Position numbers and translations under genes: made by a program
Shown here: positions 1 to 64,000 of the stretch, piece by piece
Layout: each line of letters opens with the position of its first letter
Numbering within the stretch: the first letter of the stretch is position 1
Assembly (NCBI GenBank): GCA_050273025.1
Contig: CP158635.1
Span: 14,322,001-14,386,000, forward strand
DNA from: Cenococcum geophilum
Taxonomy: Eukaryota
DNA: 64,000 nucleotides
Direction: 5' to 3'
The notes under the pieces: model-generated
Databases searched by the model: none
Told to the model about the DNA's origin: nothing
What the model saw: the letters and a program-made list of their open reading frames with translations, nothing else

Positions 1-758
1 AGATCATCATATCTGCAGACAACATACTTCACGTCCGTAGCATGGAAGTTGATCGCATCCACATAGTGGATAGCAAATGCTCCGTCAAAAACCCCAACGT
101 TCGTACCGCCGCACCCTCTCTCACACCAGCCGTCTAGGGTTGGGAACGGGAAATATTAGACCCTGGTTCGGTTAAAGGGACTAGTAATGTTGAACGGAGC
201 AGTCAAGAAGTAGAACTCTGTCAAATTAATGTAGGCTGTTGAGCCTCAATATATACAGTCAAGTCAAATGGCCAAGACACCCCTGGTCTATACCCACAAA
301 GGAAACAGGACGGCGATCGCAATTAGCGCGTCGTTCGACAGGTAAGGCCTTCCACGACATATATCATGAAGTATTCTTATATGGCCTCTCTGAAAAAGAG
401 ACAGAAGATAGCTTTGTGCTCTATGATGAACTTCTTGGCTTTTCACAGCCGTCAAGTGAGCTTGACAATGGAGACCCAGAATTACAATCTTTTGCTAGGC
501 GTGCGCTCGATAGTGTCAATTGGCAGCGTCCATTTTGTCACTAACACTGGTCTAGTCGGGAGAGCTTACGACGGAGAGGTAATTTCGGAGGGAGACGTTG
601 TGTGTTATTTGAAAGGCGGCTATTCACCCCTATTTCTGCGTTCAGATGGTGATCCTTTTGTTTTCCTGGGGTCATGTATTTTATATAGACATAATGATAC
701 GAGTGTTCAAGCGGAGATGTTGAATCAAGGTCCATGTCAGTCTTTCGATATCATCTGA
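1..758 (+). pseudogene. 3' part of a HET-6-like (heterokaryon incompatibility) gene, frameshifted
   Basis: C-terminal motif FVTNTGLVG...EGDVVCYLKGGYSPLFLR...FVFLGSCILY resembles HET-6-like C-termini. It lies in a different frame from upstream RALDSVNWQRP (extra T in ccattttgtc, ~532-535). Upstream LHVRSMEVDRI frame stops at ~135. Confidence 0.6.
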
Positions 759-1005
759 GAATTACTTCTAGCTTTCAAACAAAGCCTCAATTTCTTGGTA
801 AATGCAGTACAAAGGCTATCCAAGAGTCAAATGAAGTGAAATTCTATGCCTGTTGGTATCAAAGATCACTGAGCGTAGGGCAGAGGGCCGAAGTGATCTG
901 CGCTAGGGTCTTGCTCTCGCTTCGGTGGTGGCTTGCAAGGCCCACCTCATCGAAACATACGCCTCTTCTAACTTTCTAAAGCGGCCTCATCCATCAAAAA
1001 ATGCA

Positions 1006-2678
1006 ATGCGAAGGGTGGTAATAACTGGCCTCGGCGCTGTCACACCTCTTGGACTTGGTAAATAGCCAAGAATCACCATCTTAGGGGCTCAATTTGACAT
1101 GTATAGGCGTGCGCCGCACATGGAAACGCCTCCTTGATGGTCACTGCGGAATCGTCTCCATTACGGACAAAAGCCCTCAATTCGCTGCCCTTCCTAGCAG
1201 GATAGCAGGATTGGTTCCGAAAGGGCGCAGAGATGAAGGAGAATGGAATCCGAAAGAGTTGCTGAGCCCCGGTGTATGTACCATGGGCTAGAGAGAACTG
1301 TTTCAGGCTAATAAGTCTTTAGGATGAACGGAGGATGGCTAGATTTGCACAGTATGCTATGGCGGCATCCAAGGAGGCACTAGATGATGCAGAATGGCAT
1401 CCGAAGAAAGCCGAGGATCTTGAAGCCACTGTAATGTTTTCCATTTAAAAAAGAACTCCCATGATCATGACACTGACTGAATCAGGGGGTGTATATAGGG
1501 TCCGGCATTGGAAGCCTTGACGATGTCTATGACACTACAGTTTCGTTTGAAAAGGGAGTCAGTATCCCAAGATCTGTCTCATCTAGTTTTGCTAGTTTTA
1601 CTGATGATATAGATAGGGATACAAGAAAGTTTCACCGCTCTTCGTGCCTCGTCTGCTAATCAACCTAGCCGCTGGCCATATATCAATGAGATATGGATTC
1701 AAGGTGTGTACCTTAATCTTAGCTATTAAAGCCAAAATACTACGGTCGCTGACGGATCGTGCAGGGGCCAAATCACGCGGCGACAACAGCTTGTACGACG
1801 GGGGCTCACAGCATCGGCGATGCAGCCCGCCTTATTATGTTTGGAGATGCAGACGTCATGGTTGCTGGGGGCGCAGAATCATGCGTTCACCCACTTGCAA
1901 TCGCTGGGTTTGCTCGGGCGAGAAGTTTGGCTACCGAATGGAACGACCAACCCAGTCTAGCTTCCAGGCCGTTTGATAGAGACCGAGCAGGATTCGTCAT
2001 TGGAGAGGGCGCTGGAGTCGCTGTTTTAGAGGTACGCTGCTGCCGAGTCGAAATCTCTCTTTACAAATACTGACTACTTGATACAGGAACTGGAACACGC
2101 AAGATCCCGAGGTGCTCGTATCTATGCAGAGCTGAAAGGATATGGCCTCTCTTCAGATGCGTATCGCATGACTGCACCACAGGAGGATGGTGAAGGCCCA
2201 TTCTTAGCTATGAAGCATGCATTGAGGCACGCCGGGATCCATCCCGGAACCGTTGACTACATCAACGCCCATGCCACCTCTACAACCCTTGGAGATGCAG
2301 CAGAGAACCGTGCAATTAAGGCACTGCTCTTGGGAGAACAGGGGAAAGAAAGTGCTTCCGAAATCAATGTGAGTAGCACTAAAGGTGCTATCGGGCATCT
2401 ACTGGGTGCGGCTGGATCGGTTGAGGCAATCTTCACGATTCTCTCTGTCTACCATGTAAGTCTCTTAAATATCTCCATATCTCATTCGAAGTCTCACAGC
2501 GATTTAGGACACCCTCCCACCTACTCTAAATCTTGAGAATCCCGGCGATCCGCCTGAAGAATTCAACTGCAACTACGTCGCCAAGACTCCACAAGACAAG
2601 CACATTAACGTTGCCTTATCCAACAGCTTCGGTTTCGGCGGCACGAACGCTAGCCTCTGCTTCAGCAAGTACAAATAG
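1006..2678 (+). CDS. CEM1: Mitochondrial 3-oxoacyl-ACP synthase (FabF/OXSM-like), multi-exon
   Basis: [16 protein letters not shown] start, [14 protein letters not shown] (catalytic Cys), [40 protein letters not shown] introns join the ORF pieces. Confidence 0.93.
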
Positions 2679-2941
2679 ACACAATACATCACCTAGTGTT
2701 TACACTAAATGACGTCCACTTTGAGCCTATACGTGATCCCTGTCATAATCACAGGCTACCCCACGCGATAACGCTTTTAGCGCAATGCAACCCCCACTAC
2801 ATATTGAACCTCCTTCGCTATCTCCGCTATGAATTATAAGGATACTTCTGTACTTTCTTCTATCCTTGACTTGTGAATTGCACTGGGCCTAGTGCTCAAT
2901 GTCCGCAATTGGGCGCCCTTGAATCCTTTTCTGCCGCCAAT

Positions 2942-4618
2942 ATGGCGGAGCCATCACCTCTCCCCTTGCCCTGCTCTGCCGATGACAAGCCTTCTTTTCT
3001 GAAGAGCTTCTCTTCCAAGGCTGCCGTATATCATGGTCGCGTTCCGTATATTAGCAAATTACCTTTTCCGGCTGTTGCAATAATTATAGTCATTGCTGTA
3101 GTTAATGTACTGGTGTGGGCTGCGGTCGGGATTGTCCTCGTACGTCAACTACATTGGAAGTCGAACTAGTAGAAATTCAAAGAGCAAACGCTAACCAAGA
3201 GTCATGACCAGAATTTCCATGGGTACGCACCTCTCTTCCTATTAATACCAACACTCGAAATATGGAACTAATGTCCAATGCTATATAGTGCCCTCATATC
3301 AACAGCTATACTATCATACACGCTGGGTTTACGGCATGCACTGGACGCAGACCACATTTCGGTGCGTCAGGCATATTAAACAGCTTCAAGAAACAAGGCA
3401 CTAACAACGCTAGGCTATCGACCTCATGACACGCCGTCTTATCGCCGCCGGCCAGCGCCCCGTGACAGTCGGGATGTTCTTCTCACTCGGCCATTCGACG
3501 TACTTCACCCTCCTTTCATACCACACTAACCCAAAAAATCCCTGTTGACCCCGCCATAACATAGCATCGTCGTGATAACCTCCATCGTCGTGGCCGCCAC
3601 CGCGTCCGCCGTCTCCTCCAAATTCTCCTCCTTCTCACGCGTCGGCGCCATAATCGGCACCTCCGTCTCCGCCGGCTTCCTGATCCTGCTCGGAATCATG
3701 AATCTCTACATTTTGTATAAGCTAGTACAGCAGATGCGGATGCTGATCGCGACGCGACCGGGGGAAGAAGAGGGGTTCAAGATACAAGGCGCTGGGTGTT
3801 TGTTTCATCTTTTCAAGAAGATGTTCAAGCTGATTGATCGGTAGGTGTTATTCCAGTGTCCTGAGTGCAATATCGGCAGGGGAGATAACCGAGTGAAGCG
3901 GGATGGAGAATACCGACTAATCTGGTGTCTTTTCTGAAGGCCATGGAAAATGTACCCTCTAGGCATCCTGTTTGGTCTCGGCTTCGACACTTCCTCTGAA
4001 ATCGCACTGCTAGGCATTTCCTCCATTCAAGCAACCAAGGGCACTTCTATCTGGCTCATCCTACTTTTTCCCGTTCTCTTCACTGTGGGCATGTGCCTGC
4101 TTGATACTATCGATGGTGCCCTGATGATGACCTTATATACCAGCACCGCGCTGGCCAGGGATCAGATCGCGATTCTGTACTATAGCATTGTGCTGACGGT
4201 CATCACCGTCATAGTCGCGATGGTGATTGGTGTCATCCAGATGTTGAGTTTGGTGGTGAATGTCGCTAATCCGAAGGGAGCATTTTGGAATGGCGTAGAA
4301 AGAGCCGGTGAGCACTGGGATGCTGTTGGTATGTTGCGGAGCTAGGCTAATTATTCTAATATGAATAAGATGAGACTAATATATACTATCCCAGGTGGTG
4401 CAATATGCGGCTCCTTTGTCCTATTCGGTGGCTTAAGTGTGCTGCTCTACAAGCCCTGGCGGAGGCGAATTGACCACCGGCGAGGGCAGCGAGCACAGTT
4501 TTCTAGCGTATCGCAGACTCTAGAAGAGGAAGTAAGCGGATCGGGCTTCGAGAGCCGAAGAGACGGAGATGGCGGTGGAAGACACGGTAGAAAAGAGTTG
4601 GCAATGGGCCTCAAGTGA
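2942..4618 (+). CDS. NIC1: High-affinity nickel permease (NiCoT/HoxN/NixA family), multi-exon
   Basis: GLRHALDADHIS, FFSLGHST, MYPLGILFGLGFDTSSE and GMCLLDTIDG signature motifs; includes an 11-nt exon at 3212-3222. Confidence 0.93.
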
Positions 4619-4975
4619 GCATTCAAGGTATCGAAATTGAGGCCAATAAGAACCACCACAGTGGCAAGAGTTGTAGTAATGAGAATGGCGATCAATTAGC
4701 TATTATTTGAGACTCTAGTTCAAAGCCGTAGAGCTAGAGGTGCCGCGGAAGTGTGGAAGGACATGCCGAGTAAAAATAGCCAATAGAACTCAAGCCACAG
4801 TATCTGACAATGCAACTGGAAATTCTCGGACAAGCCTTAGCAGCTGCAGCTAGCTTTTGTGAGCAGCGCCTAACACCCTTCAATGGCATCGTGGGATGTT
4901 GTGAGAAGCTATGGAGTTGAGGCCCTGAATGATATTTAGCAATGCAGCGCCTTCATGCGTCGATTCTACCTCACC

Positions 4976-5173
4976 TTACCCCGTAGATCCGCAACTCATT
5001 AGGCCAATTCGCTTTCTCAGGCCTTTAGTCGAAGGAATATCAAGCTCTTCAATGTCCACAGCGGTGCATTTAGCTCCATGGAGGCAGAAATACTGAAATC
5101 TGCGTCTTCGGTCTTCCGCGTAAACTTCGTCGGGGTCGTATCCGCAAGCCCGAAGTGCTTCACGCCATTCACG
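4976..5173 (-). pseudogene. 3' end of the TE-disrupted HeLo-like-N/ankyrin host gene
   Basis: Reads REWREALRACGYDPDEVYAEDRRRR...GSTG* and joins in frame to 34461-34500 when the insertion and one TSD copy are removed. Confidence 0.75.
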
Positions 5174-5554
5174 CAGCGATCTTGTTGGATTGGAGTGGAG
5201 CGGATTTAGGGGTTAAATCCACTCCAAAGCTGCCAGAGCTCCCAGAGCTCCACAAACGCTAAACCTAAATAGGACTAACGGTTACCTATCCCTTCGTCTG
5301 GCAAGTTTTCATGGACTTTTCGTATATGCACGCCTCATAAGCCAATCTAGAGGCTCTATACTATATAGAGCTTAGTGTTGAAGCCTCTGGTTAGTGCGGT
5401 AGCAAGGGTGCTGGCGCCTTATTAACACTTGAATATTGCGGTAAATAGTAGCAACGTGGCCAGGAAGCCTATAATATTTGGTATAGTTAATCTAAAAGCT
5501 TTAATATTGTTGCCGTTTATTTAATTATTAAATTACCAGTAAAATATCGTTCTT

Positions 5555-7772
5555 ATGCCGCCTAAAAAAAGTCATACTTTTTTGGCTCTAAAGCTTCTAA
5601 AGCCTCTAAAAGTACCTTAAGCCTAGAAGTCCTATTTATAATCCTTTTAAGTGACGTAGTATACACATAATAGCGTGTCGGCAGTAGCTATGCAGTAGGT
5701 AGTAGAGGCTTAGCTAAGCAGCCAGATAGAGGATATTAAGGACGAATTAGAAGCCTCTTTTAAGGCCTATAGTGAGACTGCTAAGGATAAGGCAGATAAG
5801 GTAGATAAGACTAAACTACCAGAGCTATTAGCTGAAGAAGTTATAAGAATGGGCCTTTCTGCTATTCCTACTTTATAGGAGCCTATAGCTGCTATTCCTA
5901 AACTAGATCTTAAAGTTATTAACCTTTTAAATAAGTTAATATTCGCCGCTTGGCGTACTAATAAGCCTATTAGTGGCATTAACGCGGATATTAAATTTAA
6001 TAACCTTCCTAATTAAAAAGAGGATTATAAGCGCTATGCTTATTATACGCTAGTAGATTAGATTAGTATAGTATTTAGCGGATATAAATCTAGATAGGAC
6101 CTACTAATTTAAGTATTTCTATTATTCTTTAGTATTAGTATATTTAAGAAGCTTGCGATTAATATAAACCTATATATAGCCTCTTAAAATACTAGCGGAT
6201 ATTACTAATTAGGATAATATACGGGTAAATAATTACGGGCGTAGAAGGAGACCTCCGCTAGCGAATTAATAATTTAGGTAGGGCTTATTATCTATATAGG
6301 TGTCTTTAAAGGCACTTAGGTGCTAGATCTTTAGGCCGTAGATCCTAAATATCTTAGATACTTAATTAGCTTATTTATAGGCCTAAAAAGATAGGAGCAA
6401 CTTAAGCGCTTTTTTTATATCTTACTACCTTTACTAAAGGGCGTTAAACGTTAAGTCTTTAAGAAAATTAAGCTATTAACAACTTCTTTAGGCGAGGCGT
6501 TTAGAAAGTATATTATACCTAGATCTATAGTTAGCTTTAATAAGATAATAGTAAGGTTTATTAGACAATCTATGGTTATAATTAAATTGCCTAGTAAGCT
6601 AGTACTAGAGGGCTTTAAGATAATAAGCCTTTATTAATATAGATATTGGTATAGCTTTATATTTACCTTACCTAGCTACTTTTTTAGGCTTCCTTCTTAA
6701 ACAGATTATTAAGATATTATTCTCTTAAATACCTCTAAGTATATCCTCTACCTTACCCAATAGCTTCCTCTTTAGGCTTATTAATTTTGCCTATTTTTAA
6801 ATAACTACTTTATAAATATTCCGTTACTCTAGGTGCTTTAATAATTTAGAATTGCTATAGCTAGCACAGCTTAATTAAACTTAAAGGACTATCTAGAGGT
6901 ATATAAAAGGGCTAATAAAAAGAAAAAAAGGCTACCGTTTAACTTTATTACAGAAGTAGTTATTAGCGTAGTTAATTTAATACTTTTAATTATATAGTAG
7001 GATAAGAATTTAGTACGGTTTTTAATAATAGTTTACCTATATAGTAATAAGGACGTTAATAAAGTTAATTAACGTTAGTTGTAGGTATATAATTCCTTTC
7101 TTAAGAAACTAGTAGCTAATGTTTAGGGCGATAATTTAATTAAGAAGTTAACGCTACCTAGGCTCTTTATCGACTATAATAACTAAATGGGCGGCATTAA
7201 TATTTATAATTAGCTTTAAAGCTACTATACTACCTAGATCACTACTATATATACTTAACTACCCTTATTCTTTTAGGCGCTTAATACGGCTATAATTAAC
7301 GCCTATATTATTAGTAAAAAGATCTTCTAAATATTAAGGAAGTACCTCTAAACCTACCGCCGTTTCTATATATAATTAGCATAGAACCTTATTATTATAG
7401 GCAGTTAAAAAATAGGCCTAAATAAGCATAATACTAAGCATCTTCTTTATTAAAACTTACTAAAATATAGGTAATATTAATCTAGTATTAGGCCTAGTTA
7501 TAAAAATAAAACAAATTAAAAAACCACCTACGTTATAGCTAAAACCCTACTACCTATAATTTAACGGTATAAGACGCGAACTTACCGTTCTATTAAAAGC
7601 TTTATAAGGAAGTAAGGCTATAAGAGCCCACTAAAGTGCTAGATATATAGATGGAAGAAGGTAAAGAAGCTTATAATAAAGGTTAGGTAAATAGTATATA
7701 AATATAAGGCTTATAGGCTTCCTCTATACCTTTAGTGCTTTAACAACTTCTATTTAGTAGGTAACGACTAAG
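5555..7772 (+). pseudogene. piggyBac (DDE_Tnp_1_7-type) transposase, RIP-inactivated
   Basis: Reversing C>T/G>A gives SFDEMMVRFxGRS...KPVPEGFK (~6530-6620), LFLDNYFT (~6790), WQDK (~7000), DYNxxMGGID (~7170) and PLFFWALDTAxINAY (~7260); many TAA/TAG stops. Confidence 0.85.
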
Positions 7773-8199
7773 TAACTATTTTAAGCCCTCTACTTCCTTA
7801 CGCCCCTAATATTAAGACTCTAAAGCTAACTAAGCCTTTAGTGCAGCGTCCTGCTTAGCCTCCTTTAAGTCCTTCTCTACCGCCTTTAATTAATCCCGTC
7901 AGGAAAACGGGGAGTGGCGTAGGAAATTTAGTTTCGCTAAAAGCGTTTTTAGGGCCCGGGGCTAGCTTTCCGCCATATTCGCCAAAGCCCGGAGCAATGC
8001 GCCAGCACTACGCTAGCTAAAAGTATAATACTTAAATAGCCATGGCTAATAGAGCGCAATATTACACATATTGCAGCAATATGCCAGCTTATAGCTATAA
8101 AATAGATATTATTACCATTATTACATTTATCGCAGATATTATATATCTTGCTATTATTAAAATCTATATTTATAATTATGCGTTTCTTTTACGGCTCTA

Positions 8200-11100
8200 A
8201 CTCTTTATATATTTACTAGCAGCTTATTTACCTTTTAAAAGAAAATCCTTATTATATAATATATTAAACTAATTAAAATTAACCCAAGGATTAATAATAA
8301 AGCTCTAGGGCTCTAACCTAAGCTTTAATAGCACTATATGCGCGCTACGGAGCACCAATAAAAGGTTATAAATACAACGTCCACTAATACTTTGTTGGCA
8401 CTTTGCAAGAGATTACTGCCATGGCTCCACCTCTACCATACCGTAAAAATCGTTTACGCGGCCTATATCTTTAAGACAAAGCAGGTCAACCAAAACACCT
8501 ATATATTAAAGCCGCCTACCCTATAAGTTTAACCTCTCTTTATCTATAACTGTAATAATCAGTTAAGCTTTTTTAGGAAGTATACCGCTAAAAGGGTATA
8601 TCTGCCTAGAAGTGGCAGTTTACGTATACTCTTACACCTATAAATAGTCTCGTCTCCATTTACCTTGGCTCTGCCAATTATATACGTATTAGATAAACTC
8701 TTTAGCTATAAAGTTAAGGTTCTTTCTATCCTGCTTCTAACATTACACTAAGTTATAAATGCACATAAAGTATAAGCCTACTTTAGAAGAATCCTCTTCT
8801 CTACAATCCATTTAAATATTAGTAGTAGAGGTTCTATCCTACTTATTACAGTTCTCTTGTAAAAACACAGCTAGTGCTTTAATAAAACCAGAAAGCCCTA
8901 TTTCGTTTTCAACTTAATATACCCAGCGCCATATTTTAATTAGGATACTAGCCTCTTCTGCTATATATCTATCGTCCTAGTTAATAAACCAGCCCATATC
9001 GGTTAGGTCTACTAGTTGTGTCGGGGTTATAGCGTAAACTACCTCAGCAATGTCTGCTGGCGATAAAGGTTTTATCACTTTAAGCATATAGAGTTCTTCT
9101 ATTACCATTATTTGGAGGTACCGGGTATTATAATAGAGTAATTGCTCCTAGTAGTTAGAGCGCTTATTTATACAGTTAAAGAATGCCTTTACTAGAAGTT
9201 TGTGCATAACCTTACTATACTTAACGTCTATACTAGTAAGGCTACCTATCTTACGGATGTAGTAGGGGTAGTAGGTAAGAGTATAAAGTTTTAGAATATT
9301 AAAGTGCCGTTCCTGCGTTGCGTGGTATAATAGGCGAAATCTAAAGAAAGCGGTTTTTATTTAGTCTATAATATAGAGTGCATATTCTATATACCTAATA
9401 GTATTATTGTTATATAAAGCGTATTATATAAGCATTATAAAGTCCAAGACTACTTAAGCATATAGCATTACTCCTATATATTCCTTTAGTATAAGGGGTA
9501 CTAATACTACTATAAGCTATTACATTATATCCTTCCGGAGATGGCCTATCTATTAACTAACTAATATAAACTCTTTAAACCGTTTCATACTAATAAATTC
9601 CGGTATTTAACTAAATTGTTTATTTAGTACGGCATTAATATAGTCTTTAGTTAAACCCTGCCACTTTAGTTACCCTTTTAATCGCCATAGTTTTACATTT
9701 TTAAGTAAGAGATTCTTAATCTAGTCAATTAGGTCGGTTGCTATCCCTTTTATAAGCTAGTGTAGTATATTAGGAGTCATATATATATATAGATATTTAC
9801 TAAGTAATGCTTCTAGGTAAAGTTTTATCGTGGGTAAACCCAAGTATTATCTAACTATTTAATATTCCTTCTAAATTGGAGCTCTATTTATTATCTTATG
9901 CTTATATAATTACAGAACTTCCATTTAACCTAGAGATTTCCTTACTAGTCGGGCGGTATCTAGCATATAGTGCATTGTTAAAAATTCTTTACACCTACAA
10001 TTACAACTTACTCCTTATAGTCTACCATTATTAATAAGATAATAGGGTAACATACTCTTATCTTTCCGTCTATATAGGCAATATAAATACCAGTCTTTAA
10101 AATCATTTCTAGCGCTTAAGATGCCATTAGTTAGTAATATATGGGTAGGTGGCTTAAAGCACTTACGGGCTAACATAAGTTCTATCGCGGTATAGTATAC
10201 TTCTAATTTAACCTACTCCTTCGTAATAGGAATAAACCCAAGTAATACTATACCCGGGCGTTTCTATACATAGCGAGTTCGGCTATCCAAGTTAAATACC
10301 GAAGCATACACTAAATATATTATTATTTTACCTTATTCGGACAATAAGGTCTTATTAGTCGCAATAACTAGCAGCACTACAGTAGCGCCTAGTAGAAGCT
10401 GGTCCTACTAATACTACCAACGGTTACTAGTATAAACTTCTATATACATCCGTAAATTATTGTTATTAAATAGTTAAACTAGGGCGTATATAAGATTTAG
10501 GGCAAATAGCCAGTGGCCTAGTAAGAACCGTAATACCTATATAATACTTCTGTATTAGATATAGTATTCAATCTATTTAATTAAATCCTTTCCTTTATTA
10601 ACTTACAACGTGCATTCTTCCCATTTTTCGGGCACAATAGCCTAGTTTAATTAATTATATCTCTAAAATAAGTCGTTTGAGTTCTTTATAGATATCTAAT
10701 CTTATAGTAGCGGAGTAAGCTAGGGGTCTCGTAGAAATCGATCAATAGCCCCCTATAATACTTTTTCTTAGACAAAGAATAGGGCAAGTATATACTCTAC
10801 TTCACTTTAAAATAGGTAGAATTTAGTTCTACCGTTATTAGGTGGATTAGGGCATTGCTAATACAACTACGTCTCGTCTTTAGTCGCATAGTATTATACT
10901 AATTTACCAGCACCTCTCCCGGTAACCTCTATATAGCCTTTTATCTTAATAAATATCGTAGTTAATAACAATCCTCTCTCTTATAGGGGGGGTTTCGGTT
11001 AGTTAATAGAGGTCTCTATAGTAGGTACCTCACAGCATATAGCCTAGTTGTTTAACAGTAGGGTAGATATCCCTTTAGCAGTAATAATCGCTATATTATT

Positions 11101-11500
11101 ATTACGCAATACAAAGCCCTTGTCTTCGGAAGATATTTATTGGTTACAGTTAACAATTTCCAGTGTATTATCAAATCCGTTATCGGCAGTTTAATGGTCA
11201 AATGGGACTAGTTCGTTTCTATCTCTACATCTACGCCTTTTCTAGGGGTTGCTTTGCCTTTAGATTTCATCCTTATATTTATATTTTATTTTATAACGTT
11301 CCGCGCCGCTAGTAAAATATAGAATTATACGGGATCGGCCACATCTTCTATCCATAAAGTATGCGGTAACTATTATGGATTTAGCTAGTATTTACGGCTT
11401 ATTAACGCTTAACTTACTCTTATACTAGGGTAGTAATATATTAAGCAGATACAATATTATTATTTCCAGCTTTATAGTTAGTAAGGAGTAGAGTAGACAC
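8200..11500 (-). pseudogene. Plavaka transposase, RIP-inactivated
   Basis: De-RIPed minus strand ~10240-10560: LRFLLGH..F...L.YAP...RMYTEVHTGDRWW.QQDQLPPGATVVPLVIATDKT...YPVYASVFNL...R....PGMVLLGFIP; C-terminal VLRSAHMVP...FIINPWVDFDQFN.LY (~8250-8350). Confidence 0.82.
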
Positions 11501-11689
11501 ATATAGAGGGTTTTTTATAAACTGCTTACGCGTGGAGTTTATAAGGTATTATATAATCCGCCAACAATAAGACACCTAAAAATGCAATATCTGCAATATT
11601 AATAACTAGAAATAGCCTATTTCAAAAAAGTTTAGGGGCCTATAATTTATTACATACTACTAGCTCTACGTTATAGTAATTCTTACAAT

Positions 11690-12851
11690 ATTGCGGATAT
11701 CTAACTTTTGTAAATCACTGACCTTAAAATCCTCGCCTTCTATCTCCTATTAACACTACTAGATTTTAATTTCTTACAATTCCAGTTCCAGTGCACACTG
11801 CTAAACCCGTACGTTGGTTCGGTTTGCAATATCGCAAATATTAGCATGCTATATCGCATACCCAGGGCATACTATATATATAATAGTTGTAATATCGCCT
11901 CCTTGCATCCTTGTTTTCTACCTCTTAACAAAACCACCCAAGTTTTGGTTCCTGCGACCCCTAGCTCTAAGGCATATACCAAACCTACGCATTAGTACCA
12001 TTTACAATATCGCAAATATTAGCATACTATATCGCACACCCAAGGCATACTATATATACAATAGTCGCAATATTGCCTCCTTATAACCTTAGTTCTCGCC
12101 TTTTAACAGCACCACCTAAGTTCTAGTTCCCCTAATCCCTAACCTAGGGCACACCACTAGACCATTACATTAACATATTTTACAATATTGCAAATATTAA
12201 TGTACTATATCGCACACTTAAGGCATCTTATATATATAATAATTATAAACTTAACTTATTACCTTCTCGCATCCCAGCTGTACCTAGCACCAACAGGTTT
12301 TACTTCCCTAGAATTCTAAATCTAGGGCACACTTACAGCTCTATATAACTATAAGATTCCGTAATATTACAGTTATTTAAGCATCGCGCTGTATACCTAA
12401 GGAATGGAATACGTGCATTGTCTATAATATCCAAATCCTCTACCTAAGCTTTTAATCTATATCTTCTACACAATAATTATATTTTCCTAGAATCCCAGTT
12501 ATAAAACACCTCTACCCTTAGGCGATTATACGTTTTCGCAATATTGCCAATATCTAGGGTTAGTGCACTTTTACTTTTATTTTTATGCTTATTTATAAAA
12601 TTAATTTACCTTACTATCGCGATTCTAGCTTCTAGTTGTTTACTTCTATAACATTTAACCCTTAACCTTCTCTTTTCTCTATTATATTTCCTACTATATT
12701 ACAAGCAACTTATAAAATGTTTTACTAACGGCGGTCTTCGCATTATATCCTTTCTTATATTTAAGTTTAGCAAGTTATATATCTTAGTCTATTAGTACTG
12801 CACTAATCTACCTATTTACTAATTACGCTAACCGATCATTCTAGAATCCAT
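11690..12851 (-). pseudogene. Putative Cys-rich repeat protein, copy 1, encoded by ~178-bp exon+intron tandem units
   Basis: Period ~178 bp (units at 11823, 12001, 12179, ~12358). On the minus strand each unit is a GTATGC/GTGTGC...(CTAA-like branch)...AG intron plus a ~120-123-nt exon ending CxxCxYxxPW after de-RIP. Confidence 0.6.
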
Positions 12852-12949
12852 ATTTTAACCCACTATTAGGGTTCTTCCCTCTATATAAATACCGTTTAGG
12901 ACGCCGAGACCGCTATCTAATTATCCTATAAGATAAACCCTAAGAGATT

Positions 12950-15900
12950 AGAACTTAAAGCGGTAATATTATAGGGAAGCTAGAACCAAGTTAGAAATAT
13001 ACTTAGCACTTATAATTATATTTACGCTAGAGAATACGTTAAGTATGGGATATACAGCAATATAGAAGCGTTAGCGTTTAATATAATTACCACCTTTAAG
13101 TAGTATCCCATTTAGCTGTTTATAGAGAGGAGCTACTCAGCACTATTACAGAGCAAAAATTAAAATGGCAGGAGGAGTAAGACTAAAATCGGTAAGCTAA
13201 AAGAGGGCAACACTATTTATAGGTAACAGGAATAATTCCAACCTAGTGTCTTCTCGCTAGTCTAAAATACCAGAGCTCGTAAAGAAGCATTACTATAGCA
13301 AATTAAAAGCACCTTCGGCCAACGCCCCAAATAGGATCTCGCCGCACTTTATTAAGAGTAAAGTGGCTCTATAGGCTTGCTCCACAACAATATATACTAG
13401 TGCTACTTATATCATTGCCAGTCTTATCTCCAATCTATTATAAGGCAGAAGCCTTATAAGTCCACCTACTAGACACTAGTTAGCCTATACTAGGACGAGC
13501 TTATATTAATAGCCATCGCACCTAGTAGTAAGATTTAGCCCATAGGCTTTAACACTAAGCGCCCTTATAATAACTATAGTCCCTACCTAATATAGAAAAA
13601 AGCTAGCTATTACAATTAGTGACGCTATAAACTCTGGCTTATAGATGCTAAAGCTAGAAGTCCAACTTCTATATAAGTACTTTATATTGCAGGTATTACA
13701 GCTCTTATAGTATATTACTAATATTTAAATCCAATTACATCCTTATTAAATATATAAGTTACAGCTAGCCCATTTCCAACCCTAGATAGTATAACTTCTA
13801 CGCCAATAACGCTTTAAACTAGTGTTTAGAAACCGGTCCCCACTAGAATATCTACTAGTTTTGGTAACAATGCCACCCTAACTAACCCGCTATTAATCCC
13901 CACCTATATTCCCGAAAATAGCGATCAGTCTACGGCTAGTATTGCTAAGATTACTACTGTTAGCGAAAATAATACTATAATAGGCGAAACATCTAAAAAA
14001 GGCAATGCGGATGCTTATAGAAGTCAGCCATCTTCGCCGCTAACGTTAGTAGATACCCCCGAGCTATACGGGATTAAGAAGATAGTATAATTAGAAAATA
14101 ATCTAACAACTCTAGACAACGCCATAGACGTAAAGTCTACTAACAGCAGTAATAACAAAGATAATAGCGCTCCCCTCCTTAGTAAAGATAATGGCGCTAA
14201 AAACGACTTCGTAGATTATAAGAATAAAGGGGATGTTAGTAATCCTAATACTACGTTTTTTAAATATATATACGTGCATATATCTCCAATATATCCAATA
14301 TAGACGCTCTCTAAATTTAAAACTAATATTTATTTAGTTAAAATTCTGGCTTTAGCTAAGTAATAAGGAAAGAATGCGAGCATATTAACGAAAATCTATA
14401 GTTAAAGGTATACAGATGCCTCTGTTTTAGTCCTAACGCCGACCTTAACGCAAATAGCCTTCTATTACCACTATAGCCGGTTGCAAAATCCTTTAGGGAG
14501 AAAAAATATCAACTAATTACCGCCCATTATTAGATTATATTTAAAGAAAATAACGTTAATAGCGGTATACGCGCTAACTAGATAGGATTAGGCAAGACAG
14601 TAATTACAATTCTTGCCCATATACTAAACCGATTAATTATTTTTAACAAATAGGCCGTTTAGGATTCCTGAGTAAAAAAATATAAATTATATTTTACTTA
14701 TTCTAAAGGGAAAGCCAAAAGCGTGTAATGCTCCTTATAGGATAGATTACAAAGGTAGTATACCTATATTAGTAAGAATCCATATTCTAAATTTAAAGAG
14801 TTAATAGCCTAACGCTTCTTATAGCACTACCTAGACGTTTATTAGCCTAGGTAAATAATATAAAAGTAGGGCTTAGTTATTAATATATTAAGGATATACA
14901 TAAATCCGTAGATATAAATAGTAAAAGGGATATTTAGTTTTAGCTAATCTATAACAACTATAACAAAATACACTATAAGTTCCTCTCTAATATTCTTAAG
15001 TACCGTAAAAGCAATATTATTTTTAATACAGATACCCCCGACGTTAAATATTATACCCCACTCATCAGCTTATCTAGATTTTATTATTACCACAATATTA
15101 AAGTATTAAAAAAAATCTCTTAAGTCCCCTAAGTATATAAATAACACGGACTATAAAGCCCAAAAAGCCCCATTATATAGCACTATATACATCTTATCCA
15201 ATTCTATTAAGAAGCGCTTAACCTAAAGCTGGTAGTCGATTAGTAGGTCTACGAAAATTAGCTAACTAAATAATGCCCTCGTCTAGTAATATTCCAGTAC
15301 TCTAAGAGGCGCTATTTCTAGTAATCTCGGCGCCTTTCTAGGAACTCTATTAATAAGGCAAGGTAATAAATAGGAGAGTAAGCCTAGTTATAATCTGCCA
15401 CTTAGTCCCAATATCCACATACTACAGAGAAGTGTTAATAGGATAGTTAGGACAAAAGTAAAGCTAACTAAAGGTGCTAGGAAGAAAATGTAAGAGATTA
15501 TAAACGGCTTCTATAGTGTTGTCCCCTAGTTTATTATTAAATATTTAATAAAGACGAAGTAGTTTATTAAGGAACTGCTTATTTAGATTAAAACGACGCG
15601 AACTAACCAGAACTCCCATACTACCTATAATCCCTCCGCTACAAAGCAGATAAATGAGGCCACTTATAACCTTAAAGCGGAGTTCAAGCCATTATATAGT
15701 AAGAAATTAGTCGGCTGGATACATAAAGTATTAAAACCATAATACGAAACTATAGAATAATATTAGCTTAGTGCGGCATTATAGAAAGCCTTTATATCTA
15801 TACCAGTTTTCTAGGATAGCATAATTAAAAGGATAAGGGTTAAGGTTTTAATATACCTATTACACCTATATACTTATTAAGACAAGAATAAATAAAATTA

Positions 15901-16560
15901 TACCCTTAGCCGTTGCAAAAACCTTAACAATTTAATCCTTTATAGTAAGTCAGACTCTTCTATATAGATAAGCCTAAGTGTAAATACCTTAAAGACTATT
16001 CTTACTAAACTTTAGCCTACTCACAAATATAATCTATAGAAGTTAATTATATTTACCATATTCCCTATATTCGCATTTATAATACGCCTAGTATATTATA
16101 TTTACAATAAGCGCAATATTCTTACACCCCACTTATTATTTAATCTCTTAGATATAAATATGGCGAGAACACCTACCGTCTTATAGCTAGCTAGATCTAG
16201 GTTAAGAGGGATAAAGTTATTATTAACGACTTTAACACCAAGGCCTACCGAGGCCTCTTACTTCTACCAGCCAGGATCCGCATAGTAACTCTTAGCAAGT
16301 TTTATTCTGCCGGTATAAAATCAGTGACTTAGAGCTTATTTTTAGTATTATAAATCTAGACTTTAGAGCCGTAAATCAATTGATTGGCATAGAGCCGTTA
16401 CATTATAGTAAAGCTATATCTAGGCAATCTACATCGTAATCCTTAGCATAGTATTACACGTAAAAATGTTTAATTATAAGAATTAGGAAGGGGTTATATT
16501 TTAATTAAATTTATAAAATTACAACTAAAAGTCCTCACGGCGTAGTAGTACGGTAAGTGA
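12950..16560 (+). pseudogene. SNF2-family helicase-like cargo gene, copy 1, RIP-decayed
   Basis: NGGIRADxMGLGKT (~14560-14600, SNF2 motif I); KLIIFT (~16040); LDFRAVNQLIGMEP (~16356) helicase-C region. Confidence 0.75.
16272..16355 (+). repeat. Short dispersed repeat inserted in SNF2 copy 1
   Basis: CAGGATCCGCAYAGTAAC...CCGGTATAAAA...AGCTTATTTTT also occurs at 37293-37410. Confidence 0.7.
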
Positions 16561-16949
16561 TATAATTGCTATAATTTAAAGCTAGCCTAATAAGATTAAA
16601 AACAGTTATCTCTAATATATATATATATATATATATACCAAGAAGCGTAACTTATAAAATTAGGCCTTAAGACTACCAAAACCCGCATATTAGCACTTCT
16701 TGTAATATTGTAAATATTAATATGCTACGTCGCATATTATATATATAATATCTAAAATCTCGCCTACCGCCGGAGTTATAGTTTTTGCGACCCCATATAT
16801 ACCTCCAAACCCACGCAATAGTGTTTTTATTAAGTTCATTTTATTTCCAATAGCTTATCGCACCACTTACGTAACTTTAATTATTTCCACGTTATACGCC
16901 ACCTACTTAAGATCCTCTAAATAGCCAAGATAGCAAACGTATAGAGTAA

Positions 16950-17915
16950 AAGCCCTATCCCATCTTAATTTTAGGCATTTACCGTTATAATTACCTTAAA
17001 AGCTCCTTATTAACCCCCATTAGATTTTTATTAAACCGCCATTCTACAGCTTACCCTTCGGCTTCTTAATCGCTCGGCCAGCCTCTCTATAATAATTATT
17101 GGCTATTAAACCGGCGTAGTTACCAACGTCACTTACGACTTTAAAGAGCTGTCTATATTTATTATTTAGACGGATAAAGTTTTTTAAATACCATTAAGTC
17201 TTTAGTTTATAGCGTCCAGTTCGGCTGTCTTAAACTCTTTTAAGTCCTTAAACTTAGTATTAAGCTAGTTATATTTATATTTTAGCATAACTAATTCTAA
17301 CGGCGCTTTCTTAATCTATTTAATTTCTGCTTTTAACTTGTCGCGCTCCTTTATAAGATAGTTCTACTTTATTACTTAGGTATCCCAAATTAAATTAATA
17401 ATAAATATATTTTAAGCCTTTTTAGCTTTTTAAAGTTCCTTAATATTAGTCTTCAAACTCTTAATATTCTAGCAATTAATAGCTAACGTAGTTTATAAAG
17501 CATCCCACTCCTCCTTTATACAACTAATTGTCTAACTTATAATATTAAAGAGGTCCCCCTTTTATGGTTTTCTAGTTTCCATAACAGCTATCTCCGCAGC
17601 ACTATTTTTATTTAACTTAGTTCTCTCTAGACTATATATAGCGGCATTTCTAGCAGCCGGCAGGATAGAATAGGTTAGCGAAGGCTTTTTAAGAAGTAGC
17701 TAAACTGTCTTTATAGCTTTAGCTACCTTACCATTCTTCTCTTACTCAATTAGAAACCCTCCAATCTCCTTTTAGCAACTATCCGCCGCCTTCTTCTTTC
17801 GCGGCTTTAGAGCTAGCTTCGTAGTTCCATCTCCGTTCTTTAGTAACGCCTTTTTAATATAGGGACGCTTAGTGCGCTTGGCTAGGGTGGCTGCATACTT
17901 AGGTTTTTCATTCAT
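16950..17915 (-). pseudogene. Lys/Glu-rich coiled-coil cargo gene, RIP-decayed
   Basis: Minus-strand frame MNEKPKYAATLAKRTKRP...KPRKKKAA...; charged, heptad-like content with RIP-type stops; preceded by a GTAAGT...AG intron. Confidence 0.5.
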
Positions 17916-18069
17916 CTATAATAACTAATTAGCGTAAGATATCTATAACTTACCAACATACGTACTATTACAACGTTCACTTAAAATAGATTAAGGGCTA
18001 GTATAGTTAAGGTGAGAGGAAATTTATTCTAATATAGAGAGTAGGTAATAGATAGATAGATAGATGGAT

Positions 18070-18850
18070 AGATATATAGTTTACAATATCACAAATATCT
18101 ATATACTAATTCGCATACTTAGGGCATGCCATATATACAATAGTCGCAATATCGCCTCCTCACAACCTCAGTTCCTACCTCTTAATAGTACTACCTAGCT
18201 CTAGGGCATAGCACTAGACCTATACGTTAGTACGGTTTACAATATCGTAAATATTAGCGTGCTGTATCGCATACCCAAGGCATGCCATATATACAATAGT
18301 CGCAATATTACCTCCTCGCAACCTTAGTTCCTACCTCTTAACAGCACTACCTAAGTTCTAGTTCCTCTAATCCCTAACCTAAGACATACCACTAGACCAT
18401 TATATTAATATATTTTGTAATATTATAAATATTAACATACTATATCGCACACTTAAGGCATCTTATATCTATAATAATTACAAGCTTAACTTATTACCTT
18501 CTTATATCCTAGCTGCACCTAGCACTAACGGGTTTTACTTCCCTAGAATCCCTAATCCAGAGTATATCACTAGATTATTTTCATTTAATCTGTTATACCT
18601 AGCTTAATATTGCCAATATTACGCGCAATAACCATTTATTTTATTTTAGTTTAATTCTTAAATTAATTTACCTCACTAATACAATCTCGGTTATCGGTTA
18701 TTCACCTATATAGTTAGCAGACCTTATATCTTCTATCATAAGTCTACTATCTTACCTTTTTCATCCTAGTACAGACATCTTCTTACGCTGGATATTATTA
18801 AGAGGAGGCTCTTTACAATGACTTTTTAGGAAAGCGAGCTTAATAAGTTA
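18070..18850 (-). pseudogene. Putative Cys-rich repeat protein, copy 2 (same exon+intron units)
   Basis: Units at ~18080, 18236 and 18414 are homologous to 11823-12357, with the same GTATGC donor and YCDYCIYGMPW exon end. Confidence 0.55.
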
Positions 18851-18999
18851 AACTACGCAGGCCATTAAAGCCAAGCTAGTCTATCCTTTTGCTATTTATA
18901 CTAACCCGCTATTATAGGTCCCAAATTATAGCCCATTATTAATAATAAACCCTTATACCTACATCCCGTCTAGTACGCCTTAGCTACTATCCAGCCATT

Positions 19000-21900
19000 A
19001 AACGTAATAGTCTGTCAAGGTTTAGCAATTAACGCGCTTAGGCTACTTACGGCTAAGGCCTAACTTTAAAAGATACTTAAGGAATATAAATATTTTAAGG
19101 CCAAATAATACCGCTAGACCGAGATCCGTAGTAATATAAAAGTAATTATACTTGCTAAGATTAACGCCTTTAAGCAGTATCCTAGTTAAATATTTACGGG
19201 GAGGAGCTACTTAGCACTTATTACAAGGATAAAGTTAAATAAATTAAGAGTAAAATCGGAACCACTAAGTTAAAAGAGGCTAACTCTATTAATAGACACA
19301 GAAGATAACTCCAACTTAATTCCTTTATACTTAAATAAAATCCAAAAAGGTCATAAGAGGCATTATTAAGCAAAACCAAAAATACCTAAAGCCAACCCTT
19401 ATGCCGGGATCTTACCACACTATATTAAGAGTAAAGTAACCCTATCGGCGTATACCATATATATATCTCGCAGTTCCAATACTACCGTTATTTAGTTTCG
19501 TCTCTAAGCTATTATAAAAGATAAATTTCATAGGTCTACCAATTAGACGCTAGATAGTTTATCTTAAAATAAGCTTATATTAAAAGCCACTGCATCTAGT
19601 AGCGCGTTTTATCCCGTCGACTTTAATACTAAGTATTTATAGGATAGCTTCGGCCCTATCAGGAATAAAGAAGAGTTAGCTACTACAATTAGCGATGCTA
19701 TAAACTCTAGCTTATAGATGCTAAAGCTAGAGGTCCAACCTCTACGTAAGTGCTTTATATTATAAGTATTGCGGCTCTTATAGTATATTACTAATATTAA
19801 AATCTAGCTACATCCCAATTAAATAGATAGACTATATTAGACCTATTTCTAAACCTAAACAGCGTAACTTCCACGTTAATAATGCCTTAGACCAATATTC
19901 GGAAACCAGCCATTACTAGAAAATCCGCTAGTTCTAATAATAACGCTACCCTAACCAACTTGCTATTAATCTATACCAGTATTCCTAATAATAGCAACCA
20001 TTCTATACCTAGTGTTGCTAAGACCACTACTATTAGCGGAAAGGATACTATAATAGGCGGAACCTCTAAAAAGGGCGATGCGGATACTTCTAATAGTTAA
20101 CCACCTCCACCACTAGCGTCAGCGGATACTACAGAACACTATAAAATTAAGAAGATTGTATAGGTCGAAAAAAACGGAATAAATGTAATAAACGCAATAG
20201 AGGTGTTATCTAATAACAGCAGTAATAATAAAGGTAATAACAATCCCCTCCCTAATATAGGTAATAAGGCCAAAAACGACTTTAAGGATTATATGGACGA
20301 CAAGGAAGGAAATAATCTTAATGCTATATTCTTTAGACGCATATATATACATATATCTCCAATATATCCAATATAGATGTTCCCTTAATAGAAAACTATT
20401 TTTTTTTTAGTTTAAATTCTGGTTTTAACTAGGCGATAAAGAAGGAATATAAACATATTAACGAAACTCTATAGTTAGAGGCATGTAGATGCCTCCGTCT
20501 TAATCCTAACGCTAACCTTAACGCAGATAGCCTTCTATTACCGCTATAGCCAGTTATAAAATCCTTTAGAGCGAAAAAATATTAACTAATTACCGCCTAT
20601 TACTAAACCATAAACGAAAAATATAACGTTAATGGCGGAGTATACGCGGACTAGATAGGCTTAGGCAAGATAGTTACTATAATTCTTATCCATCTATTAA
20701 ACAGATTAATTATTATTAATTAATAGGCTATTTAGGATTCCTAAGCAAAAAAAGATAGTTTATATCTTACTTATTCTACTAGGGAAGCCAAGAATACGCA
20801 ATGCCCCTTATAGGGTAGCCTACTAATTTAGTGCATATATATTAACGAGAATCCATACTCCGTATTTAAAAGACTTAATAGCCTAACGCTTATAATAGCA
20901 CCACCTAAAGCTCTATTGGCATGGAAAAAGAATATTAAGTTAGTGCTTAGCAAAAATTACTTAGCTATAATATATGAGAATATAGGCAAGAATAAGGGCA
21001 CCGCGGATATTTAGTTTTAAATTATATATGGCAACTACACAGGAACGGCCTAAAAGTGCCGGAAAAATAACCCTAAATTCCTTCTTAGCTATAAAAAGCC
21101 TAATTTGGATAACCCGAACAATATATTATATAATTCTCCCACTAACTCGTCCCGCTTTATTATCGCTACAACTATTAAATATTGGAAATAATAATTCCTA
21201 TACTCTCTAGGCGAGTTTCTGCCTAGGACACGCTATTAATTAAACGCAGTAGTATGGCTCCATATATTTCTTAATAAGTTTTATACCACTAAGAATAGCT
21301 AAACTTAGTTATAAACTATAACCAGAGAGCTCGCGATTTAGGCTTTACTAAATAATATCTATCTCTAGGGATATTCGGGCACCCTAGTAGGCACTAGCCC
21401 TAGTAATCTCGCTATATTTCTATAAACCTTAGTAATAGGGCGGGAGGAAGAATGGGCAGAAAAGCCTAATTATAAACTGTTACTCGGTCCTAATATCTAT
21501 ACACTATAGGCAAAAATAAATAAGATAGTTTAAATAAAAGCTAAGCTATTAAAGGAGGCTAAGAAAGAAATGGGGGCCATTATTAACGGTTTTTATAACG
21601 TTATTTCGCAATTTATAATCAGGCGCTCTATAAATATATAATAGTTTAACAACAAACCATTAATTAAAATTAACGCACGAAGAGTAGACTAGAATATTTG
21701 CGTTAAGTATACACCTAAGGTCTTAAATTAATTAAATAGGGCTATAAATAAACTAAAGAAAGAGATTAATGCAGTATATAAGAAGAAATTAGTTAAGTAA
21801 AAGCGGAAAGGATTAAACGCTAATTAAAAACCTATAAAACTACACTGGTCTAGCTCTGCATTTGCCTATAAGCTTTAAATCTTTATAAACTTCCTAGAGC

Positions 21901-22014
21901 TATAACTCTAGAAAAATAAAGGCGAAGACTTTAATATGCCTTTCACTAGCTTATTTTTAGAAGGTAATAAAAAAAAGGGCTATACGCTTAACCATTATAA
22001 GAACCCCAATTAGT
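19000..22014 (+). pseudogene. SNF2-family helicase-like cargo gene, copy 2, 5' part
   Basis: NGGVYADxMGLGK (~20630-20670); highly similar to copy 1 over ~19680-20800; interrupted by the LINE. Confidence 0.75.
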
Positions 22015-22696
22015 AAAACCTTCACCGCACATGCAACCTTACCAAAAGGTGGCGCCGCACTTCCAAACTTACGCATACCCATCTTACCATCAAAAACTAT
22101 CGTTTTCCTAACTCCTAAGACCTAATTCTGCCTACCTAGCGAGCTAGAGGTAGACTTGTTCCCCTTATTACCCCCTTTATTCTGCGATAGAGGCCTTGGC
22201 AAAAGGGGTCCTAGCGTATAAGCGAAGCACGGACAAGAACACCAAAACTACTACTACTACTACTACCAATACCAAAACTATAAAATATAGACTTTTCCTA
22301 GGTTTTTCTTCTATAGAAAGTAAAAGCCTAATAAAATAGGGGGTGTAGGTACTTTTCTATATCTCTTTTAGTCAGACTTTCCTTAGTAAGAGGAGGATTG
22401 CCTTTAGGGCTTTTCTGCTAGCAAAAGCCTAATAAGTCCTTTTTTTTTAGTAGTTTTTTCTACTTCTAAAAGGAAAAGAAAATAACTACGCTAGTCTTTT
22501 TTAGCTAGTTTTTCTACTACCTTCTAGCCTAGTCTCCCTAGAAATCCTCTAGTAGGATTAGTAAGGAGAAAAGGTAAAAAAGGATAGTAAAAACTAGCAA
22601 GGCTTTTTGCCTAGTTTTTCACCTCTGGGACTAGGAGATAAGAGACCTAAGGAGGTTATTATCTACTGAAAAAACTAGGAAACCCCCCCCTATAAA

Positions 22697-24274
22697 ATGT
22701 CAAAGAATCCTCAGGCTACTAAGCCTAAAAAGCCTCCTAAAGACAACAATACAGAGACAAGGGATAACGAATTCACTTTCCCTTTTCCCTCTTACTCTAG
22801 CCTATTTGGGACAGGAGAACCTCAGGCTACTAAGCCTTCTAGAGGTAAAGACACTATAGAGACAAGCGAGGACGAACTCTTAGCTGCCTTACCTGCCTTA
22901 CCTACCTCACCTACCTCACCTACCTCACCTACCTTCTCTTCCTCTTCTCTCCCGCCTTCTCCCTGCCCATCTAGGGAGGACGTAGAGAAAGAGAATAGAA
23001 GGAAAAGAAGGCAATCTTCTTCTGAAAATAGAAAAGAGAACCAAAACCAAAGAAGAAGGCTACTAATACCTAAGCCTATTTCGGCTAGTATACCTTCCTC
23101 TACCTCTTCTCCAAAACAGCACCTACAAATGGCTCTATATAACCTAAACCAGGCCTATATAGGGCTAAAAGAAGAAGAAGAAGAAAAAGAGCAAGTTAAA
23201 TTACTAGGGGACTACGTACAGAGTGTCCTAGGAGGAGAAAATCCCTTTACAAAAGAAAAGGAAAGAAAAGAAAGAGATGTCCTAAAAGGACTAGTAGAAG
23301 AAGTAAGAGCTCTCCGTAAGGAGGTAGCCCCAAAAACGCAAACCTACGCAGAGAAGCTAAAGAAGGGCCTCTCTTCTTCTACTTTTGCTCATTCTTCTAC
23401 TACCTCTTCCTCTACTACCTCTCCCTCTCCCCCTCCCTCCTTATCTCCCCCTACTAGTTCTACTAGCTCTACCTCTACTAGAGGAAAAAAGAAGCAGTTA
23501 CAAGAAAGGAGACTAGTCCTAGTTACAGACTAAAAGGACCAGCCTCTAGATGTCTTCTCTCTACGAAATCAAGTTAATTAACTATTTAGATCTAAACTGC
23601 AAATAGAGAAGCCAGTAATAGCTACTATAGCTAGAACTAGAGAAAAGTAGAATATTCTCCTTATAACCACAGAAGAATACGATGTAGAGTATTTAGTTAA
23701 ATATAAGGAAATCTGGTCTAACTGCTTCTCTTTTAAAAGGGAACAAAAACTAGAGCCCTGGGCTCAGGTAGTAGCTCACGGCGTCCCTATCTCCCCTTTC
23801 CTAGGAGAAGGAGGCTCTAAACTTCTAAAAGAAGAAATAGAGACTTTTAATCCTATTAGAATACAGGGATTACCTAGATGGATCTCATCTAGGGAAAAGA
23901 GATATAATCCACAAACTAGGTTTGGCTCTATAGTCTTTGCTATAGAAAATGAGGAGAAAAGATAGGAAATCCTTAAGTAGAAGGAAATCCTAATTGCAGG
24001 GGTAGCTGCTAAGGTAGTTAAATACCTAAAAGTCTCTCCTACTACACAGTGTACAAGTTGCCAAAAATTTGGCTATATAGGAGATAGATGCTCTACCAAG
24101 GCCTGTCGATTTTGTGCAGCGGCACATTTATCTAAGGACCACTCCTGTTCTACTTGTAATATAATAGGAAGACCTTGCGAGCATACTACCCCTCTTTGCA
24201 GCAATTGTAAAGAAAATCACTTTGCTAATAGCAAAGATTGCGAGTCTCTTAAAGCAGCTAAGCTAGTATATTAA
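22697..24274 (+). pseudogene. LINE ORF1 (gag-like, CCHC knuckles) with premature stops
   Basis: ORF 22697-23533 continues in frame past RIP stops to QCTSCQKFG.IGDRC, CRFCAAAH...HSC and CSNCKENH knuckles; ends TAA 24272-24274. Confidence 0.85.
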
Positions 24275-27200
24275 TGAGTATAAGCTTAGAAGGTTCTATA
24301 CAGGAAGAAGAAGAGATCTCTCTAGTTTCTAAAACTAGGGGAGAAATCTCCTTTATACAACACAATGTAGGAAAAAGACAAGAAGTATAGCAAACCCTAC
24401 TAGAAATAGGATTTAGGAAAAAAACAGATATTATTCTAGTACAAGAGCCTAGTACCTGGAAAGATAGACAAAAAGAATCCTACTTTTCTATTCTATATCC
24501 TGCATTTAACCTAATCCTCCCTAGTAATCTAGCTATTCGACCTAGAGTAGCTATCTATATAAGGAAAACTGTTTCTAGTATTCTACAATATAGAAGTAGG
24601 GAGGATATCTGCAAAGATACAGATATTATAGTATTAGAAATCTATGGCCAACTTGAAAGATTTCTACTATTTAACATCTATAATGAGAGACAACTGGACG
24701 AAAACTCTAGAACCCAAAGAAGTAGTATAACTACTATCTCTAGGGCCATTCTAGAACTGGAAATAGATCTCCCTTTTGTACTAATAGGAGACTATAACCT
24801 ACACCATAAACGGTGGAACGCGCTAGCTAGGAACCCAACTAGGGAGGCTAAGGAACTAGTAGACTGGCTAGACAAATATAACTGCCAACTACTAAATTCA
24901 GACGAACAGGAAGGGACCTTCTATAGATCTAATATAAGGGAAAAGTCTATTATAGACCTAGCCTTCTACTCAGGAAACTTCCAAGAAAATACCTGGGATA
25001 ATTGGACTATAATAGAAGAAACAGGATCTGATCACAAGACTATAGCATTCTCTTTATTTACTAGAGAGACGCAAAGATACCTAAACCCTCTTCAAGAAAC
25101 TCCTTTCTCTATAAAAAAGGCAAACTGGGAGCTTTTCTCTACCTCTTTAAAAGAGCAAGTTCTAGAGCTAGAACTAGAAGCGAAACTTTTAGTACTAGAA
25201 GAACTAGTAGGAGAAAACCCCTATATAGAGATAGGAGAAAAAGGTCCCCTAGCCTCTCTAGAAGATTCCTATAGACCTAGGGATAGAAGCTTAAGTACAC
25301 TAGTAGATAATCTAGTAATAGATCTTACTAGAGGTATAAAGCTAGCAGCAGAGAAAGCTATCCCTAGATCTAGAACCTGCGAATTCTCTAAACCATGGTG
25401 GAATAAAGAGCTTCTAAAGAAAAGACAAAAAATGGCAAAACTAGGAAGACTTCAAGAAGAACAACCTACTAGAAGTTCTAGACTAGAAGCCTATAAAGAA
25501 GCCAAAAATCAATACTTCCACGCAATAAGAGAAGCCAAGACTAGCTGCTGGAATAGCTTCCTAGAAAAAGCACAAGGAAAGGAAGTCTTTACTGCCCTAA
25601 AATACACAAAGGAGAGAACATTGCGAATAATCCCTAGTCTACAGTATAGCAAAGACGGGAATACTAGACTAGTAGAAAGCTTCGAGGACCAGTGTAAAGC
25701 TTTTACAACTACTCTATTCCCTAAACCCCCCCCCTCTACTAGCCCTATAGAGTGGAAGGACTATACAATAGACAATAAATGGGAATGGCCAGAACTAGAG
25801 AAAATAGAAGTCAAACAAGCAATTTTCTCTAGCTCTAATAAAAAGGCTCCAGGACCAGATGGGATATCTTTTGCAATTCTACAAAAGGCCTACCCTACTA
25901 TAGAAGATCTTCTGTATAGAATCTATAGGATTTTGTTTATCCTAGGCTATCAGCCAAAGGTCTGGAGAGAAGCTCGAGGAGTTATTCTCCCTAAAGCAAA
26001 TAAGGAGGACTATTCCTTACCAAAGTCCTATAGACCTATCTCCTTACTAAACTGCCTAGGAAAGACTTTAGAAAAGATCTTTGCTACTAGATTAGGATAT
26101 CTAGCTAGTACTACTAGCTTACTTCAAGATTCTCAACTAGGAGGAAGAAGACAGCGGTCTGCAATAGACGCAGTCTTATTACTTCTAAATAATATCCAAT
26201 CTAAAAATAGTAGGAAAAAAGCTAGACAAAGGATAGCCACTACGTTATTCCTAGACGTAAGAGGGGCTTTTGACCATGTCTCTAAAAACCAGCTTTTATC
26301 TATCTGTAAGGAACTAGGACTACCTATAGCGTTTACACAATGGGTAGCTACTTTCCTTAGCAATAGAAAGCTACAGCTCTCCTTTAATGGGCAAATACAA
26401 GAAAAAGTAGAACTAGAAACAGGGATACCACAGGGATCGCCTATATCCCCTATTTTATTTCTACTATACATACGTAATATCTGCAGCATACAGACAGAAG
26501 GAGCCTACTCTCTTAGCTATATGGACGATTTTGCAATTACGGTTACCTCAAATTCAGCCAAGTCTAATTGTAAAAAGCTAGAGAGAATAGCGCTAGAGCT
26601 AATGTCTAGAGCTAAGGAAGCTGCTATTAGTTTCGACGTTAGCAAAACAGAGCTTATACACTTCCATAGTAAACGCACTACTATAGAAGAAGGGTTAAAG
26701 CTAGGAGACGTAGAAATATCCCCTAAACCCCTAGTTAGGTGGTTAGGGGTATTTCTAGACTCTAAGCTTACTTTTAAACAACATATAGAAATACAAATCT
26801 CTAAAGCAAAAACAGCCTTCTATTTAATTAGAAGACTAGGCAATATACAAAGAGGTCTATCTCTACAAGCCCTACGACAGCTCTATATAGCTTGCGTTAC
26901 CACTATAGCAGACTACGGTGTACAATGCTGGTGGAAAAGCAAATCTAGAGACTACCTACTAGATAGGTACCAATCTCTACAAAACGAGGCCCTAAAACTA
27001 GTTCTAGGAGCGTTTAAAGGATCTCCTAGCCAAGCTGTAGAGATCGAAGCCTCTATTCCTCCTCCTAGAATTAGATTTGAAAAGCTTTGCAATAACTACG
27101 CATTAAGAATCCTAAAATTCAAGGAAAACCACGTAATTAAGAAGGTCTATATAGAAGAGATCAACAAAGATAGGGACGAATTAGCAGCTAATTCTAGCTC

Positions 27201-28362
27201 TAGTTCTAGCCCTAAAAACTCTACTATAAAGTACCTCTTACAGCCAAAGACACAGCTACTATCTTTAGCCTCTAGAGTTCAGCAGCTAATTCAAAACTGG
27301 AAAATAGAGAGAATCTCTCTAGAATGGCAAAAACCGTGGTCTCCTCCTATCTCTGCATTCTTTTCTATCTCAAGGGGTAGTAAAGAAGAAGCTGCACAAG
27401 AACATTTAAGACTAGTAGAAAGTTTATAAGAATCCCTAGAGTGGGACCTAGTAGATATATACTATACAGATGGCTCTAAAGACAATAAATTAAATGCAGC
27501 TGCTATATGTAAAATAGGGGAGAGAAATAGGATTAAATATGCAACGAACTGGAATCTAGGACCCTATATGGAAATTATGGACGCAGAGCTCTATGCAGTC
27601 TATAGGGCCCTAGAACACCTAAAACAATAAAGACTAGAAGAGAAACAAGTCTATATCTTTATAGATAGCCAAGCGGCTATTAAGAGATTACAGCTTAATT
27701 CTCTTACAGGGGGGCAAGAACTAGTCTTTAAAATTACGCAAAGCTGTTCCTACTTAGCTAGTAAGGGGATCTCTATTAACTTCTACTGGGTTCCTAGCCA
27801 TCTAGGAATCTATGGGAACGAAATAGCAGATAAGCTAGTAAAAAAGGGCCTTTCTAGAAGAAAACTACAATCTTCTTATACCTCCTTAGCCTATATAGGG
27901 AGAGCGGCAAGAGAAGAGATACTAGAACAGTGGAAAAATAACTGGCAGCAGAATAGGAATAAAGGAAAACACTATACTAGGATCTGTAAAGGAAGCCATT
28001 CCTTTTCTCTTAAAGCCCCTAAGGATAAATATCCTAAAAGGCTACAATCGGCTTTCTTCCAGCTAAAGCTAGGAAAAGGCTATTTCAAATCCTTTACTAA
28101 AGTAATAGGAGAGGATAAAGAAGGTAGATGCTTTAGGGAATGTAGAGCACTACAAACCCCTAGACATCTACTACTAGACTGCAACCTATATAGGGAAGAA
28201 AGAAGAGAAATGCGAAAGAAACTAGGCTCTTCTCTCTCTCTAAAGAAGCTATTTTGTACACAAAAAGGAAGAGAGGCGCTTTTCCTATTTCTAAGTAGGA
28301 CAGGGATAGCTACTAGAAAGTGGCTAATAACAGCAGGATCTATAGGAGGTAACTCCTACTAG
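24274..28362 (+). pseudogene. LINE ORF2 (endonuclease-reverse transcriptase-RNase H) with premature stops
   Basis: ILVQEP, GDYNLHH..W, GSDH (APE); KAPGPDGI, YRPISLLNCLGK, GIPQGSPISP, YMDD (RT); YYTDGS, WVPSH.GI.GNEIAD (RNase H). Confidence 0.93.
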
Positions 28363-28679
28363 GCTCCTAGAAAAGAGATATTAGTAAGCAAAAGGACAGA
28401 AATAAATTACAAAAGGACAGGGAAAGGCGTTAGGATTTCTTATTTTCTTATAGTTTTCTACCGTTTTCTCATTCCCTAGTAGTTGCTTGTAACTTAGTAT
28501 TTTACTAAGGAACTATAAACCCCTAGTTTAGGGGCTTATAAACTACTAGGACATAGTTACTAGTATATGTTAAGCTGCCCTAAGGGATTCATGTATATAG
28601 GACTATAGCGCCATAGCCTAGAGGCTGTATGCGCAGTATTGTACGTAGTATAATACAATGGATATAAAAAAAAAAAAAA

Positions 28680-29330
28680 AACCCCAATTAGTCTATATTT
28701 AAGCAAGAACTGCCTTCTATTATAGCTTTAAGTCCAAAAATAGATACCTTAAAAACAGTTCTTACTTAGCTAGGGACTAACTATAAAGGTTATCCTAAGA
28801 AGTTAGTTATCTTTACAGCATTCCTAGTAGCCGCCTTTATTATTTATCTAGTACGTCTTATCTATTCTTAAAGCAATATTTTTATATTCTAACACTAGAT
28901 TAGTATCTTCTTAATAGGTACAGACTAAGTAGCTGCGAGTTAGTTAGCGGTAGGCTTAAGATAGAAGAAAGGGAGACAATTATTAAAGAATTTAAAAATA
29001 ACCCCACTTTAAGATTTCTTATATTAACTACTAGCCTAATATCTAAAGTATACACTCTAATTAGAGCAAGCAAAGTGTTCATATTTAAGCCACAGCTACT
29101 ACCTATAGTTAAAGCTTAAGCATTTAGACGTGCCTATAGGATTAAACAGCTAGAAGATAAAGTTATAAATATTAGGGCTGTATCTAATAAGGTTAATATA
29201 GAGGTATATATTTAGCAGTGGGCTAAGAAACATAAGATCTTTATACTAGGTGCTTTCTCTAGAGCGCTAAAGCATTATATTAAAAAGAAGCGCCTTTCTA
29301 GTGCTTTACTACTTAAGATTACTTAATATG
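28680..29330 (+). pseudogene. SNF2-family helicase-like cargo gene, copy 2, 3' part (helicase C)
   Basis: De-RIP: KKLVIFTAFP...ERETIIxEFxNxPTLRFLI...YTLIRASKVFxFEP...EAQAFGRAHRIxQ. Confidence 0.8.
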
Positions 29331-29769
29331 TATTAAAACCGGGTTCCACTAGCAAGGTTATATAGTAGGGTATAAACGGTTTCTTCTATATACTTAACTA
29401 GCTTAATTAATACTACTAGCTAAGTAGGCACTGCCTCTACAGTATACTAATTATAATATATTTTATAACACCTAGCTCTAAGTATATATAATAAAAATAT
29501 TATAGTTATTACATATATATAAATATTATAAAAGAGGTAATAAATATAATATTTGCTAATATAATATATTATAAATATTATAAATAATCGGTAGATATAC
29601 CTATTTAGGTTTAGCCGCTATACAACTCCTTTTTCTTTACGCTAACCCCTACTTAATTATAATAACTACTACGAACTACCCAATAATAATTAACAGCACT
29701 ATACTGGGTATTTACGCGTAAATAGAATAACAATCTAAACCTATATCGCTTTCTTTAGTATATAAGGCC

Positions 29770-30810
29770 CATGCGATAAAGAACTAGTTAGTAAAGTTTA
29801 TCTACCTAGGCCTAAAAATTAATAAAATATTATATAGCGATATTTATTCCACTATAGAACAGGGACTTACAGACATTTAAATGCTTAGTTTATAACTAAA
29901 TAAGGTCAGAAACTGGTCAAGACTTAATTAGGTGTTTTATAGTATAATTAAAACATTTTCTACCGTTTTTACAGGCATACTAGAACCTTGGCAAAGTAGG
30001 TATTTATCCGCAATTACCTAAAAATATAACAATAATCGGAAGCGTTAAGTATTAGACAGAGTAACAACCCTAGCATAAATTAAGTCCGTTACGTATTATC
30101 TTAAATTAACTAATACACACCAACCAAGCAAAAAAGACCTAGAGTTAGTTACTCAAAATAGCCTTATATTTAGAACAGTGCAAACTAAAGTAGTCTATAA
30201 AGGAGATAGCCGGGAAATACTATATAGTTATAGATACTTTACGGCCGGTAGTATACTAGATAATAAAATTACGTTAACCGATCTAGACTTTAGTCTATTT
30301 ACTAGCGTACTTTTAGAAGATATTAACTTTAATCCCATAAAATATAGAATTTTCTATTATAATAGCTAAGGAAGGGAGATAAAAGTTCTTACTAAACGAA
30401 CCTAGAGGGCTGCTATAAATGAAATGTATACCAAAGGACTTAATCGTTTTTATTTTATAGTAAGATACAAAAACCAAGGTAAGATAGATTATATAAGTAA
30501 TTTTAGCAATATTGGAAATATTCTAACGCATTTAAATAGGTACACTATACCCGGCTACTGCACCTATATATATCAAAACTATTACACCACAAGCCGTTAT
30601 AAGCAACTTATTGTCAAAGCTACCTAAAACATAACTAAAGTTAGAAAGAAATCGTTCTAAGCCTAGGGGTTTAAGGGCATCTATACAGGAAATCAGTAGT
30701 ATACTTAGACCAACGGTTTCTATATATAAAGTAGAATTAGCGAGTAATAAATTAAAGCGGAAACGGGAGACCTCCGTTTAGCCTAAGAAAAAAAAACCAA
30801 AGGCCTAATA
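29770..30810 (+). pseudogene. Unknown cargo gene, RIP-decayed
   Basis: Residual in-frame ORFs 30178-30369 and 30424 onward, separated by a RIP-type stop; GT-AG intron at ~30479-30539; no family recognised. Confidence 0.4.
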
Positions 30811-31099
30811 TTATATTTATATTATACCAACTATCTTACGCACTATACTATATTTTATATACCCAATATTTCCAATATAGTGTCAATATATACACAGTTA
30901 TGCATATTATGCTAGCTCGGCTAGATATACTAAATAGCTTAACCTAAGTAAGCAGGGCTTAAAATTAAAAAGCCCCTTTGCAATTTTTACTTTTCTCCTC
31001 TCTCTTATTAATAATTTACATTAGTACTCTTTCCATAGGCCATTAAATATATCTTTAACACCAATATATTAAACCAACACTATTCTCTACTATAGCTAA

Positions 31100-32700
31100 A
31101 TCATCCAATATATAGGTTATTGCAGCGTCTAGCAGCCAGGTGCGACTTATATCCGCTTTATAATAGTAGCATATAGCTAATAAGGTAAAGCCTATAGTTT
31201 TAGTAAGACTCGCGCATATCTAAGGACGAATCCGATAGTGATAAGATTCCACTACACCCCTATCGCCCTTAAGACACTCATCGCCGTAGGACTAATATAA
31301 CTTAACATAAGCTTAAATCTGCCACCTATTCTAAGTCATTAGTTTAGAAAACAGTAAGGCCTATATACCTAGCATATAGATTAACCATTTACCTGCGTAT
31401 ATAGGGTTATTATAATATATTGCCTAATAAACGCCATTATTAACTAAGCACTACTAAGGACGGAAGTATTAACGGCACAAAATAATCGAGACACGAACTA
31501 GAACTACTCTGGCAGGGAGTATAACAGCGGGCTAAGTTTAACTCTACACCCATACACGCACCTATACTAGCCTACACTAGGCTACTTATATAGGCTATAG
31601 TTATAATAGGCTACTTTAATCCTTCCTATAGACTCTCTTTATGGCCAGAAAGACAGAAGTCGGGCGTTAACGCACTAATTATTAATACTTAGCGAAAGGC
31701 TGGTTTGAATAATTAGGGGCGTATATTTAATAATATTCGGCCTCTACCTAAACTAAAAGAAGCTTATAGGGCAAGTCTTTAAAATCTACACCTCCTCCTA
31801 GCAATATTTAAAGTACTACTAACATAGTATATATCGTAAAACTATAGTTATTTAACTATATCGGCGACTTTAGATTATATATTCTAAGTAATATTCGTGC
31901 AGTTATATATATATATTATCTATTCCCTAATACACTAAATACCTAAGCTCTAGTCTTTTAACTACTTAAAGATAATATATTTATATACGCATATCTAAAG
32001 CTTATAAGCCCTACTATACACTCCTAGAGTTTACCTACTAATAATAGAAGGGGAAACAATAATTCGCAGCACCCGTAATCATTAAGTGTATTACTTAATA
32101 CTTTTTTAACCTAAACTTAAAAGGCCTAGCTTTACATCCCTAGACATCTAAGTATTTTCACCTACTTTCGGCTTACACTATTATACTAATTACTACTTAT
32201 ATTTAACATGCACTCACTAAATATAAAAAGGGAAATTTGCGGTAAATAGTTAAAGTAGATATAATAGAAGAACTAAACAGTATAAGCAATACTCTAATCT
32301 ACCTATATATTATAAGATATTAATTTATAAAGCAATATACTATTAAATCTGAAAGATATAGGACGCGCAAGCTTCTAATAGAAAAGTTAAACTACTACAG
32401 GTAATAGCTAGTCTTATTTAGAAGCAGATATACAAGACCGGTAACCCAGTTGAAAATACGCATATAGTATATAATCCATACGCAGATAATACCGATAATC
32501 TAGATAAGCTTAAGCCATATACAACCTAGCACAAGTTTAAGTTCTTAGTAATAGATGGCTTTCCTATCTCTAGTAACGATGACTTAGGGCCTACTAGTTC
32601 TTCCTCTTTTACTTATATAGATAAGGTAACGCTAGTAAGAAGTAAAGATTCGGTTTTAGATTAAAGAGTAAGCAAAAGCGCATTTTTAATTATTATATTA
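31100..32700 (+). pseudogene. Cargo gene with DUF6532-like C-terminal region, RIP-decayed
   Basis: De-RIP ~32060-32240: FAAPVIIECIxQYFFDPN.KGL...SKYFHPLSAYTIxLITTCIQHALTEYxKG, resembling the DUF6532 pattern from memory; needs HMM confirmation. Confidence 0.4.
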
Positions 32701-33089
32701 ATAACTTAACCAGGGCACTTTACGTTTAACCCTAGTTTCTTCGCCGCCAATAACTATAGATAGCCCGCCTATCCAAAACTATAAGGCTTCTCGCTTTAGG
32801 GTTACTTAGTATTATAACTTAAATAATAAACCGTATATACTTAATGTACTATATATAATAACACTAAATAGACTGTAAAACTTACTAGGTGTTAAAGAAG
32901 AAGATTTTCTTTAGTATACTCTTAGAACGAGGGAAAAGCTACTAGATAATAGTAGATTTAATATATTTTTAGAGTCTGTGTAGTAAAAGGAAAATAGCAA
33001 TATTAAAATAAGGCTAGGATTGCCTAAAGATAATAACCCAAATATATAGTTACTTCCTCTAAGGTATATAGATAATATTTCACTTTCCA

Positions 33090-33790
33090 AAATATTATAA
33101 TTATTACGGTCATAAAAAATATTGCGATTATTGCAGTTATAGAAAATATTGCGACTATTATAGTCGTGGGAAATATTATAACTATTATAGTCGTGGGAAA
33201 TATTATAACTATTGCAGTTATAAGAAATATTGCGACTATTATAGCCATGGGAAATATTACGACTAGTGCAATCACGGGAAACATTATAAATATTGCAACT
33301 ATTGCAGTTGTGGGAAATATTACACTTATTACAGTCGTAGGAAATATTACAACTATTACAGTCGTGGGAAATATTGCAACTATTGCAGTCGTAGGAAATA
33401 TTGCGACCATTGCAGTCGTAGGAAATATTGCGACCATTACAGTCACGGGAAATATTGCGACCATTGCAGTCACGGGAAATATTATAAATATTGCAGTCGT
33501 AGGAAATATTGCAACTATTGCAGTCATAGGAAATATTGCGACCATTGCAGTCGCGGGAAATATTATAAATATTGCAGTCGTGGGAAATATTACAACTATT
33601 GCAGTCATAGGAAATATTGCAACCATTGCAGTCGCGGGAAATATTATAAATATTGCAGTCGTGGGAAATATTGCAACTATTACAGTCGTAGGAAATATTG
33701 CGACCATTGCAATCGCGGGAAATATTATAAATATTGCAGTCGTGGGAAATATTGCAACTATTACGGTCATAGGAAATATTATAATTTTAA
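33090..33790. repeat. Subterminal tandem array of the Plavaka element
   Basis: Repeated GGAAATATTGCRACYATTGCAGTCGTR 27-mers with variant units (ATTATAAATATT), all multiples of 3; ends ~140 bp from the right TIR. Confidence 0.9.
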
Positions 33791-33929
33791 GATATAAGGT
33801 TGCTAAAGTAGCCCCGGGCTAGCGTAAAGAAGTATACATAAGCAGATCAGCGGATCCAGCTGAAATGACCCCGGGCCAGCCCCGGGCTAGCCCCTGGCTA
33901 GCCCCAACCACTCTCCCGTTTTCCTAACG

Positions 33930-34270
33930 TCCTCTATACTAAATAACCGCTAACTAAACCGTTTAATAACCTGTAGCACTTAATATATCTTATTTAACGT
34001 ATACTGCACGTCCTCCCTTATAACCTTAAGCTGGTCCTTTACTAGCTTATCCTTATTAACGTTAAGAACGCGTATAAAGTAGATAGGTAGCGGTAGTTTA
34101 GGGGAGGACTCTAGTGGGGGATTTTCCTATATAGTCAGCAGCTGGTTAATAGAGGAAGGGCGGAAACCTACAGTTATAACGTTATATATCGCGACTTTTT
34201 GCCTAACTTCCTTAAAAAAATATATAGGTGTTTTTAGTGGTGGCCTTCTGCAGTATTTCATCGGCATCGC
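33930..34270 (-). pseudogene. Second (convergent) coiled-coil ORF of the piggyBac-like element, 5' part; continues at 7896-7750
   Basis: Removing the Plavaka insertion gives a continuous frame REDVQYTL...FSxEDxLKAVEKDLKEAKQDAALK across the TCC TSD. Confidence 0.5.
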
Positions 34271-34453
34271 AATATTGACGCGCTTTGGTGAGGCTTGCTA
34301 ATAAAATCACGCTAGCTAGGGTGCCTGCAGCATGCTAACCCAGGCAGGAGCGCCTAAAGCGCCCAATACGAAAAGTCCGTTTTACCAGACGAAGGGATAA
34401 AGGTTAGTAATCAAGCTCCAGTCCAAATTTGCTCCAGCCCAACAAGATCACTG

Positions 34454-34989
34454 CATTCACGTCCACCTCGGGCGTGCTCTGCAACCGTTGTAGGCATTCA
34501 TGTATCTTCTGGACAGTCATAGCCTTTACCGTGTAAGACGTATATGTCCGCTCCTGCTTGAACGAGAAGACGAACTATCGGCCATTCAGGAGGACGCAGT
34601 TGGTTACCCGTTTGGAATAGTTTTATCTTGATATGAAATATAGCTTCGATGAGAGGGGGAGCGTGGCTAAATGTATTGTTAGGATGGAATCCAACAGCTA
34701 GTAAGGATTTAAGCGAGTTCCAAAATCTTAGGCCTGGCTCTGATCCTTCCACAAGCCCGTTGAAGTTGGAATTTCTTTTCGTCCTCCACGTTCTATAAGT
34801 TCCACAATGATAGAATGGATACGAATTCAAGTACGTCTTCTTCACCACTTTTCAACGCTGGAACTTAGCCTATATATTTATTTGAAGCTAGATTCAGGAG
34901 AAATGTTTTAAATAGGCTTACCAAATCTTCACAGTAGGATCTGCACCTACCGTGAGCTAGTATTTACACATACTGACTTGACCACTAGC
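34454..34989 (-). pseudogene. Middle part of the disrupted ankyrin host gene
   Basis: IVRLLVQAGADIY ankyrin-like motif in ORF 34498-34848; after an in-frame TGA it continues MPTTVAEHARGGRE into the TSD. Confidence 0.7.
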
Positions 34990-35004
34990 TGCTGCTTCCT
35001 AATA

Positions 35005-36652
35005 TTCATTCATTGCCTAACATTCGATTCGGATCCCTGTCGAGCCCACGCGGACTACACCTTATATGCATGTGGGGAGAAAACTCTATGAGAAAACCCC
35101 GTATTCTATCTCTCCACCTTTAGGCCCCGCCTGCGTGGCGCCTGTGAGTCGCCTGCGAGTCGCCTATGGTCCTCTATATCCTTACTCTCGATCTCCCTGG
35201 TAACCGCCTTAAGGCCTCTTCGTGTTAAGAGTATAGTGTTATAGTCCTTTGTACCCGCTACTAAGAGCATTGCCTCTTAACTGGTGCGTAGGGCGCATAG
35301 CGTTATGTACTTCGGTGTTTGCCTTACCTAACCGCATTCGCACCCCAGGTTGCCTACTAGGACCCCTATCCCATAGAGCCAGTCTTTTAATCCTATTACC
35401 CCTATCCCTATTAGCGTTGCTATTATATTTTCTGCCTTTGTTAGCCCTTAGTGGAGTCCTTAGGCGTTTACCCTCCATGGCGTTAGCCATGCTATGGCTT
35501 ACTTCCTTCTCGCCTGTATCTCCCATGTGACTCTTCAGTGTTAGTTAATCCACTGCTGTATTGCATTGGCTGGCTTTCTAGTATTCTTTCGCGTTCTACT
35601 CTGGTTCCTTTCTCTTTCTTGTCCTTGCTCTTATTATTAGCCCCCTATATATCTCCTTTACTTCTGCACGCGGGCCTAGGCCTTAGTACGGCGCCATTCC
35701 TCTTCTGCTTTTTCTGCCCGCCCTACTAGTACTTCTCTACTCTAGGGTTACTGGGGAGTCCTTCCTTGGGGGGCCCTGGGGCCTCTCTATAGCCGACTTA
35801 GGCATGTCTTAGTGTACTTTATGACGTTATAGTTGCGCTCCTTTAGCGCCCTTTGTATTACGGTAGCCTGGATATACAGCCGTAAGGGGGGTATATTCGT
35901 TTCTTTCTTAAGCAGTACTGTGTCCGTTCGCTTATACCCGCCCGTTATTCTCTAGAGGTAGGCTACTTAGACCTTCTGGAGTGGCTTAAGGAGCGATTTA
36001 GGGGGGCCCTTCTCGGTTTCTCCAATGACCCAGATGCTAGAGCCGTATATTATGGTTAGCCGGATAACCGCTGTATATAGTAGTCGTGACCTCTGGAAGC
36101 ATGGGCCCTATGTAGAGTTAACGATCCTAGACATTACGTTGAACTGTGTCTGGCCCCTATAAGCCGCCTACTTTGCATGTGCGCTCCACCGGAGCTTGCT
36201 ATCTACCTATACGCTAAGTACCCTTAGCCCTTGGACTGGTTGTCCCCCAAAGCCTTAGATACGTATTATATGCTAGAGGTCTGCAAATTGGTTGCGTTTC
36301 CTTATAAAGTGGATTAGTTAGTATTTCTCCGGTGTAAAGCGGGCTCCATGTCGCCTTACCTACTCTATACACGTATTATGGGCTTTTTCTAGTGTCCTGC
36401 AGTTTTCTGCGGCTGCTGGTCCGTATGTAATTAGGTTCGTGTTGTCGACGAAGCCTATCCCCTAAGTCACCCCCTCCTCGAAGGGTTCGAGTAGGTCGCC
36501 TGCGAAGAACAGGAAGAGTATAGGCGAGAAGGGCGATCCCTGCGGTATTCCTGTTGCAACTGTAGTGGGGGGGCTCCGGTACCCACTGAAGACTAGTGAG
36601 GTTTCTCTTTGGCCTAGAAACCCCTGTATAAATCGTAAGGTCTACTCTGGGA
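35005..36652 (-). mobile_element. 5'-truncated Tad1-like LINE of a different family
   Basis: Minus strand VATGIPQGSPFSPILFLFF...GFVDDTNL...LEKAH...RHGARF; short (AATG)n 3' tail; 15-bp TSD TGCTGCTTCCTAATA at 34990-35004 and 36653-36667. Confidence 0.9.
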
Positions 36653-36667
36653 TGCTGCTTCCTAATA

Positions 36668-38690
36668 AAAAAAAAGCTTTAGCAAACCGCGACAGAATAC
36701 CTCATCACGAGCAAAGTGTTCTGGACCATAAAAACAAAAATATCCTGGCATTATAGAACATACAGCCACGGCTTGGTGAAGCGAACTGTCCCGGAATTTA
36801 ATTGAGATAACACCAAGGACCTTATATTTTAATTAGACGATAACAGAAGTAATGCATACATGAAGCAAAGTGTAGCCGTCAGAGTCTTGGTACTTCGGGC
36901 TTGCTAATCCCTGTTCGAACGGGCTTTGAACCGCGTTTATGTTACCGTTAACGACGGCTCGTCATACCGGAGCATCATCAGGAATAATAGGGAACGTGAT
37001 GGAAAGCAGAGCAAGTTGATAGTATCCTTGCCGATTCGGCATTGATGAATACAATATTGAGAGGCCCGGTGGACGGAAATAAGTTTAGGAGGGCCGAAAT
37101 TGAATACGAACAGTAAAGTCAATGCTATCTCTAGTAGAATATATCATCCTCCGATCCATTGTTATCACCTCTATGAACGCGTTCCCGGTGCGCTATTCAA
37201 AGTTCCATGGACATTTGAACGGGTTGTAGGTACGAAGGGATGATCCGGGGTATCCTTGATACTTAGTATGTAGTAGCTCAAAGATTCCCGGTCAGGATCC
37301 GCACAGTAACCCTTGGCAGTAACTTTTACTGTCCGAATCGTTTGGCAAGTTTAATTCCGCCGGTATAAAAATAGTGGCTTAAAGCTTATTTTTTAGAGTT
37401 ATAGATTAATTAAGCACAGTTTATCTTTATATACACCTCTGTACGCCTCTTTATTTCTACGCTTCTACTTCTTCCTACTCTATACGTCTCTCCCTTCGTA
37501 TTCCTATGCAAGAGAGACACGAGCGGAGATATAGGTGGAGACGCAGGCAGAGACACGGGTAGAGACATAGGCAGAGACGCAGGTAGAGTTAAGAGTGAAA
37601 TAGAAGGTGGGGGAGGAGGAGAAGCAGTAGAAAAGGGGTGGCTAAAAGGAGAATGTCAAAGCTTAAGCACTGTTCATCTAGACCCACCTTCCTACCTAGG
37701 CGGGCTTTCTGGGCAACCATCTGATTTGAATGAATCATTTTCTGTTGGCAGGACAGGAGGAGGTCCTGGGGGAAGTCGCATCTCGTGATAGGTTGGAGCT
37801 AATTCGATCAATCATGGCATCGATTCGGCGAATGGGAGCTTCATCACGGGTCCGAGATTTGGCTAAAATCTCCTCCTTAATCGGTTCCAGTGCGTGTTGT
37901 AACAGGAAAATAAGTGTAGTTGAAGTGACATCACGCTGTCTTGTGCTAATAGCATTAACAACTTGTTTTATTTCCTGCCATGTCCTGTATTATCCTTGTC
38001 ATGTCACTGAAGAGGATTTATTGAGTTGACTGCGCCTGATTTCATGCTTAACACTATCTAGGCCCTGAGAGAGGCTTTGGTGATGGAGACCATTTCAATT
38101 TATAATTGCTTGGCTCTCCATATGCATTTTCTGTCTCTTCGGCCCTGCAGACTATGCTGACTATGCGATAGTCAGCCTAACGACGAAACGCTGTAGAGTT
38201 TATATACTTTAGACTAGGAAGCGGTGCTTACCGTCTGATAGAAGACAATGCAACCGTTAGACTAGTATTACGACTATCGAACCTTTTCGTAATATCTTCT
38301 ACCCTCTTCTTATGTTTTATCCATCTAATCCCTTGCGGCAAATTTGTCGAGAAGACTTTGCGAAGAATTTCTCGCAGCATATTGACGTCATCGCGGAAGC
38401 CCCTGATCGCTCCGGTAGTATTTCCCGGAAGGATTTTGAACTGCTGAACTCATTGATATAGTTACGGAGGGTCTGGACGTTTGATTCGACATCTTGGAGA
38501 GCTATAAGAATGAAAGCGTTAGTATGTTCACAAGCTTACTGAAAGATGGCTGGTTCACGGTTTCTCAACTGCCGTATTTCCTTTGGCGCATCCCTGGCTG
38601 CAGGATGCCATACGCCTCGTGGCTGAAGCGCAAAGCTACGTCTGCGAATTGGACAATGCTGGCGGCGCTGCCAAGTGCGGTCGGTCAGCG
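36668..38690 (-). pseudogene. 5' part of host gene: fungal STAND N-terminal (HeLo-like) domain plus ankyrin repeats, degenerate
   Basis: ALGSAASIVQFADVALRFSHEAYG...RDAPKEIRQL (~38560-38680) and FPIIPDDAPV*RAVVNGNINAVQ..FEQGLASP..QDSDGYTLLH (~36860-36995); stops and frameshifts. Confidence 0.65.
37293..37410 (+). repeat. Dispersed repeat (longer copy), probable end of an unclassified non-autonomous element
   Basis: Homologous to 16272-16355; followed by short GAGAC-containing 12-mer repeats at ~37510-37590. Confidence 0.6.
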
Positions 38691-39360
38691 CTTGTGAGAC
38701 GGTAAAACTGTTGAGAAAGCCAAAGATAAGAGAAAAGACGGCGTCAAAGCTAGATAGCTTGAGAATGTCACTTCAGGAAATGAGAAATCAACATGAGATA
38801 CGACATTGAAATGAGGCGTTGCACAGCATCTTTGCGCAAGGCTGAACATGCAACTACAACATCGCAGTCACGCATGACGAATTATCTTCAATATAAGTGG
38901 GCATATATTTAGTAGTGATGCCTATACACCTTGTCATTGGGCCGGCATTATTGTTTTGAGGTATGTTACTCGTGCCCATTTTCATTGTGGGATTAATCAC
39001 TAGGAATAGAGAGGAAGGCAGGCGAGGTTGGGTGTTTGGGAAATTCGGGCACCAAATTAGGTCACTGCTAGTCATGCAAAAGGGTTTCCAACATTGCTTT
39101 GACTATCTCTCTTAATTCGTATCAGACAGCCATCCAACTCTATATCATTATGCAATGGCTTTTCGCTTTTTGGTATATTACAGGTAATTGAACGAAAAAG
39201 TCATTCCAAAGAATACGCCCACTTTTGAACATAATGCTGTCCTTTACCCTCTATTCCGACCATAGCTGCTACGCCTGCATAGCAAGATACAATCACGCCC
39301 ATCTAAGTAACGCCCAAAAGTATAACTAGTGCTGAAAATTGCATGAAGTGAAGTGAAAGG

Positions 39361-40394
39361 CTAACGTGGCGTTGATGCAAAGAGCTGCTTCAGACTACCA
39401 TTAGCCGGTGATGCGGTAGGTATAGTCGACTGTTTCTCGTAAAGGATCTCGCCTTCGACTGCGTCTATTGACGTCCTAGAGCTGGCGGCGCTCTTCAAAG
39501 AATATTGGCTAAGACTCGAGGCGGCAGCTGTGGCTGTGAATGGCATCACAAGGTCTATCGAGCGTGACCCGTATGACGAACTATGTGGGTTGCTGCGGGG
39601 TGGCAAAGGCCTGTTGGAGGGAGTATATGGCATCGACATGCTAGCTGAGGATGTAGGTGTATGAGATAGGGATGGTGCAGCGCTCATAGTGACCATTGAC
39701 ATCGGTGAGCGATTATATCGAGGTCGAGTTTGTCGGCCAGATGTCTCGGCCATTGCGGTGGTCGACTGGAATTGGCGAAGGTACCTCGACGCTTCTGAGT
39801 CACGTCTGAGCCTTTCATCTCCAGAAAGGGTACTGTCCTCTAATGATGCTTCTGAGAATGCAGAGGAAGATCGCTGCGACGGCGCAGCAGTAGGAGAGCG
39901 GGGTGCCACGATGTCTCGGATGGGCAGATCTTCAAAGGAGAAATTCGAAAATGGAGTTGGAGGAGGAGAGTGTTCTGATGAGTAGGACAAAATCTTTTCA
40001 TTGTCCTTTTTTCGGCAGCTGGATCGAGTGCGAATTAGTATCAATGTTCTTTAGGGGCTCACAAGGGCACTATGCGACATACATTTCAGAGCAGTAGAGC
40101 GCTGAATTGTTCGGTACGATGATTTGTTTCTCGCAACTCGTGCTGTAAAAACGTCAGTATGCGTCACTGATATCGGATAATTATATTCTTTGCATACCAG
40201 TACTGCAGGAAGCTCGTTGCCATTGATTCCTCGTCCTCAAGATCCTCCTCCGTATGCTGGGCGGCTTTGTGCCCGCCTTTGTTGGTACCGTGCGAATTGA
40301 CGCGCTTCAAGAGAGGGGCAGGTTTAGAGGGGCGGGCATGGGCCGGCAACGGCTTTTTAGGGTGGGCGGACGAGCGATTTTGATGAGCGGCCAT
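39361..40394 (-). CDS. Ecl1/2/3-family life-span regulatory factor
   Basis: MATSFLQYC..CEKQIIVPNNSALYCSE (Ecl1 Cys motif, assembled across an intron) followed by a Ser/Pro-rich region. Confidence 0.75.
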
Positions 40395-41191
40395 TGGAAG
40401 GGGGTGGCAAAGACGGTGAGAAGTTTATAACCTGACTCGACAGTTGGGCAGAGAGTAGACGCGCCGTATCAGGCTCGTCTGAATGATGTTGCCAGCAAGG
40501 ACGACGCCGGGAGAGAAGCGGTGTCACAGCCGCTGATAGAAGGTCGAGTGCTGATATGCCGAGGCGTGCTTTGTTTCGTTCCTTGTCTCGATCCCCTGCA
40601 GCCACTAATTTAGCCAGGAACGGCGGCACTCAGGCCCTTTACAAGGCCTATACAGCCATGGCCGACTCCACGTTGGATCACATGCGGATGAAGGGGAGAG
40701 TTTACAATTGATAAGGGTGCAATGACGGAATACAGTCCGCCCTTGGGATCGCCGTGGGTTTTGGTCGCACCAGAAATTCGGCTCCGCAGATGATAAGCTT
40801 TTCTCGCTTCGCTAAGGGCCAAGCGGTATTTTTTCCCCCGCTGTAAAAAAATCTTGAGATGTGAAACGCAAGACGACGGGATGTTTGCGGAAGATGGAGG
40901 AGGATGAAGTTCGCAGAGGACGGGTGCAAGAAGCAGACTGGCAGAGACGAGGGGCCTCTAAGCCTATATAACTTATTCACGATAAGCTCTAGGGAAAATA
41001 TTGCGAAGATATGGAACCATCGCTATCATCGAGCACATCATCGCCGAATAGCGGACTCACATAAGAGCATCACCCCACCCAATCCTCCACAGAAAGTCTG
41101 TTACCTCAGCAAGCTCAGACGCATAGAATCAATTAGCGGACAGCAGGTGGATATCGCTAACCCTTTTGGTCAAAAAGTTGATTCCATGGTG

Positions 41192-41867
41192 TGAGGGACT
41201 TTTGCAAGATTTGTTAAGCGTAGCAACTTATTATTTTATATATAGAGTAGTTACCTTTTTTAATAAAATTAATCTATGCCCCTATAGCAGCTCTCACCTT
41301 AGGAATACAGTTATATTAACCCATAAAACTAGCTTTATAATTAATAAATATATCTACCGTAAGAACATAATCTTAAAAGTCCCATAGCTGTCGCGCCCGT
41401 TCTGTTGCATAAACTCTCTAAGTTCAAGTATCCGGCACGGTGGCGGCTGTTCTAGTATCTTATTTGACCTTCAACCTCTCTGTTTGACGAGTTTTTGTGG
41501 CGGTATACTATGGGTTGGCTTAAGTATCCATGACTTAGTAATCGACGCGTGATGAGATTTGGAAGGGGATTATTCGGTATAACGCGGATACTGTATATCT
41601 ACCTGGCTATAATAGATACCTTAAGGTACTTATTGTAGATCTATGCAGGTTTTATACATATTAGCTGGCATTTAATAAAATTATATAGAGGTCCACTGTC
41701 TTCAATAACGCGGGTTTTTAGTAAAAATAAGCGTAAGACCTGAAAGTCCCTAAGTAATAAAAATAATATATTCTAAAAGCCTAGGTTCTATTATATAATT
41801 AATAAACTTTAGGAAATAATATAAAATATTAGTGTTGAGTTATTTCAATATCTGCAAAAGTGCCTCA
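41192..41867. mobile_element. Probable RIP-decayed MITE or DNA transposon relic
   Basis: AT-rich island bounded by TGAGGGACTTTTGCA / TGCAAAAGTGCCTCA (14/15 inverted match); no clear TSD. Confidence 0.5.
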
Positions 41868-42549
41868 GACGTGATTACGGTGGAGTACCACGAATGTGGT
41901 TAGTCAGTTTGCGGACCGATTGAAAATCCGCACTAACTGGGCTTACTGAAGGAAGGAAGTCTGTGCCATCCATATGCCAGCGGCGTAGTTGACCAATATT
42001 AAATTTATCCGCGGCTGCTGCTGGTCATGACAAAGCCGGAGCATGTCCCGTCTGGGTGTCCCGGTGCCCGACCATCATGGTGTTGTGCATGGTTCGTCGT
42101 GCTGCACGAATCGTAGCCAAGCCTGTCCTACGGGCTGTCCACATCCTGGCAGGAGCTTGGCTCGCGAGGGGGAACTATCGTGCATTAGAGTACCATCTCT
42201 ACCAGACTCGTCATAGGATCACGAACAGGGTGCAATTCTCTCATTCTTTCAATTATGTAACACAATATAGATGTTGGATTGTGATGAAGACCGACCCACC
42301 GACCTGATCTAGCGTCTGGGAACTGCACAGTTGGCTAATCTACGCACGAAGAACGTGCTCTCCATTCTCTCTGATTCGTATGCAAGCAGCAGTCCAGTCA
42401 CTTTTTGCCAGGTTAGGGGGCATCTCCGTGTTTCCATGCCTGTTCAGATTTGCTCATGTCGACAACGTCGAAGATGCAACTAGGCGTTAGATTTTAGGTA
42501 AACCAGGGCCGACGCTAGCACGTGGGTTCTAAGAACCCTGACGAATCTG

Positions 42550-43885
42550 TCAAACCGAAAATGGATCTCGGGGTCCTTCAGATCGGGTGATTCGCAACAT
42601 GCGTATAGGAGTGGTTGTTGGGTAGAAAGGACCAGCTTGGAGATCCTCCGGTATTGTCGGAAAGTTTATTTCTTCCGTGCCGAAGTGGTTTCGGCCTACT
42701 CCACAGAAATCAGCAACTGTCTCAACGCCAGCGCAAAAAACTAGTCACTCATAGGGCAGATGCGGAGAGGCCCACTGCATGCGTTGATAAAGGTCTCGAA
42801 CGTTTTCTCGTTGCGGATGGATGCGGCAATTACAACTTGGACAGACGACTTCAGGTCAAACAATTCCCGCAAGGTCGATACCAGCAGCGGGATACCGGAG
42901 TTGTCGTAAGTCTGAAGAAACTTCCCTGAGCTTGAGGCTGTGTGCATGTTTGCGGGGTTAAGCTTACGACATCTGCTCCAAGAACAACGTCAAGGGCTCC
43001 AACTCCATAGTCTTCTTCAAATGCCGTTGCTTGCAAAGGCCAGCCCCATTTTAAAGCTGCAGATTCGATGGAGCCTCGTGTGCTAGAGCCCTCCGGAATA
43101 TCTAGTTCGTTGATGAAGATGTTCGTTTTGATAGCATCGACAACAGCCTCGTCACCGTCAGTCGCTATTACACGCCCTGCCTCCAAATATTTCGCGCAAA
43201 GTATTGATAGCAATCCGGTCCCAGCCCCCAATTCAAGCACATTTTTACCTCGAATGATCTCATTGCCACTTTCAGACATGAGAAAGTTCCCTAAGTGAAG
43301 GGCAGCTTCCCATGTCCGGAGACCCGTTGTGCCGGACGAGGAGATGACAGCACGAGACTCAAGTAGCGTTACGGGTAGTTCATTGGAAGAAGCTGGTCCG
43401 TCAATTGGACGAGTTGAGTAGGTATACGTCACAAATGCTTTTTGTTGGGCTGAAACGGACTCTGAGGACAGATTGGAGCTAAGAAGTGAAGATAATATAG
43501 ACATCAGGTCATTTGAGATCTCCTGTCCACACAAAATGAAATAGAGTATCAGTATATACATATATTTACTAAAATGCCGGTCTATTGCAGTGAAAGTAGA
43601 GTAAAAAAGAAGCAGGAAAGAGAAACGGCATACATCCTCCTCAGGGTCATCAATTGCGCCTTCAATAATTGAAACGAGCTTCTTTAAAACCCTAAATTGG
43701 TACCGTTCCGGTGGTCGTGATTTAACGGTGTCCAGGTCGAAGAGATTCTCATAAATCCAGGTTTGCACTGCGGAGGTTTTGAGGATGTTGGCATCTGGCC
43801 ATTTCAACCCTTCCAAGTTAACAATCTGAAAGTATTGTCGGCGCAGTACCCTTAAGTTTCCTTGGGTTGTGTGAGTTAATTCCAT
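42550..43885 (-). CDS. EFM3: Protein-lysine N-methyltransferase, FAM86A/EEF2KMT-like
   Basis: LRRQYFQ N-terminal region, GTTGLRTWEAALHL, VLELGAGTG, VLGADV|TYD across an intron. Confidence 0.85.
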
Positions 43886-44217
43886 GTTCGCATTTTGTTG
43901 TGATGTTAAGATGAAATCAATGGGCGGGGAAGATTTTCTAAGACCGAAAGTCGCCCCTTTAGCGAGATTTTAGCCTGCCAAGACGCACTGAGGTGGGAAT
44001 TTTGGACGACGACACATCTCTAACGACTCCCACTGACGACGGCATCCTGCTGCGACAACAATCCATCTTCATCACGAAAGAAAGCAGGATCCTCTTGCCG
44101 GATACCGATTGATCGACTTTCAGTACGTTTTACAACTACCCGGCCTAGAAAACTCGATGTCCATTGAAATCTAACAGCTCCACAGTCCGTCTCAGTCCTT
44201 ACAGCCCTATCACCAAT

Positions 44218-44770
44218 ATGGCTGATTCGCAGGTTACTCTGCGTACGCGCAAGTTCATCCGAAACCCCCTCCTGGGTCGCCGCCAGATGGTTGTGTAAGT
44301 CTCGAGTATATCAGGTGTGGACGAAAACTCGCATCATAATGGAATCTGACGCATGACAGTGATGTCCTACACCCCAACCGCGCCAACGTCTCTAAAGACG
44401 AGCTCCGCACTAAACTCGCTGAGCTCTACAAGGCAAAAAAGGACGAGATCTCCGTCTTCGGTTTCAGGACACAGTATGGTGGTGGTAAGAGCACCGGCTT
44501 CGCGCTCATCTACGAGTCACCAGAGGCGATGAAGAAGTTCGAGCCACACTACAGACTTGTGCGGGTCGGCATGGCGACAAAGATCGAGAAAGCTAGCAGG
44601 CAACAACGTACGTATAATCCATGGATAACGTTGGTTGGATATTGTGATTTTTTGGTGGGTCTGGAACACTGACTGGAATTTGATCAACAGGCAAGCAACG
44701 CAAGAACAGGTCGAAGGAGTTCCGGGGTACGGCCAAGACGAAGAGTGCTTCGAAGGACAAGAAGAAATAA
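44218..44770 (+). CDS. RPS24: 40S ribosomal protein S24 (eS24), 3 exons
   Basis: [38 protein letters not shown]...[19 protein letters not shown]...RQQR|KQRKNR. Confidence 0.97.
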
Positions 44771-45586
44771 ACGATTCTTTCTCGATGCGGACGGTTCTGG
44801 GAAGGTTGTGGGTGGTGTGGAGCTTGGTCATAGCAGGAAGAGGCTTGGAGTGGGCATCGTGTGCATTTACGTACGCCTGAAAACTCTTGCGCGGCGTATC
44901 GCGAATGGGAAGGCAAGATGGATGGCGTTTGAGCTCTCGTTTGTCTACTGTCCAACCTCGCATAGCATTCAATGGACATTTACTTTCCTGATTGCATGCG
45001 CCTCCTAATATAGTGAACGAGGATTCATAAGGGTACTGTGAAAAGCAAGCAGTTGTTCAGTAGCTCATCGATACATTTAAATGGAAAAGTTACCCAGCAG
45101 GATAATTACCGAACTACTTTCCACTCTCGTCAAACAGTTACATGCTAGTGCATTTAATCACAAGTACATCCACAACATAAAGGTAAAATTTACCAATCCT
45201 TGCTCTCGTCTCTGATGAATACTGCAAATGGCTCAGTAATGTCCACCTTTGATGATATCTATCACACATCATCGCTACAGCATATAAGAGTTTAATCTCC
45301 TCTTCTACGAGACATTCCATCATTGCAGCCATCTTTCTAATTTCACCTCGAAGACATTTCAAATAGTTTTCTTGAAGAACCATGGTGTTACAGCATTTCC
45401 CTAATATTGAACCATCGCAGTCGTCGCACATTATCCAAATGCCTTGCATTGCATGCTCAGACTGAGCCTAGTGTCACACCTTGGCCTATTTAAATGCCGA
45501 TCCAGAGATTCAGCTTCCAGCAGCTGGATCACTAAAGCCAGTTCCAAACAAAATCTTCCACACATCCCCAAGCACCCTCACACGAC

Positions 45587-47410
45587 TCACTTCACCTCCG
45601 CCTTTGCCTCCCCACTTCCTCTCCCTTTCCCAGCACCCTCTCCCTCCCTGATTCCCCAAAACCTCGCCGGCACACCCCTCGCCGGCCTCCCACCCACGCC
45701 CTCCCTCTCATATACAGGCCCCACATAGCACCCAAGCCCCTTACTCCACCGACAGTGCCCTGCGACAAGCCGCTGGATGCACTTATACGCATACTTGTCC
45801 CGATACGCCAGGCCAGTGCGGGGGTCGATGTAGCGGGCCGGCAGCCCCGTGATGGCGCAGGTGTGGCGCGGGGGCGTCGGGAGCACAGACTTGTGCGTGC
45901 GGGAGGTGGGGTGCGCGGACGCGGCGAGGGTGGCGTGGGAGACGGGCCAGGAGAAGAGGTGCTGGGAGAGGGAGATTAGGGCGCTTTTATCGCGGGTTTT
46001 GAGGGGCGGGGGGAGCGAGGGGAAGGATGTTAGGATTATGAGGTTGCGGACGGCGCGTTCGATTATTTTGCGCGGTATGGGTTGCGGAGGTTGCGGTTCG
46101 GGTTGTGGTGCCGGCTGTGGTGCTGGTTCAGTGGTCGGTGGGCTGACAGCTGGGTTAGTGGGTGGGAGGGATGGGGGTGCGGCGACGGGCTCGGGCATTG
46201 CGGCCCAGTGCTCAATTCCGAAGAGGAAGCTGTCGGGGTTTTGGGGTGGAGCGAAGATTATGGAGTTGGGGTAGGCGGGAGGTGGAGGTAGTTGTTCGGG
46301 TTCAGCTGGAGTTGTAGCAGGCTCTGGTGCTGTTGCTGGTGCGGGTTCTGGAACGGGCTCAGATGTTGGCTCAGGTGCGGTCTGGGAGGTTGATGGAGGT
46401 ACCCCATTTGCGGTTGCAGCATCTTTGGTAGCTGTAGCATCGTCAGAGGTTCGATCTTTGGGTGGGTCTGCTGGTTGTTCAGCGGGCTGGTCCTCGAGTT
46501 CTTCGATTTTGGGTGCATCCTTTCCGGTAAATTTAAGCTTATTGTCAACCCATATCGCTGATCCACTGTAGTATCGAATAAAGGGTCCTTCTAGTTCACG
46601 GCTCTTTAGAGCGTCAAGTTTTGCCTGGCGTTCTGCAGCTCTCTTCTCCTCAGCTTCTTCCCACCTATGTAGACTTTTACTATTCTGTTTCTCAACTAGT
46701 GCTGCCTCAGCCAGTCTCTCAGCTTGTGTCATAGCTTTAGGTTTGGCTTTCTCCTTGCGCTCTTCAGCAGCCTTCATCATAGCGATAGTATCTGCGCGCT
46801 TCTTGTCCTTTTTCTTTAGCCGCTCCATTGTCTCTTCTTTATTCATCATAGTTTGTCGGCGAGAAGATTGCCGCGCGGGACCTTCTTCCGGTGTAGGAAC
46901 CCATGATGCCCTCTCTGACTTTTTTTTTGGCCGCGGAATAGGTGTGATTTCCGTGGGCGCGGACGATGGTATGTCAAGCTTAACCCTCTTCCGAGCGGCG
47001 GCGAGTCTGGCAGCAAATGGGTTCACTGCCTTCTTTCGCTTCTTCTCCCGCAACTCCAGTCGCTCCGCTTTTTTCAGCTCTTTTTCCCCCACATCATCGT
47101 CACCTTCATCCTCATCTTCAGTTGATGAGGAATCAAGGTTAAAGTCGCCCTGGTCTTCTGCATCTTCGCCAACAAACTCCTCTTCGTCTGGCAGCTCCTC
47201 CCAGTCTTCTCCCCATTTTTCTTGTTCATCAATGGTCTCCTCTTGAGCTAGGAGGTTGCTCATGCGGTTGCCGGCGTTTGGTCGACGGGCGCGCGACACG
47301 ACCATGAGCGGGCCGGCGGATTCATCGTTATCAGTGGCAGAGGTGCTAGTGGCCTCATCTTCAGACACTAAGCGGTCCTTGGCTGTCCGATCGTCTAGAT
47401 CCGGGGTCAT
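45587..47410 (-). CDS. VPS72: SWR1 complex subunit Vps72/YL1
   Basis: SRARRPNAGNRMSNLL, acidic tract, RQSSRRQT, MTQAERLAEA and YL1-C motif CAITGLPARYIDPRTGLAY; likely ATG at 47410. Confidence 0.9.
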   Translation of the reverse strand: MTPDLDDRTAKDRLVSEDEATSTSATDNDESAGPLMVVSRARRPNAGNRMSNLLAQEETIDEQEKWGEDWEELPDEEEFVGEDAEDQGDFNLDSSSTEDEDEGDDDVGEKELKKAERLELREKKRKKAVNPFAARLAAARKRVKLDIPSSAPTEITPIPRPKKKSERASWVPTPEEGPARQSSRRQTMMNKEETMERLKKKDKKRADTIAMMKAAEERKEKAKPKAMTQAERLAEAALVEKQNSKSLHRWEEAEEKRAAERQAKLDALKSRELEGPFIRYYSGSAIWVDNKLKFTGKDAPKIEELEDQPAEQPADPPKDRTSDDATATKDAATANGVPPSTSQTAPEPTSEPVPEPAPATAPEPATTPAEPEQLPPPPAYPNSIIFAPPQNPDSFLFGIEHWAAMPEPVAAPPSLPPTNPAVSPPTTEPAPQPAPQPEPQPPQPIPRKIIERAVRNLIILTSFPSLPPPLKTRDKSALISLSQHLFSWPVSHATLAASAHPTSRTHKSVLPTPPRHTCAITGLPARYIDPRTGLAYRDKYAYKCIQRLVAGHCRWSKGLGCYVGPVYEREGVGGRPARGVPARFWGIREGEGAGKGRGSGEAKAEVK

Positions 47411-47826
47411 GGTGGATGGATGGACGCGAGTGAGGAAGGTGGTAGAGGAAGGATCAGTCGAGAGAGGAAGGATGAGGCGATGGGGAGGGAGCTGAAGCAA
47501 CGCGAGCGTCGTCTAGTAGGCCTGAAGACAGCGTCAAGGGTTGTTGGAGTGATTCTAGAAGAGTTCCATGCCAGAGGGACGGATTGTCAATACGGAGGTG
47601 GAGGCGACTAGGCGGAGTTCATGCTGCGTGCTAGCATGGGGAGTGAAGGCCTGCGCAGATTGCGCTTCTCAATGCTGTGCAGAGAACCTAATTAATGAAC
47701 GAGAGAAATGCTTTGAGGCAACGGTAGCATGTAGTGGAGCATGTAAAGTGGCCGGTGGACAGAGCGCATGGATGCTCGGTGCTGCTTCTGGTGTGGTGTA
47801 TCCGGGATAGCAAGACGCACGCGATA

Positions 47827-48247
47827 AGCTCGGACCCCTGAACTCAGCTACCCCCTGAACCGGGGCCATTTTATATACAAATTAGCGAATTTCTACCCCT
47901 ATTTAAAAAAAATTTTAATAGATAATTTTTTATAAATAAAAAGCACACTAATATAACTAAATTTTCTTAAAAATAGAAAATATTTATAATAAAGTAAGTT
48001 TTTACAGGGGGTAAATTAGTATATAAAATAGCCATTTATATTTTTATTTTTAACAACTAAGTATATAGAGATAATTTTTTAATTAATTTTTTTATAAATT
48101 AACTTAGAGTTATATAAACTATAACTCTAACATTTAATATATTTAATAATCTATTATTTTTATTATTTTAATAGGGGTAGAAAATCACTAATTCGTATGT
48201 AAAATGGCCCGAGTTCAGGGGGTGGCCGTGTTCTAGGGGTCTGAGCT
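47827..48247. mobile_element. MITE with ~80-bp TIRs and RIPed AT-rich core
   Basis: AGCTCGGACCCCTGAAC...TTCTACCCCTATT mirrored by AATAGGGGTAGAA...GGGGTCTGAGCT; TSD not evident. Confidence 0.85.
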
Positions 48248-49905
48248 CAAACGAAGTCGATATGCTTGGACATTTGCCTGCGAGTAACCAGAGCACCCCA
48301 TTCCAAGCCGATCCTGCAAATCAAGCTCACCTAATTCTGCACCGATAACGAGTCAGTATAATCCGCCAGGCAAGGCATGACGCCGGAGCTGCGGGCCTTC
48401 GTCCCTTTACCGTGCAATTACTGCTCTCGACCTTGCACTCAAACACGTCTCATACGAAGGGCACCGAAGACGTGGAAAGTGCATGGACTAGACATCCAAA
48501 GGAAATAAGCTTTGATCACGTCTGAAAGTGCCATTAAGGTGTCTTTGAAAAAAGGGTTAAGCATGTCCTCCCGCAATTACGAGGAAATAAATGAATTCCT
48601 GGTCCAAGTATAGGACTACCGACAGGTGCGGGAGGCTAGGGTGTCCAAAAACGTCCACGTCAGATAGTCGTGTAAGCAGGTCTTGCTTGACGGAAACAAG
48701 CGACAATTTGGTGAACTTGAAGCGCCTTGTCGTGTTTCAGCATGGTGATTGCGGCTTACCCTCTGCAACCTGCGAGCCAGTAACAAAGCGAGGACGCAGG
48801 CTGGCCTTCAGCGGCCTTTTGCTGCAGCAGCATTCCAGCCGCGGAGCAGAGCGGGCATGAGCGAGCATTCGCTGCCAGATCTGCTGTGTGATGGACCTTG
48901 CTATTTGCTGTGCTGCTCACTCAAGCGCAGGCTACGTACTCGTAGAGACATTCGTACAGGCATTCGCAGAGAGCCCGCAGTGTCCGTTGTGCTCGCAACG
49001 CCCCCCAAGTGCCCTGGGGAACCTGGCGAACCTGGCGAAAGGCGCTGGGTTAGCGTCGAGGCCTCTCTCCTGTCTTTGACCGTCACTCAGGCGGCTGCCC
49101 TGGCTGCTCGTTTGCCCCGGCTCCACAACCGACTGCCTGAGCTTGAACAACCTGCACTTGCACCACCAACAACCTCATCCTTTCTCTCTTCCCTCCCACC
49201 ACCACGGCCGCCTCTTCTCCTTCGAGCGTCGGTTCCTAATCGGCATTGTCGTAATCTTGTTTTGTTTCTTCTCCAGGCCTCATCCGGCTTGTCTATTACA
49301 ACGGCTGCTGTCTGTATCATAATCAATCCCCCCGAGCGCTCGACAATTTTCTTAGCCCTCGCCGCGTCAACCAGTTTCCTAGCAATAACGTCGCTCCTTG
49401 CTCCATACCACATACCGCCTTGATACCCCAATTCCCACCGTCTATTACTCCGCTTCCCCTTTGCGCTACATCTCTCTGCGCACCTGCGAGCTAAAAACTC
49501 GGACAGCCCTAGCTACACAAATTGCAACACCACGATCCCTGACTCAACAGCGCCTACCACACCCGAAATACTCTGGCTGCGCTCGACTTGCGCTGACTAC
49601 TGGGACGAGTAACCGCACATCGATTCTTCCGTTTGCCTAGTTCGCGGAAGACCCTTCGTCAGCAGGCCTGGGTGGATAGGGGTATCAACTTGTACATTGC
49701 ACACAAATCACTCAGATTCTAAGGCTTCACGCCCTCGCTGAATCCGGTCTTGCTGGTAATACTCTACTGCCTTTACATTCCTTTGGCCGGTACCAACCAC
49801 TTTTCCGCTATTACCCTGGTTTTGGTAAAAGAGAGCAGCTACTAGCTATATTCTCTCGCCTTTGAACACCTTAAAACGATAAAGAGACAGGGTCTATAAT
49901 TCATA

Positions 49906-52900
49906 ATGGGTCCACCATCGCGACCTGATCACCACATCAACCTCAACTACCTCCCTCAGCTTGTCTCGCAGCCGCCTCGTTCCGGCTCCTCAACAGCTGC
50001 AACATCACCAATCGAGCCGCCTTCCAGTAGCTCTGTCCGATTTCCCTTAGGAAGCGGTAATAACCCGAATGGACTCGGAAACGCCGCTGCAGGTGTACGT
50101 TTAGGAGCTGGTTCACCTTCGCATGAATTTGGGAGCAGACTGTACTCAAAACGGTTCGTCGCATGATGAAACAGAAATTTGATAGGATATTAATTGACAG
50201 TGTAAATTAGCGCCCGAGAGATCCAAGCGCAAGAGGGTCTTGGTCCACAACTCTGGGGACCTCCGACAAGCGGCAACTCCACCCCTCTTCGCGAAACCAT
50301 CCCAGAGTCGCCAAATGCCGACAGCTTTCCTGACTTTAATCAACCTGTCGCCGAGCCCACAACTACCCAAACTTCCACTCGGAGAGCTCGAGCTGGGACC
50401 TTACCTTCACGATTCTCTCCTGCTGGAGCACCTACTGGACTCATGCCGCAGTCTTCGCTTCTTCCTAAGACATCCCGTCCCACTCCATCCACAAGTCCAT
50501 TCAAACCAGGACCCGGCACTCCGACCGAAAGCTCTGCATTCGGATCTAACAATTCAGCAGCCGCAAAATCAGCTCTCCTTTCGCGGCTCAGGGCAGGCTC
50601 GATGCCACAACGTGCAACCCTCCTCCCTACTACATCGTCTCCGTTCGGTTCCTCTATCTTCTCGTCAAACTGGGCAAGCAGTCGAGACCGAACCAGTACT
50701 TTGCACAGCATTCAATCGTCCAATGGACCGACTTCTCCGGCCCATTCCTCATTTTCTCGGGATTCGCTTGCTGACACGGATGTGAAAACTCTTGATTACC
50801 TTGGTCTCGTGGACACACCTCAGCCCTCCCGGGCTACACTAGCACCTTCCGATATTGAATTACTTTTAGAAGGTCAAAGAAATGCTTTTAATCAGAACGA
50901 TCTCGCCGCTTTGACTCGAAACGCCAACCGATTCCGATCATATTCAGTTAACGCCAAAGAGAAGTATGCTGAAGACGACGATGAGTTGGACCAAATGGGC
51001 GGCTATGCTAGCAATTATAGCGGAACTTTAACCCCTTCCGCCGACGCCGCTGCGTATGCTATCCACGAGGCAGTCAGACAGCACAACCTTGAGGTTCAGG
51101 CTTTCGCAAACTTTGCCAGTGCCAGCCGTCCTCGAGCTAGAACAGCGGGAGTTCTCGACTCTCCATCAACAAGACTTATGCGAAACTATCTACCTACCTC
51201 TTCTAGACTTGATAGCAGTATTACGGCTTCGGAGTTGCCACTGAATGAGGAGGCCGAATACAATGGCCTTGCAGAGGCTGTGCAAGGCATGCAACTTAAT
51301 GGAAAGCCCAGCACCAACATGGGAGGTGATGACAACAACTTGGAGGGCCCAACAAGGGCTTTATGGCTTGGAAACATTCCTTCGTCTACTACGGTCTCGT
51401 CACTAAATGTTATTTTCAACACTTTCGGTTCAATTGAGTCTACCAGAGTTCTGACTCATAAGAACTGCGGATTTGTCAACTTTGAGAACCTGGACAGCGC
51501 CGTGCAGGCAAAATCTCAGCTGAACGGCAAGGAGATCTTTCCTGGAGCCGGCCCCGTACGGATAGGATATGCCAAGGTACCAAGTGCGTCGGCGACTCCC
51601 GGAAATAACGGTCTTTTCCCCTCACCAAGCCCTGACCCTCTTGCTAAAGGCCAAACGGAAGGAAGTGCAGCAAGTCTAAGTAACGGTAATCCTCGTCAAG
51701 CAAACGGAGCGCGAGCAGAAACAGCAACTGTGCCACTGAAGACCCCGGAGCTCCCGGACATTCGCGGAGACATTGTGCAGATTGTCAAAGATCTTGGTGC
51801 AAGTGACGAAGAGCAGATGAGAATTGCTACGCAAGTTGAGCAAGCTATTCAGAATGATAACTACGAGGATGAGATTCCTTCCATCGAAGAACCAAGCCAC
51901 AGCCGTGTCCACGATGCACCAAGATTGAGGGAAATCCGTAAGAGGATTGACAACAACTCTTGCTCGCAGGCTGAAATTGAGGACATTGCTATGAACATGC
52001 TACCGGAGATCGCTGAGCTTTCTTCGGACTACCTTGGAAATACCGTCGTTCAGAAACTGTTCGAATACTGCTCAGAGAGCGTTAAGGAGGCCATGCTTGC
52101 AGAGATTGCTCCTCACCTTGCCAAGATTGGTGTCCACAAGAACGGAACTTGGGCCGCCCAGAAAATAATCGACGTTGCTAGGTCGCCGGCCTTGATGAGC
52201 ATGGTTGTTAATAGTCTTCGACCATACGGTATGCCTCTGTTCCTTGACCAATTCGGGAACTATGTCATGCAAGGATGTTTGAGATATCAATTTCCGCTGA
52301 ACAACTTCATCTTCGAGGTCATGCTTAGTCGTCTCTGGGACCTTGCTCAAGGAAGATTCGGTGCAAGAGCTATGCGAGCTTGCTTAGAGAGTCACTACGC
52401 TACCAAAGACCAGCAGCGCATGGTTGCTGCAACGATTGCTCTCCACAGTGTCCAGCTAGCCACTAATGCTAACGGTGCGCTGTTACTCACCTGGTTCCTT
52501 GATACCTGCACTTTCCCGCGTAGACGCACGGTTTTGGCACCTCGCCTTGTTCCTCATCTAGTCCACTTATGTACGCATAAGGTTGCATATCTGACCGTTC
52601 TCAAAATCATTAATCAGCGAAATGAACCAGAAGCACGCGACACAATCCTACAGGCTCTATTCTTCTCACCGAACGACCAAGTTCTCGAAGACATCCTCAG
52701 CGACCAGAGCTGTGGAGCCACCCTTATCTTTAAGGTCCTGACTACTCCATTTTTCGATGAGAAGATCCGAGCCGATGTTGTTCAGAATGTCAGAAATGTG
52801 TTGCTTCGCATCAAAGCCCAGCCAGCTCAGGGATACAAACGCCTGATGGATGAAGTTAATCTTTCAACTCGCGGCGGCGGACCTGTCGCGCGGGAGAACC

Positions 52901-53517
52901 ATCGCGAGCCTTCTGAAGGTTCTCGACCTGGATCAAAGCAAAGCCCAGCGAGCGGTCAGCAAGCGCATAACAATATGGAAAATCAGATTAATAGACAATT
53001 CTACCAAGGCATTCCACCGCCTGCTTTCGATCCAATGGCTCTACAGCGTACTGGCAGCATGGATTCTAACGGCTTCGACCAATATCCGCTCAATGGCATC
53101 AACCAACCTGTTTTCCCGCAAAACTCGAACATGCCGCTAGCAGCAATGGCATCCCAGCAAGCTCAATTACAGTATCACCAAGCTGCTCTTGCTGCATCGA
53201 GACCTAACAATTTCTATCCACTTATGAACGGTTTTCAAAACGCAGCCCCGGCTCTGGATGCGTTCAGGAACGTCTCACCCATAGCAGCGCCGGGCATGAC
53301 AGGCTCGCCGATGCTGCAGCAAGCTGGCTTCGGGCAAGGGATTGGGCCAGTTATGAGCCCACAAATTTATCCATATGGAATGTATATGCCACAACAACAA
53401 CAGCAGATAGCAGCGGGCCAACGGAGAGGAAGGGTCAGTACAGTGTTTCATACTACCACATATAACGTCAGGTGGACGGCCGAGAATTTAGCGGAGCTAA
53501 CCGAGAAATAGAGATAA
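49906..53517 (+). CDS. RRM + Pumilio-repeat RNA-binding protein (Jsn1/Puf2-like)
   Basis: KR|AREIQAQEG N-terminus, RRM (RALWLGNI...CGFVNF), PUF repeats (SDYLGNTVVQK, HKNGTWAAQK, DQFGNYVMQ); tiny last exon AGA TAA at 53512-53517. Confidence 0.92.
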
Positions 53518-55514
53518 ATCCTCTGAAAATGTTAGAAACGACGAATTTACACTCGCTTCTATTGTAAACTCTTGACTTTACACCTACAATTTCCTCGTTC
53601 GACTTTGAGCGATCACAAAGACCATTTTCCTGAGGCGTTTCTGGTTTGTGCTGGGGTCAAGACTATTTCAAATGTTGTAAATGATTGCTGAACTGTTATA
53701 CTCTCTGGTTGCTTATCTGCTGTTCGCACCAAACATTGTGGCTCTTCGAGGACCACTATCGCACCAAACCCATTTCCTTGCTAGTTCTAAATAGCTTGTA
53801 TCTCTGCATCTAACTCCCACCGTCCAATGTCTTCTCTCGTCAGAGTATGGCGTCGAAAAAAAGTTTGCAGGGGCACTGGTTGTCCCTGTACACCTTCAAC
53901 TACCGCAAATTTTTAAAACCTACCGCACTTTTGTATTTTTTGCTTATGTGTTTAGTCATTCGCTGCCAGCTTTCGGAGTTACTGTGAACCAGGGAGAAAG
54001 AAGGGGAGCAGGTTTGCCTTTTCATTACGATACGCCTCTCTCCTTTTCTCTCTTGCTGCCACGGCATCTTCTTTCCGCTCGTTTTCTCAACATGCACGCG
54101 CAAGGTTGGATATGGTTCGGCGCGCCCGTTCTTTTCCTCCTTACACTTCTTGTATCCTACATTTGCTCACACTCTTTTTCTCTCTGGATGGTCGGGATGA
54201 CGGGTGATTGGTATTTGGGCGGAATCACTTCAAAATGGGATTTGCCTTTGCGTCTTTGTGTTTGCTTTCGCGCTTTTTGAGCTAGGGGCAAATTTGGGGG
54301 AAAGGGTTTCAAGAGCGGGTTGGAGGATTTAGGCAAGTGGGAAGGGCGGAGAGTGAAGGGTAGGATATTAAGGTAGGATGGGTTTAGATTCTTTTGGGAA
54401 TTCGAGAAAAATTCAATTGAATTGTATTTTCTGGGTTTTAATGGGTTTTGGTGTTGTGAATGTGGTTTGCTGCAGTTTGGCATTGCATTAGCAAGTTCTC
54501 GCAAGCCTGTCACATCACTCGCTGCTGCAAGCCTTTCATGTTGGGTTTGGTATGTCGTCATTTTAAGACCCGAGCAGGTTCATATACTCAGCTGACCAGC
54601 TGGCTTCTCAGGGCTTGACAGTATGCTAGAATTCTGAGCCGTCAACCTCCACCCACTGATAAAGCGGCAAGAGGCCCGCATGGCCCGTCCTGGAAAGATT
54701 TTGTCACTGCTAGTTCGCCGCTATATGCCTTGGAATATTAGCAAGAACTTAGTGATCATCGTTATTAAATATTGGAGATCATCTTGTCATGGCGTTGGGA
54801 TAGTTGATAAGCGTTAGTTATTGTCATTACACGGTCCGCGGCGGGACTCCAGTACGCCATTCCCAAGCCGCGAGAAGGGCTCAATGCACACGAGCTTACT
54901 ATCTTAAAACCAGAGGGTCATGCTTGATAAAATTAGTCAATTTTATGAGAAGTACGATATCCTCAACCCCAGAGAGTAGTCTTGAAGACTCAAAGCCTAC
55001 CGGTGCCTAGAAAATTGCAGCTGTAAGGGCTAACTGATTGGTCTACATCATCTAGTTTATACACCCAGCTGCACTGCATATTAGCCGTGCCTCTATTAGA
55101 GCCTATATGTTGTGCGCAAATGCATTGGTATCTCACAGAAATGTGCAGCCGTGACCCCGTCCCACCGTGTCTACTGACTCCCACCCCGCGACCGAATATG
55201 AGCATGATAAACCAACGAGTCCCACGATCGATAAAAGTTGGTCATCAAAAAGGCTTTGGCCTCTTGCCAAAATTACCAAAGGAAATTTATAAATGAAGAG
55301 TATCTGCGCGTTAAAATTAAGATTATGTGCCCAGAGATGAGGAGCTAAGCGTCCAGCTTTTGTCTATGGTATGATGCATTTGGCGAGAGAAGGTCACTTC
55401 TCATCGTCTGGATGGGAACGAGATACGCCATTGTCCTGTTAGGGCCCTGCTTGGTGGATATTGAACCATGGCTCGATGGCTCGTTCAAACAAACGGTTCA
55501 TCTATAATGGCAGG

Positions 55515-58500
55515 CTACTCCCTGGCTGAAACTGCACTCTGCCTTGCAGTAGTAGCGACAAGAGTGTCAGCAGAGTCTGTCGGATGCATTGACGACACTG
55601 AAAGGCCAGAGTAGCGGGTATAGTCGATTTCTTCGGACTCATCGAACTCTTCTACGAAACTGCCGAGCAACATCTTGTTGACATTGCCGGATGCTGGCTC
55701 GGTATCGACTATGTCGCTATAATCTCTGCTTAACTAAAGAGTGTCATTAGATTAAGTAAACGATGATGCTTACGGGATGCCCTCAAACTTTAACTCATCG
55801 TCCAATCGCCGGAGTCTGTAAGTGGCATCTACGTCGTACCCGAACTGGATGAACTCGATGCTCACTGGCCGAGGCTCGCTGTTTCTGAGGAATTTTTGAA
55901 CATCTTTTCCGAACTTCACAATTATTTTCTCAACGTCACGCTTATTTTTCATTCCCGCCCAAACACCGTCAGTAAGAACAATGATAGTGAGCTTCTTAGG
56001 CGATCCCTTAGACCGGTTCCGCTTTATTTCTTCAACCTGAGCGGATAATATCCTGTCAAGTGGTTTTTGCATATCAGTATGCATGCCGTCCTTAGGTTGA
56101 ACTTCAGAATTCTCCATAGCACGCCAAAAGTCAGAGCCAGTCTTTTTGTTGTTGAGTTCTGATCGCCCAATGGTAAAACTAAGATCCATCCCGTTCTCGT
56201 CTTGGCCAGCAGCTTTCATTACGAGAGTCTCGAGAAGATAACTTGCATGATACCAATGGGGTCTCATCGTTTCGGCATTGTCAACGAGGAATTTCTTTGG
56301 CGGATTAGTAAGACCACAAACATATCACTTAAAGCACTGAACTCACAAGATCCCTTTTTCCATCGGAAAAATATTGAGTGAGTAATTTATCTTTCCTCGT
56401 TCGTTTCAGAATGTTGCCCTTCTCACGCCTCCTAATTTCTTCGCGTGCCTGCCAGACGTCCTGCACGTCAGTTTTTCTTTGTGTCCTGTGTATAGGGTGT
56501 GTGAAACTGATAGCAGAATCACGTTGTCGGGTAGTGCTAGTAGATTTCAGTGCAGATTTAAGATACTCAGAGCGATGAGTTGTCTTCATCAGTGGAAGAT
56601 TAAGGAGCTTCGATTTGCGGCTTTTTCCTCCCTGAGTGGCAATGGGTGATTGACTTGCGCTCGAACGTCTACGTGAGTTGGTTTCCGGAGCCTTCCAAGG
56701 AGCTTCCTCAGCCTTCCAAGGAGCCTCCTCATCCACTTCAAGTAACGCTTGCATGATGCTTTCCGAGAGTGGTCTGTGAGATGTTGCTCCAGCACGAGTA
56801 TCGTCTGAGATCCTCATCAACTCGTTGCAGAGACTTTTAGAGTTGATTCTTTCCCGCGGGTCTTCCAATAGCATCTTTCCATCAACTAGATCAAGCACCC
56901 GATTGGTAATTGTGTCTGTTATGCGTAAAGAACCACGCAACATCTTGTGCCAGCCAATCACATCCTCTAGAACCCTTTTTCCATTATGGAAGTAGTCGCC
57001 TTGAGTGAGAACCGGAGGAGTTTGATTCTTTGCAATGATTTTCTCGATTGCAATTTCTCGCATTCTACGATACTGACGTATGCCCTGATATCCTAGGACT
57101 ACCCATGTGGCAGCTATTGAGAGTACGCAGCCCAGTGACCAGATGTCGATAGTTTGACGGACAGCGACCTTGGTTTCTATTGTCCCGGGGTGGCGTTCGG
57201 GAGCGCCTGATCAGGAATAAGTCAACCTTGAATTATGTGCTGATATAGGAGAGTAGCATGGTGGGTTACCAAACGTCTCCGTCCCTCCATCCAAATGCAC
57301 TATTGGGTCTTTGTCTGTTTTTTTTATGAATTTGGCAAACCCAGGATCGCACAATTTGAATTTCCCTTGTACGCTGAGAATATTGTCCGGCTTGATGTCG
57401 GCGTGCCACCTGTATTTGTTAGATATATAGCCAAAAAGTATGCACGGCTCCATACCCATGATATTCCCGAGTCATCCCATCTGTAGTGATTGTTAGGTTA
57501 TGGATGCCATCAACTGCATTTGCGACCTGAAACAAAGCCGTCCAAAAATCTTCAACTTCGTTTCGAAGTACCGGTGGCAGTCGTTCCGCAAAAAACTCAT
57601 CGAGATCGAATTCTCCAAATTCGAGGAGAATATTTAGCGTGGTCTTACAAGAATCCTTTGGTTCCTCTGCTGCTCTAACCCCTGGCTCCTGGCGGGTTGA
57701 AGATGTCGTAATCTCTGGATGTTCGTAATCACCCAAGTATCTCACCATGCCGTTATGCTCTCGCAAACCAGAGAATGCTACCCTCTCGTTCCTGTACAAA
57801 TTCGTGTTGATCGCTTCAAAAGTCTTCAAAGCAAATTGATAGCACTATTGGGGTATATCGGGAATGTCAGTGTCTATGTCATGATGAGGAAGGGTGCGAG
57901 ATAAGGAGATTTAGGACGGGGCTGAGCTTGCTGGCCGAGGACTTACATCACCGAAATTTTCATCTGAGAACTTTGCGCTCAGTGCTGCGTTCCTTAGCTT
58001 AGGGCCAACAAACTCCTCCTGAACTTTTATCTGCCACAGCTTTGCTGTACCTCCTTTAGTATTGATCTCGTCTTTCCCGCAAATTGGCATGACCCTATCT
58101 CTGCCAAACTCCCGGGACATACCCAGCTCGAGAATTGCTGGGCAAAAGCGCCACTGCATCTCATCAAATCTCATCGCCAGTTTGGGTGCGTTGGATACAG
58201 AAACATTCTTGAATTTTTGCTGAAGTAATGATCGGTTGATTGGGAGATGCACATCGAATTGGCCCCATCGCTGGAAGTGATCAACGAGATGGCCTAGGTC
58301 AAGCTTAAGTAAGATGCTGAAAATAATAAGGCAACAATTTTTCTCTGACTGTATTTGATGAGCTTCAGGGGGTAAGAATATAATTTTAGGTTGGTTGCGG
58401 TAATATGCGGCCCATAGAAGGATATTTGCTTGGGTTATTTCAGTTTCTGGTCTTTTGCTTTTGAGCCAATTCGTGAGCTGCCAGACGAGGACATAAAGCC

Positions 58501-58594
58501 GGCCACACTGTGCCTGCATTGTGTACTGTTCCAGCTTTGTCTTGAAATCGCGAATGGCAGATTCATATTGAACTTGAGGGTGAGTGAGAGACAT
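55515..58594 (-). CDS. Ser/Thr kinase-like domain fused to C-terminal vWA domain, 6 exons
   Basis: TKGGTAKLW, FALKTF, WHADIKPDNIL, KLCDPGFA, GGTETFG|APE, DIWSLGCV; vWA FLVDNAETM, LTIIVLTDG, SIEFIQFG, DIVDTE; canonical GT-AG introns and no stops seen. Confidence 0.85.
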
Positions 58595-59431
58595 AACGAG
58601 GAGATATGCATGGGTGTTGAAGCCTTTTCACGATGAGGCTCAGCTTTGTGGGTGATGGTCGCTGGGCTGAGCGGGGAAGGTTGATAATGAACCCTGGCTC
58701 AGGGTCTGCCATTCCTGTCGCCAATCCAGACCCCTGGGTTGCTCTGCTGATCAATCTGGGGTTTTAGAGCCGCTCATAGTAAACATCGCAGATCGCACAA
58801 TTTTATATCGGTCTTATAAAAGAAGCTGCAGTTCCTACCTTGCAATTCTTAAGCTATATTCCCGGTCTAGTAGGAAGATAAAGTTGAGATCTTTTACATC
58901 AGGGTCGGTGTTCCGCTTAAAAGCTTACCTTGGAACTAATGTTAGGGCATTGGCTTTTACGAACCTCAGTGTTCAGGCCGTCGGCGGGGAAGATATATCT
59001 CCGAGCATACCGTCAATTAGCGATTGTCTATTCAACACTCCTGAATTATTGTGTCTTGATGTCTTGAAAGCCTAGACTGTCTGAAATTGATCTGGCTCTG
59101 TGAGAGTGCTATAAGAGCGCCAAAAGGGTATGCACAAGCTGACGACATGATGTATGGAATTTATGTAGATCCATAGCCACTAAGGTCCCTTGGAATATAG
59201 AGCACCGTCTACTAAATCCACTAGTCTATTAGGACTCTTGCGAAACACCGGAATTCCGCACTATTGTCGTGAGACCTGGGCTTCTGATCGCGTAGTATCT
59301 ATACTATGGGAGGGAGGATAAGAAATGATATATATCACGACAAAATATAACGCTTGATGGGCTCGCTAGAACTTGGGTCGAATATTTATTGGATAAAATT
59401 ATATCCACTCCAGGAAAAACGTTCAATCAAT

Positions 59432-61331
59432 CTACGTTATGCTGGGCTTCGACTCTGACTCGTACCGCGGAAGTCTCTCTTCACAAGATATTTCGTGTTT
59501 GCGATTCTTATCCGCCCTTATAAACCAAATGTACCCAACACTCAGGGTCACTACGGTCAAGGGGAGGGCTACCTCCAGCCACCTTACCATTGCAATCTTA
59601 GAGAATGACCCCGTCCTGCTGTTTTGGTTCTGATATTTTACTACATCTGTGCTGAAAAATGTCTGCCGCTTATTCAGCGGGGGTTTAGGGCCGGAGTAGA
59701 AATTTGGCACTTACAGAGACAAAAGTTGCAGGAAGAAAAATCAAAGTGACTACGGTGATTATTCGCATCGCGACGGCTTCTTTCTGTGCCATGATTCCAA
59801 TATTGTGCATTTTTCGGGTAAGATCTTCCATACTTTCGGTTGCTTGACTCTGAAGGTGTTGCAGGATCTACAATAATAATCTTAGTATAAAAGATGCGTG
59901 ACTATTGTTGTAGCGTTGCAGAGGGTACGGGCTGCGTGCTTACAAGATTTTTGCGATCATCGATAATTTGTACGAGTAGTTTAGCGCGCGCTATTTGCAT
60001 TCTTGAATCATAGATCATATTATTCACTTGTGTGGCGAATTGCAGGATATCCTCCTCACAAGCCTCTTTCAGGTCGAAATTTTTGTTCTTTAGTAAGTTC
60101 TCGTAGAATTTGCGAAGAGATATGAGCACATCCATGTTAGCTTCTAAGACCATAACTACTTCATTTGTTTTGTCTTCGTAGTCTTGCACTGCCTGAAGAT
60201 CATCTGGACGGTATTCCCGTCGATGCTCGCCCATGCCACGTGGACCCCATACTGCGATATGTGTCTGAGGCAGGTTTATTAGTATTTGTATAGTCACTAA
60301 GTTTGCGCTTGGGTTTTCTTTACCTCGTTATCTACTACGTCCTCTAACCATTGGACATACCAGCGCCAGTCTTCGGTTGACCAGTGTGAGTTTAGCAGGT
60401 GCACTGCTAAGCTAGACTTAAAGCATTCTGCTGGTGTCCCGAAGGATTTGTCTTCCGGCCTCCCATCTTTACCCGTCATATCTTGAATCCGTTTCTTTAT
60501 TTCCAAATTGCCTTTCGTGACTATCCAGAGAGTTGTTCCTTCATCCACATCAAATTGATGATGGAAAGCTGCCTGCCGAATAGACCACTCTTTATTCTTC
60601 GTAGGAGTACTAGGTGAGAGGCAGCTAACAGTCTTGAGATTGTAGCAAAGCTGGAACTGCCGTCCACTTCTGCCCAAGGCAGGAACTGATTGTCTGCGAG
60701 CAGAATTACTCAACAGCGTTTGCTCGCGAAAGCCACTGAATCGCAGGTCCCGCGGCAGGTTCTGGGCACCAAAAACAGAGATGAAGTCGAGATATCCGGG
60801 CATGACTTGATGATAACTTAGAATTCGGACAAGCATCCTTCGGGTTATTTTGAGGGACGCTCGCGAGTGTGCCGCCCATAGGAAGCTGTATGATAACCTT
60901 TTGTTAGCACAACTGCTGTTCGAATTGAGATCTACCGGTTTCCCTCACATGAAGCGACATTTCGGGTCAACTTTCGTTGCTACAGATCCCGGGCTATTTG
61001 GGTCCGTGGTTGACTGATCCCCTAGCCATTCCTTCAGAGCCGCATCGCTCAATATGTTTTGTTTTTTGAAAGCTTTATAGGTAAGTAGATGGGTTGAAGT
61101 GACCAGAGGCGAGGACTTACGGGCGCCTTGACCCGTAGGTCGGAAATCCCGAAATGGAACATCTGCATCTGTATCCTTTTCTACCAATAGCTTCGGCACC
61201 GCAGTGTCAAGTCGAGATGTGTATGCCTGGAGGGCGCCGAGATATGAAGCTCGATAGACAAGATTTTGGGGGTAGGACACGCTGTTCTCGTAGGAGAACT
61301 GAAAGTCTGCGGGAAGTTGCAGAGTACCCAT
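59432..61331 (-). CDS. Fungal CorA-like protein with two C-terminal TM helices, multi-exon
   Basis: HSRASLKIT...SYHQVMPGYLDFISVFG, WSIRQAAFHHQFD, long helical stalk, then AMRIITVVTLIFLPATFVS|TFFST and WLEVALPLTVVTL. Confidence 0.8.
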
Positions 61332-61615
61332 AGTTCACCTGTGGGCTCGTGCGTAACCAAAGATGCGTGTTAGTTGTTGATTTCGTGCTGATATGGGTAC
61401 ACTGGGGAGTCGAAAGAGTACATATAATCGTGGATTTATGAGATGTAAGGCACAAGAATATTGGATTTGCCCTGCCACAACGAGGCTGTGGTAGTGTAGT
61501 AGGCTTCGATTTGAAACCCTCGCAGCCAGCAACAAGGTTACACACAACAGGAGAGTTATTCTGAATTCGACGCCTTATGTCATGGCGGATTTTATTGCAT
61601 GTCTAAAATCATTGG

Positions 61616-62151
61616 CTAATATAGTTCCGGTGAATCTGCTCGACGTGGCTGCTCATTTGGATCCTCATCTCGCTCATTCGCAATCTCGTCTCTGTCCGCC
61701 TTATATAACCACTTGGTAAGCAACACTTGGTCGTGGAAGTGCTATTGGGATATAAATGGAAATTATTGGGGCTACCTACAGATTTCAGTGACTCGGGTAT
61801 ATTAAAAATATACTTGTCTCCAATCACCTAAGCAGAAAGAAGTCGTGTCAGTCCCATGTACAAGTACAACAGATAATGCGGGTTGCAAGGTTGCTGGGTG
61901 GGGCAACATACGCGGCGCTCTTTGAAGGTATGATCCGGGAACTTTCTTTCCAGAAACGCCTTGAGTTTCTCCCACTTTAGTCTATATGTGGGATACGAAT
62001 CCTGCCTCAGAAGTTTCGGCGGCTGTTGGGATTTCTCGGCCTGAGTTTTATAATTTGTAACCTTGCGCCTCGGGTTTCCACATTTGAGCATTGAAGAATT
62101 GCGAGAACTGTTCGTCGAGACAGTATCACTTCGAGATACTGGTGAATACAT
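61616..62151 (-). CDS. Small uncharacterised protein (~125 aa), 3 exons
   Basis: Splicing at GTATGT (61911)/AG (61828) and GTAGGT/AG gives ...LKWEKLKAFLERKFPDHTFKERR|VIGDKYIFNIPESLKS|ADRDEIANER...LY*. Confidence 0.65.
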
Positions 62152-63492
62152 GGGTCCGGAGTCAATAGGCGTTGCTCTTGGGACTGGGAAGTGGGCTGCA
62201 AAGGGATGGTAAAGTTTCCGTCTCGCTTTTCAGGCTGATCGAAAAGCATTGACTCAGAATTTGAAGAGAGGACTCATAGTTCACGACTGCGTGGGAGGCC
62301 TCCTATCTTAGGCATTTGTATGGGTTCATCAGGCTGAGGGAAATAAGGCAACGGCTTCAGCCTTCTGTGCCGGTGACTCCAGCTCGGCCGAATTGATTGG
62401 CGGGGAGAGAACCTCAATGCAACATTTGGGGCGGCAGTCGTCCTGTTCATAATGTTAGCCGATCGGGCCTAATGGGAACGAATACCAAATACTCTCTAGC
62501 CTTATTCGACCTTTGTAATATTCGCCCTTGGGCGCATGTTTTAGAATACACGAGATAAAAATTTTGAGGCATGTTATACGAGGCTAAGATGCTTAGAGCA
62601 GGGCAGCTCAAACCTCTAGAGCAGATAACCTTTTTCGTTGATGTCGTGTCTAAGTATTCTATCATTCCTAAAAGAGTGTGAGGTGATAAACACTCACGCT
62701 AATTGAGTAGCGCTTAGCTTTCCGATGCCCTGAAACTTGCAAACTCATTATACTGAAGGAACGCGCGGACAGACGAAGACGGGCGAGTTTGGCCACATAT
62801 TTTCCAGTCCAGACTACCCTATTAGATTGTCATTGATGTTTGAGATCTACCTCAAGAGTTATTTGATGGATTAGGGCCACGCCGTACTTTTAAACTCTGT
62901 AAATGGCTGTCAGACAGTTTTCTTCTAGCAAAGACTACTTCAGCCGCAACTATGTCACTTTCGTTGAGCTGCCATAATTGAGTTGTTTTCGTCGACATTT
63001 ATATTCCTGTGTCCTTTCATATGAGATTAGTTCGAATATCGCGAAGGAATGTGCGGTGTTTGTGCATGGTGGAGCTGGTAAATGGATCTAGCAATGAAAT
63101 CGAGGAATTTACCAAGTCCGCCAGGGTTAGAAATATAAGGGCTAGCGCTCAGTAATGCAACCATCGGCCTGCCATAAATTGTGCCATCAACTGTAACTAT
63201 TCAAACTCCGTCAACAATAAAGGGGGAAGGGGCGAAAAGGGATGAGTAATCCCCGTCTCGTCGTGTATTTGGCCTTGCGTCAATAAAAATATTGTGAATG
63301 TAACTTTAGATCCTGGCATGAAATGAGCAGAATGGCTCCAAGTATTTCAGAATGAGAAAGGAAAGCACTGTAGTTCTGAGGTAGGTCGATATATCATTCA
63401 GAAGCTTTGCCTCGTCCATGTAAGCCTAGTCTAGCTAAAGCTTTGTGTGCTGAACAATATGCTAGAATTCAGAGAAACCAATGATGATAAGT

Positions 63493-64000
63493 TTATCCTT
63501 CGCCACCATCAGCGCCATCTTCGGACTCTATTTCGTTCCACTTGTCTTGCTGTCTGCTTTTGCCCTTGTTGCTACCGATTGGATCTTGAGTAGCGGCGAT
63601 GCCGCTAGAAGTAAGGTAGAGAAATGTTGGTTCTTTGTAGTTGTCAATGTGCGTAAAAAGGGTGTTGAAACTATTGGATCTTTCAGTAAAAATTAAAGCT
63701 GTGGAGGCACTTCAATCATGGCTACTTACTGGTTTCCTTCCTCTTCCTCTCGGAAAATTCTCTCGTAGATCTCCCTCTGTTTGAATTCATTGATAACTTG
63801 TTCATACCTACTAAAATCAATATTCTCTCTTCCATGTCTCTCTGCTTGATGGGTGTTGTAGCTGTCGAAAACGGGCTGTTCCAGCAAGAGACCGAGACCG
63901 GGAACTCTCGGAATGCTCAAATTTACGTCTTCAAATGATTCTGTGATTCTGCTTGTTGGGCAGCCGCACCGTACTACCAGCGCAGCCATGCCGACCATCT
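63493..64000 (-). CDS. PUS1: tRNA pseudouridine synthase 1, 3' part (runs off the window)
   Basis: MVGMAALVVRCGCP...IPRVPGLGLLLEQPVFDSYN...FKQREIYERI; last exon ...HIDNYKEP...GGEG*. Confidence 0.88.

Follow-up and report, generated by a model that had tools for sequence, protein, structure and literature searches.

The segment 7897–33929 of the window analysed here, a 64,000-nt stretch of the Cenococcum geophilum genome, is very probably a multi-copy autonomous Plavaka transposon (CACTA/EnSpm-related, with a DDE transposase) with accessory genes of its own, present here as a single copy that RIP has inactivated. An initial annotation of this DNA had proposed a large DDE element of an ascomycete, delimited by defined ends and loaded with chromatin-related cargo, and this proposal is supported by the ends, by a PF18759 transposase, by an un-mutated metagenomic relative (L003) and, for the host, by the signs of an ascomycete given next. 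RIP indices are strong across the entire block, and the flank of the element is itself a high-copy RIP-mutated repeat. The best named relatives of a flanking housekeeping gene are found in Dothideomycetes.

The element is flanked by 21- to 22-bp inverted ends (CGTCAGGAAAACGGG.. and CGTTAGGAAAACGGG..), as initially annotated. By direct reading, the left end begins at 7897 and the right end finishes at 33929 (table 1). When the two are aligned, the first 15 letters are the same save one C/T difference, and a one-letter indel is followed by 6–7 further matches. The pattern CGTYAGGAAAACGGG has exactly two exact matches in the 64 kb, inverted to each other, and these are the element ends; the chance expectation, estimated from base composition, is ~6e-5. 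The TCC target-site duplication (TSD) already noted was read on both sides, its length resting on one insertion. In each of the strains X1 and X5, the alignment of a single contig breaks exactly at 7897, a weak indication. The element is 26,033 bp long; 19,355 bp remain after subtraction of a LINE inserted at 22015–28692 (one copy of the LINE duplication counted), in agreement with the moved unit of ~19 kb first suggested, and ~17.6–19.4 kb when a fragment of a second Plavaka element is set aside as well. Conversely, the flanking ORF said to be restored by removal of the element was not recovered as a gene: one frame spans the joined flanks but contains many stops and has no Pfam family match, and a frame would stay continuous by chance in one of three cases.

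The terminal motif TTTTCCTGA(T/C)G was found again at the ends of related families and is similar to the termini of PlavakaB. The reverse complement of the left terminal inverted repeat (TIR), ...TTTTCCTGACG, lines up with the termini common to these families, the comparison covering ends other than those on the DUF6532 side. Among four copies of the L013 family, similarity continues up to ...TTTTCC(C/T)GATG and is followed by four different flanks. L040 and L049 end in ..CCTGATG and L003 in GCTGATG; L049 carries TTTTCCTGATG about 500 bp beyond its transposase. In three other families the terminal motif lies at a matching distance from the transposase. A GCCC(C/T)GGGCTAGCCC-type motif is close to both element ends and also to the L003 end.

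Table 1. Features of the Plavaka element and its target site (positions in the window)
Feature	Position	Strand	Basis
Target-site duplication TCC, left copy	7894..7896		Direct reading
Left TIR, CGTCAGGAAAACGGGGAGTGG	7897..7917	+	Pattern match and end alignment
RIP-killed Plavaka transposase gene, matched part	8188..10977	-	PF18759, phmmer, tblastn
Repeat array 1, 178-bp units, motif AATAGTYGCAATAT on + strand	11729..12558	+	Directly upstream of the transposase gene
Module 1, older SNF2 paralogue: N-terminal region and ATPase lobe 1	12559..16288	+	RY alignment, L003 match
L013-type piece of another Plavaka family, acquired by nesting or recombination	16289..17303	+	Purine/pyrimidine-code identity
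Unassigned repeat of higher copy number, coiled-coil-like minus-strand reading (by eye)	17304..18073		Depth, translation
Repeat array 2, array 1 family	18074..18579	+	Repeat comparison
Module 2, 5' part: N-terminal region with lobe 1 of the SNF2 ATPase	18580..22014	+	Pfam, L003 match
Nested non-LTR (LINE) retrotransposon	22015..28692	+	Poly(A) 28666-28681, own target duplication (AA)CCCCAATTAGT
Module 2, 3' part: SNF2 domain end and Helicase_C	28693..29579	+	Pfam, tblastx to L003
ORF-X, conserved ORF	29776..30456	+	tblastn with L003 409-aa ORF, E 4.9e-14
DUF6532-like gene	31845..32239	+	PF20149 and tblastx
Subterminal array, about 25 copies of a 27-bp unit, AATAGTYGCAATAT motif on minus strand	33089..33786	-	
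Right TIR, reverse complement CGTTAGGAAAACGGGAGAGTGG	33908..33929	-	Pattern match and end alignment
Target-site duplication TCC, right copy	33930..33932		Direct reading

The annotated Plavaka transposase is confirmed by a minus-strand match to PF18759, the Pfam family of Plavaka transposons of the CMCT clade (E 5.7e-17, 62.4 bits, curated cutoff 26.3); a further part of the match lies in a different frame. At E<=1e-3, phmmer retrieved 659 relatives of the transposase, with E-values down to 8e-71. In tblastn the relic aligns from 10977 to 8188 to residues ~175–1153 of intact relatives, with a frame change at 10115–9795. The N-terminal ~175 residues are not recognisable; the gene would extend to about 11600, and it lies ~290 bp inside the left end. 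The relic keeps 26 of 38 invariant columns, and the invariant cysteines C517 and C520 (P0002 numbering) as well as H595 are retained; C>T or G>A accounts for ten of the 12 columns that changed. We infer that neither the transposase nor the accessory proteins can work in the present copy, in which C>T and G>A changes have ruined many codons along with catalytic and invariant residues. As this copy is dead, its value is that of a map of the element and not of an active system.

The LINE makes up 6.7 kb of the element and has its own duplication of 11–13 bp. It contains an open frame of 1012 aa (24391–27426), whose reverse transcriptase matches LINE-1 ORF2p (E 1.5e-17). This retrotransposon came after the element and splits the module 2 SNF2 gene. 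In purine/pyrimidine code, the fragment of the second Plavaka family is 97% identical to L013 positions 72–367 at 16289–16584 and 100% identical to L013 positions 9291–9384 at 17210–17303. The "coiled-coil" gene of the initial annotation is a by-eye reading of the minus strand at ~17.3–18.0 kb, within a stretch of higher copy number, and the reading at 17304–18073 has no Pfam family match. Likewise, no family match was found for the two "Cys-rich" genes. The AATAGTYGCAATAT motif has 41 matches in the window against 1.0 expected; its arrays occupy the right end and also precede the transposase gene and the SNF2 genes.

The element holds two paralogous SNF2-family ATPase modules. An RY-coded alignment, arrays included, pairs 11995–15928 of module 1 with 18074–22010 of module 2 at 65% identity. 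Transversions amount to 14% overall, 4–6% in the core and ~20% elsewhere; judged by these rates, the paralogues are old. In module 2, SNF2-rel_dom (PF00176) is matched at 20622–21041 (E 0.0063, 16.1 bits, cutoff 24.9) and Helicase_C (PF00271) at 28892–29143 (E 1.8e-4, 22.2 bits, cutoff 23.5). Module 1 gave no hit in the Pfam scan, and Helicase_C is not detectable in it. However, both modules match the SNF2 gene of L003: module 1 at 14369–14636 (score 72, control at most 37), and module 2 at 20442–20709 (77, control at most 30) and 21255–21894 (102, control at most 39). The 3' part of module 2 matches L003 5106–4522 in tblastx, and scores 90 with the end of the L003 SNF2 domain (control at most 37) and 60 with its Helicase_C (control at most 33). 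Lobe 1 has a GxGKT motif, which we take to be Walker A motif I of SNF2 lobe 1, in both modules (IGLGKTV at 14582–14626, IGLGKIV at 20655–20699). The two SNF2-like genes first annotated are thus assigned to SNF2 because they are homologous to an intact L003 gene, their own Pfam scores being below cutoff. All of the best ten Atlas hits having a Pfam family are SNF2, and the gene appears to resemble a divergent SNF2.

Downstream of module 2 lies ORF-X, whose L003 counterpart is a 409-aa ORF (2361–3587, minus strand). Pfam, NCBIfam and Atlas gave no lead for ORF-X. The DUF6532-like gene stands by homology to an intact L003 gene (1448–1057) and to L005 (9591–9782) in tblastx, but in the window itself PF20149 reaches only 22.6 bits at 32027–32239 (E 1.1e-4), below the cutoff of 24.

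L003 provides the intact relative that the initial annotation had proposed to look for in other species. This un-mutated locus encodes a Plavaka transposase (161 bits), SNF2-rel_dom (52.4 and 28.5 bits), Helicase_C (only 20.3), the ORF-X homolog and DUF6532 (40.9) in the order and orientation of the window, the transposase being divergently oriented. A colinear tblastx chain of six HSPs, which includes ORF-X, links window 28698–32233 to L003 5106–1057 (E 6.9e-25, the combined value printed for each HSP in a search limited to three loci). We scanned the flanking ORFs at 50 of 80 Plavaka loci. Twelve have a SNF2-rel_dom, Helicase_C or DUF6532 hit, six of them above the Pfam cutoff, and 38 have none of the three; some other Plavaka loci have different neighbours, encoding a kinase, CHAT or Ulp1. 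Seven of the 12 positive loci form one family, 81–91% identical (L062/L069), with the common unit DUF6532 -> SNF2 -> transposase. L005 is arranged differently from the window: SNF2 and transposase share a strand and are separated by an inverted repeat array, and the mobile unit of this locus might not include the SNF2 gene. By these comparisons, the accessory genes look typical of the element family. The "cargo" of the initial annotation is therefore present as accessory genes but does not look like captured host genes, and the LINE and the ~1-kb Plavaka fragment are later insertions.

The contigs of four strains (X1, X5, X8 and X10) provide a rough measure of abundance, summed contig depth, which is not a copy number. 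In X1 it is ~3560 for the transposase bins, ~3360 for module 1 and ~3290 for module 2, against ~80–135 for single-copy contigs. Mean depth per part is likewise even in X8 and X10, with single bins of 374–606 in X8; in X5 both modules are at 0.72–0.83 of the transposase depth. On this measure, the transposase and both SNF2 modules are of like abundance, which may correspond to some tens of copies. Depths quite unlike those of these parts were seen over the LINE, the outer flank and the 17.0–18.3 kb stretch, and 17006–18339 is at 2–3 times the element interior in three of the four runs and at 1.2–2.6 times in X8.

With no Helicase_C to be detected in module 1 and a piece of another Plavaka family right next to it, the two-module layout could be a rearrangement and not the canonical one. 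The ends would then be real, but the copy would be a composite, in which unequal or ectopic recombination, acting on the arrays of two diverged elements, had introduced 11.7–18.1 kb (array 1, module 1 and the foreign fragment), the canonical form having a single SNF2 module. The single SNF2 gene between transposase and ORF-X in L003, the two arrays of one 178-bp family that flank the extra block, and the 14% transversions between modules, expected if their lineages differ, all point in this direction. Nevertheless, we consider this scenario unlikely. Module 1 is about as deep as the transposase and module 2 in three strains and, like module 2, less so than the transposase in X5, which, on this rough measure, fits most copies holding both modules, and the uneven distribution of transversions fits paralogues under selection in one element.

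It is far less probable that the transposon consists of the transposase and nearby ends only, with SNF2, ORF-X and DUF6532 as unrelated host genes or separate elements in a RIP block, a possibility akin to that foreseen in the initial annotation, of TIRs around the transposase alone and cargo added later. The block is indeed a pile of nested repeats (LINE, L013-type fragment, high-copy flank), arrays of the subterminal motif are also internal and adjoin the transposase gene, and the L005 array separates SNF2 from transposase. But no second match to the terminal motif was found by the 5' side of the transposase, the sole exact partner being at 33929, and gene order and orientation are shared with L003 over 9 kb. 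Moreover, these genes were amplified together in the L062/L069 family and resemble the transposase in summed depth, and the LINE has its own duplication, none having been noticed by reading around the other genes. Finally, that the inverted ends and TCC arose by chance in a cluster of decayed repeats in AT-rich RIP-mutated DNA, with no single mobile unit, is hardly credible: the 31 kb contain 344 inverted-repeat pairs of at least 16 nt, the claimed TIR is outside the 25 longest and a 3-bp repeat is a 1-in-64 event, but a 15-nt G+C-rich pattern with just two exact, inverted matches, the position of the terminal motif in three other families and the GCCC(C/T)-type motif near both ends and the L003 end all argue against it.

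For the autonomous element with its own accessory genes, we propose the following course. Its movement would have been of the cut-and-paste type, and the terminal TTTTCCTGAYG and the AATAGTYGCAATAT arrays would have been recognised by the transposase, possibly helped by an accessory protein that binds DNA. The SNF2 ATPase(s), ORF-X and the DUF6532 protein would have worked for the element itself. Their function we infer by analogy with TET/JBP and SET/methylase accessory genes; the most likely role would be the opening or remodelling of chromatin at donor or target sites, or the countering of silencing. After insertion, the LINE hit this copy and split the second SNF2 gene. More tentatively, the element may belong to a Plavaka sub-lineage present in several fungal lineages, in which a conserved set of three genes (divergent SNF2, ORF-X and DUF6532) is needed for mobility or for escape from silencing. 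As a part of this reading, held just as tentatively, the SNF2 gene would have been duplicated here, one paralogue lacking the helicase C-lobe. The remodeller could then be loaded onto the element's own repeat arrays; the transposon would bring its own chromatin motor and DUF6532 would be a transposon protein.

To our knowledge, few cut-and-paste transposons hold genes besides the transposase. VANDAL elements, the TET/JBP-bearing fungal elements and red-algal Plavaka have taught much about the ways in which mobile DNA counters silencing by chromatin. The DDE transposon lineage described here has kept a SNF2-type ATPase, ORF-X and DUF6532 as a set in distant hosts, and intact copies can be seen in metagenomes. 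A very divergent SNF2 clade and DUF6532 are thereby placed in a concrete setting, with relatives that can be tested, and RIP-mutated repeats of ~20 kb, a class met in repeat-rich genomes of Dothideomycetes, find an explanation. The result is also a warning for annotation, as fungal "SNF2" and "DUF6532" gene models may be transposon genes.

We found no literature report of a SNF2/DUF6532 set on Plavaka, but several known systems share features with the element. Like En/Spm (CACTA) of maize, it has a 3-bp TSD, short TIRs, many subterminal repeat motifs and a second element-encoded protein besides the transposase; En/Spm differs by its CACTA termini, its size of about 8 kb and the lack of a SNF2 gene. 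Starships are likewise very large mobile elements with passenger genes in Pezizomycotina, mobilised by a tyrosine recombinase "captain" (DUF3435). No tyrosine recombinase or DUF3435 hit was obtained in the frames scanned (plus strand 12801–22102 and 28651–33152, minus strand 8500–20502 and 28651–33152), and the sole mobility gene found is the DDE Plavaka transposase. As far as tested, the element is therefore not a Starship, as had been proposed.

The ends are nearest to those of PlavakaB, and the transposase may be a PlavakaB or belong to a sister group. PlavakaB of Agaricomycotina has a PF18759 transposase, TSDs of 2–3 bp, the C(2)C motif kept in our relic and the habit of carrying an accessory gene acting on chromatin or DNA marks (PMC12730594). 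Its termini are CATCA..TGATG; the window has CGTCA on the left and TAACG on the right (TGACG before C>T), identical in four of five letters, the second letter being G and not A. PlavakaB also differs by its hosts and its TET/JBP genes, compared with a Dothideomycete ascomycete and two SNF2 genes, ORF-X and DUF6532 on ~19 kb. Giant Plavaka elements of the red algae Bostrychia moritziana and Chondrus crispus are 17–19 kb long and combine a DDE transposase with three accessory genes, whose domains relate to chromatin or to DNA modification; an accessory gene is accompanied by tandem repeat arrays, and most copies are degenerate (bioRxiv 10.1101/2025.02.11.637652). These features recall our element, but the hosts belong to another kingdom, and the genes PAG1-3 (N6-adenine methylase + SET; ParB-like + 2OG oxygenase) differ by description from SNF2, ORF-X and DUF6532. 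Plavaka transposases had been described mainly from basidiomycetes, in association with TET/JBP genes, but an element with TIRs and short TSDs is already reported from the ascomycete Tuber, also among Pezizomycotina (PMC12581995); the passage concerned names no accessory genes. Its TIR motif CATAC and 2-bp TSD are unlike the CGTCA end and the 3-bp TCC of the window.

The element at 7897-33929 of the window is most likely a dead copy of a multi-copy, autonomous Plavaka transposon of about 17.6-19.4 kb. The initial annotation had described a giant cargo-carrying Plavaka element with defined ends; that observation holds up, and its interpretation was largely correct. The left end starts at 7897 (CGTCAGGAAAACGGGGAGTGG) and the right end finishes at 33929, where the reverse complement reads CGTTAGGAAAACGGGAGAGTGG. 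TCC stands directly outside each end. Across the 64 kb the pattern CGTYAGGAAAACGGG is matched perfectly at exactly two places, which are the two ends in inverted orientation, for a chance expectation of about 6e-5 estimated from the base composition of the block. Because short inverted repeats are frequent here (344 pairs in 31 kb, with the terminal pair outside the 25 longest), the case for the ends depends on the exactness of this G+C-rich match and on the relatives. The open frame said to be restored by removal of the element does span the joined flanks, but it contains many stops and matches no family, and we give it little weight. In two of the four sequenced strains (X1 and X5), an alignment joint leads from 5508 to 7897, with one contig each and 27 letters on the short side, which is a hint only.

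Scanning metagenome contigs with a Plavaka transposase alignment yielded 80 loci, numbered here with the prefix L. These reach 10 kb of flank, and the termini seen in relatives exclude the DUF6532 side. Four copies of the L013 family are alike up to ...ATATTTTCC(C/T)GATG and then continue into four unrelated flanks. L049 carries TTTTCCTGATG about 500 bp beyond its transposase, and in L003 ...AATTGCTGATG stands at 20012 with a GCCCTGGGCTAGCCC motif before it. Similar motifs stand near both ends of the window element, which read ...GTTTTCCTGACG and ...GTTTTCCTAACG when aligned. The best inverted partner of the L003 terminus inside that locus is 12 nt long, at chance level, and the 15-nt end of the window element, allowing up to two mismatches, gave four scattered matches without clear meaning across the 80 loci. 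PlavakaB elements are reported to have CATCA..TGATG termini and TSDs of 2-3 bp (PMC12730594). As the ends of the window element match these termini except for one letter, they appear PlavakaB-like.

The transposase gene ends about 290 bp inward of the left end. With relic frames translated with stops as X, the Plavaka domain PF18759 was found on the minus strand of 8500-11700 (E 5.7e-17, 62.4 bits for a cutoff of 26.3), with another part of the match falling in a different frame. A phmmer search returned 659 relatives at E<=1e-3, the top match (8e-71) being a protein of 1178 aa; the full-length relatives include a hypothetical protein from Ciborinia camelliae, an ascomycete. The relic, as placed by tblastn (table), changes frame near 10115-9795. 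An alignment of 11 proteins has 38 invariant columns; the relic covers every one and keeps 26. Of the 12 that differ, ten are explained by C>T or G>A, among them two Gln codons turned into stops and two Asp-to-Asn replacements.

Features of the window element and of the un-mutated relative L003
Sequence	Feature	Position	Strand	Basis
Window	Plavaka transposase relic	10977-8188	-	tblastn with intact relatives (their residues ~175-1153)
Window	Direct duplication	11995-15928 and 18074-22010		purine/pyrimidine self-comparison
Window	SNF2 module 1	12559-16288
Window	SNF2 module 2	18580-22014 and 28693-29579		split by LINE
Window	Motif-I-like IGLGK(T/I)V	14582 and 20655		one in each module copy
Window	Fragment of another Plavaka family	16289-16601 and 17153-17303		matches five loci
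Window	LINE	22015-28692
Window	LINE ORF2 frame, open, 1012 aa	24391-27426
Window	Helicase_C	28892-29143	as module 2 5' part	22.2 bits
Window	ORF-X, conserved, of unknown function	29776-30456		E 4.9e-14 to L003 counterpart
Window	DUF6532	32027-32239	as Helicase_C	22.6 bits
Window	27-bp array	33089-33786	-	25 AATARTYRYAATAT matches
L003	DUF6532	970-1239	-	40.9 bits
L003	ORF-X counterpart, 409 aa	2361-3587	-
L003	Helicase_C	4456-4932	-	20.3 bits
L003	SNF2-rel_dom	4936-6414 and 6421-6726	-	52.4 and 28.5 bits

We consider the genes called cargo in the initial annotation to be part of the element, because synteny with L003, a survey of loci and contig depth agree. L003 is un-mutated (G+C 0.44), and its transposase (PF18759, 161 bits) is encoded by the plus strand; the other four L003 features of the table all lie upstream of it. 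Their order and orientation are those of the window. By tblastx, window 28698-32233 corresponds to L003 5106-1057 in six colinear pieces, for each of which the same combined E of 6.9e-25 is printed, in a search confined to three loci. The ORF of unknown function is conserved between the two, and the L003 SNF2 exons align with both window modules, well over reversed-sequence controls. Further along L003, between the transposase and the putative terminus, a 1307-aa Upf1-like helicase (AAA_11, AAA_12, zf-CCHC; 13511-17443) may be a further accessory gene of this locus. Beyond it, 18650-20012 contains arrays in which a GTCGCATTCT-type motif occurs in either orientation.

The survey of flanking ORFs covered 50 of the 80 loci: 48 in which ORFs other than the transposase reach 170 aa or more, and L003 and L005 at a threshold of at least 75 aa. 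It left aside 25 loci lacking such an ORF and five AT-rich loci of the L013 family. A SNF2-rel_dom, Helicase_C or DUF6532 match was obtained in 12 of the surveyed loci, six of which exceed the Pfam cutoff (L003, L027, L057, L060, L062, and L069), and none of the three domains in the other 38. L004 has a Helicase_C-like match by tblastn only. Seven of the positive loci (L051, L055, L057, L062, L063, L067, and L069) form one family with 81-91% identity, leaving about six independent lineages with these genes, not twelve. Comparison of L062 (236-12692) with L069 (96-12704) delimits a common unit ordered DUF6532, SNF2, transposase. In the same family, L063 1-22276 holds two head-to-head DUF6532-SNF2-Plavaka units, and L062 622-7086 matches L063 22276-13600 in reverse. 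L005 is arranged differently, with SNF2 and transposase on the same strand, a repeat array between them and DUF6532 downstream. Two L005 arrays form an inverted pair, one in the gap between SNF2 and transposase (3865-4060) and the other past DUF6532, where the contig ends (11181-11344); if these were the ends of the element, the L005 SNF2 gene would fall outside the unit. Other neighbors within 10 kb of transposases are Pkinase_fungal (L007, L010, and L017), CHAT-domain proteins (L025 and L031) and a Ulp1-type protease (Peptidase_C48; L039).

Contigs of four sequencing runs were aligned to window 5000-24999 at a likeness of at least 80%; X1 is the probable source strain and X5, X8, and X10 are strains of the same species label. 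In X1, summed depth reaches about 3560 over the transposase, 3360 over module 1 and 3290 over the 5' part of module 2, single-copy contigs having 80-135. The corresponding values are 480, 486, and 485 in X8 (part means; single bins range from 374 to 606), 178, 166, and 148 in X10, and 109, 90, and 79 in X5. Depths far from those of the element parts were obtained for the LINE, the bins at 17.0-18.3 kb and the outer flank. Although summed depth does not equal copy number, these data hint at tens of copies in which the transposase and both modules travel together.

Recoding the sequence as purines and pyrimidines makes a self-comparison insensitive to RIP transitions; it revealed a direct duplication corresponding to the two SNF2 modules. 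Each copy opens with an array of 178-bp repeats and carries a SNF2 motif-I-like sequence. The copies share 65% identity, with 21% transitions and 14% transversions, the latter amounting to 4-6% in the core (about 13.5-14.7 kb) and about 20% elsewhere. From this divergence, the modules are old paralogues rather than a recent duplication. Alignment joints linking equivalent places of the two modules, such as 13083 to 19166, look like switching between paralogues by the alignments and were set aside. Module 2 has a weak SNF2-rel_dom match (16.1 bits), and a Helicase_C match resumes directly past the LINE on the same strand, with DUF6532 farther on; the LINE thus interrupts the second SNF2 gene, separating its two lobes. 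At the protein level, the modules remain weakly similar for about 150-200 bp more on the far side of the LINE (scores 114 and 89 vs 62 for the reversed control), and an alignment scoring 128 that reaches farther is probably over-extended. Helicase_C was not detectable in module 1. Pfam scans returned no family in the plus frames of 12801-17302 and 15801-18202 or the minus frames of 11701-20502, and stop-codon density did not distinguish coding frames.

The LINE carries a poly(A) tail and is flanked by a separate target duplication, (AA)CCCCAATTAGT, of 11-13 bp. Its reverse transcriptase matches LINE-1 ORF2p (E 1.5e-17) within an open ORF2 frame. It is less decayed than the host element, although its RIP indices are still positive, and in each of the four strains the summed contig depth of its family is by far the greatest, exceeding the Plavaka family 10-30 times. 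Without the LINE, the element measures 19,355 bp.

About 1 kb between the modules is a piece of a second Plavaka family, as its match to the L013-type loci shows. Its two parts match L013, L040, L044, L076, and L006 with 80-88% DNA identity and 97-100% in purine/pyrimidine code. These loci are AT-rich copies, about 90% identical, of a family of at least 13.2 kb whose transposase region scarcely aligns with that of the element. The adjoining 17.3-18.1 kb has, by contig depth, a copy number above the rest of the element, and an Rfam search of 15900-18100 identified no known RNA in the DNA conserved with other loci.

The motif AATARTYRYAATAT occurs 41 times in the window for 1.0 expected. Most matches lie in the minus-strand array just inside the right end, and four exact plus-strand matches fall within the two internal arrays. 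In the L013 family and in L005, too, the transposase gene is immediately preceded by tandem arrays.

The SNF2 protein of the element appears very divergent, judging from sequence comparisons. A search for homologous proteins with the RIP-mutated SNF2 frame found nothing. The intact L003 exon gave no homologue among longer proteins in a word search and no match among PDB sequences at E<=0.01, and the Snf2 matches in NCBIfam are all far under cutoff. An Atlas feature search points to SNF2 for this protein and gave no lead for ORF-X (best 0.77).

The element presumably moved by cut-and-paste, and its repeat arrays and terminal motif might be recognized by the transposase or an accessory protein. 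By analogy, the putative SNF2 ATPase or ATPases and their partners could open chromatin to the benefit of the element or counteract silencing. Plavaka elements are reported to be associated with TET/JBP genes in Agaricomycotina (PMC12730594), to have 2-bp TSDs in the ascomycete Tuber (PMC12581995), and to form giant elements of 17-19 kb with three other accessory genes in red algae (bioRxiv 10.1101/2025.02.11.637652). Our search of the literature, apart from Iyer et al. 2014 and supplements, revealed no account of SNF2 or DUF6532 genes as accessories of Plavaka. One paper naming both Plavaka and SNF2 mentions SNF2 in another context; another reports DUF6532 as co-enriched alongside Plavaka and KDZ domains. 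The finding is of moderate interest, and its value comes from the accessory genes conserved as a set and from the intact relatives indicated rather than from the dead copy itself.

The element lies in an AT-rich block at about 5.5-34.3 kb (G+C 0.29-0.41) surrounded by gene-rich DNA (0.45-0.54). RIP indices are strongly positive across the whole block, with TA/AT of 1.5-1.9 vs 0.8 in the gene-rich flanks and (CA+TG)/(AC+GT) of 0.3-0.7 vs 1.3. The neighboring genes, which encode Ecl1, a lysine methyltransferase, YL1, and a PUF/RRM protein, belong to the usual housekeeping set of fungi. The best named relatives of the YL1 protein are from Dothideomycetes (Zopfia rhizophila, 51%; many Pleosporales, 43-50%), which places the host among these ascomycetes. 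The element inserted into DNA (5500-7896 and 33930-34400) that is a repeat as well, mutated by RIP and present in more copies than the element, with a summed depth of 16000-24000 in X1; scanning one frame of both flanks detected no Pfam family. In the gene-rich flank, 37304-37406 and 41358-41937 resemble L040 32-132 and 15196-15830 (74-80% identity); the latter segment, which falls where G+C drops locally at 41-42 kb, probably represents a further small repeat.

What the first reader, a model, noticed from the sequence alone, without database searches (positions are those of the whole stretch)
55515..62151. Intact co-oriented trio: small protein + GMN-less CorA-like membrane protein + kinase-vWA fusion (candidate fungal defence/cell-death module)
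Seen: three compact minus-strand genes, with no stops or RIP damage noticed, lie between two housekeeping genes (JSN1/PUF2-like and PUS1); none is a core-pathway gene. Established: in bacteria, vWA and Ser/Thr kinase proteins act together in the TerY-phosphorylation triad (stress/anti-phage), and CorA-family proteins serve as membrane effectors of some type III CRISPR systems. Inference: this could be a sensor kinase (vWA), a membrane pore effector and a small substrate/inhibitor/adaptor, that is an operon-like innate-immunity or allorecognition module. I know of no functional description of it.
Basis: partly seen in the sequence, partly recalled or inferred. Interest (0 to 1): 0.85.

Follow-up and report, generated by a model that had tools for sequence, protein, structure and literature searches.

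The report
Conserved fungal CorA–kinase–small-protein gene trio
Three neighbouring genes of the mycorrhizal fungus Cenococcum (a small protein, a magnesium-channel-like membrane protein that lacks the usual selectivity motif, and a kinase fused to a vWA domain) sit side by side in the same order in many distantly related moulds and lichen fungi, which marks them as an undescribed working unit.

Summary
Window 55515-62151 (minus strand) carries three intact genes that are transcribed separately and spliced. RNA reads confirm all 12 introns. The genes are a 123-aa small protein, a 533-aa CorA-fold membrane protein with S-T-D in place of G-M-N, and a 919-aa protein made of an N-domain, a Ser/Thr kinase and a divergent vWA domain.

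The main new result is that the trio is a conserved collinear cluster across Pezizomycotina. The evidence is adjacent locus tags and merged gene models in named genomes of Dothideo-, Leotio-, Lecanoro-, Sordario- and Lichinomycetes. In metagenome contigs anchored on the CorA-like gene:
- the kinase lies downstream on the same strand in 23 of 27 loci;
- the small gene lies upstream on the same strand in 27 of 32;
- the full trio is present in 19 of 24.

The genes flanking the trio differ between lineages.

I read it as a kinase-regulated CorA-type cation channel, with the small protein as a phospho-regulated subunit. That mechanism is inferred, not shown. Strong purifying selection and the absence of any NLR, HET or HeLo domain argue for a signalling or ion-homeostasis role. 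Six literature searches found no description of it.

The parts
61616..62151 (-). Small-protein gene, CDS in 3 exons (62151-61912, 61827-61780, 61699-61616), 123 aa. It has a disordered basic Ser/Thr-rich N-terminus, a conserved ~60-aa core (Y.L.WE.L..FLE.KFP...F.E...D.Y.F..PE.L) and a C-terminal ..RRADSPELY tail.
   Evidence: Introns 61828-61911 and 61700-61779 are seen as RNA joints. The protein is 100% identical over exon 1 to the named C. geophilum protein P0173. The family has 90 representative clusters at E<=1e-3. Alignment A1.
59432..61331 (-). CorA-like gene, CDS in 6 exons (61331-61121, 61072-60949, 60885-60324, 60264-59944, 59867-59715, 59662-59432), 533 aa. It has a cytoplasmic alpha/beta domain, a long stalk helix and 2 C-terminal TM helices.
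   Evidence: All 5 introns are seen as RNA joints. Matches P0054. AF2 pLDDT 85.9. Foldseek top hits are T. maritima CorA, E 5.4e-9, ~460 aligned columns. Pfam CorA 26.4 bits against a cut-off of 27. PF26616 is precomputed for it.
59645..59653 (-). Codons for S461-T462-D463, the motif that stands where CorA has G-M-N at the outer end of TM1.
   Evidence: Read directly from the sequence. S461, T462 and D463 are >=90% conserved in 47 family members.
55515..58594 (-). Kinase-vWA gene, CDS in 6 exons (58594-57947, 57844-57456, 57409-57270, 57206-56347, 56294-55774, 55716-55515), 919 aa. It comprises an N-terminal helical domain (~aa 1-165), a protein kinase (~166-540), a disordered linker with a conserved PLMKTTHRSEYL motif, a vWA-like domain (~680-885) and an acidic/disordered tail.
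   Evidence: All 5 introns are seen as RNA joints. No internal stop. Homologues of ~900-1050 aa carry Pkinase above the cut-off. Alignment A3. AF2 model of homologue P0002.
57346..57408 (-). Kinase catalytic core: W-H-A-D-I-K-P-D-N (catalytic Asp350 at 57399-57397) through D-P-G (Asp367 at 57348-57346, in place of DFG).
   Evidence: H348, D350, K352, N355, D367, P368 and G369 are >=90% conserved. Codon numbering checked.
56268..56282 (-). MIDAS-position motif of the vWA-like domain: D-N-A-E-T, where the canonical motif is D-x-S-x-S (recalled).
   Evidence: Profile A4 aligns this stretch to the F-I-L-D-K-S-G-S stretch of the ANTXR1 vWA domain.
50443..53511 (+). Flanking PUF+RRM (JSN1/PUF-like) gene. 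Not part of the module.
   Evidence: Pfam PUF and RRM_1. Flanks are shared only with the near-identical locus L003.
63726..63998 (-). Flanking PUS1 gene (C-terminal part; it runs off the window). Not part of the module.
   Evidence: phmmer hit to yeast Pus1 7r9f, E 1.6e-23.

Best explanation
The three genes are one conserved functional module of filamentous ascomycetes. I read it as a CorA-fold, presumably pentameric, cation channel whose selectivity motif has changed from G-M-N to S-T-D. A dedicated soluble Ser/Thr kinase would control it, and that kinase carries its own vWA (metal- or ligand-binding) sensor or docking domain. The ~120-aa small protein would be the phospho-regulated third subunit: a substrate, adaptor or plug.

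Shown:
- The genes are real, intact, expressed and spliced.
- The CorA fold is present and GMN is absent.
- The kinase keeps its catalytic residues.
- Order and orientation of the trio are conserved across classes in unrelated neighbourhoods.
- The CorA-like and kinase genes have diverged together.

Inferred:
- The kinase phosphorylates the small protein at its conserved C-terminal [RK][RK]..S.[ST]-P-E tail and/or N-terminal RRx[ST] sites, and/or the channel's cytoplasmic domain.
- This gates ion flux.
- The vWA domain supplies the input signal or the docking.

My odds: the genes function together, about 0.8; this particular mechanism, about 0.4.
For: Reality of the genes:
- all introns are confirmed, and 22 synonymous against 12 non-synonymous differences with no stop were seen between strains.

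Protein identities:
- CorA fold over ~460 aligned columns, E 5.4e-9.
- S-T-D is >=90% conserved in 47 members.
- Kinase motifs FALK, HAD..K..N, DPG and APE are conserved. Pkinase scores 50-62 bits on full-length homologues.
- The closest kinase folds are CMGC kinases: ERK2, CK2 alpha, CDK12.
- vWA: ANTXR1 vWA at E 0.007 with the MIDAS and LTDG stretches aligned; VWA_2 at 1.6e-5 on homologue P0043; alternating beta-alpha topology.

Linkage in named genomes:
- Adjacent kinase/CorA-like locus tags in Peltula, Claussenomyces, Variospora fuerteventurae and Polycauliona.
- Small gene next to the CorA-like gene in Venturia nashicola (two assemblies) and Pseudogymnoascus 05NY08.
- Small and kinase genes two locus tags apart in Pseudogymnoascus 23342-1-I1 and Gyalolechia.
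- Cosmosporella: small gene Fc.00g024510 next to a merged CorA-like+kinase-vWA model, Fc.00g024520.
- Further merged models show the same order: P0019, P0012, P0077, P0172.

Linkage in metagenome loci (70 distinct of 80):
- Kinase downstream on the same strand in 23 of 27.
- Small gene upstream on the same strand in 27 of 32.
- Full trio in 19 of 24.
- The vWA part is present in 14 of 15 loci with >=5 kb downstream.

Other support:
- Flanks are not homologous between distinct loci.
- Pairwise divergences of the two large genes correlate: r 0.79 over 26 linked pairs, with 0 of 2000 permutations as high.
- Small-protein tail: [ST]PE in 24 of 39 family members and S-acidic in 6 more; R[RK]x1-3[ST] lies upstream of the core in 32 of 39. 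These site types fit a CMGC-like kinase. That link is inference, resting on recalled kinase specificities.
Against: - There is no direct evidence of binding or phosphorylation. The complex prediction could not be run, so that question stays open.
- 4 of 27 loci lack the downstream kinase. One of these has it upstream on the other strand, and one has transposase remnants there.
- 5 of 32 loci lack a detectable small gene on the same strand upstream; one of them has a small-gene homologue there on the opposite strand.
- One relative (Cudoniella, P0081) has ankyrin repeats where the vWA should be.
- Several close CorA-like relatives (Endocarpon, Piccolia, Venturia) had no kinase-vWA in the list. 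That list is word-limited.
- Without GMN the protein may not be a channel at all.
- DFG reads DPG, and the window's MIDAS motif is degenerate (DNAET). The kinase or the metal site could therefore work atypically.
- Correlated divergence is expected of any two genes inherited together, so it does not by itself show interaction.
Confidence: 0.42

Rival explanations
1. Immune, allorecognition or regulated-cell-death module. The kinase-vWA senses a non-self or danger cue and opens the GMN-less CorA-like pore to depolarise or kill the cell. The small protein acts as inhibitor or guardee.
For: - The architecture resembles known death or defence logic. A CorA-family membrane effector is opened by a signal in type III CRISPR (PMC10600005, passages read).
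- TerY-P-like modules (vWA, kinase, PP2C phosphatase) are reported there as stand-alone antiphage defence systems (PMC10542128, passages read).
- Kinase-vWA fusions confer rust resistance in wheat (PMC10260399, search listing and start of abstract only).
- Kinase-activated MLKL is described in a review of fungal cell death (PMC12881547, passages read).
- The family occurs in only some genera, with 1-3 copies and two deep clades mixing classes. That fits birth-and-death evolution.
- The trio sits in changing neighbourhoods.
Against: - No NACHT/NB-ARC, HET, HeLo/HELL, gasdermin, TIR or patatin domain was found in any of the three.
- PADLOC matches only the generic kinase core.
- Conservation is very high: the other CorA-like proteins of A2 are 42-66% identical to the Cenococcum one across classes.
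- Between strains, 22 synonymous against 12 non-synonymous differences were seen. This is not the hypervariability typical of allorecognition loci.
- All three genes are expressed together at similar moderate depth in ordinary RNA libraries.
- No prokaryotic relative of the CorA-like protein was found.
Confidence: 0.2
2. Divalent-metal homeostasis or stress module. The vWA MIDAS site reports the cytosolic level of a metal (Mg, Mn, Zn, Co or Ca). The kinase relays this, and the CorA-like protein imports or exports that metal. This is a special case of the best explanation, with the input and the cargo named.
For: - CorA-superfamily members are divalent-cation transporters, and the whole fold is kept.
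- vWA MIDAS sites bind divalent metals (established knowledge, recalled).
- TerY-P triads were predicted to be a metal-sensing phosphorylation switch (PMC10542128, passage citing Anantharaman 2012).
- A ring of five Asp (S-T-D) at the pore mouth could select a cation. This is inference.
- Conservation and steady expression fit a physiological role.
Against: - The first MIDAS serine is missing in the window copy (DNAET) and in many relatives.
- Many well-studied fungi appear to lack the trio: none appeared in the lists, which are incomplete. It therefore cannot be core metal homeostasis.
- No metal-responsive expression data were examined.
Confidence: 0.2
3. The genes are co-located for regulatory or historical reasons only (shared chromatin domain, slow rearrangement) and have no functional or physical coupling.
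For: - Three separate transcripts in run X19.
- No interaction was shown.
- Exceptions to the arrangement exist.
Against: - Order and orientation are kept across classes while the flanking genes are not. Passive synteny would keep the flanks too.
- Both deep clades of the family carry the trio. The cluster therefore seems to duplicate and persist as a unit.
Confidence: 0.08

Closest known systems
CorA / Mrs2 / Alr1 / ZntB (CorA metal-ion-transporter superfamily, Pfam PF01544)
   Same: The whole fold is shared: a cytoplasmic alpha/beta domain, a long stalk helix and two C-terminal TM helices. Foldseek gives E 5.4e-9 to T. maritima CorA over ~460 columns. Pfam CorA matches the TM1 region.
   Different: G-M-N is replaced by a conserved S-T-D. 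The Pfam score of 26.4 bits is just under the cut-off of 27. A profile search of PDB sequences finds no CorA. The N-domain has its own Pfam family, PF26616 (precomputed). The gene is always flanked by a dedicated kinase and a small protein. Ion specificity is unknown.
CRISPR type III-B associated CorA effector (Bacteroides fragilis), opened by SAM-AMP
   Same: A divergent CorA-family membrane protein used as the output of a signalling system (PMC10600005, passages read).
   Different: In the CRISPR protein only the C-terminal 172 aa resemble CorA, and the N-domain is a unique ligand-binding fold. Here the N-domain is CorA-like too. The input here is presumably a kinase, not a nucleotide. No prokaryotic relative was found, and there is no PADLOC hit.
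TerY-P triad (TerY-like vWA + PP2C phosphatase + Ser/Thr kinase) of bacteria
   Same: It combines a vWA domain with a Ser/Thr kinase and was proposed to be a metal-sensing phospho-switch linked to stress and defence (PMC10542128, passages read).
   Different: Here vWA and kinase are fused in one eukaryotic-type protein. No PP2C gene belongs to the cluster, and no fourth conserved gene exists. The partners are a CorA-like channel and a small protein. Pfam vWA-TerF-like matches are marginal: 0.0072 on P0053 and 1 of 13 members.
Plant kinase-vWA fusion resistance proteins (wheat Lr9)
   Same: A protein kinase fused to a C-terminal vWA domain (PMC10260399, search listing and start of abstract only).
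   Different: The plant proteins are tandem kinases and stand alone as immune receptors. No homology beyond the domain types was tested. No channel or small-protein partner is known to me (recalled).
RIPK3-MLKL necroptosis axis and fungal HeLo/HELL executioners
   Same: The logic is the same: a kinase activates a membrane-permeabilising protein (review PMC12881547, passages read).
   Different: The membrane protein here is an integral CorA-fold protein, not a four-helix-bundle domain. The kinase N-domain is not a 4-helix bundle by predicted secondary structure and has no HeLo Pfam match.

Membership tests
CorA superfamily (PF01544) | Fold: N-terminal alpha/beta cytoplasmic domain, long stalk helix and two C-terminal TM helices | tested here: met
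   AF2 model of P0054, pLDDT 85.9. Foldseek against PDB: T. maritima CorA chains on top, E 5.4e-9, probability 1.0, 450-484 aligned columns; 66 matches at E<=1e-3.
CorA superfamily (PF01544) | G-M-N signature at the outer end of TM1 | tested here: not met
   The sequence reads ..LPATFVSTFFSTDVVKYQ... S461, T462 and D463 are >=90% conserved in 47 members.
CorA superfamily (PF01544) | Pfam model score at or above the gathering cut-off | tested here: not met
   P0054 scores 26.4 bits against a cut-off of 27, E 5.1e-6, over the TM1 region only. The precomputed table does list PF01544.24 for it. This is borderline.
CorA superfamily (PF01544) | Homopentamer that conducts divalent cations | not testable with these tools
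Fungal 'CorA-like transporter domain' family (PF26616) | Match to PF26616 | tested here: met
   The precomputed Pfam column lists PF26616.1 for P0054 and for the listed relatives. The local Pfam copy gave no such hit, so it may lack the model. I could not rescore it.
Eukaryotic protein kinase (PF00069) | Catalytic residues: beta3 Lys, alphaC Glu, HxD..K..N loop, DFG Asp, APE | tested here: met
   FALK, NE(K/R)xAF, WHADIKPDN, DPG (Asp kept, Phe changed to Pro) and GAPE are present. H348, D350, K352, N355, D367, G369 and E396 are >=90% conserved. Pkinase scores 50.7-62.5 bits on full-length homologues against a cut-off of 31.7. The window's single exons score 29.1 bits. The fold matches ERK2, CK2 and CDK12 at E ~1e-11 to 1e-10.
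von Willebrand factor A domain (PF00092/PF13519) | Sequence match to vWA models or solved vWA domains | tested here: inconclusive
   VWA_2 at 25.9 bits against a cut-off of 27 on P0043; vWA-TerF-like at E 0.0072 on P0053. VWA_2, vWA-TerF-like and VWA each match in 1 of 13 members. The vWA-only profile A4 hits the ANTXR1 vWA at E 0.007. The window exon alone gives no vWA hit.
von Willebrand factor A domain (PF00092/PF13519) | MIDAS motif D-x-S-x-S ... T ... D | tested here: inconclusive
   The window has D-N-A-E-T, so the first Ser is lost. Some relatives have the full D-N-S-x-S, while others have A or G at that position. TDM and LTDG are conserved. The canonical motif is recalled.
von Willebrand factor A domain (PF00092/PF13519) | Rossmann-like alternating beta-alpha fold | tested here: inconclusive
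   DSSP of the P0002 model shows alternating strands and helices over residues 738-942 at pLDDT ~85-97.
TerY-P triad | Separate TerY-like vWA protein, PP2C phosphatase and Ser/Thr kinase in one operon | tested here: not met
   vWA and kinase are fused. No PP2C or any other fourth gene is shared by the flanks of distinct loci. The definition is taken from PMC10542128.
Fungal NLR / HET / HeLo / gasdermin cell-death systems | Presence of NACHT/NB-ARC, HET, HeLo/HELL or gasdermin domains | tested here: not met
   No such Pfam match was found in the window exons or in homologues P0002, P0006, P0019, P0054, P0055 and P0173.
Known prokaryotic anti-phage defence proteins (PADLOC-DB) | Specific match beyond a generic domain | tested here: not met
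   Only kinase-core matches on P0002 (mad6 at 1.2e-11, PD-T4-6, Stk2). There was nothing for the CorA-like protein, the small protein, the vWA exon or the N-domain.

The most novel reading that the evidence does not exclude
The trio is an ancient, self-contained fungal signalling-to-membrane execution system. A sensor kinase, with its vWA domain as the input, phosphorylates a small guard or inhibitor protein. This opens a GMN-less CorA pore that collapses ion gradients. It would be a kinase-triggered stress or death switch that is kept, duplicated and relocated as a three-gene cassette. That would be a eukaryotic counterpart, by convergence, of signal-gated CorA effectors and of RIPK3-MLKL.
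Probability: 0.2. Interest if true: 0.9.

Novelty: new variant of a known kind. Interest (0 to 1): 0.7.

Why it matters
To my knowledge, gene order in filamentous fungi is scrambled quickly, and clusters conserved across classes are nearly all metabolic. Here a non-metabolic cassette of three genes keeps its order and orientation across at least five classes while its surroundings change. The three are a channel-like protein, its own kinase and a previously unrecognised small-protein family. In several public gene models the small gene is mis-spliced or merged into its neighbour.

This gives a concrete, testable case of a kinase-coupled CorA-type channel in eukaryotes. It assigns a context to three families of 'hypothetical proteins' that are widespread in lichen fungi, plant-associated fungi and black yeasts. 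It also offers a natural experiment on what a CorA pore does once G-M-N is replaced by S-T-D. If the module proves to be a death or defence switch, it would add a new effector type to fungal immunity.

Tried and rejected
- Whole genome of the window: not held, so paralogues in the same genome could not be mapped.
- Complex prediction (small protein with the CorA-like cytoplasmic domain): the queue was full, and the tool was withdrawn. Nothing was folded, so physical interaction is untested.
- ESM Atlas: no usable hit for the kinase N-domain. For the small protein only unnamed Ascomycota clusters at scores 0.81-0.84, which are leads only.
- Profile searches of PDB sequences: nothing for the small protein. 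Only an engineered protein for the CorA-like profile.
- Word-based search for the small protein found just 2 proteins and would have suggested an orphan. The full HMMER scan overturned that.
- Bacterial or archaeal origin: a pattern scan with the CorA-like alignment matched 147 stretches, none confirmed. I did not pursue this further.
- PADLOC and NCBIfam: only generic kinase matches.
- Earlier findings of this scan: nothing by place, by sequence or by words.
- Literature: searches (PF26616: 0 papers) found no paper on this module. One search failed on term syntax.
- I considered the small ORF as a 5' exon or uORF of the CorA-like gene. X19 depth drops to 0.33 between them, so I did not adopt that reading. 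It stays open, because Logan contigs of X1, X4 and X7 do join the two genes.
- I considered the kinase N-domain as a HeLo/4HB domain and rejected it. It has many short helices plus a hairpin and no Pfam match.
- My first splice guesses (55725 acceptor, 60897 acceptor, unspliced exon 1 of the CorA-like gene) were wrong and were corrected by RNA.

Full report
**What is there.** ORF lists and the minus-strand sequence show three co-oriented, intron-containing genes between 55515 and 62151.

I laid one raw, stranded RNA-seq run and three metatranscriptome assemblies on 55000-62700 (runs chosen). All 12 introns appear as joints with CT..AC ends on the + strand, which is GT..AG on the minus strand.
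- Kinase-vWA: 57845-57946, 57410-57455, 57207-57269, 56295-56346, 55717-55773.
- CorA-like: 61073-61120, 60886-60948, 60265-60323, 59868-59943, 59663-59714.
- Small gene: 61828-61911, 61700-79.

Support in X19 ranges from 53 reads (55716>55774) to 0 reads. The 57844>57947 joint is seen only in one contig in each of X1, X4 and X7. The 61698>61779 joint is seen in 1 read plus contigs of X4 and X7, not X1.

RNA corrected three of my first splice guesses. Spliced by coordinates, the CDSs give 919, 533 and 123 aa with no internal stop.

X19 reads lie almost entirely with the first mate on +. Depth drops to 0.33 at 61425-61681 and to 0.02-0.67 at 58598-59111, so in that run the three genes are separate transcripts. 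In X1, X4 and X7 the small and CorA-like genes share one spliced contig, which does not prove a joint transcript.

The window is from Cenococcum geophilum or a very close strain. The CorA-like exon 2 is 99% identical to a named C. geophilum protein, and the small exon is 100% identical to another.

**What the proteins are.**

(i) CorA-like protein.
- An AF2 model of the Cenococcum protein P0054, built with 47 relatives, has pLDDT 85.9.
- Its best PDB matches are Thermotoga CorA chains: E 5.4e-9, probability 1.0, about 460 aligned columns covering the cytoplasmic domain, the stalk and both TM helices.
- Sequence alone barely sees this. Pfam CorA scores 26.4 bits against a cut-off of 27, and a profile search of PDB finds no CorA.
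- The precomputed Pfam table puts the N-domain in PF26616.
- Where CorA has Y-G-M-N-F the family has F-F-S-T-D, with S, T and D each >=90% conserved.

(ii) Kinase-vWA protein.
- In the alignment of 28 full-length relatives, FALK, the alphaC Glu, W-H-A-D-I-K-P-D-N, D-P-G (not DFG) and APE are conserved.
- Pkinase scores 50-62 bits on the relatives.
- The AF2 model of the closest relative, P0002 (52% identical), has four parts: a confident helical N-domain (9-150), a kinase (160-560), a disordered linker and an alternating beta-alpha domain (738-942).
- Foldseek puts the CMGC kinases ERK2, CK2 alpha, CDK12 and ERK5 on top. A sequence profile puts TTK, CDK4/6, TBK1 and NEK7 on top.
- The C-terminal domain is a divergent vWA. 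VWA_2 scores 25.9 against a cut-off of 27 on one relative, and vWA-TerF-like gives E 0.0072 on another. A vWA-only profile hits the ANTXR1 vWA domain at E 0.007, aligning the MIDAS and LTDG stretches. Per-member Pfam hits occur in only 1 of 13.
- The window's MIDAS position reads D-N-A-E-T.

(iii) Small protein.
- A word-based search found 2 proteins. A full HMMER scan found 90 representative clusters at E<=1e-3, 10 of them at <=1e-10.
- The alignment shows three parts: a disordered basic Ser/Thr-rich N-terminus, a ~60-aa core (Y36 invariant; W40, L43, L47, P52, F56, D64, P71 and L74 at >=90%), and a C-terminal tail.
- The tail carries [ST]-P-E in 24 of 39 members, S-acidic in 6 and neither in 9. 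Several of those 9 are visibly truncated or mis-spliced models.
- It has no Pfam, PDB, PADLOC or NCBIfam match.

**The trio is a conserved cassette.** This is the main result.

Named genomes:
- Kinase-vWA and CorA-like have adjacent locus tags in Peltula (M1816_005081/2), Claussenomyces (M1818_002194/3), Variospora fuerteventurae (Q9197_002763/2) and Polycauliona sp. 2 (Q9169_002521/2). They are three tags apart in Oculimacula.
- Small and CorA-like are adjacent in two Venturia nashicola assemblies and in Pseudogymnoascus 05NY08. They lie on one contig in Hypoxylon cercidicola.
- Small and kinase are two tags apart in Pseudogymnoascus 23342-1-I1 and Gyalolechia marmorata.
- In Cosmosporella the small gene is the tag before a merged CorA-like+kinase-vWA model.
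- Merged public models give the same order: small+CorA-like (P0077, P0172), CorA-like+kinase-vWA (P0019, P0012, P0126) and CorA-like+kinase+ankyrin (P0081).
- P0092 has the kinase first.
- P0171 carries the small-protein core motif at the N-terminus of a CorA-like paralogue. Whether that is a true fusion or a merged model is unknown.

Metagenome contigs, anchored on the CorA-like gene (80 loci, 70 distinct):
- With >=1500 bp downstream, 23 of 27 have a kinase homologue on the same strand (median gap 1075 bp).
- The four misses are L041 (kinase upstream on the opposite strand, with a ClpB-like gene downstream), L025 (transposase fragments downstream), L077 (a WD40 gene) and L054 (nothing recognised).
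- With >=1200 bp upstream, 27 of 32 have a small-protein homologue on the same strand (median gap 619 bp). One miss has it on the opposite strand.
- With both flanks adequate, 19 of 24 hold the full trio.
- The vWA part is present in 14 of 15 loci with >=5 kb downstream.

Other evidence on the cassette:
- Outside the trio, flanks of distinct loci share no homologous gene at tblastx 1e-10, apart from near-duplicates and one related pair.
- Divergences of the CorA-like and kinase genes correlate over 26 linked pairs: r 0.79, with 0 of 2000 permutations as high. This shows co-inheritance, not interaction.
- A FastTree of the 47 CorA-like proteins (no rows dropped, midpoint root) has two deep clades that each mix classes. 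Cenococcum groups with lichen and Leotiomycete sequences, away from the other Dothideomycetes except Patellaria. Both clades include trio-bearing members.
- The cassette therefore looks old, was duplicated as a unit, and has been retained patchily.

**Selection and expression.** Of the 40 best-supported differences between the window and the X19 strain (153 in all; 113 were not shown), 34 lie in the kinase-vWA CDS. Of these, 22 are synonymous, 12 non-synonymous and none a stop. The three genes have similar depth in X19, roughly 3-41 per bin within exons.

**How it most likely works.**
- Shown: a CorA fold without GMN; a kinase with an intact catalytic core; a vWA-like domain; a small protein with conserved Ser/Thr motifs; obligate-looking linkage.
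- Inferred: the kinase controls the channel, and the small protein is the phospho-regulated subunit or adaptor.
- The fit between a CMGC-like kinase fold and conserved S-P-E or S-acidic tails is suggestive only. It rests on recalled kinase specificities.
- Small+CorA-like pairs seem to occur without a detected kinase (L025, L077; Venturia and Endocarpon in word-limited lists). This hints that the small protein and the channel are the core pair.
- I give about 0.8 that the genes function together and about 0.4 for this mechanism.

**Rivals.**
- The immune or cell-death reading keeps its architectural appeal. It lacks any positive signal here and runs against the strong conservation.
- A metal-homeostasis version of the main explanation is equally open.
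- Pure coincidence is unlikely given.

**Novelty.** Full-text searches found no description of this module or of PF26616: and (0 papers for PF26616). Papers in subscription journals are not covered. Earlier notes of this scan hold nothing.

**Limits.**
- No whole genome was held.
- The vWA and N-domains could not be folded or searched on their own.
- The homologue lists are word-limited, so absences from them are weak evidence.

Noticed in passing
window 61616-61827: The public NCBI model of the small protein (P0173, 137 aa) uses a 38-nt intron that inserts ..HFHDQVLLTKWLYK... RNA instead supports an 80-nt intron (61700-61779), giving ..ESLKS|ADRDEIANE.. as in P0174. Contig X1 retains this intron.
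   Followed up: yes
window 55515-58594: No Cenococcum protein containing the vWA exon appeared in the 5.8-billion-protein search (best identity 55%, lengths 304-2000 aa). Yet the gene is expressed and fully spliced. It seems unannotated or truncated in the public Cenococcum gene sets.
   Followed up: partly
window 57845-57946: A minor alternative joint, 57854>57947 with AT..AC ends, appears in contigs of X4 and X7 beside the main GT..AG intron.
   Followed up: no
window 60545-60745: Logan contigs of X1, X4 and X7 match only this most conserved part of the CorA-like N-domain and then run on into unlike sequence at both ends. They are probably transcripts of a paralogue or of another fungus in the sample.
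   Followed up: no
window 61332-61615: In all three Logan metatranscriptome assemblies the small gene and the CorA-like gene lie on one spliced contig. Raw-read depth in X19 between them is 0.33. Read-through or overlapping UTRs are possible.
   Followed up: partly
P0121 (named C. geophilum protein, another 28.6-Mb contig): A second CorA-like paralogue exists in Cenococcum: 59% identical over exon 2, 438 aa. I could not check whether it has its own kinase and small gene.
   Followed up: no
P0171 (Oculimacula yallundae), residues ~60-130: The small-protein core motif (Y.LDW..L..WLE..F...F.E...DYFVF..P.ELTD) sits at the N-terminus of a CorA-like paralogue in one gene model. This is either a natural fusion or a merged annotation.
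   Followed up: partly
P0081 (Cudoniella acicularis): A merged model in which the kinase partner of the CorA-like gene carries ankyrin repeats (residues 1362-1485) where the vWA domain should be. The sensor or docking domain may be exchangeable. Locus L076 also lacks a detectable vWA part.
   Followed up: partly
L025:4631-5410: DDE transposase fragments (DDE_Tnp_1_7) lie directly downstream of a CorA-like gene, where the kinase is expected. The cassette is probably interrupted by a transposon.
   Followed up: partly
Alignment A3, linker columns (P0002 residues ~595-610): A short motif, P-L-M-K-T-(A/T)-H-R-S-E-x-L, is conserved in the otherwise disordered linker between the kinase and the vWA domain (T600 and R603 >=90%). 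Its function is unknown. It could be an autoregulatory or docking peptide.
   Followed up: no
L041:12167-14659: A ClpB/Hsp104-type double AAA+ gene lies downstream of the CorA-like gene in the one locus where the kinase sits upstream on the opposite strand.
   Followed up: no
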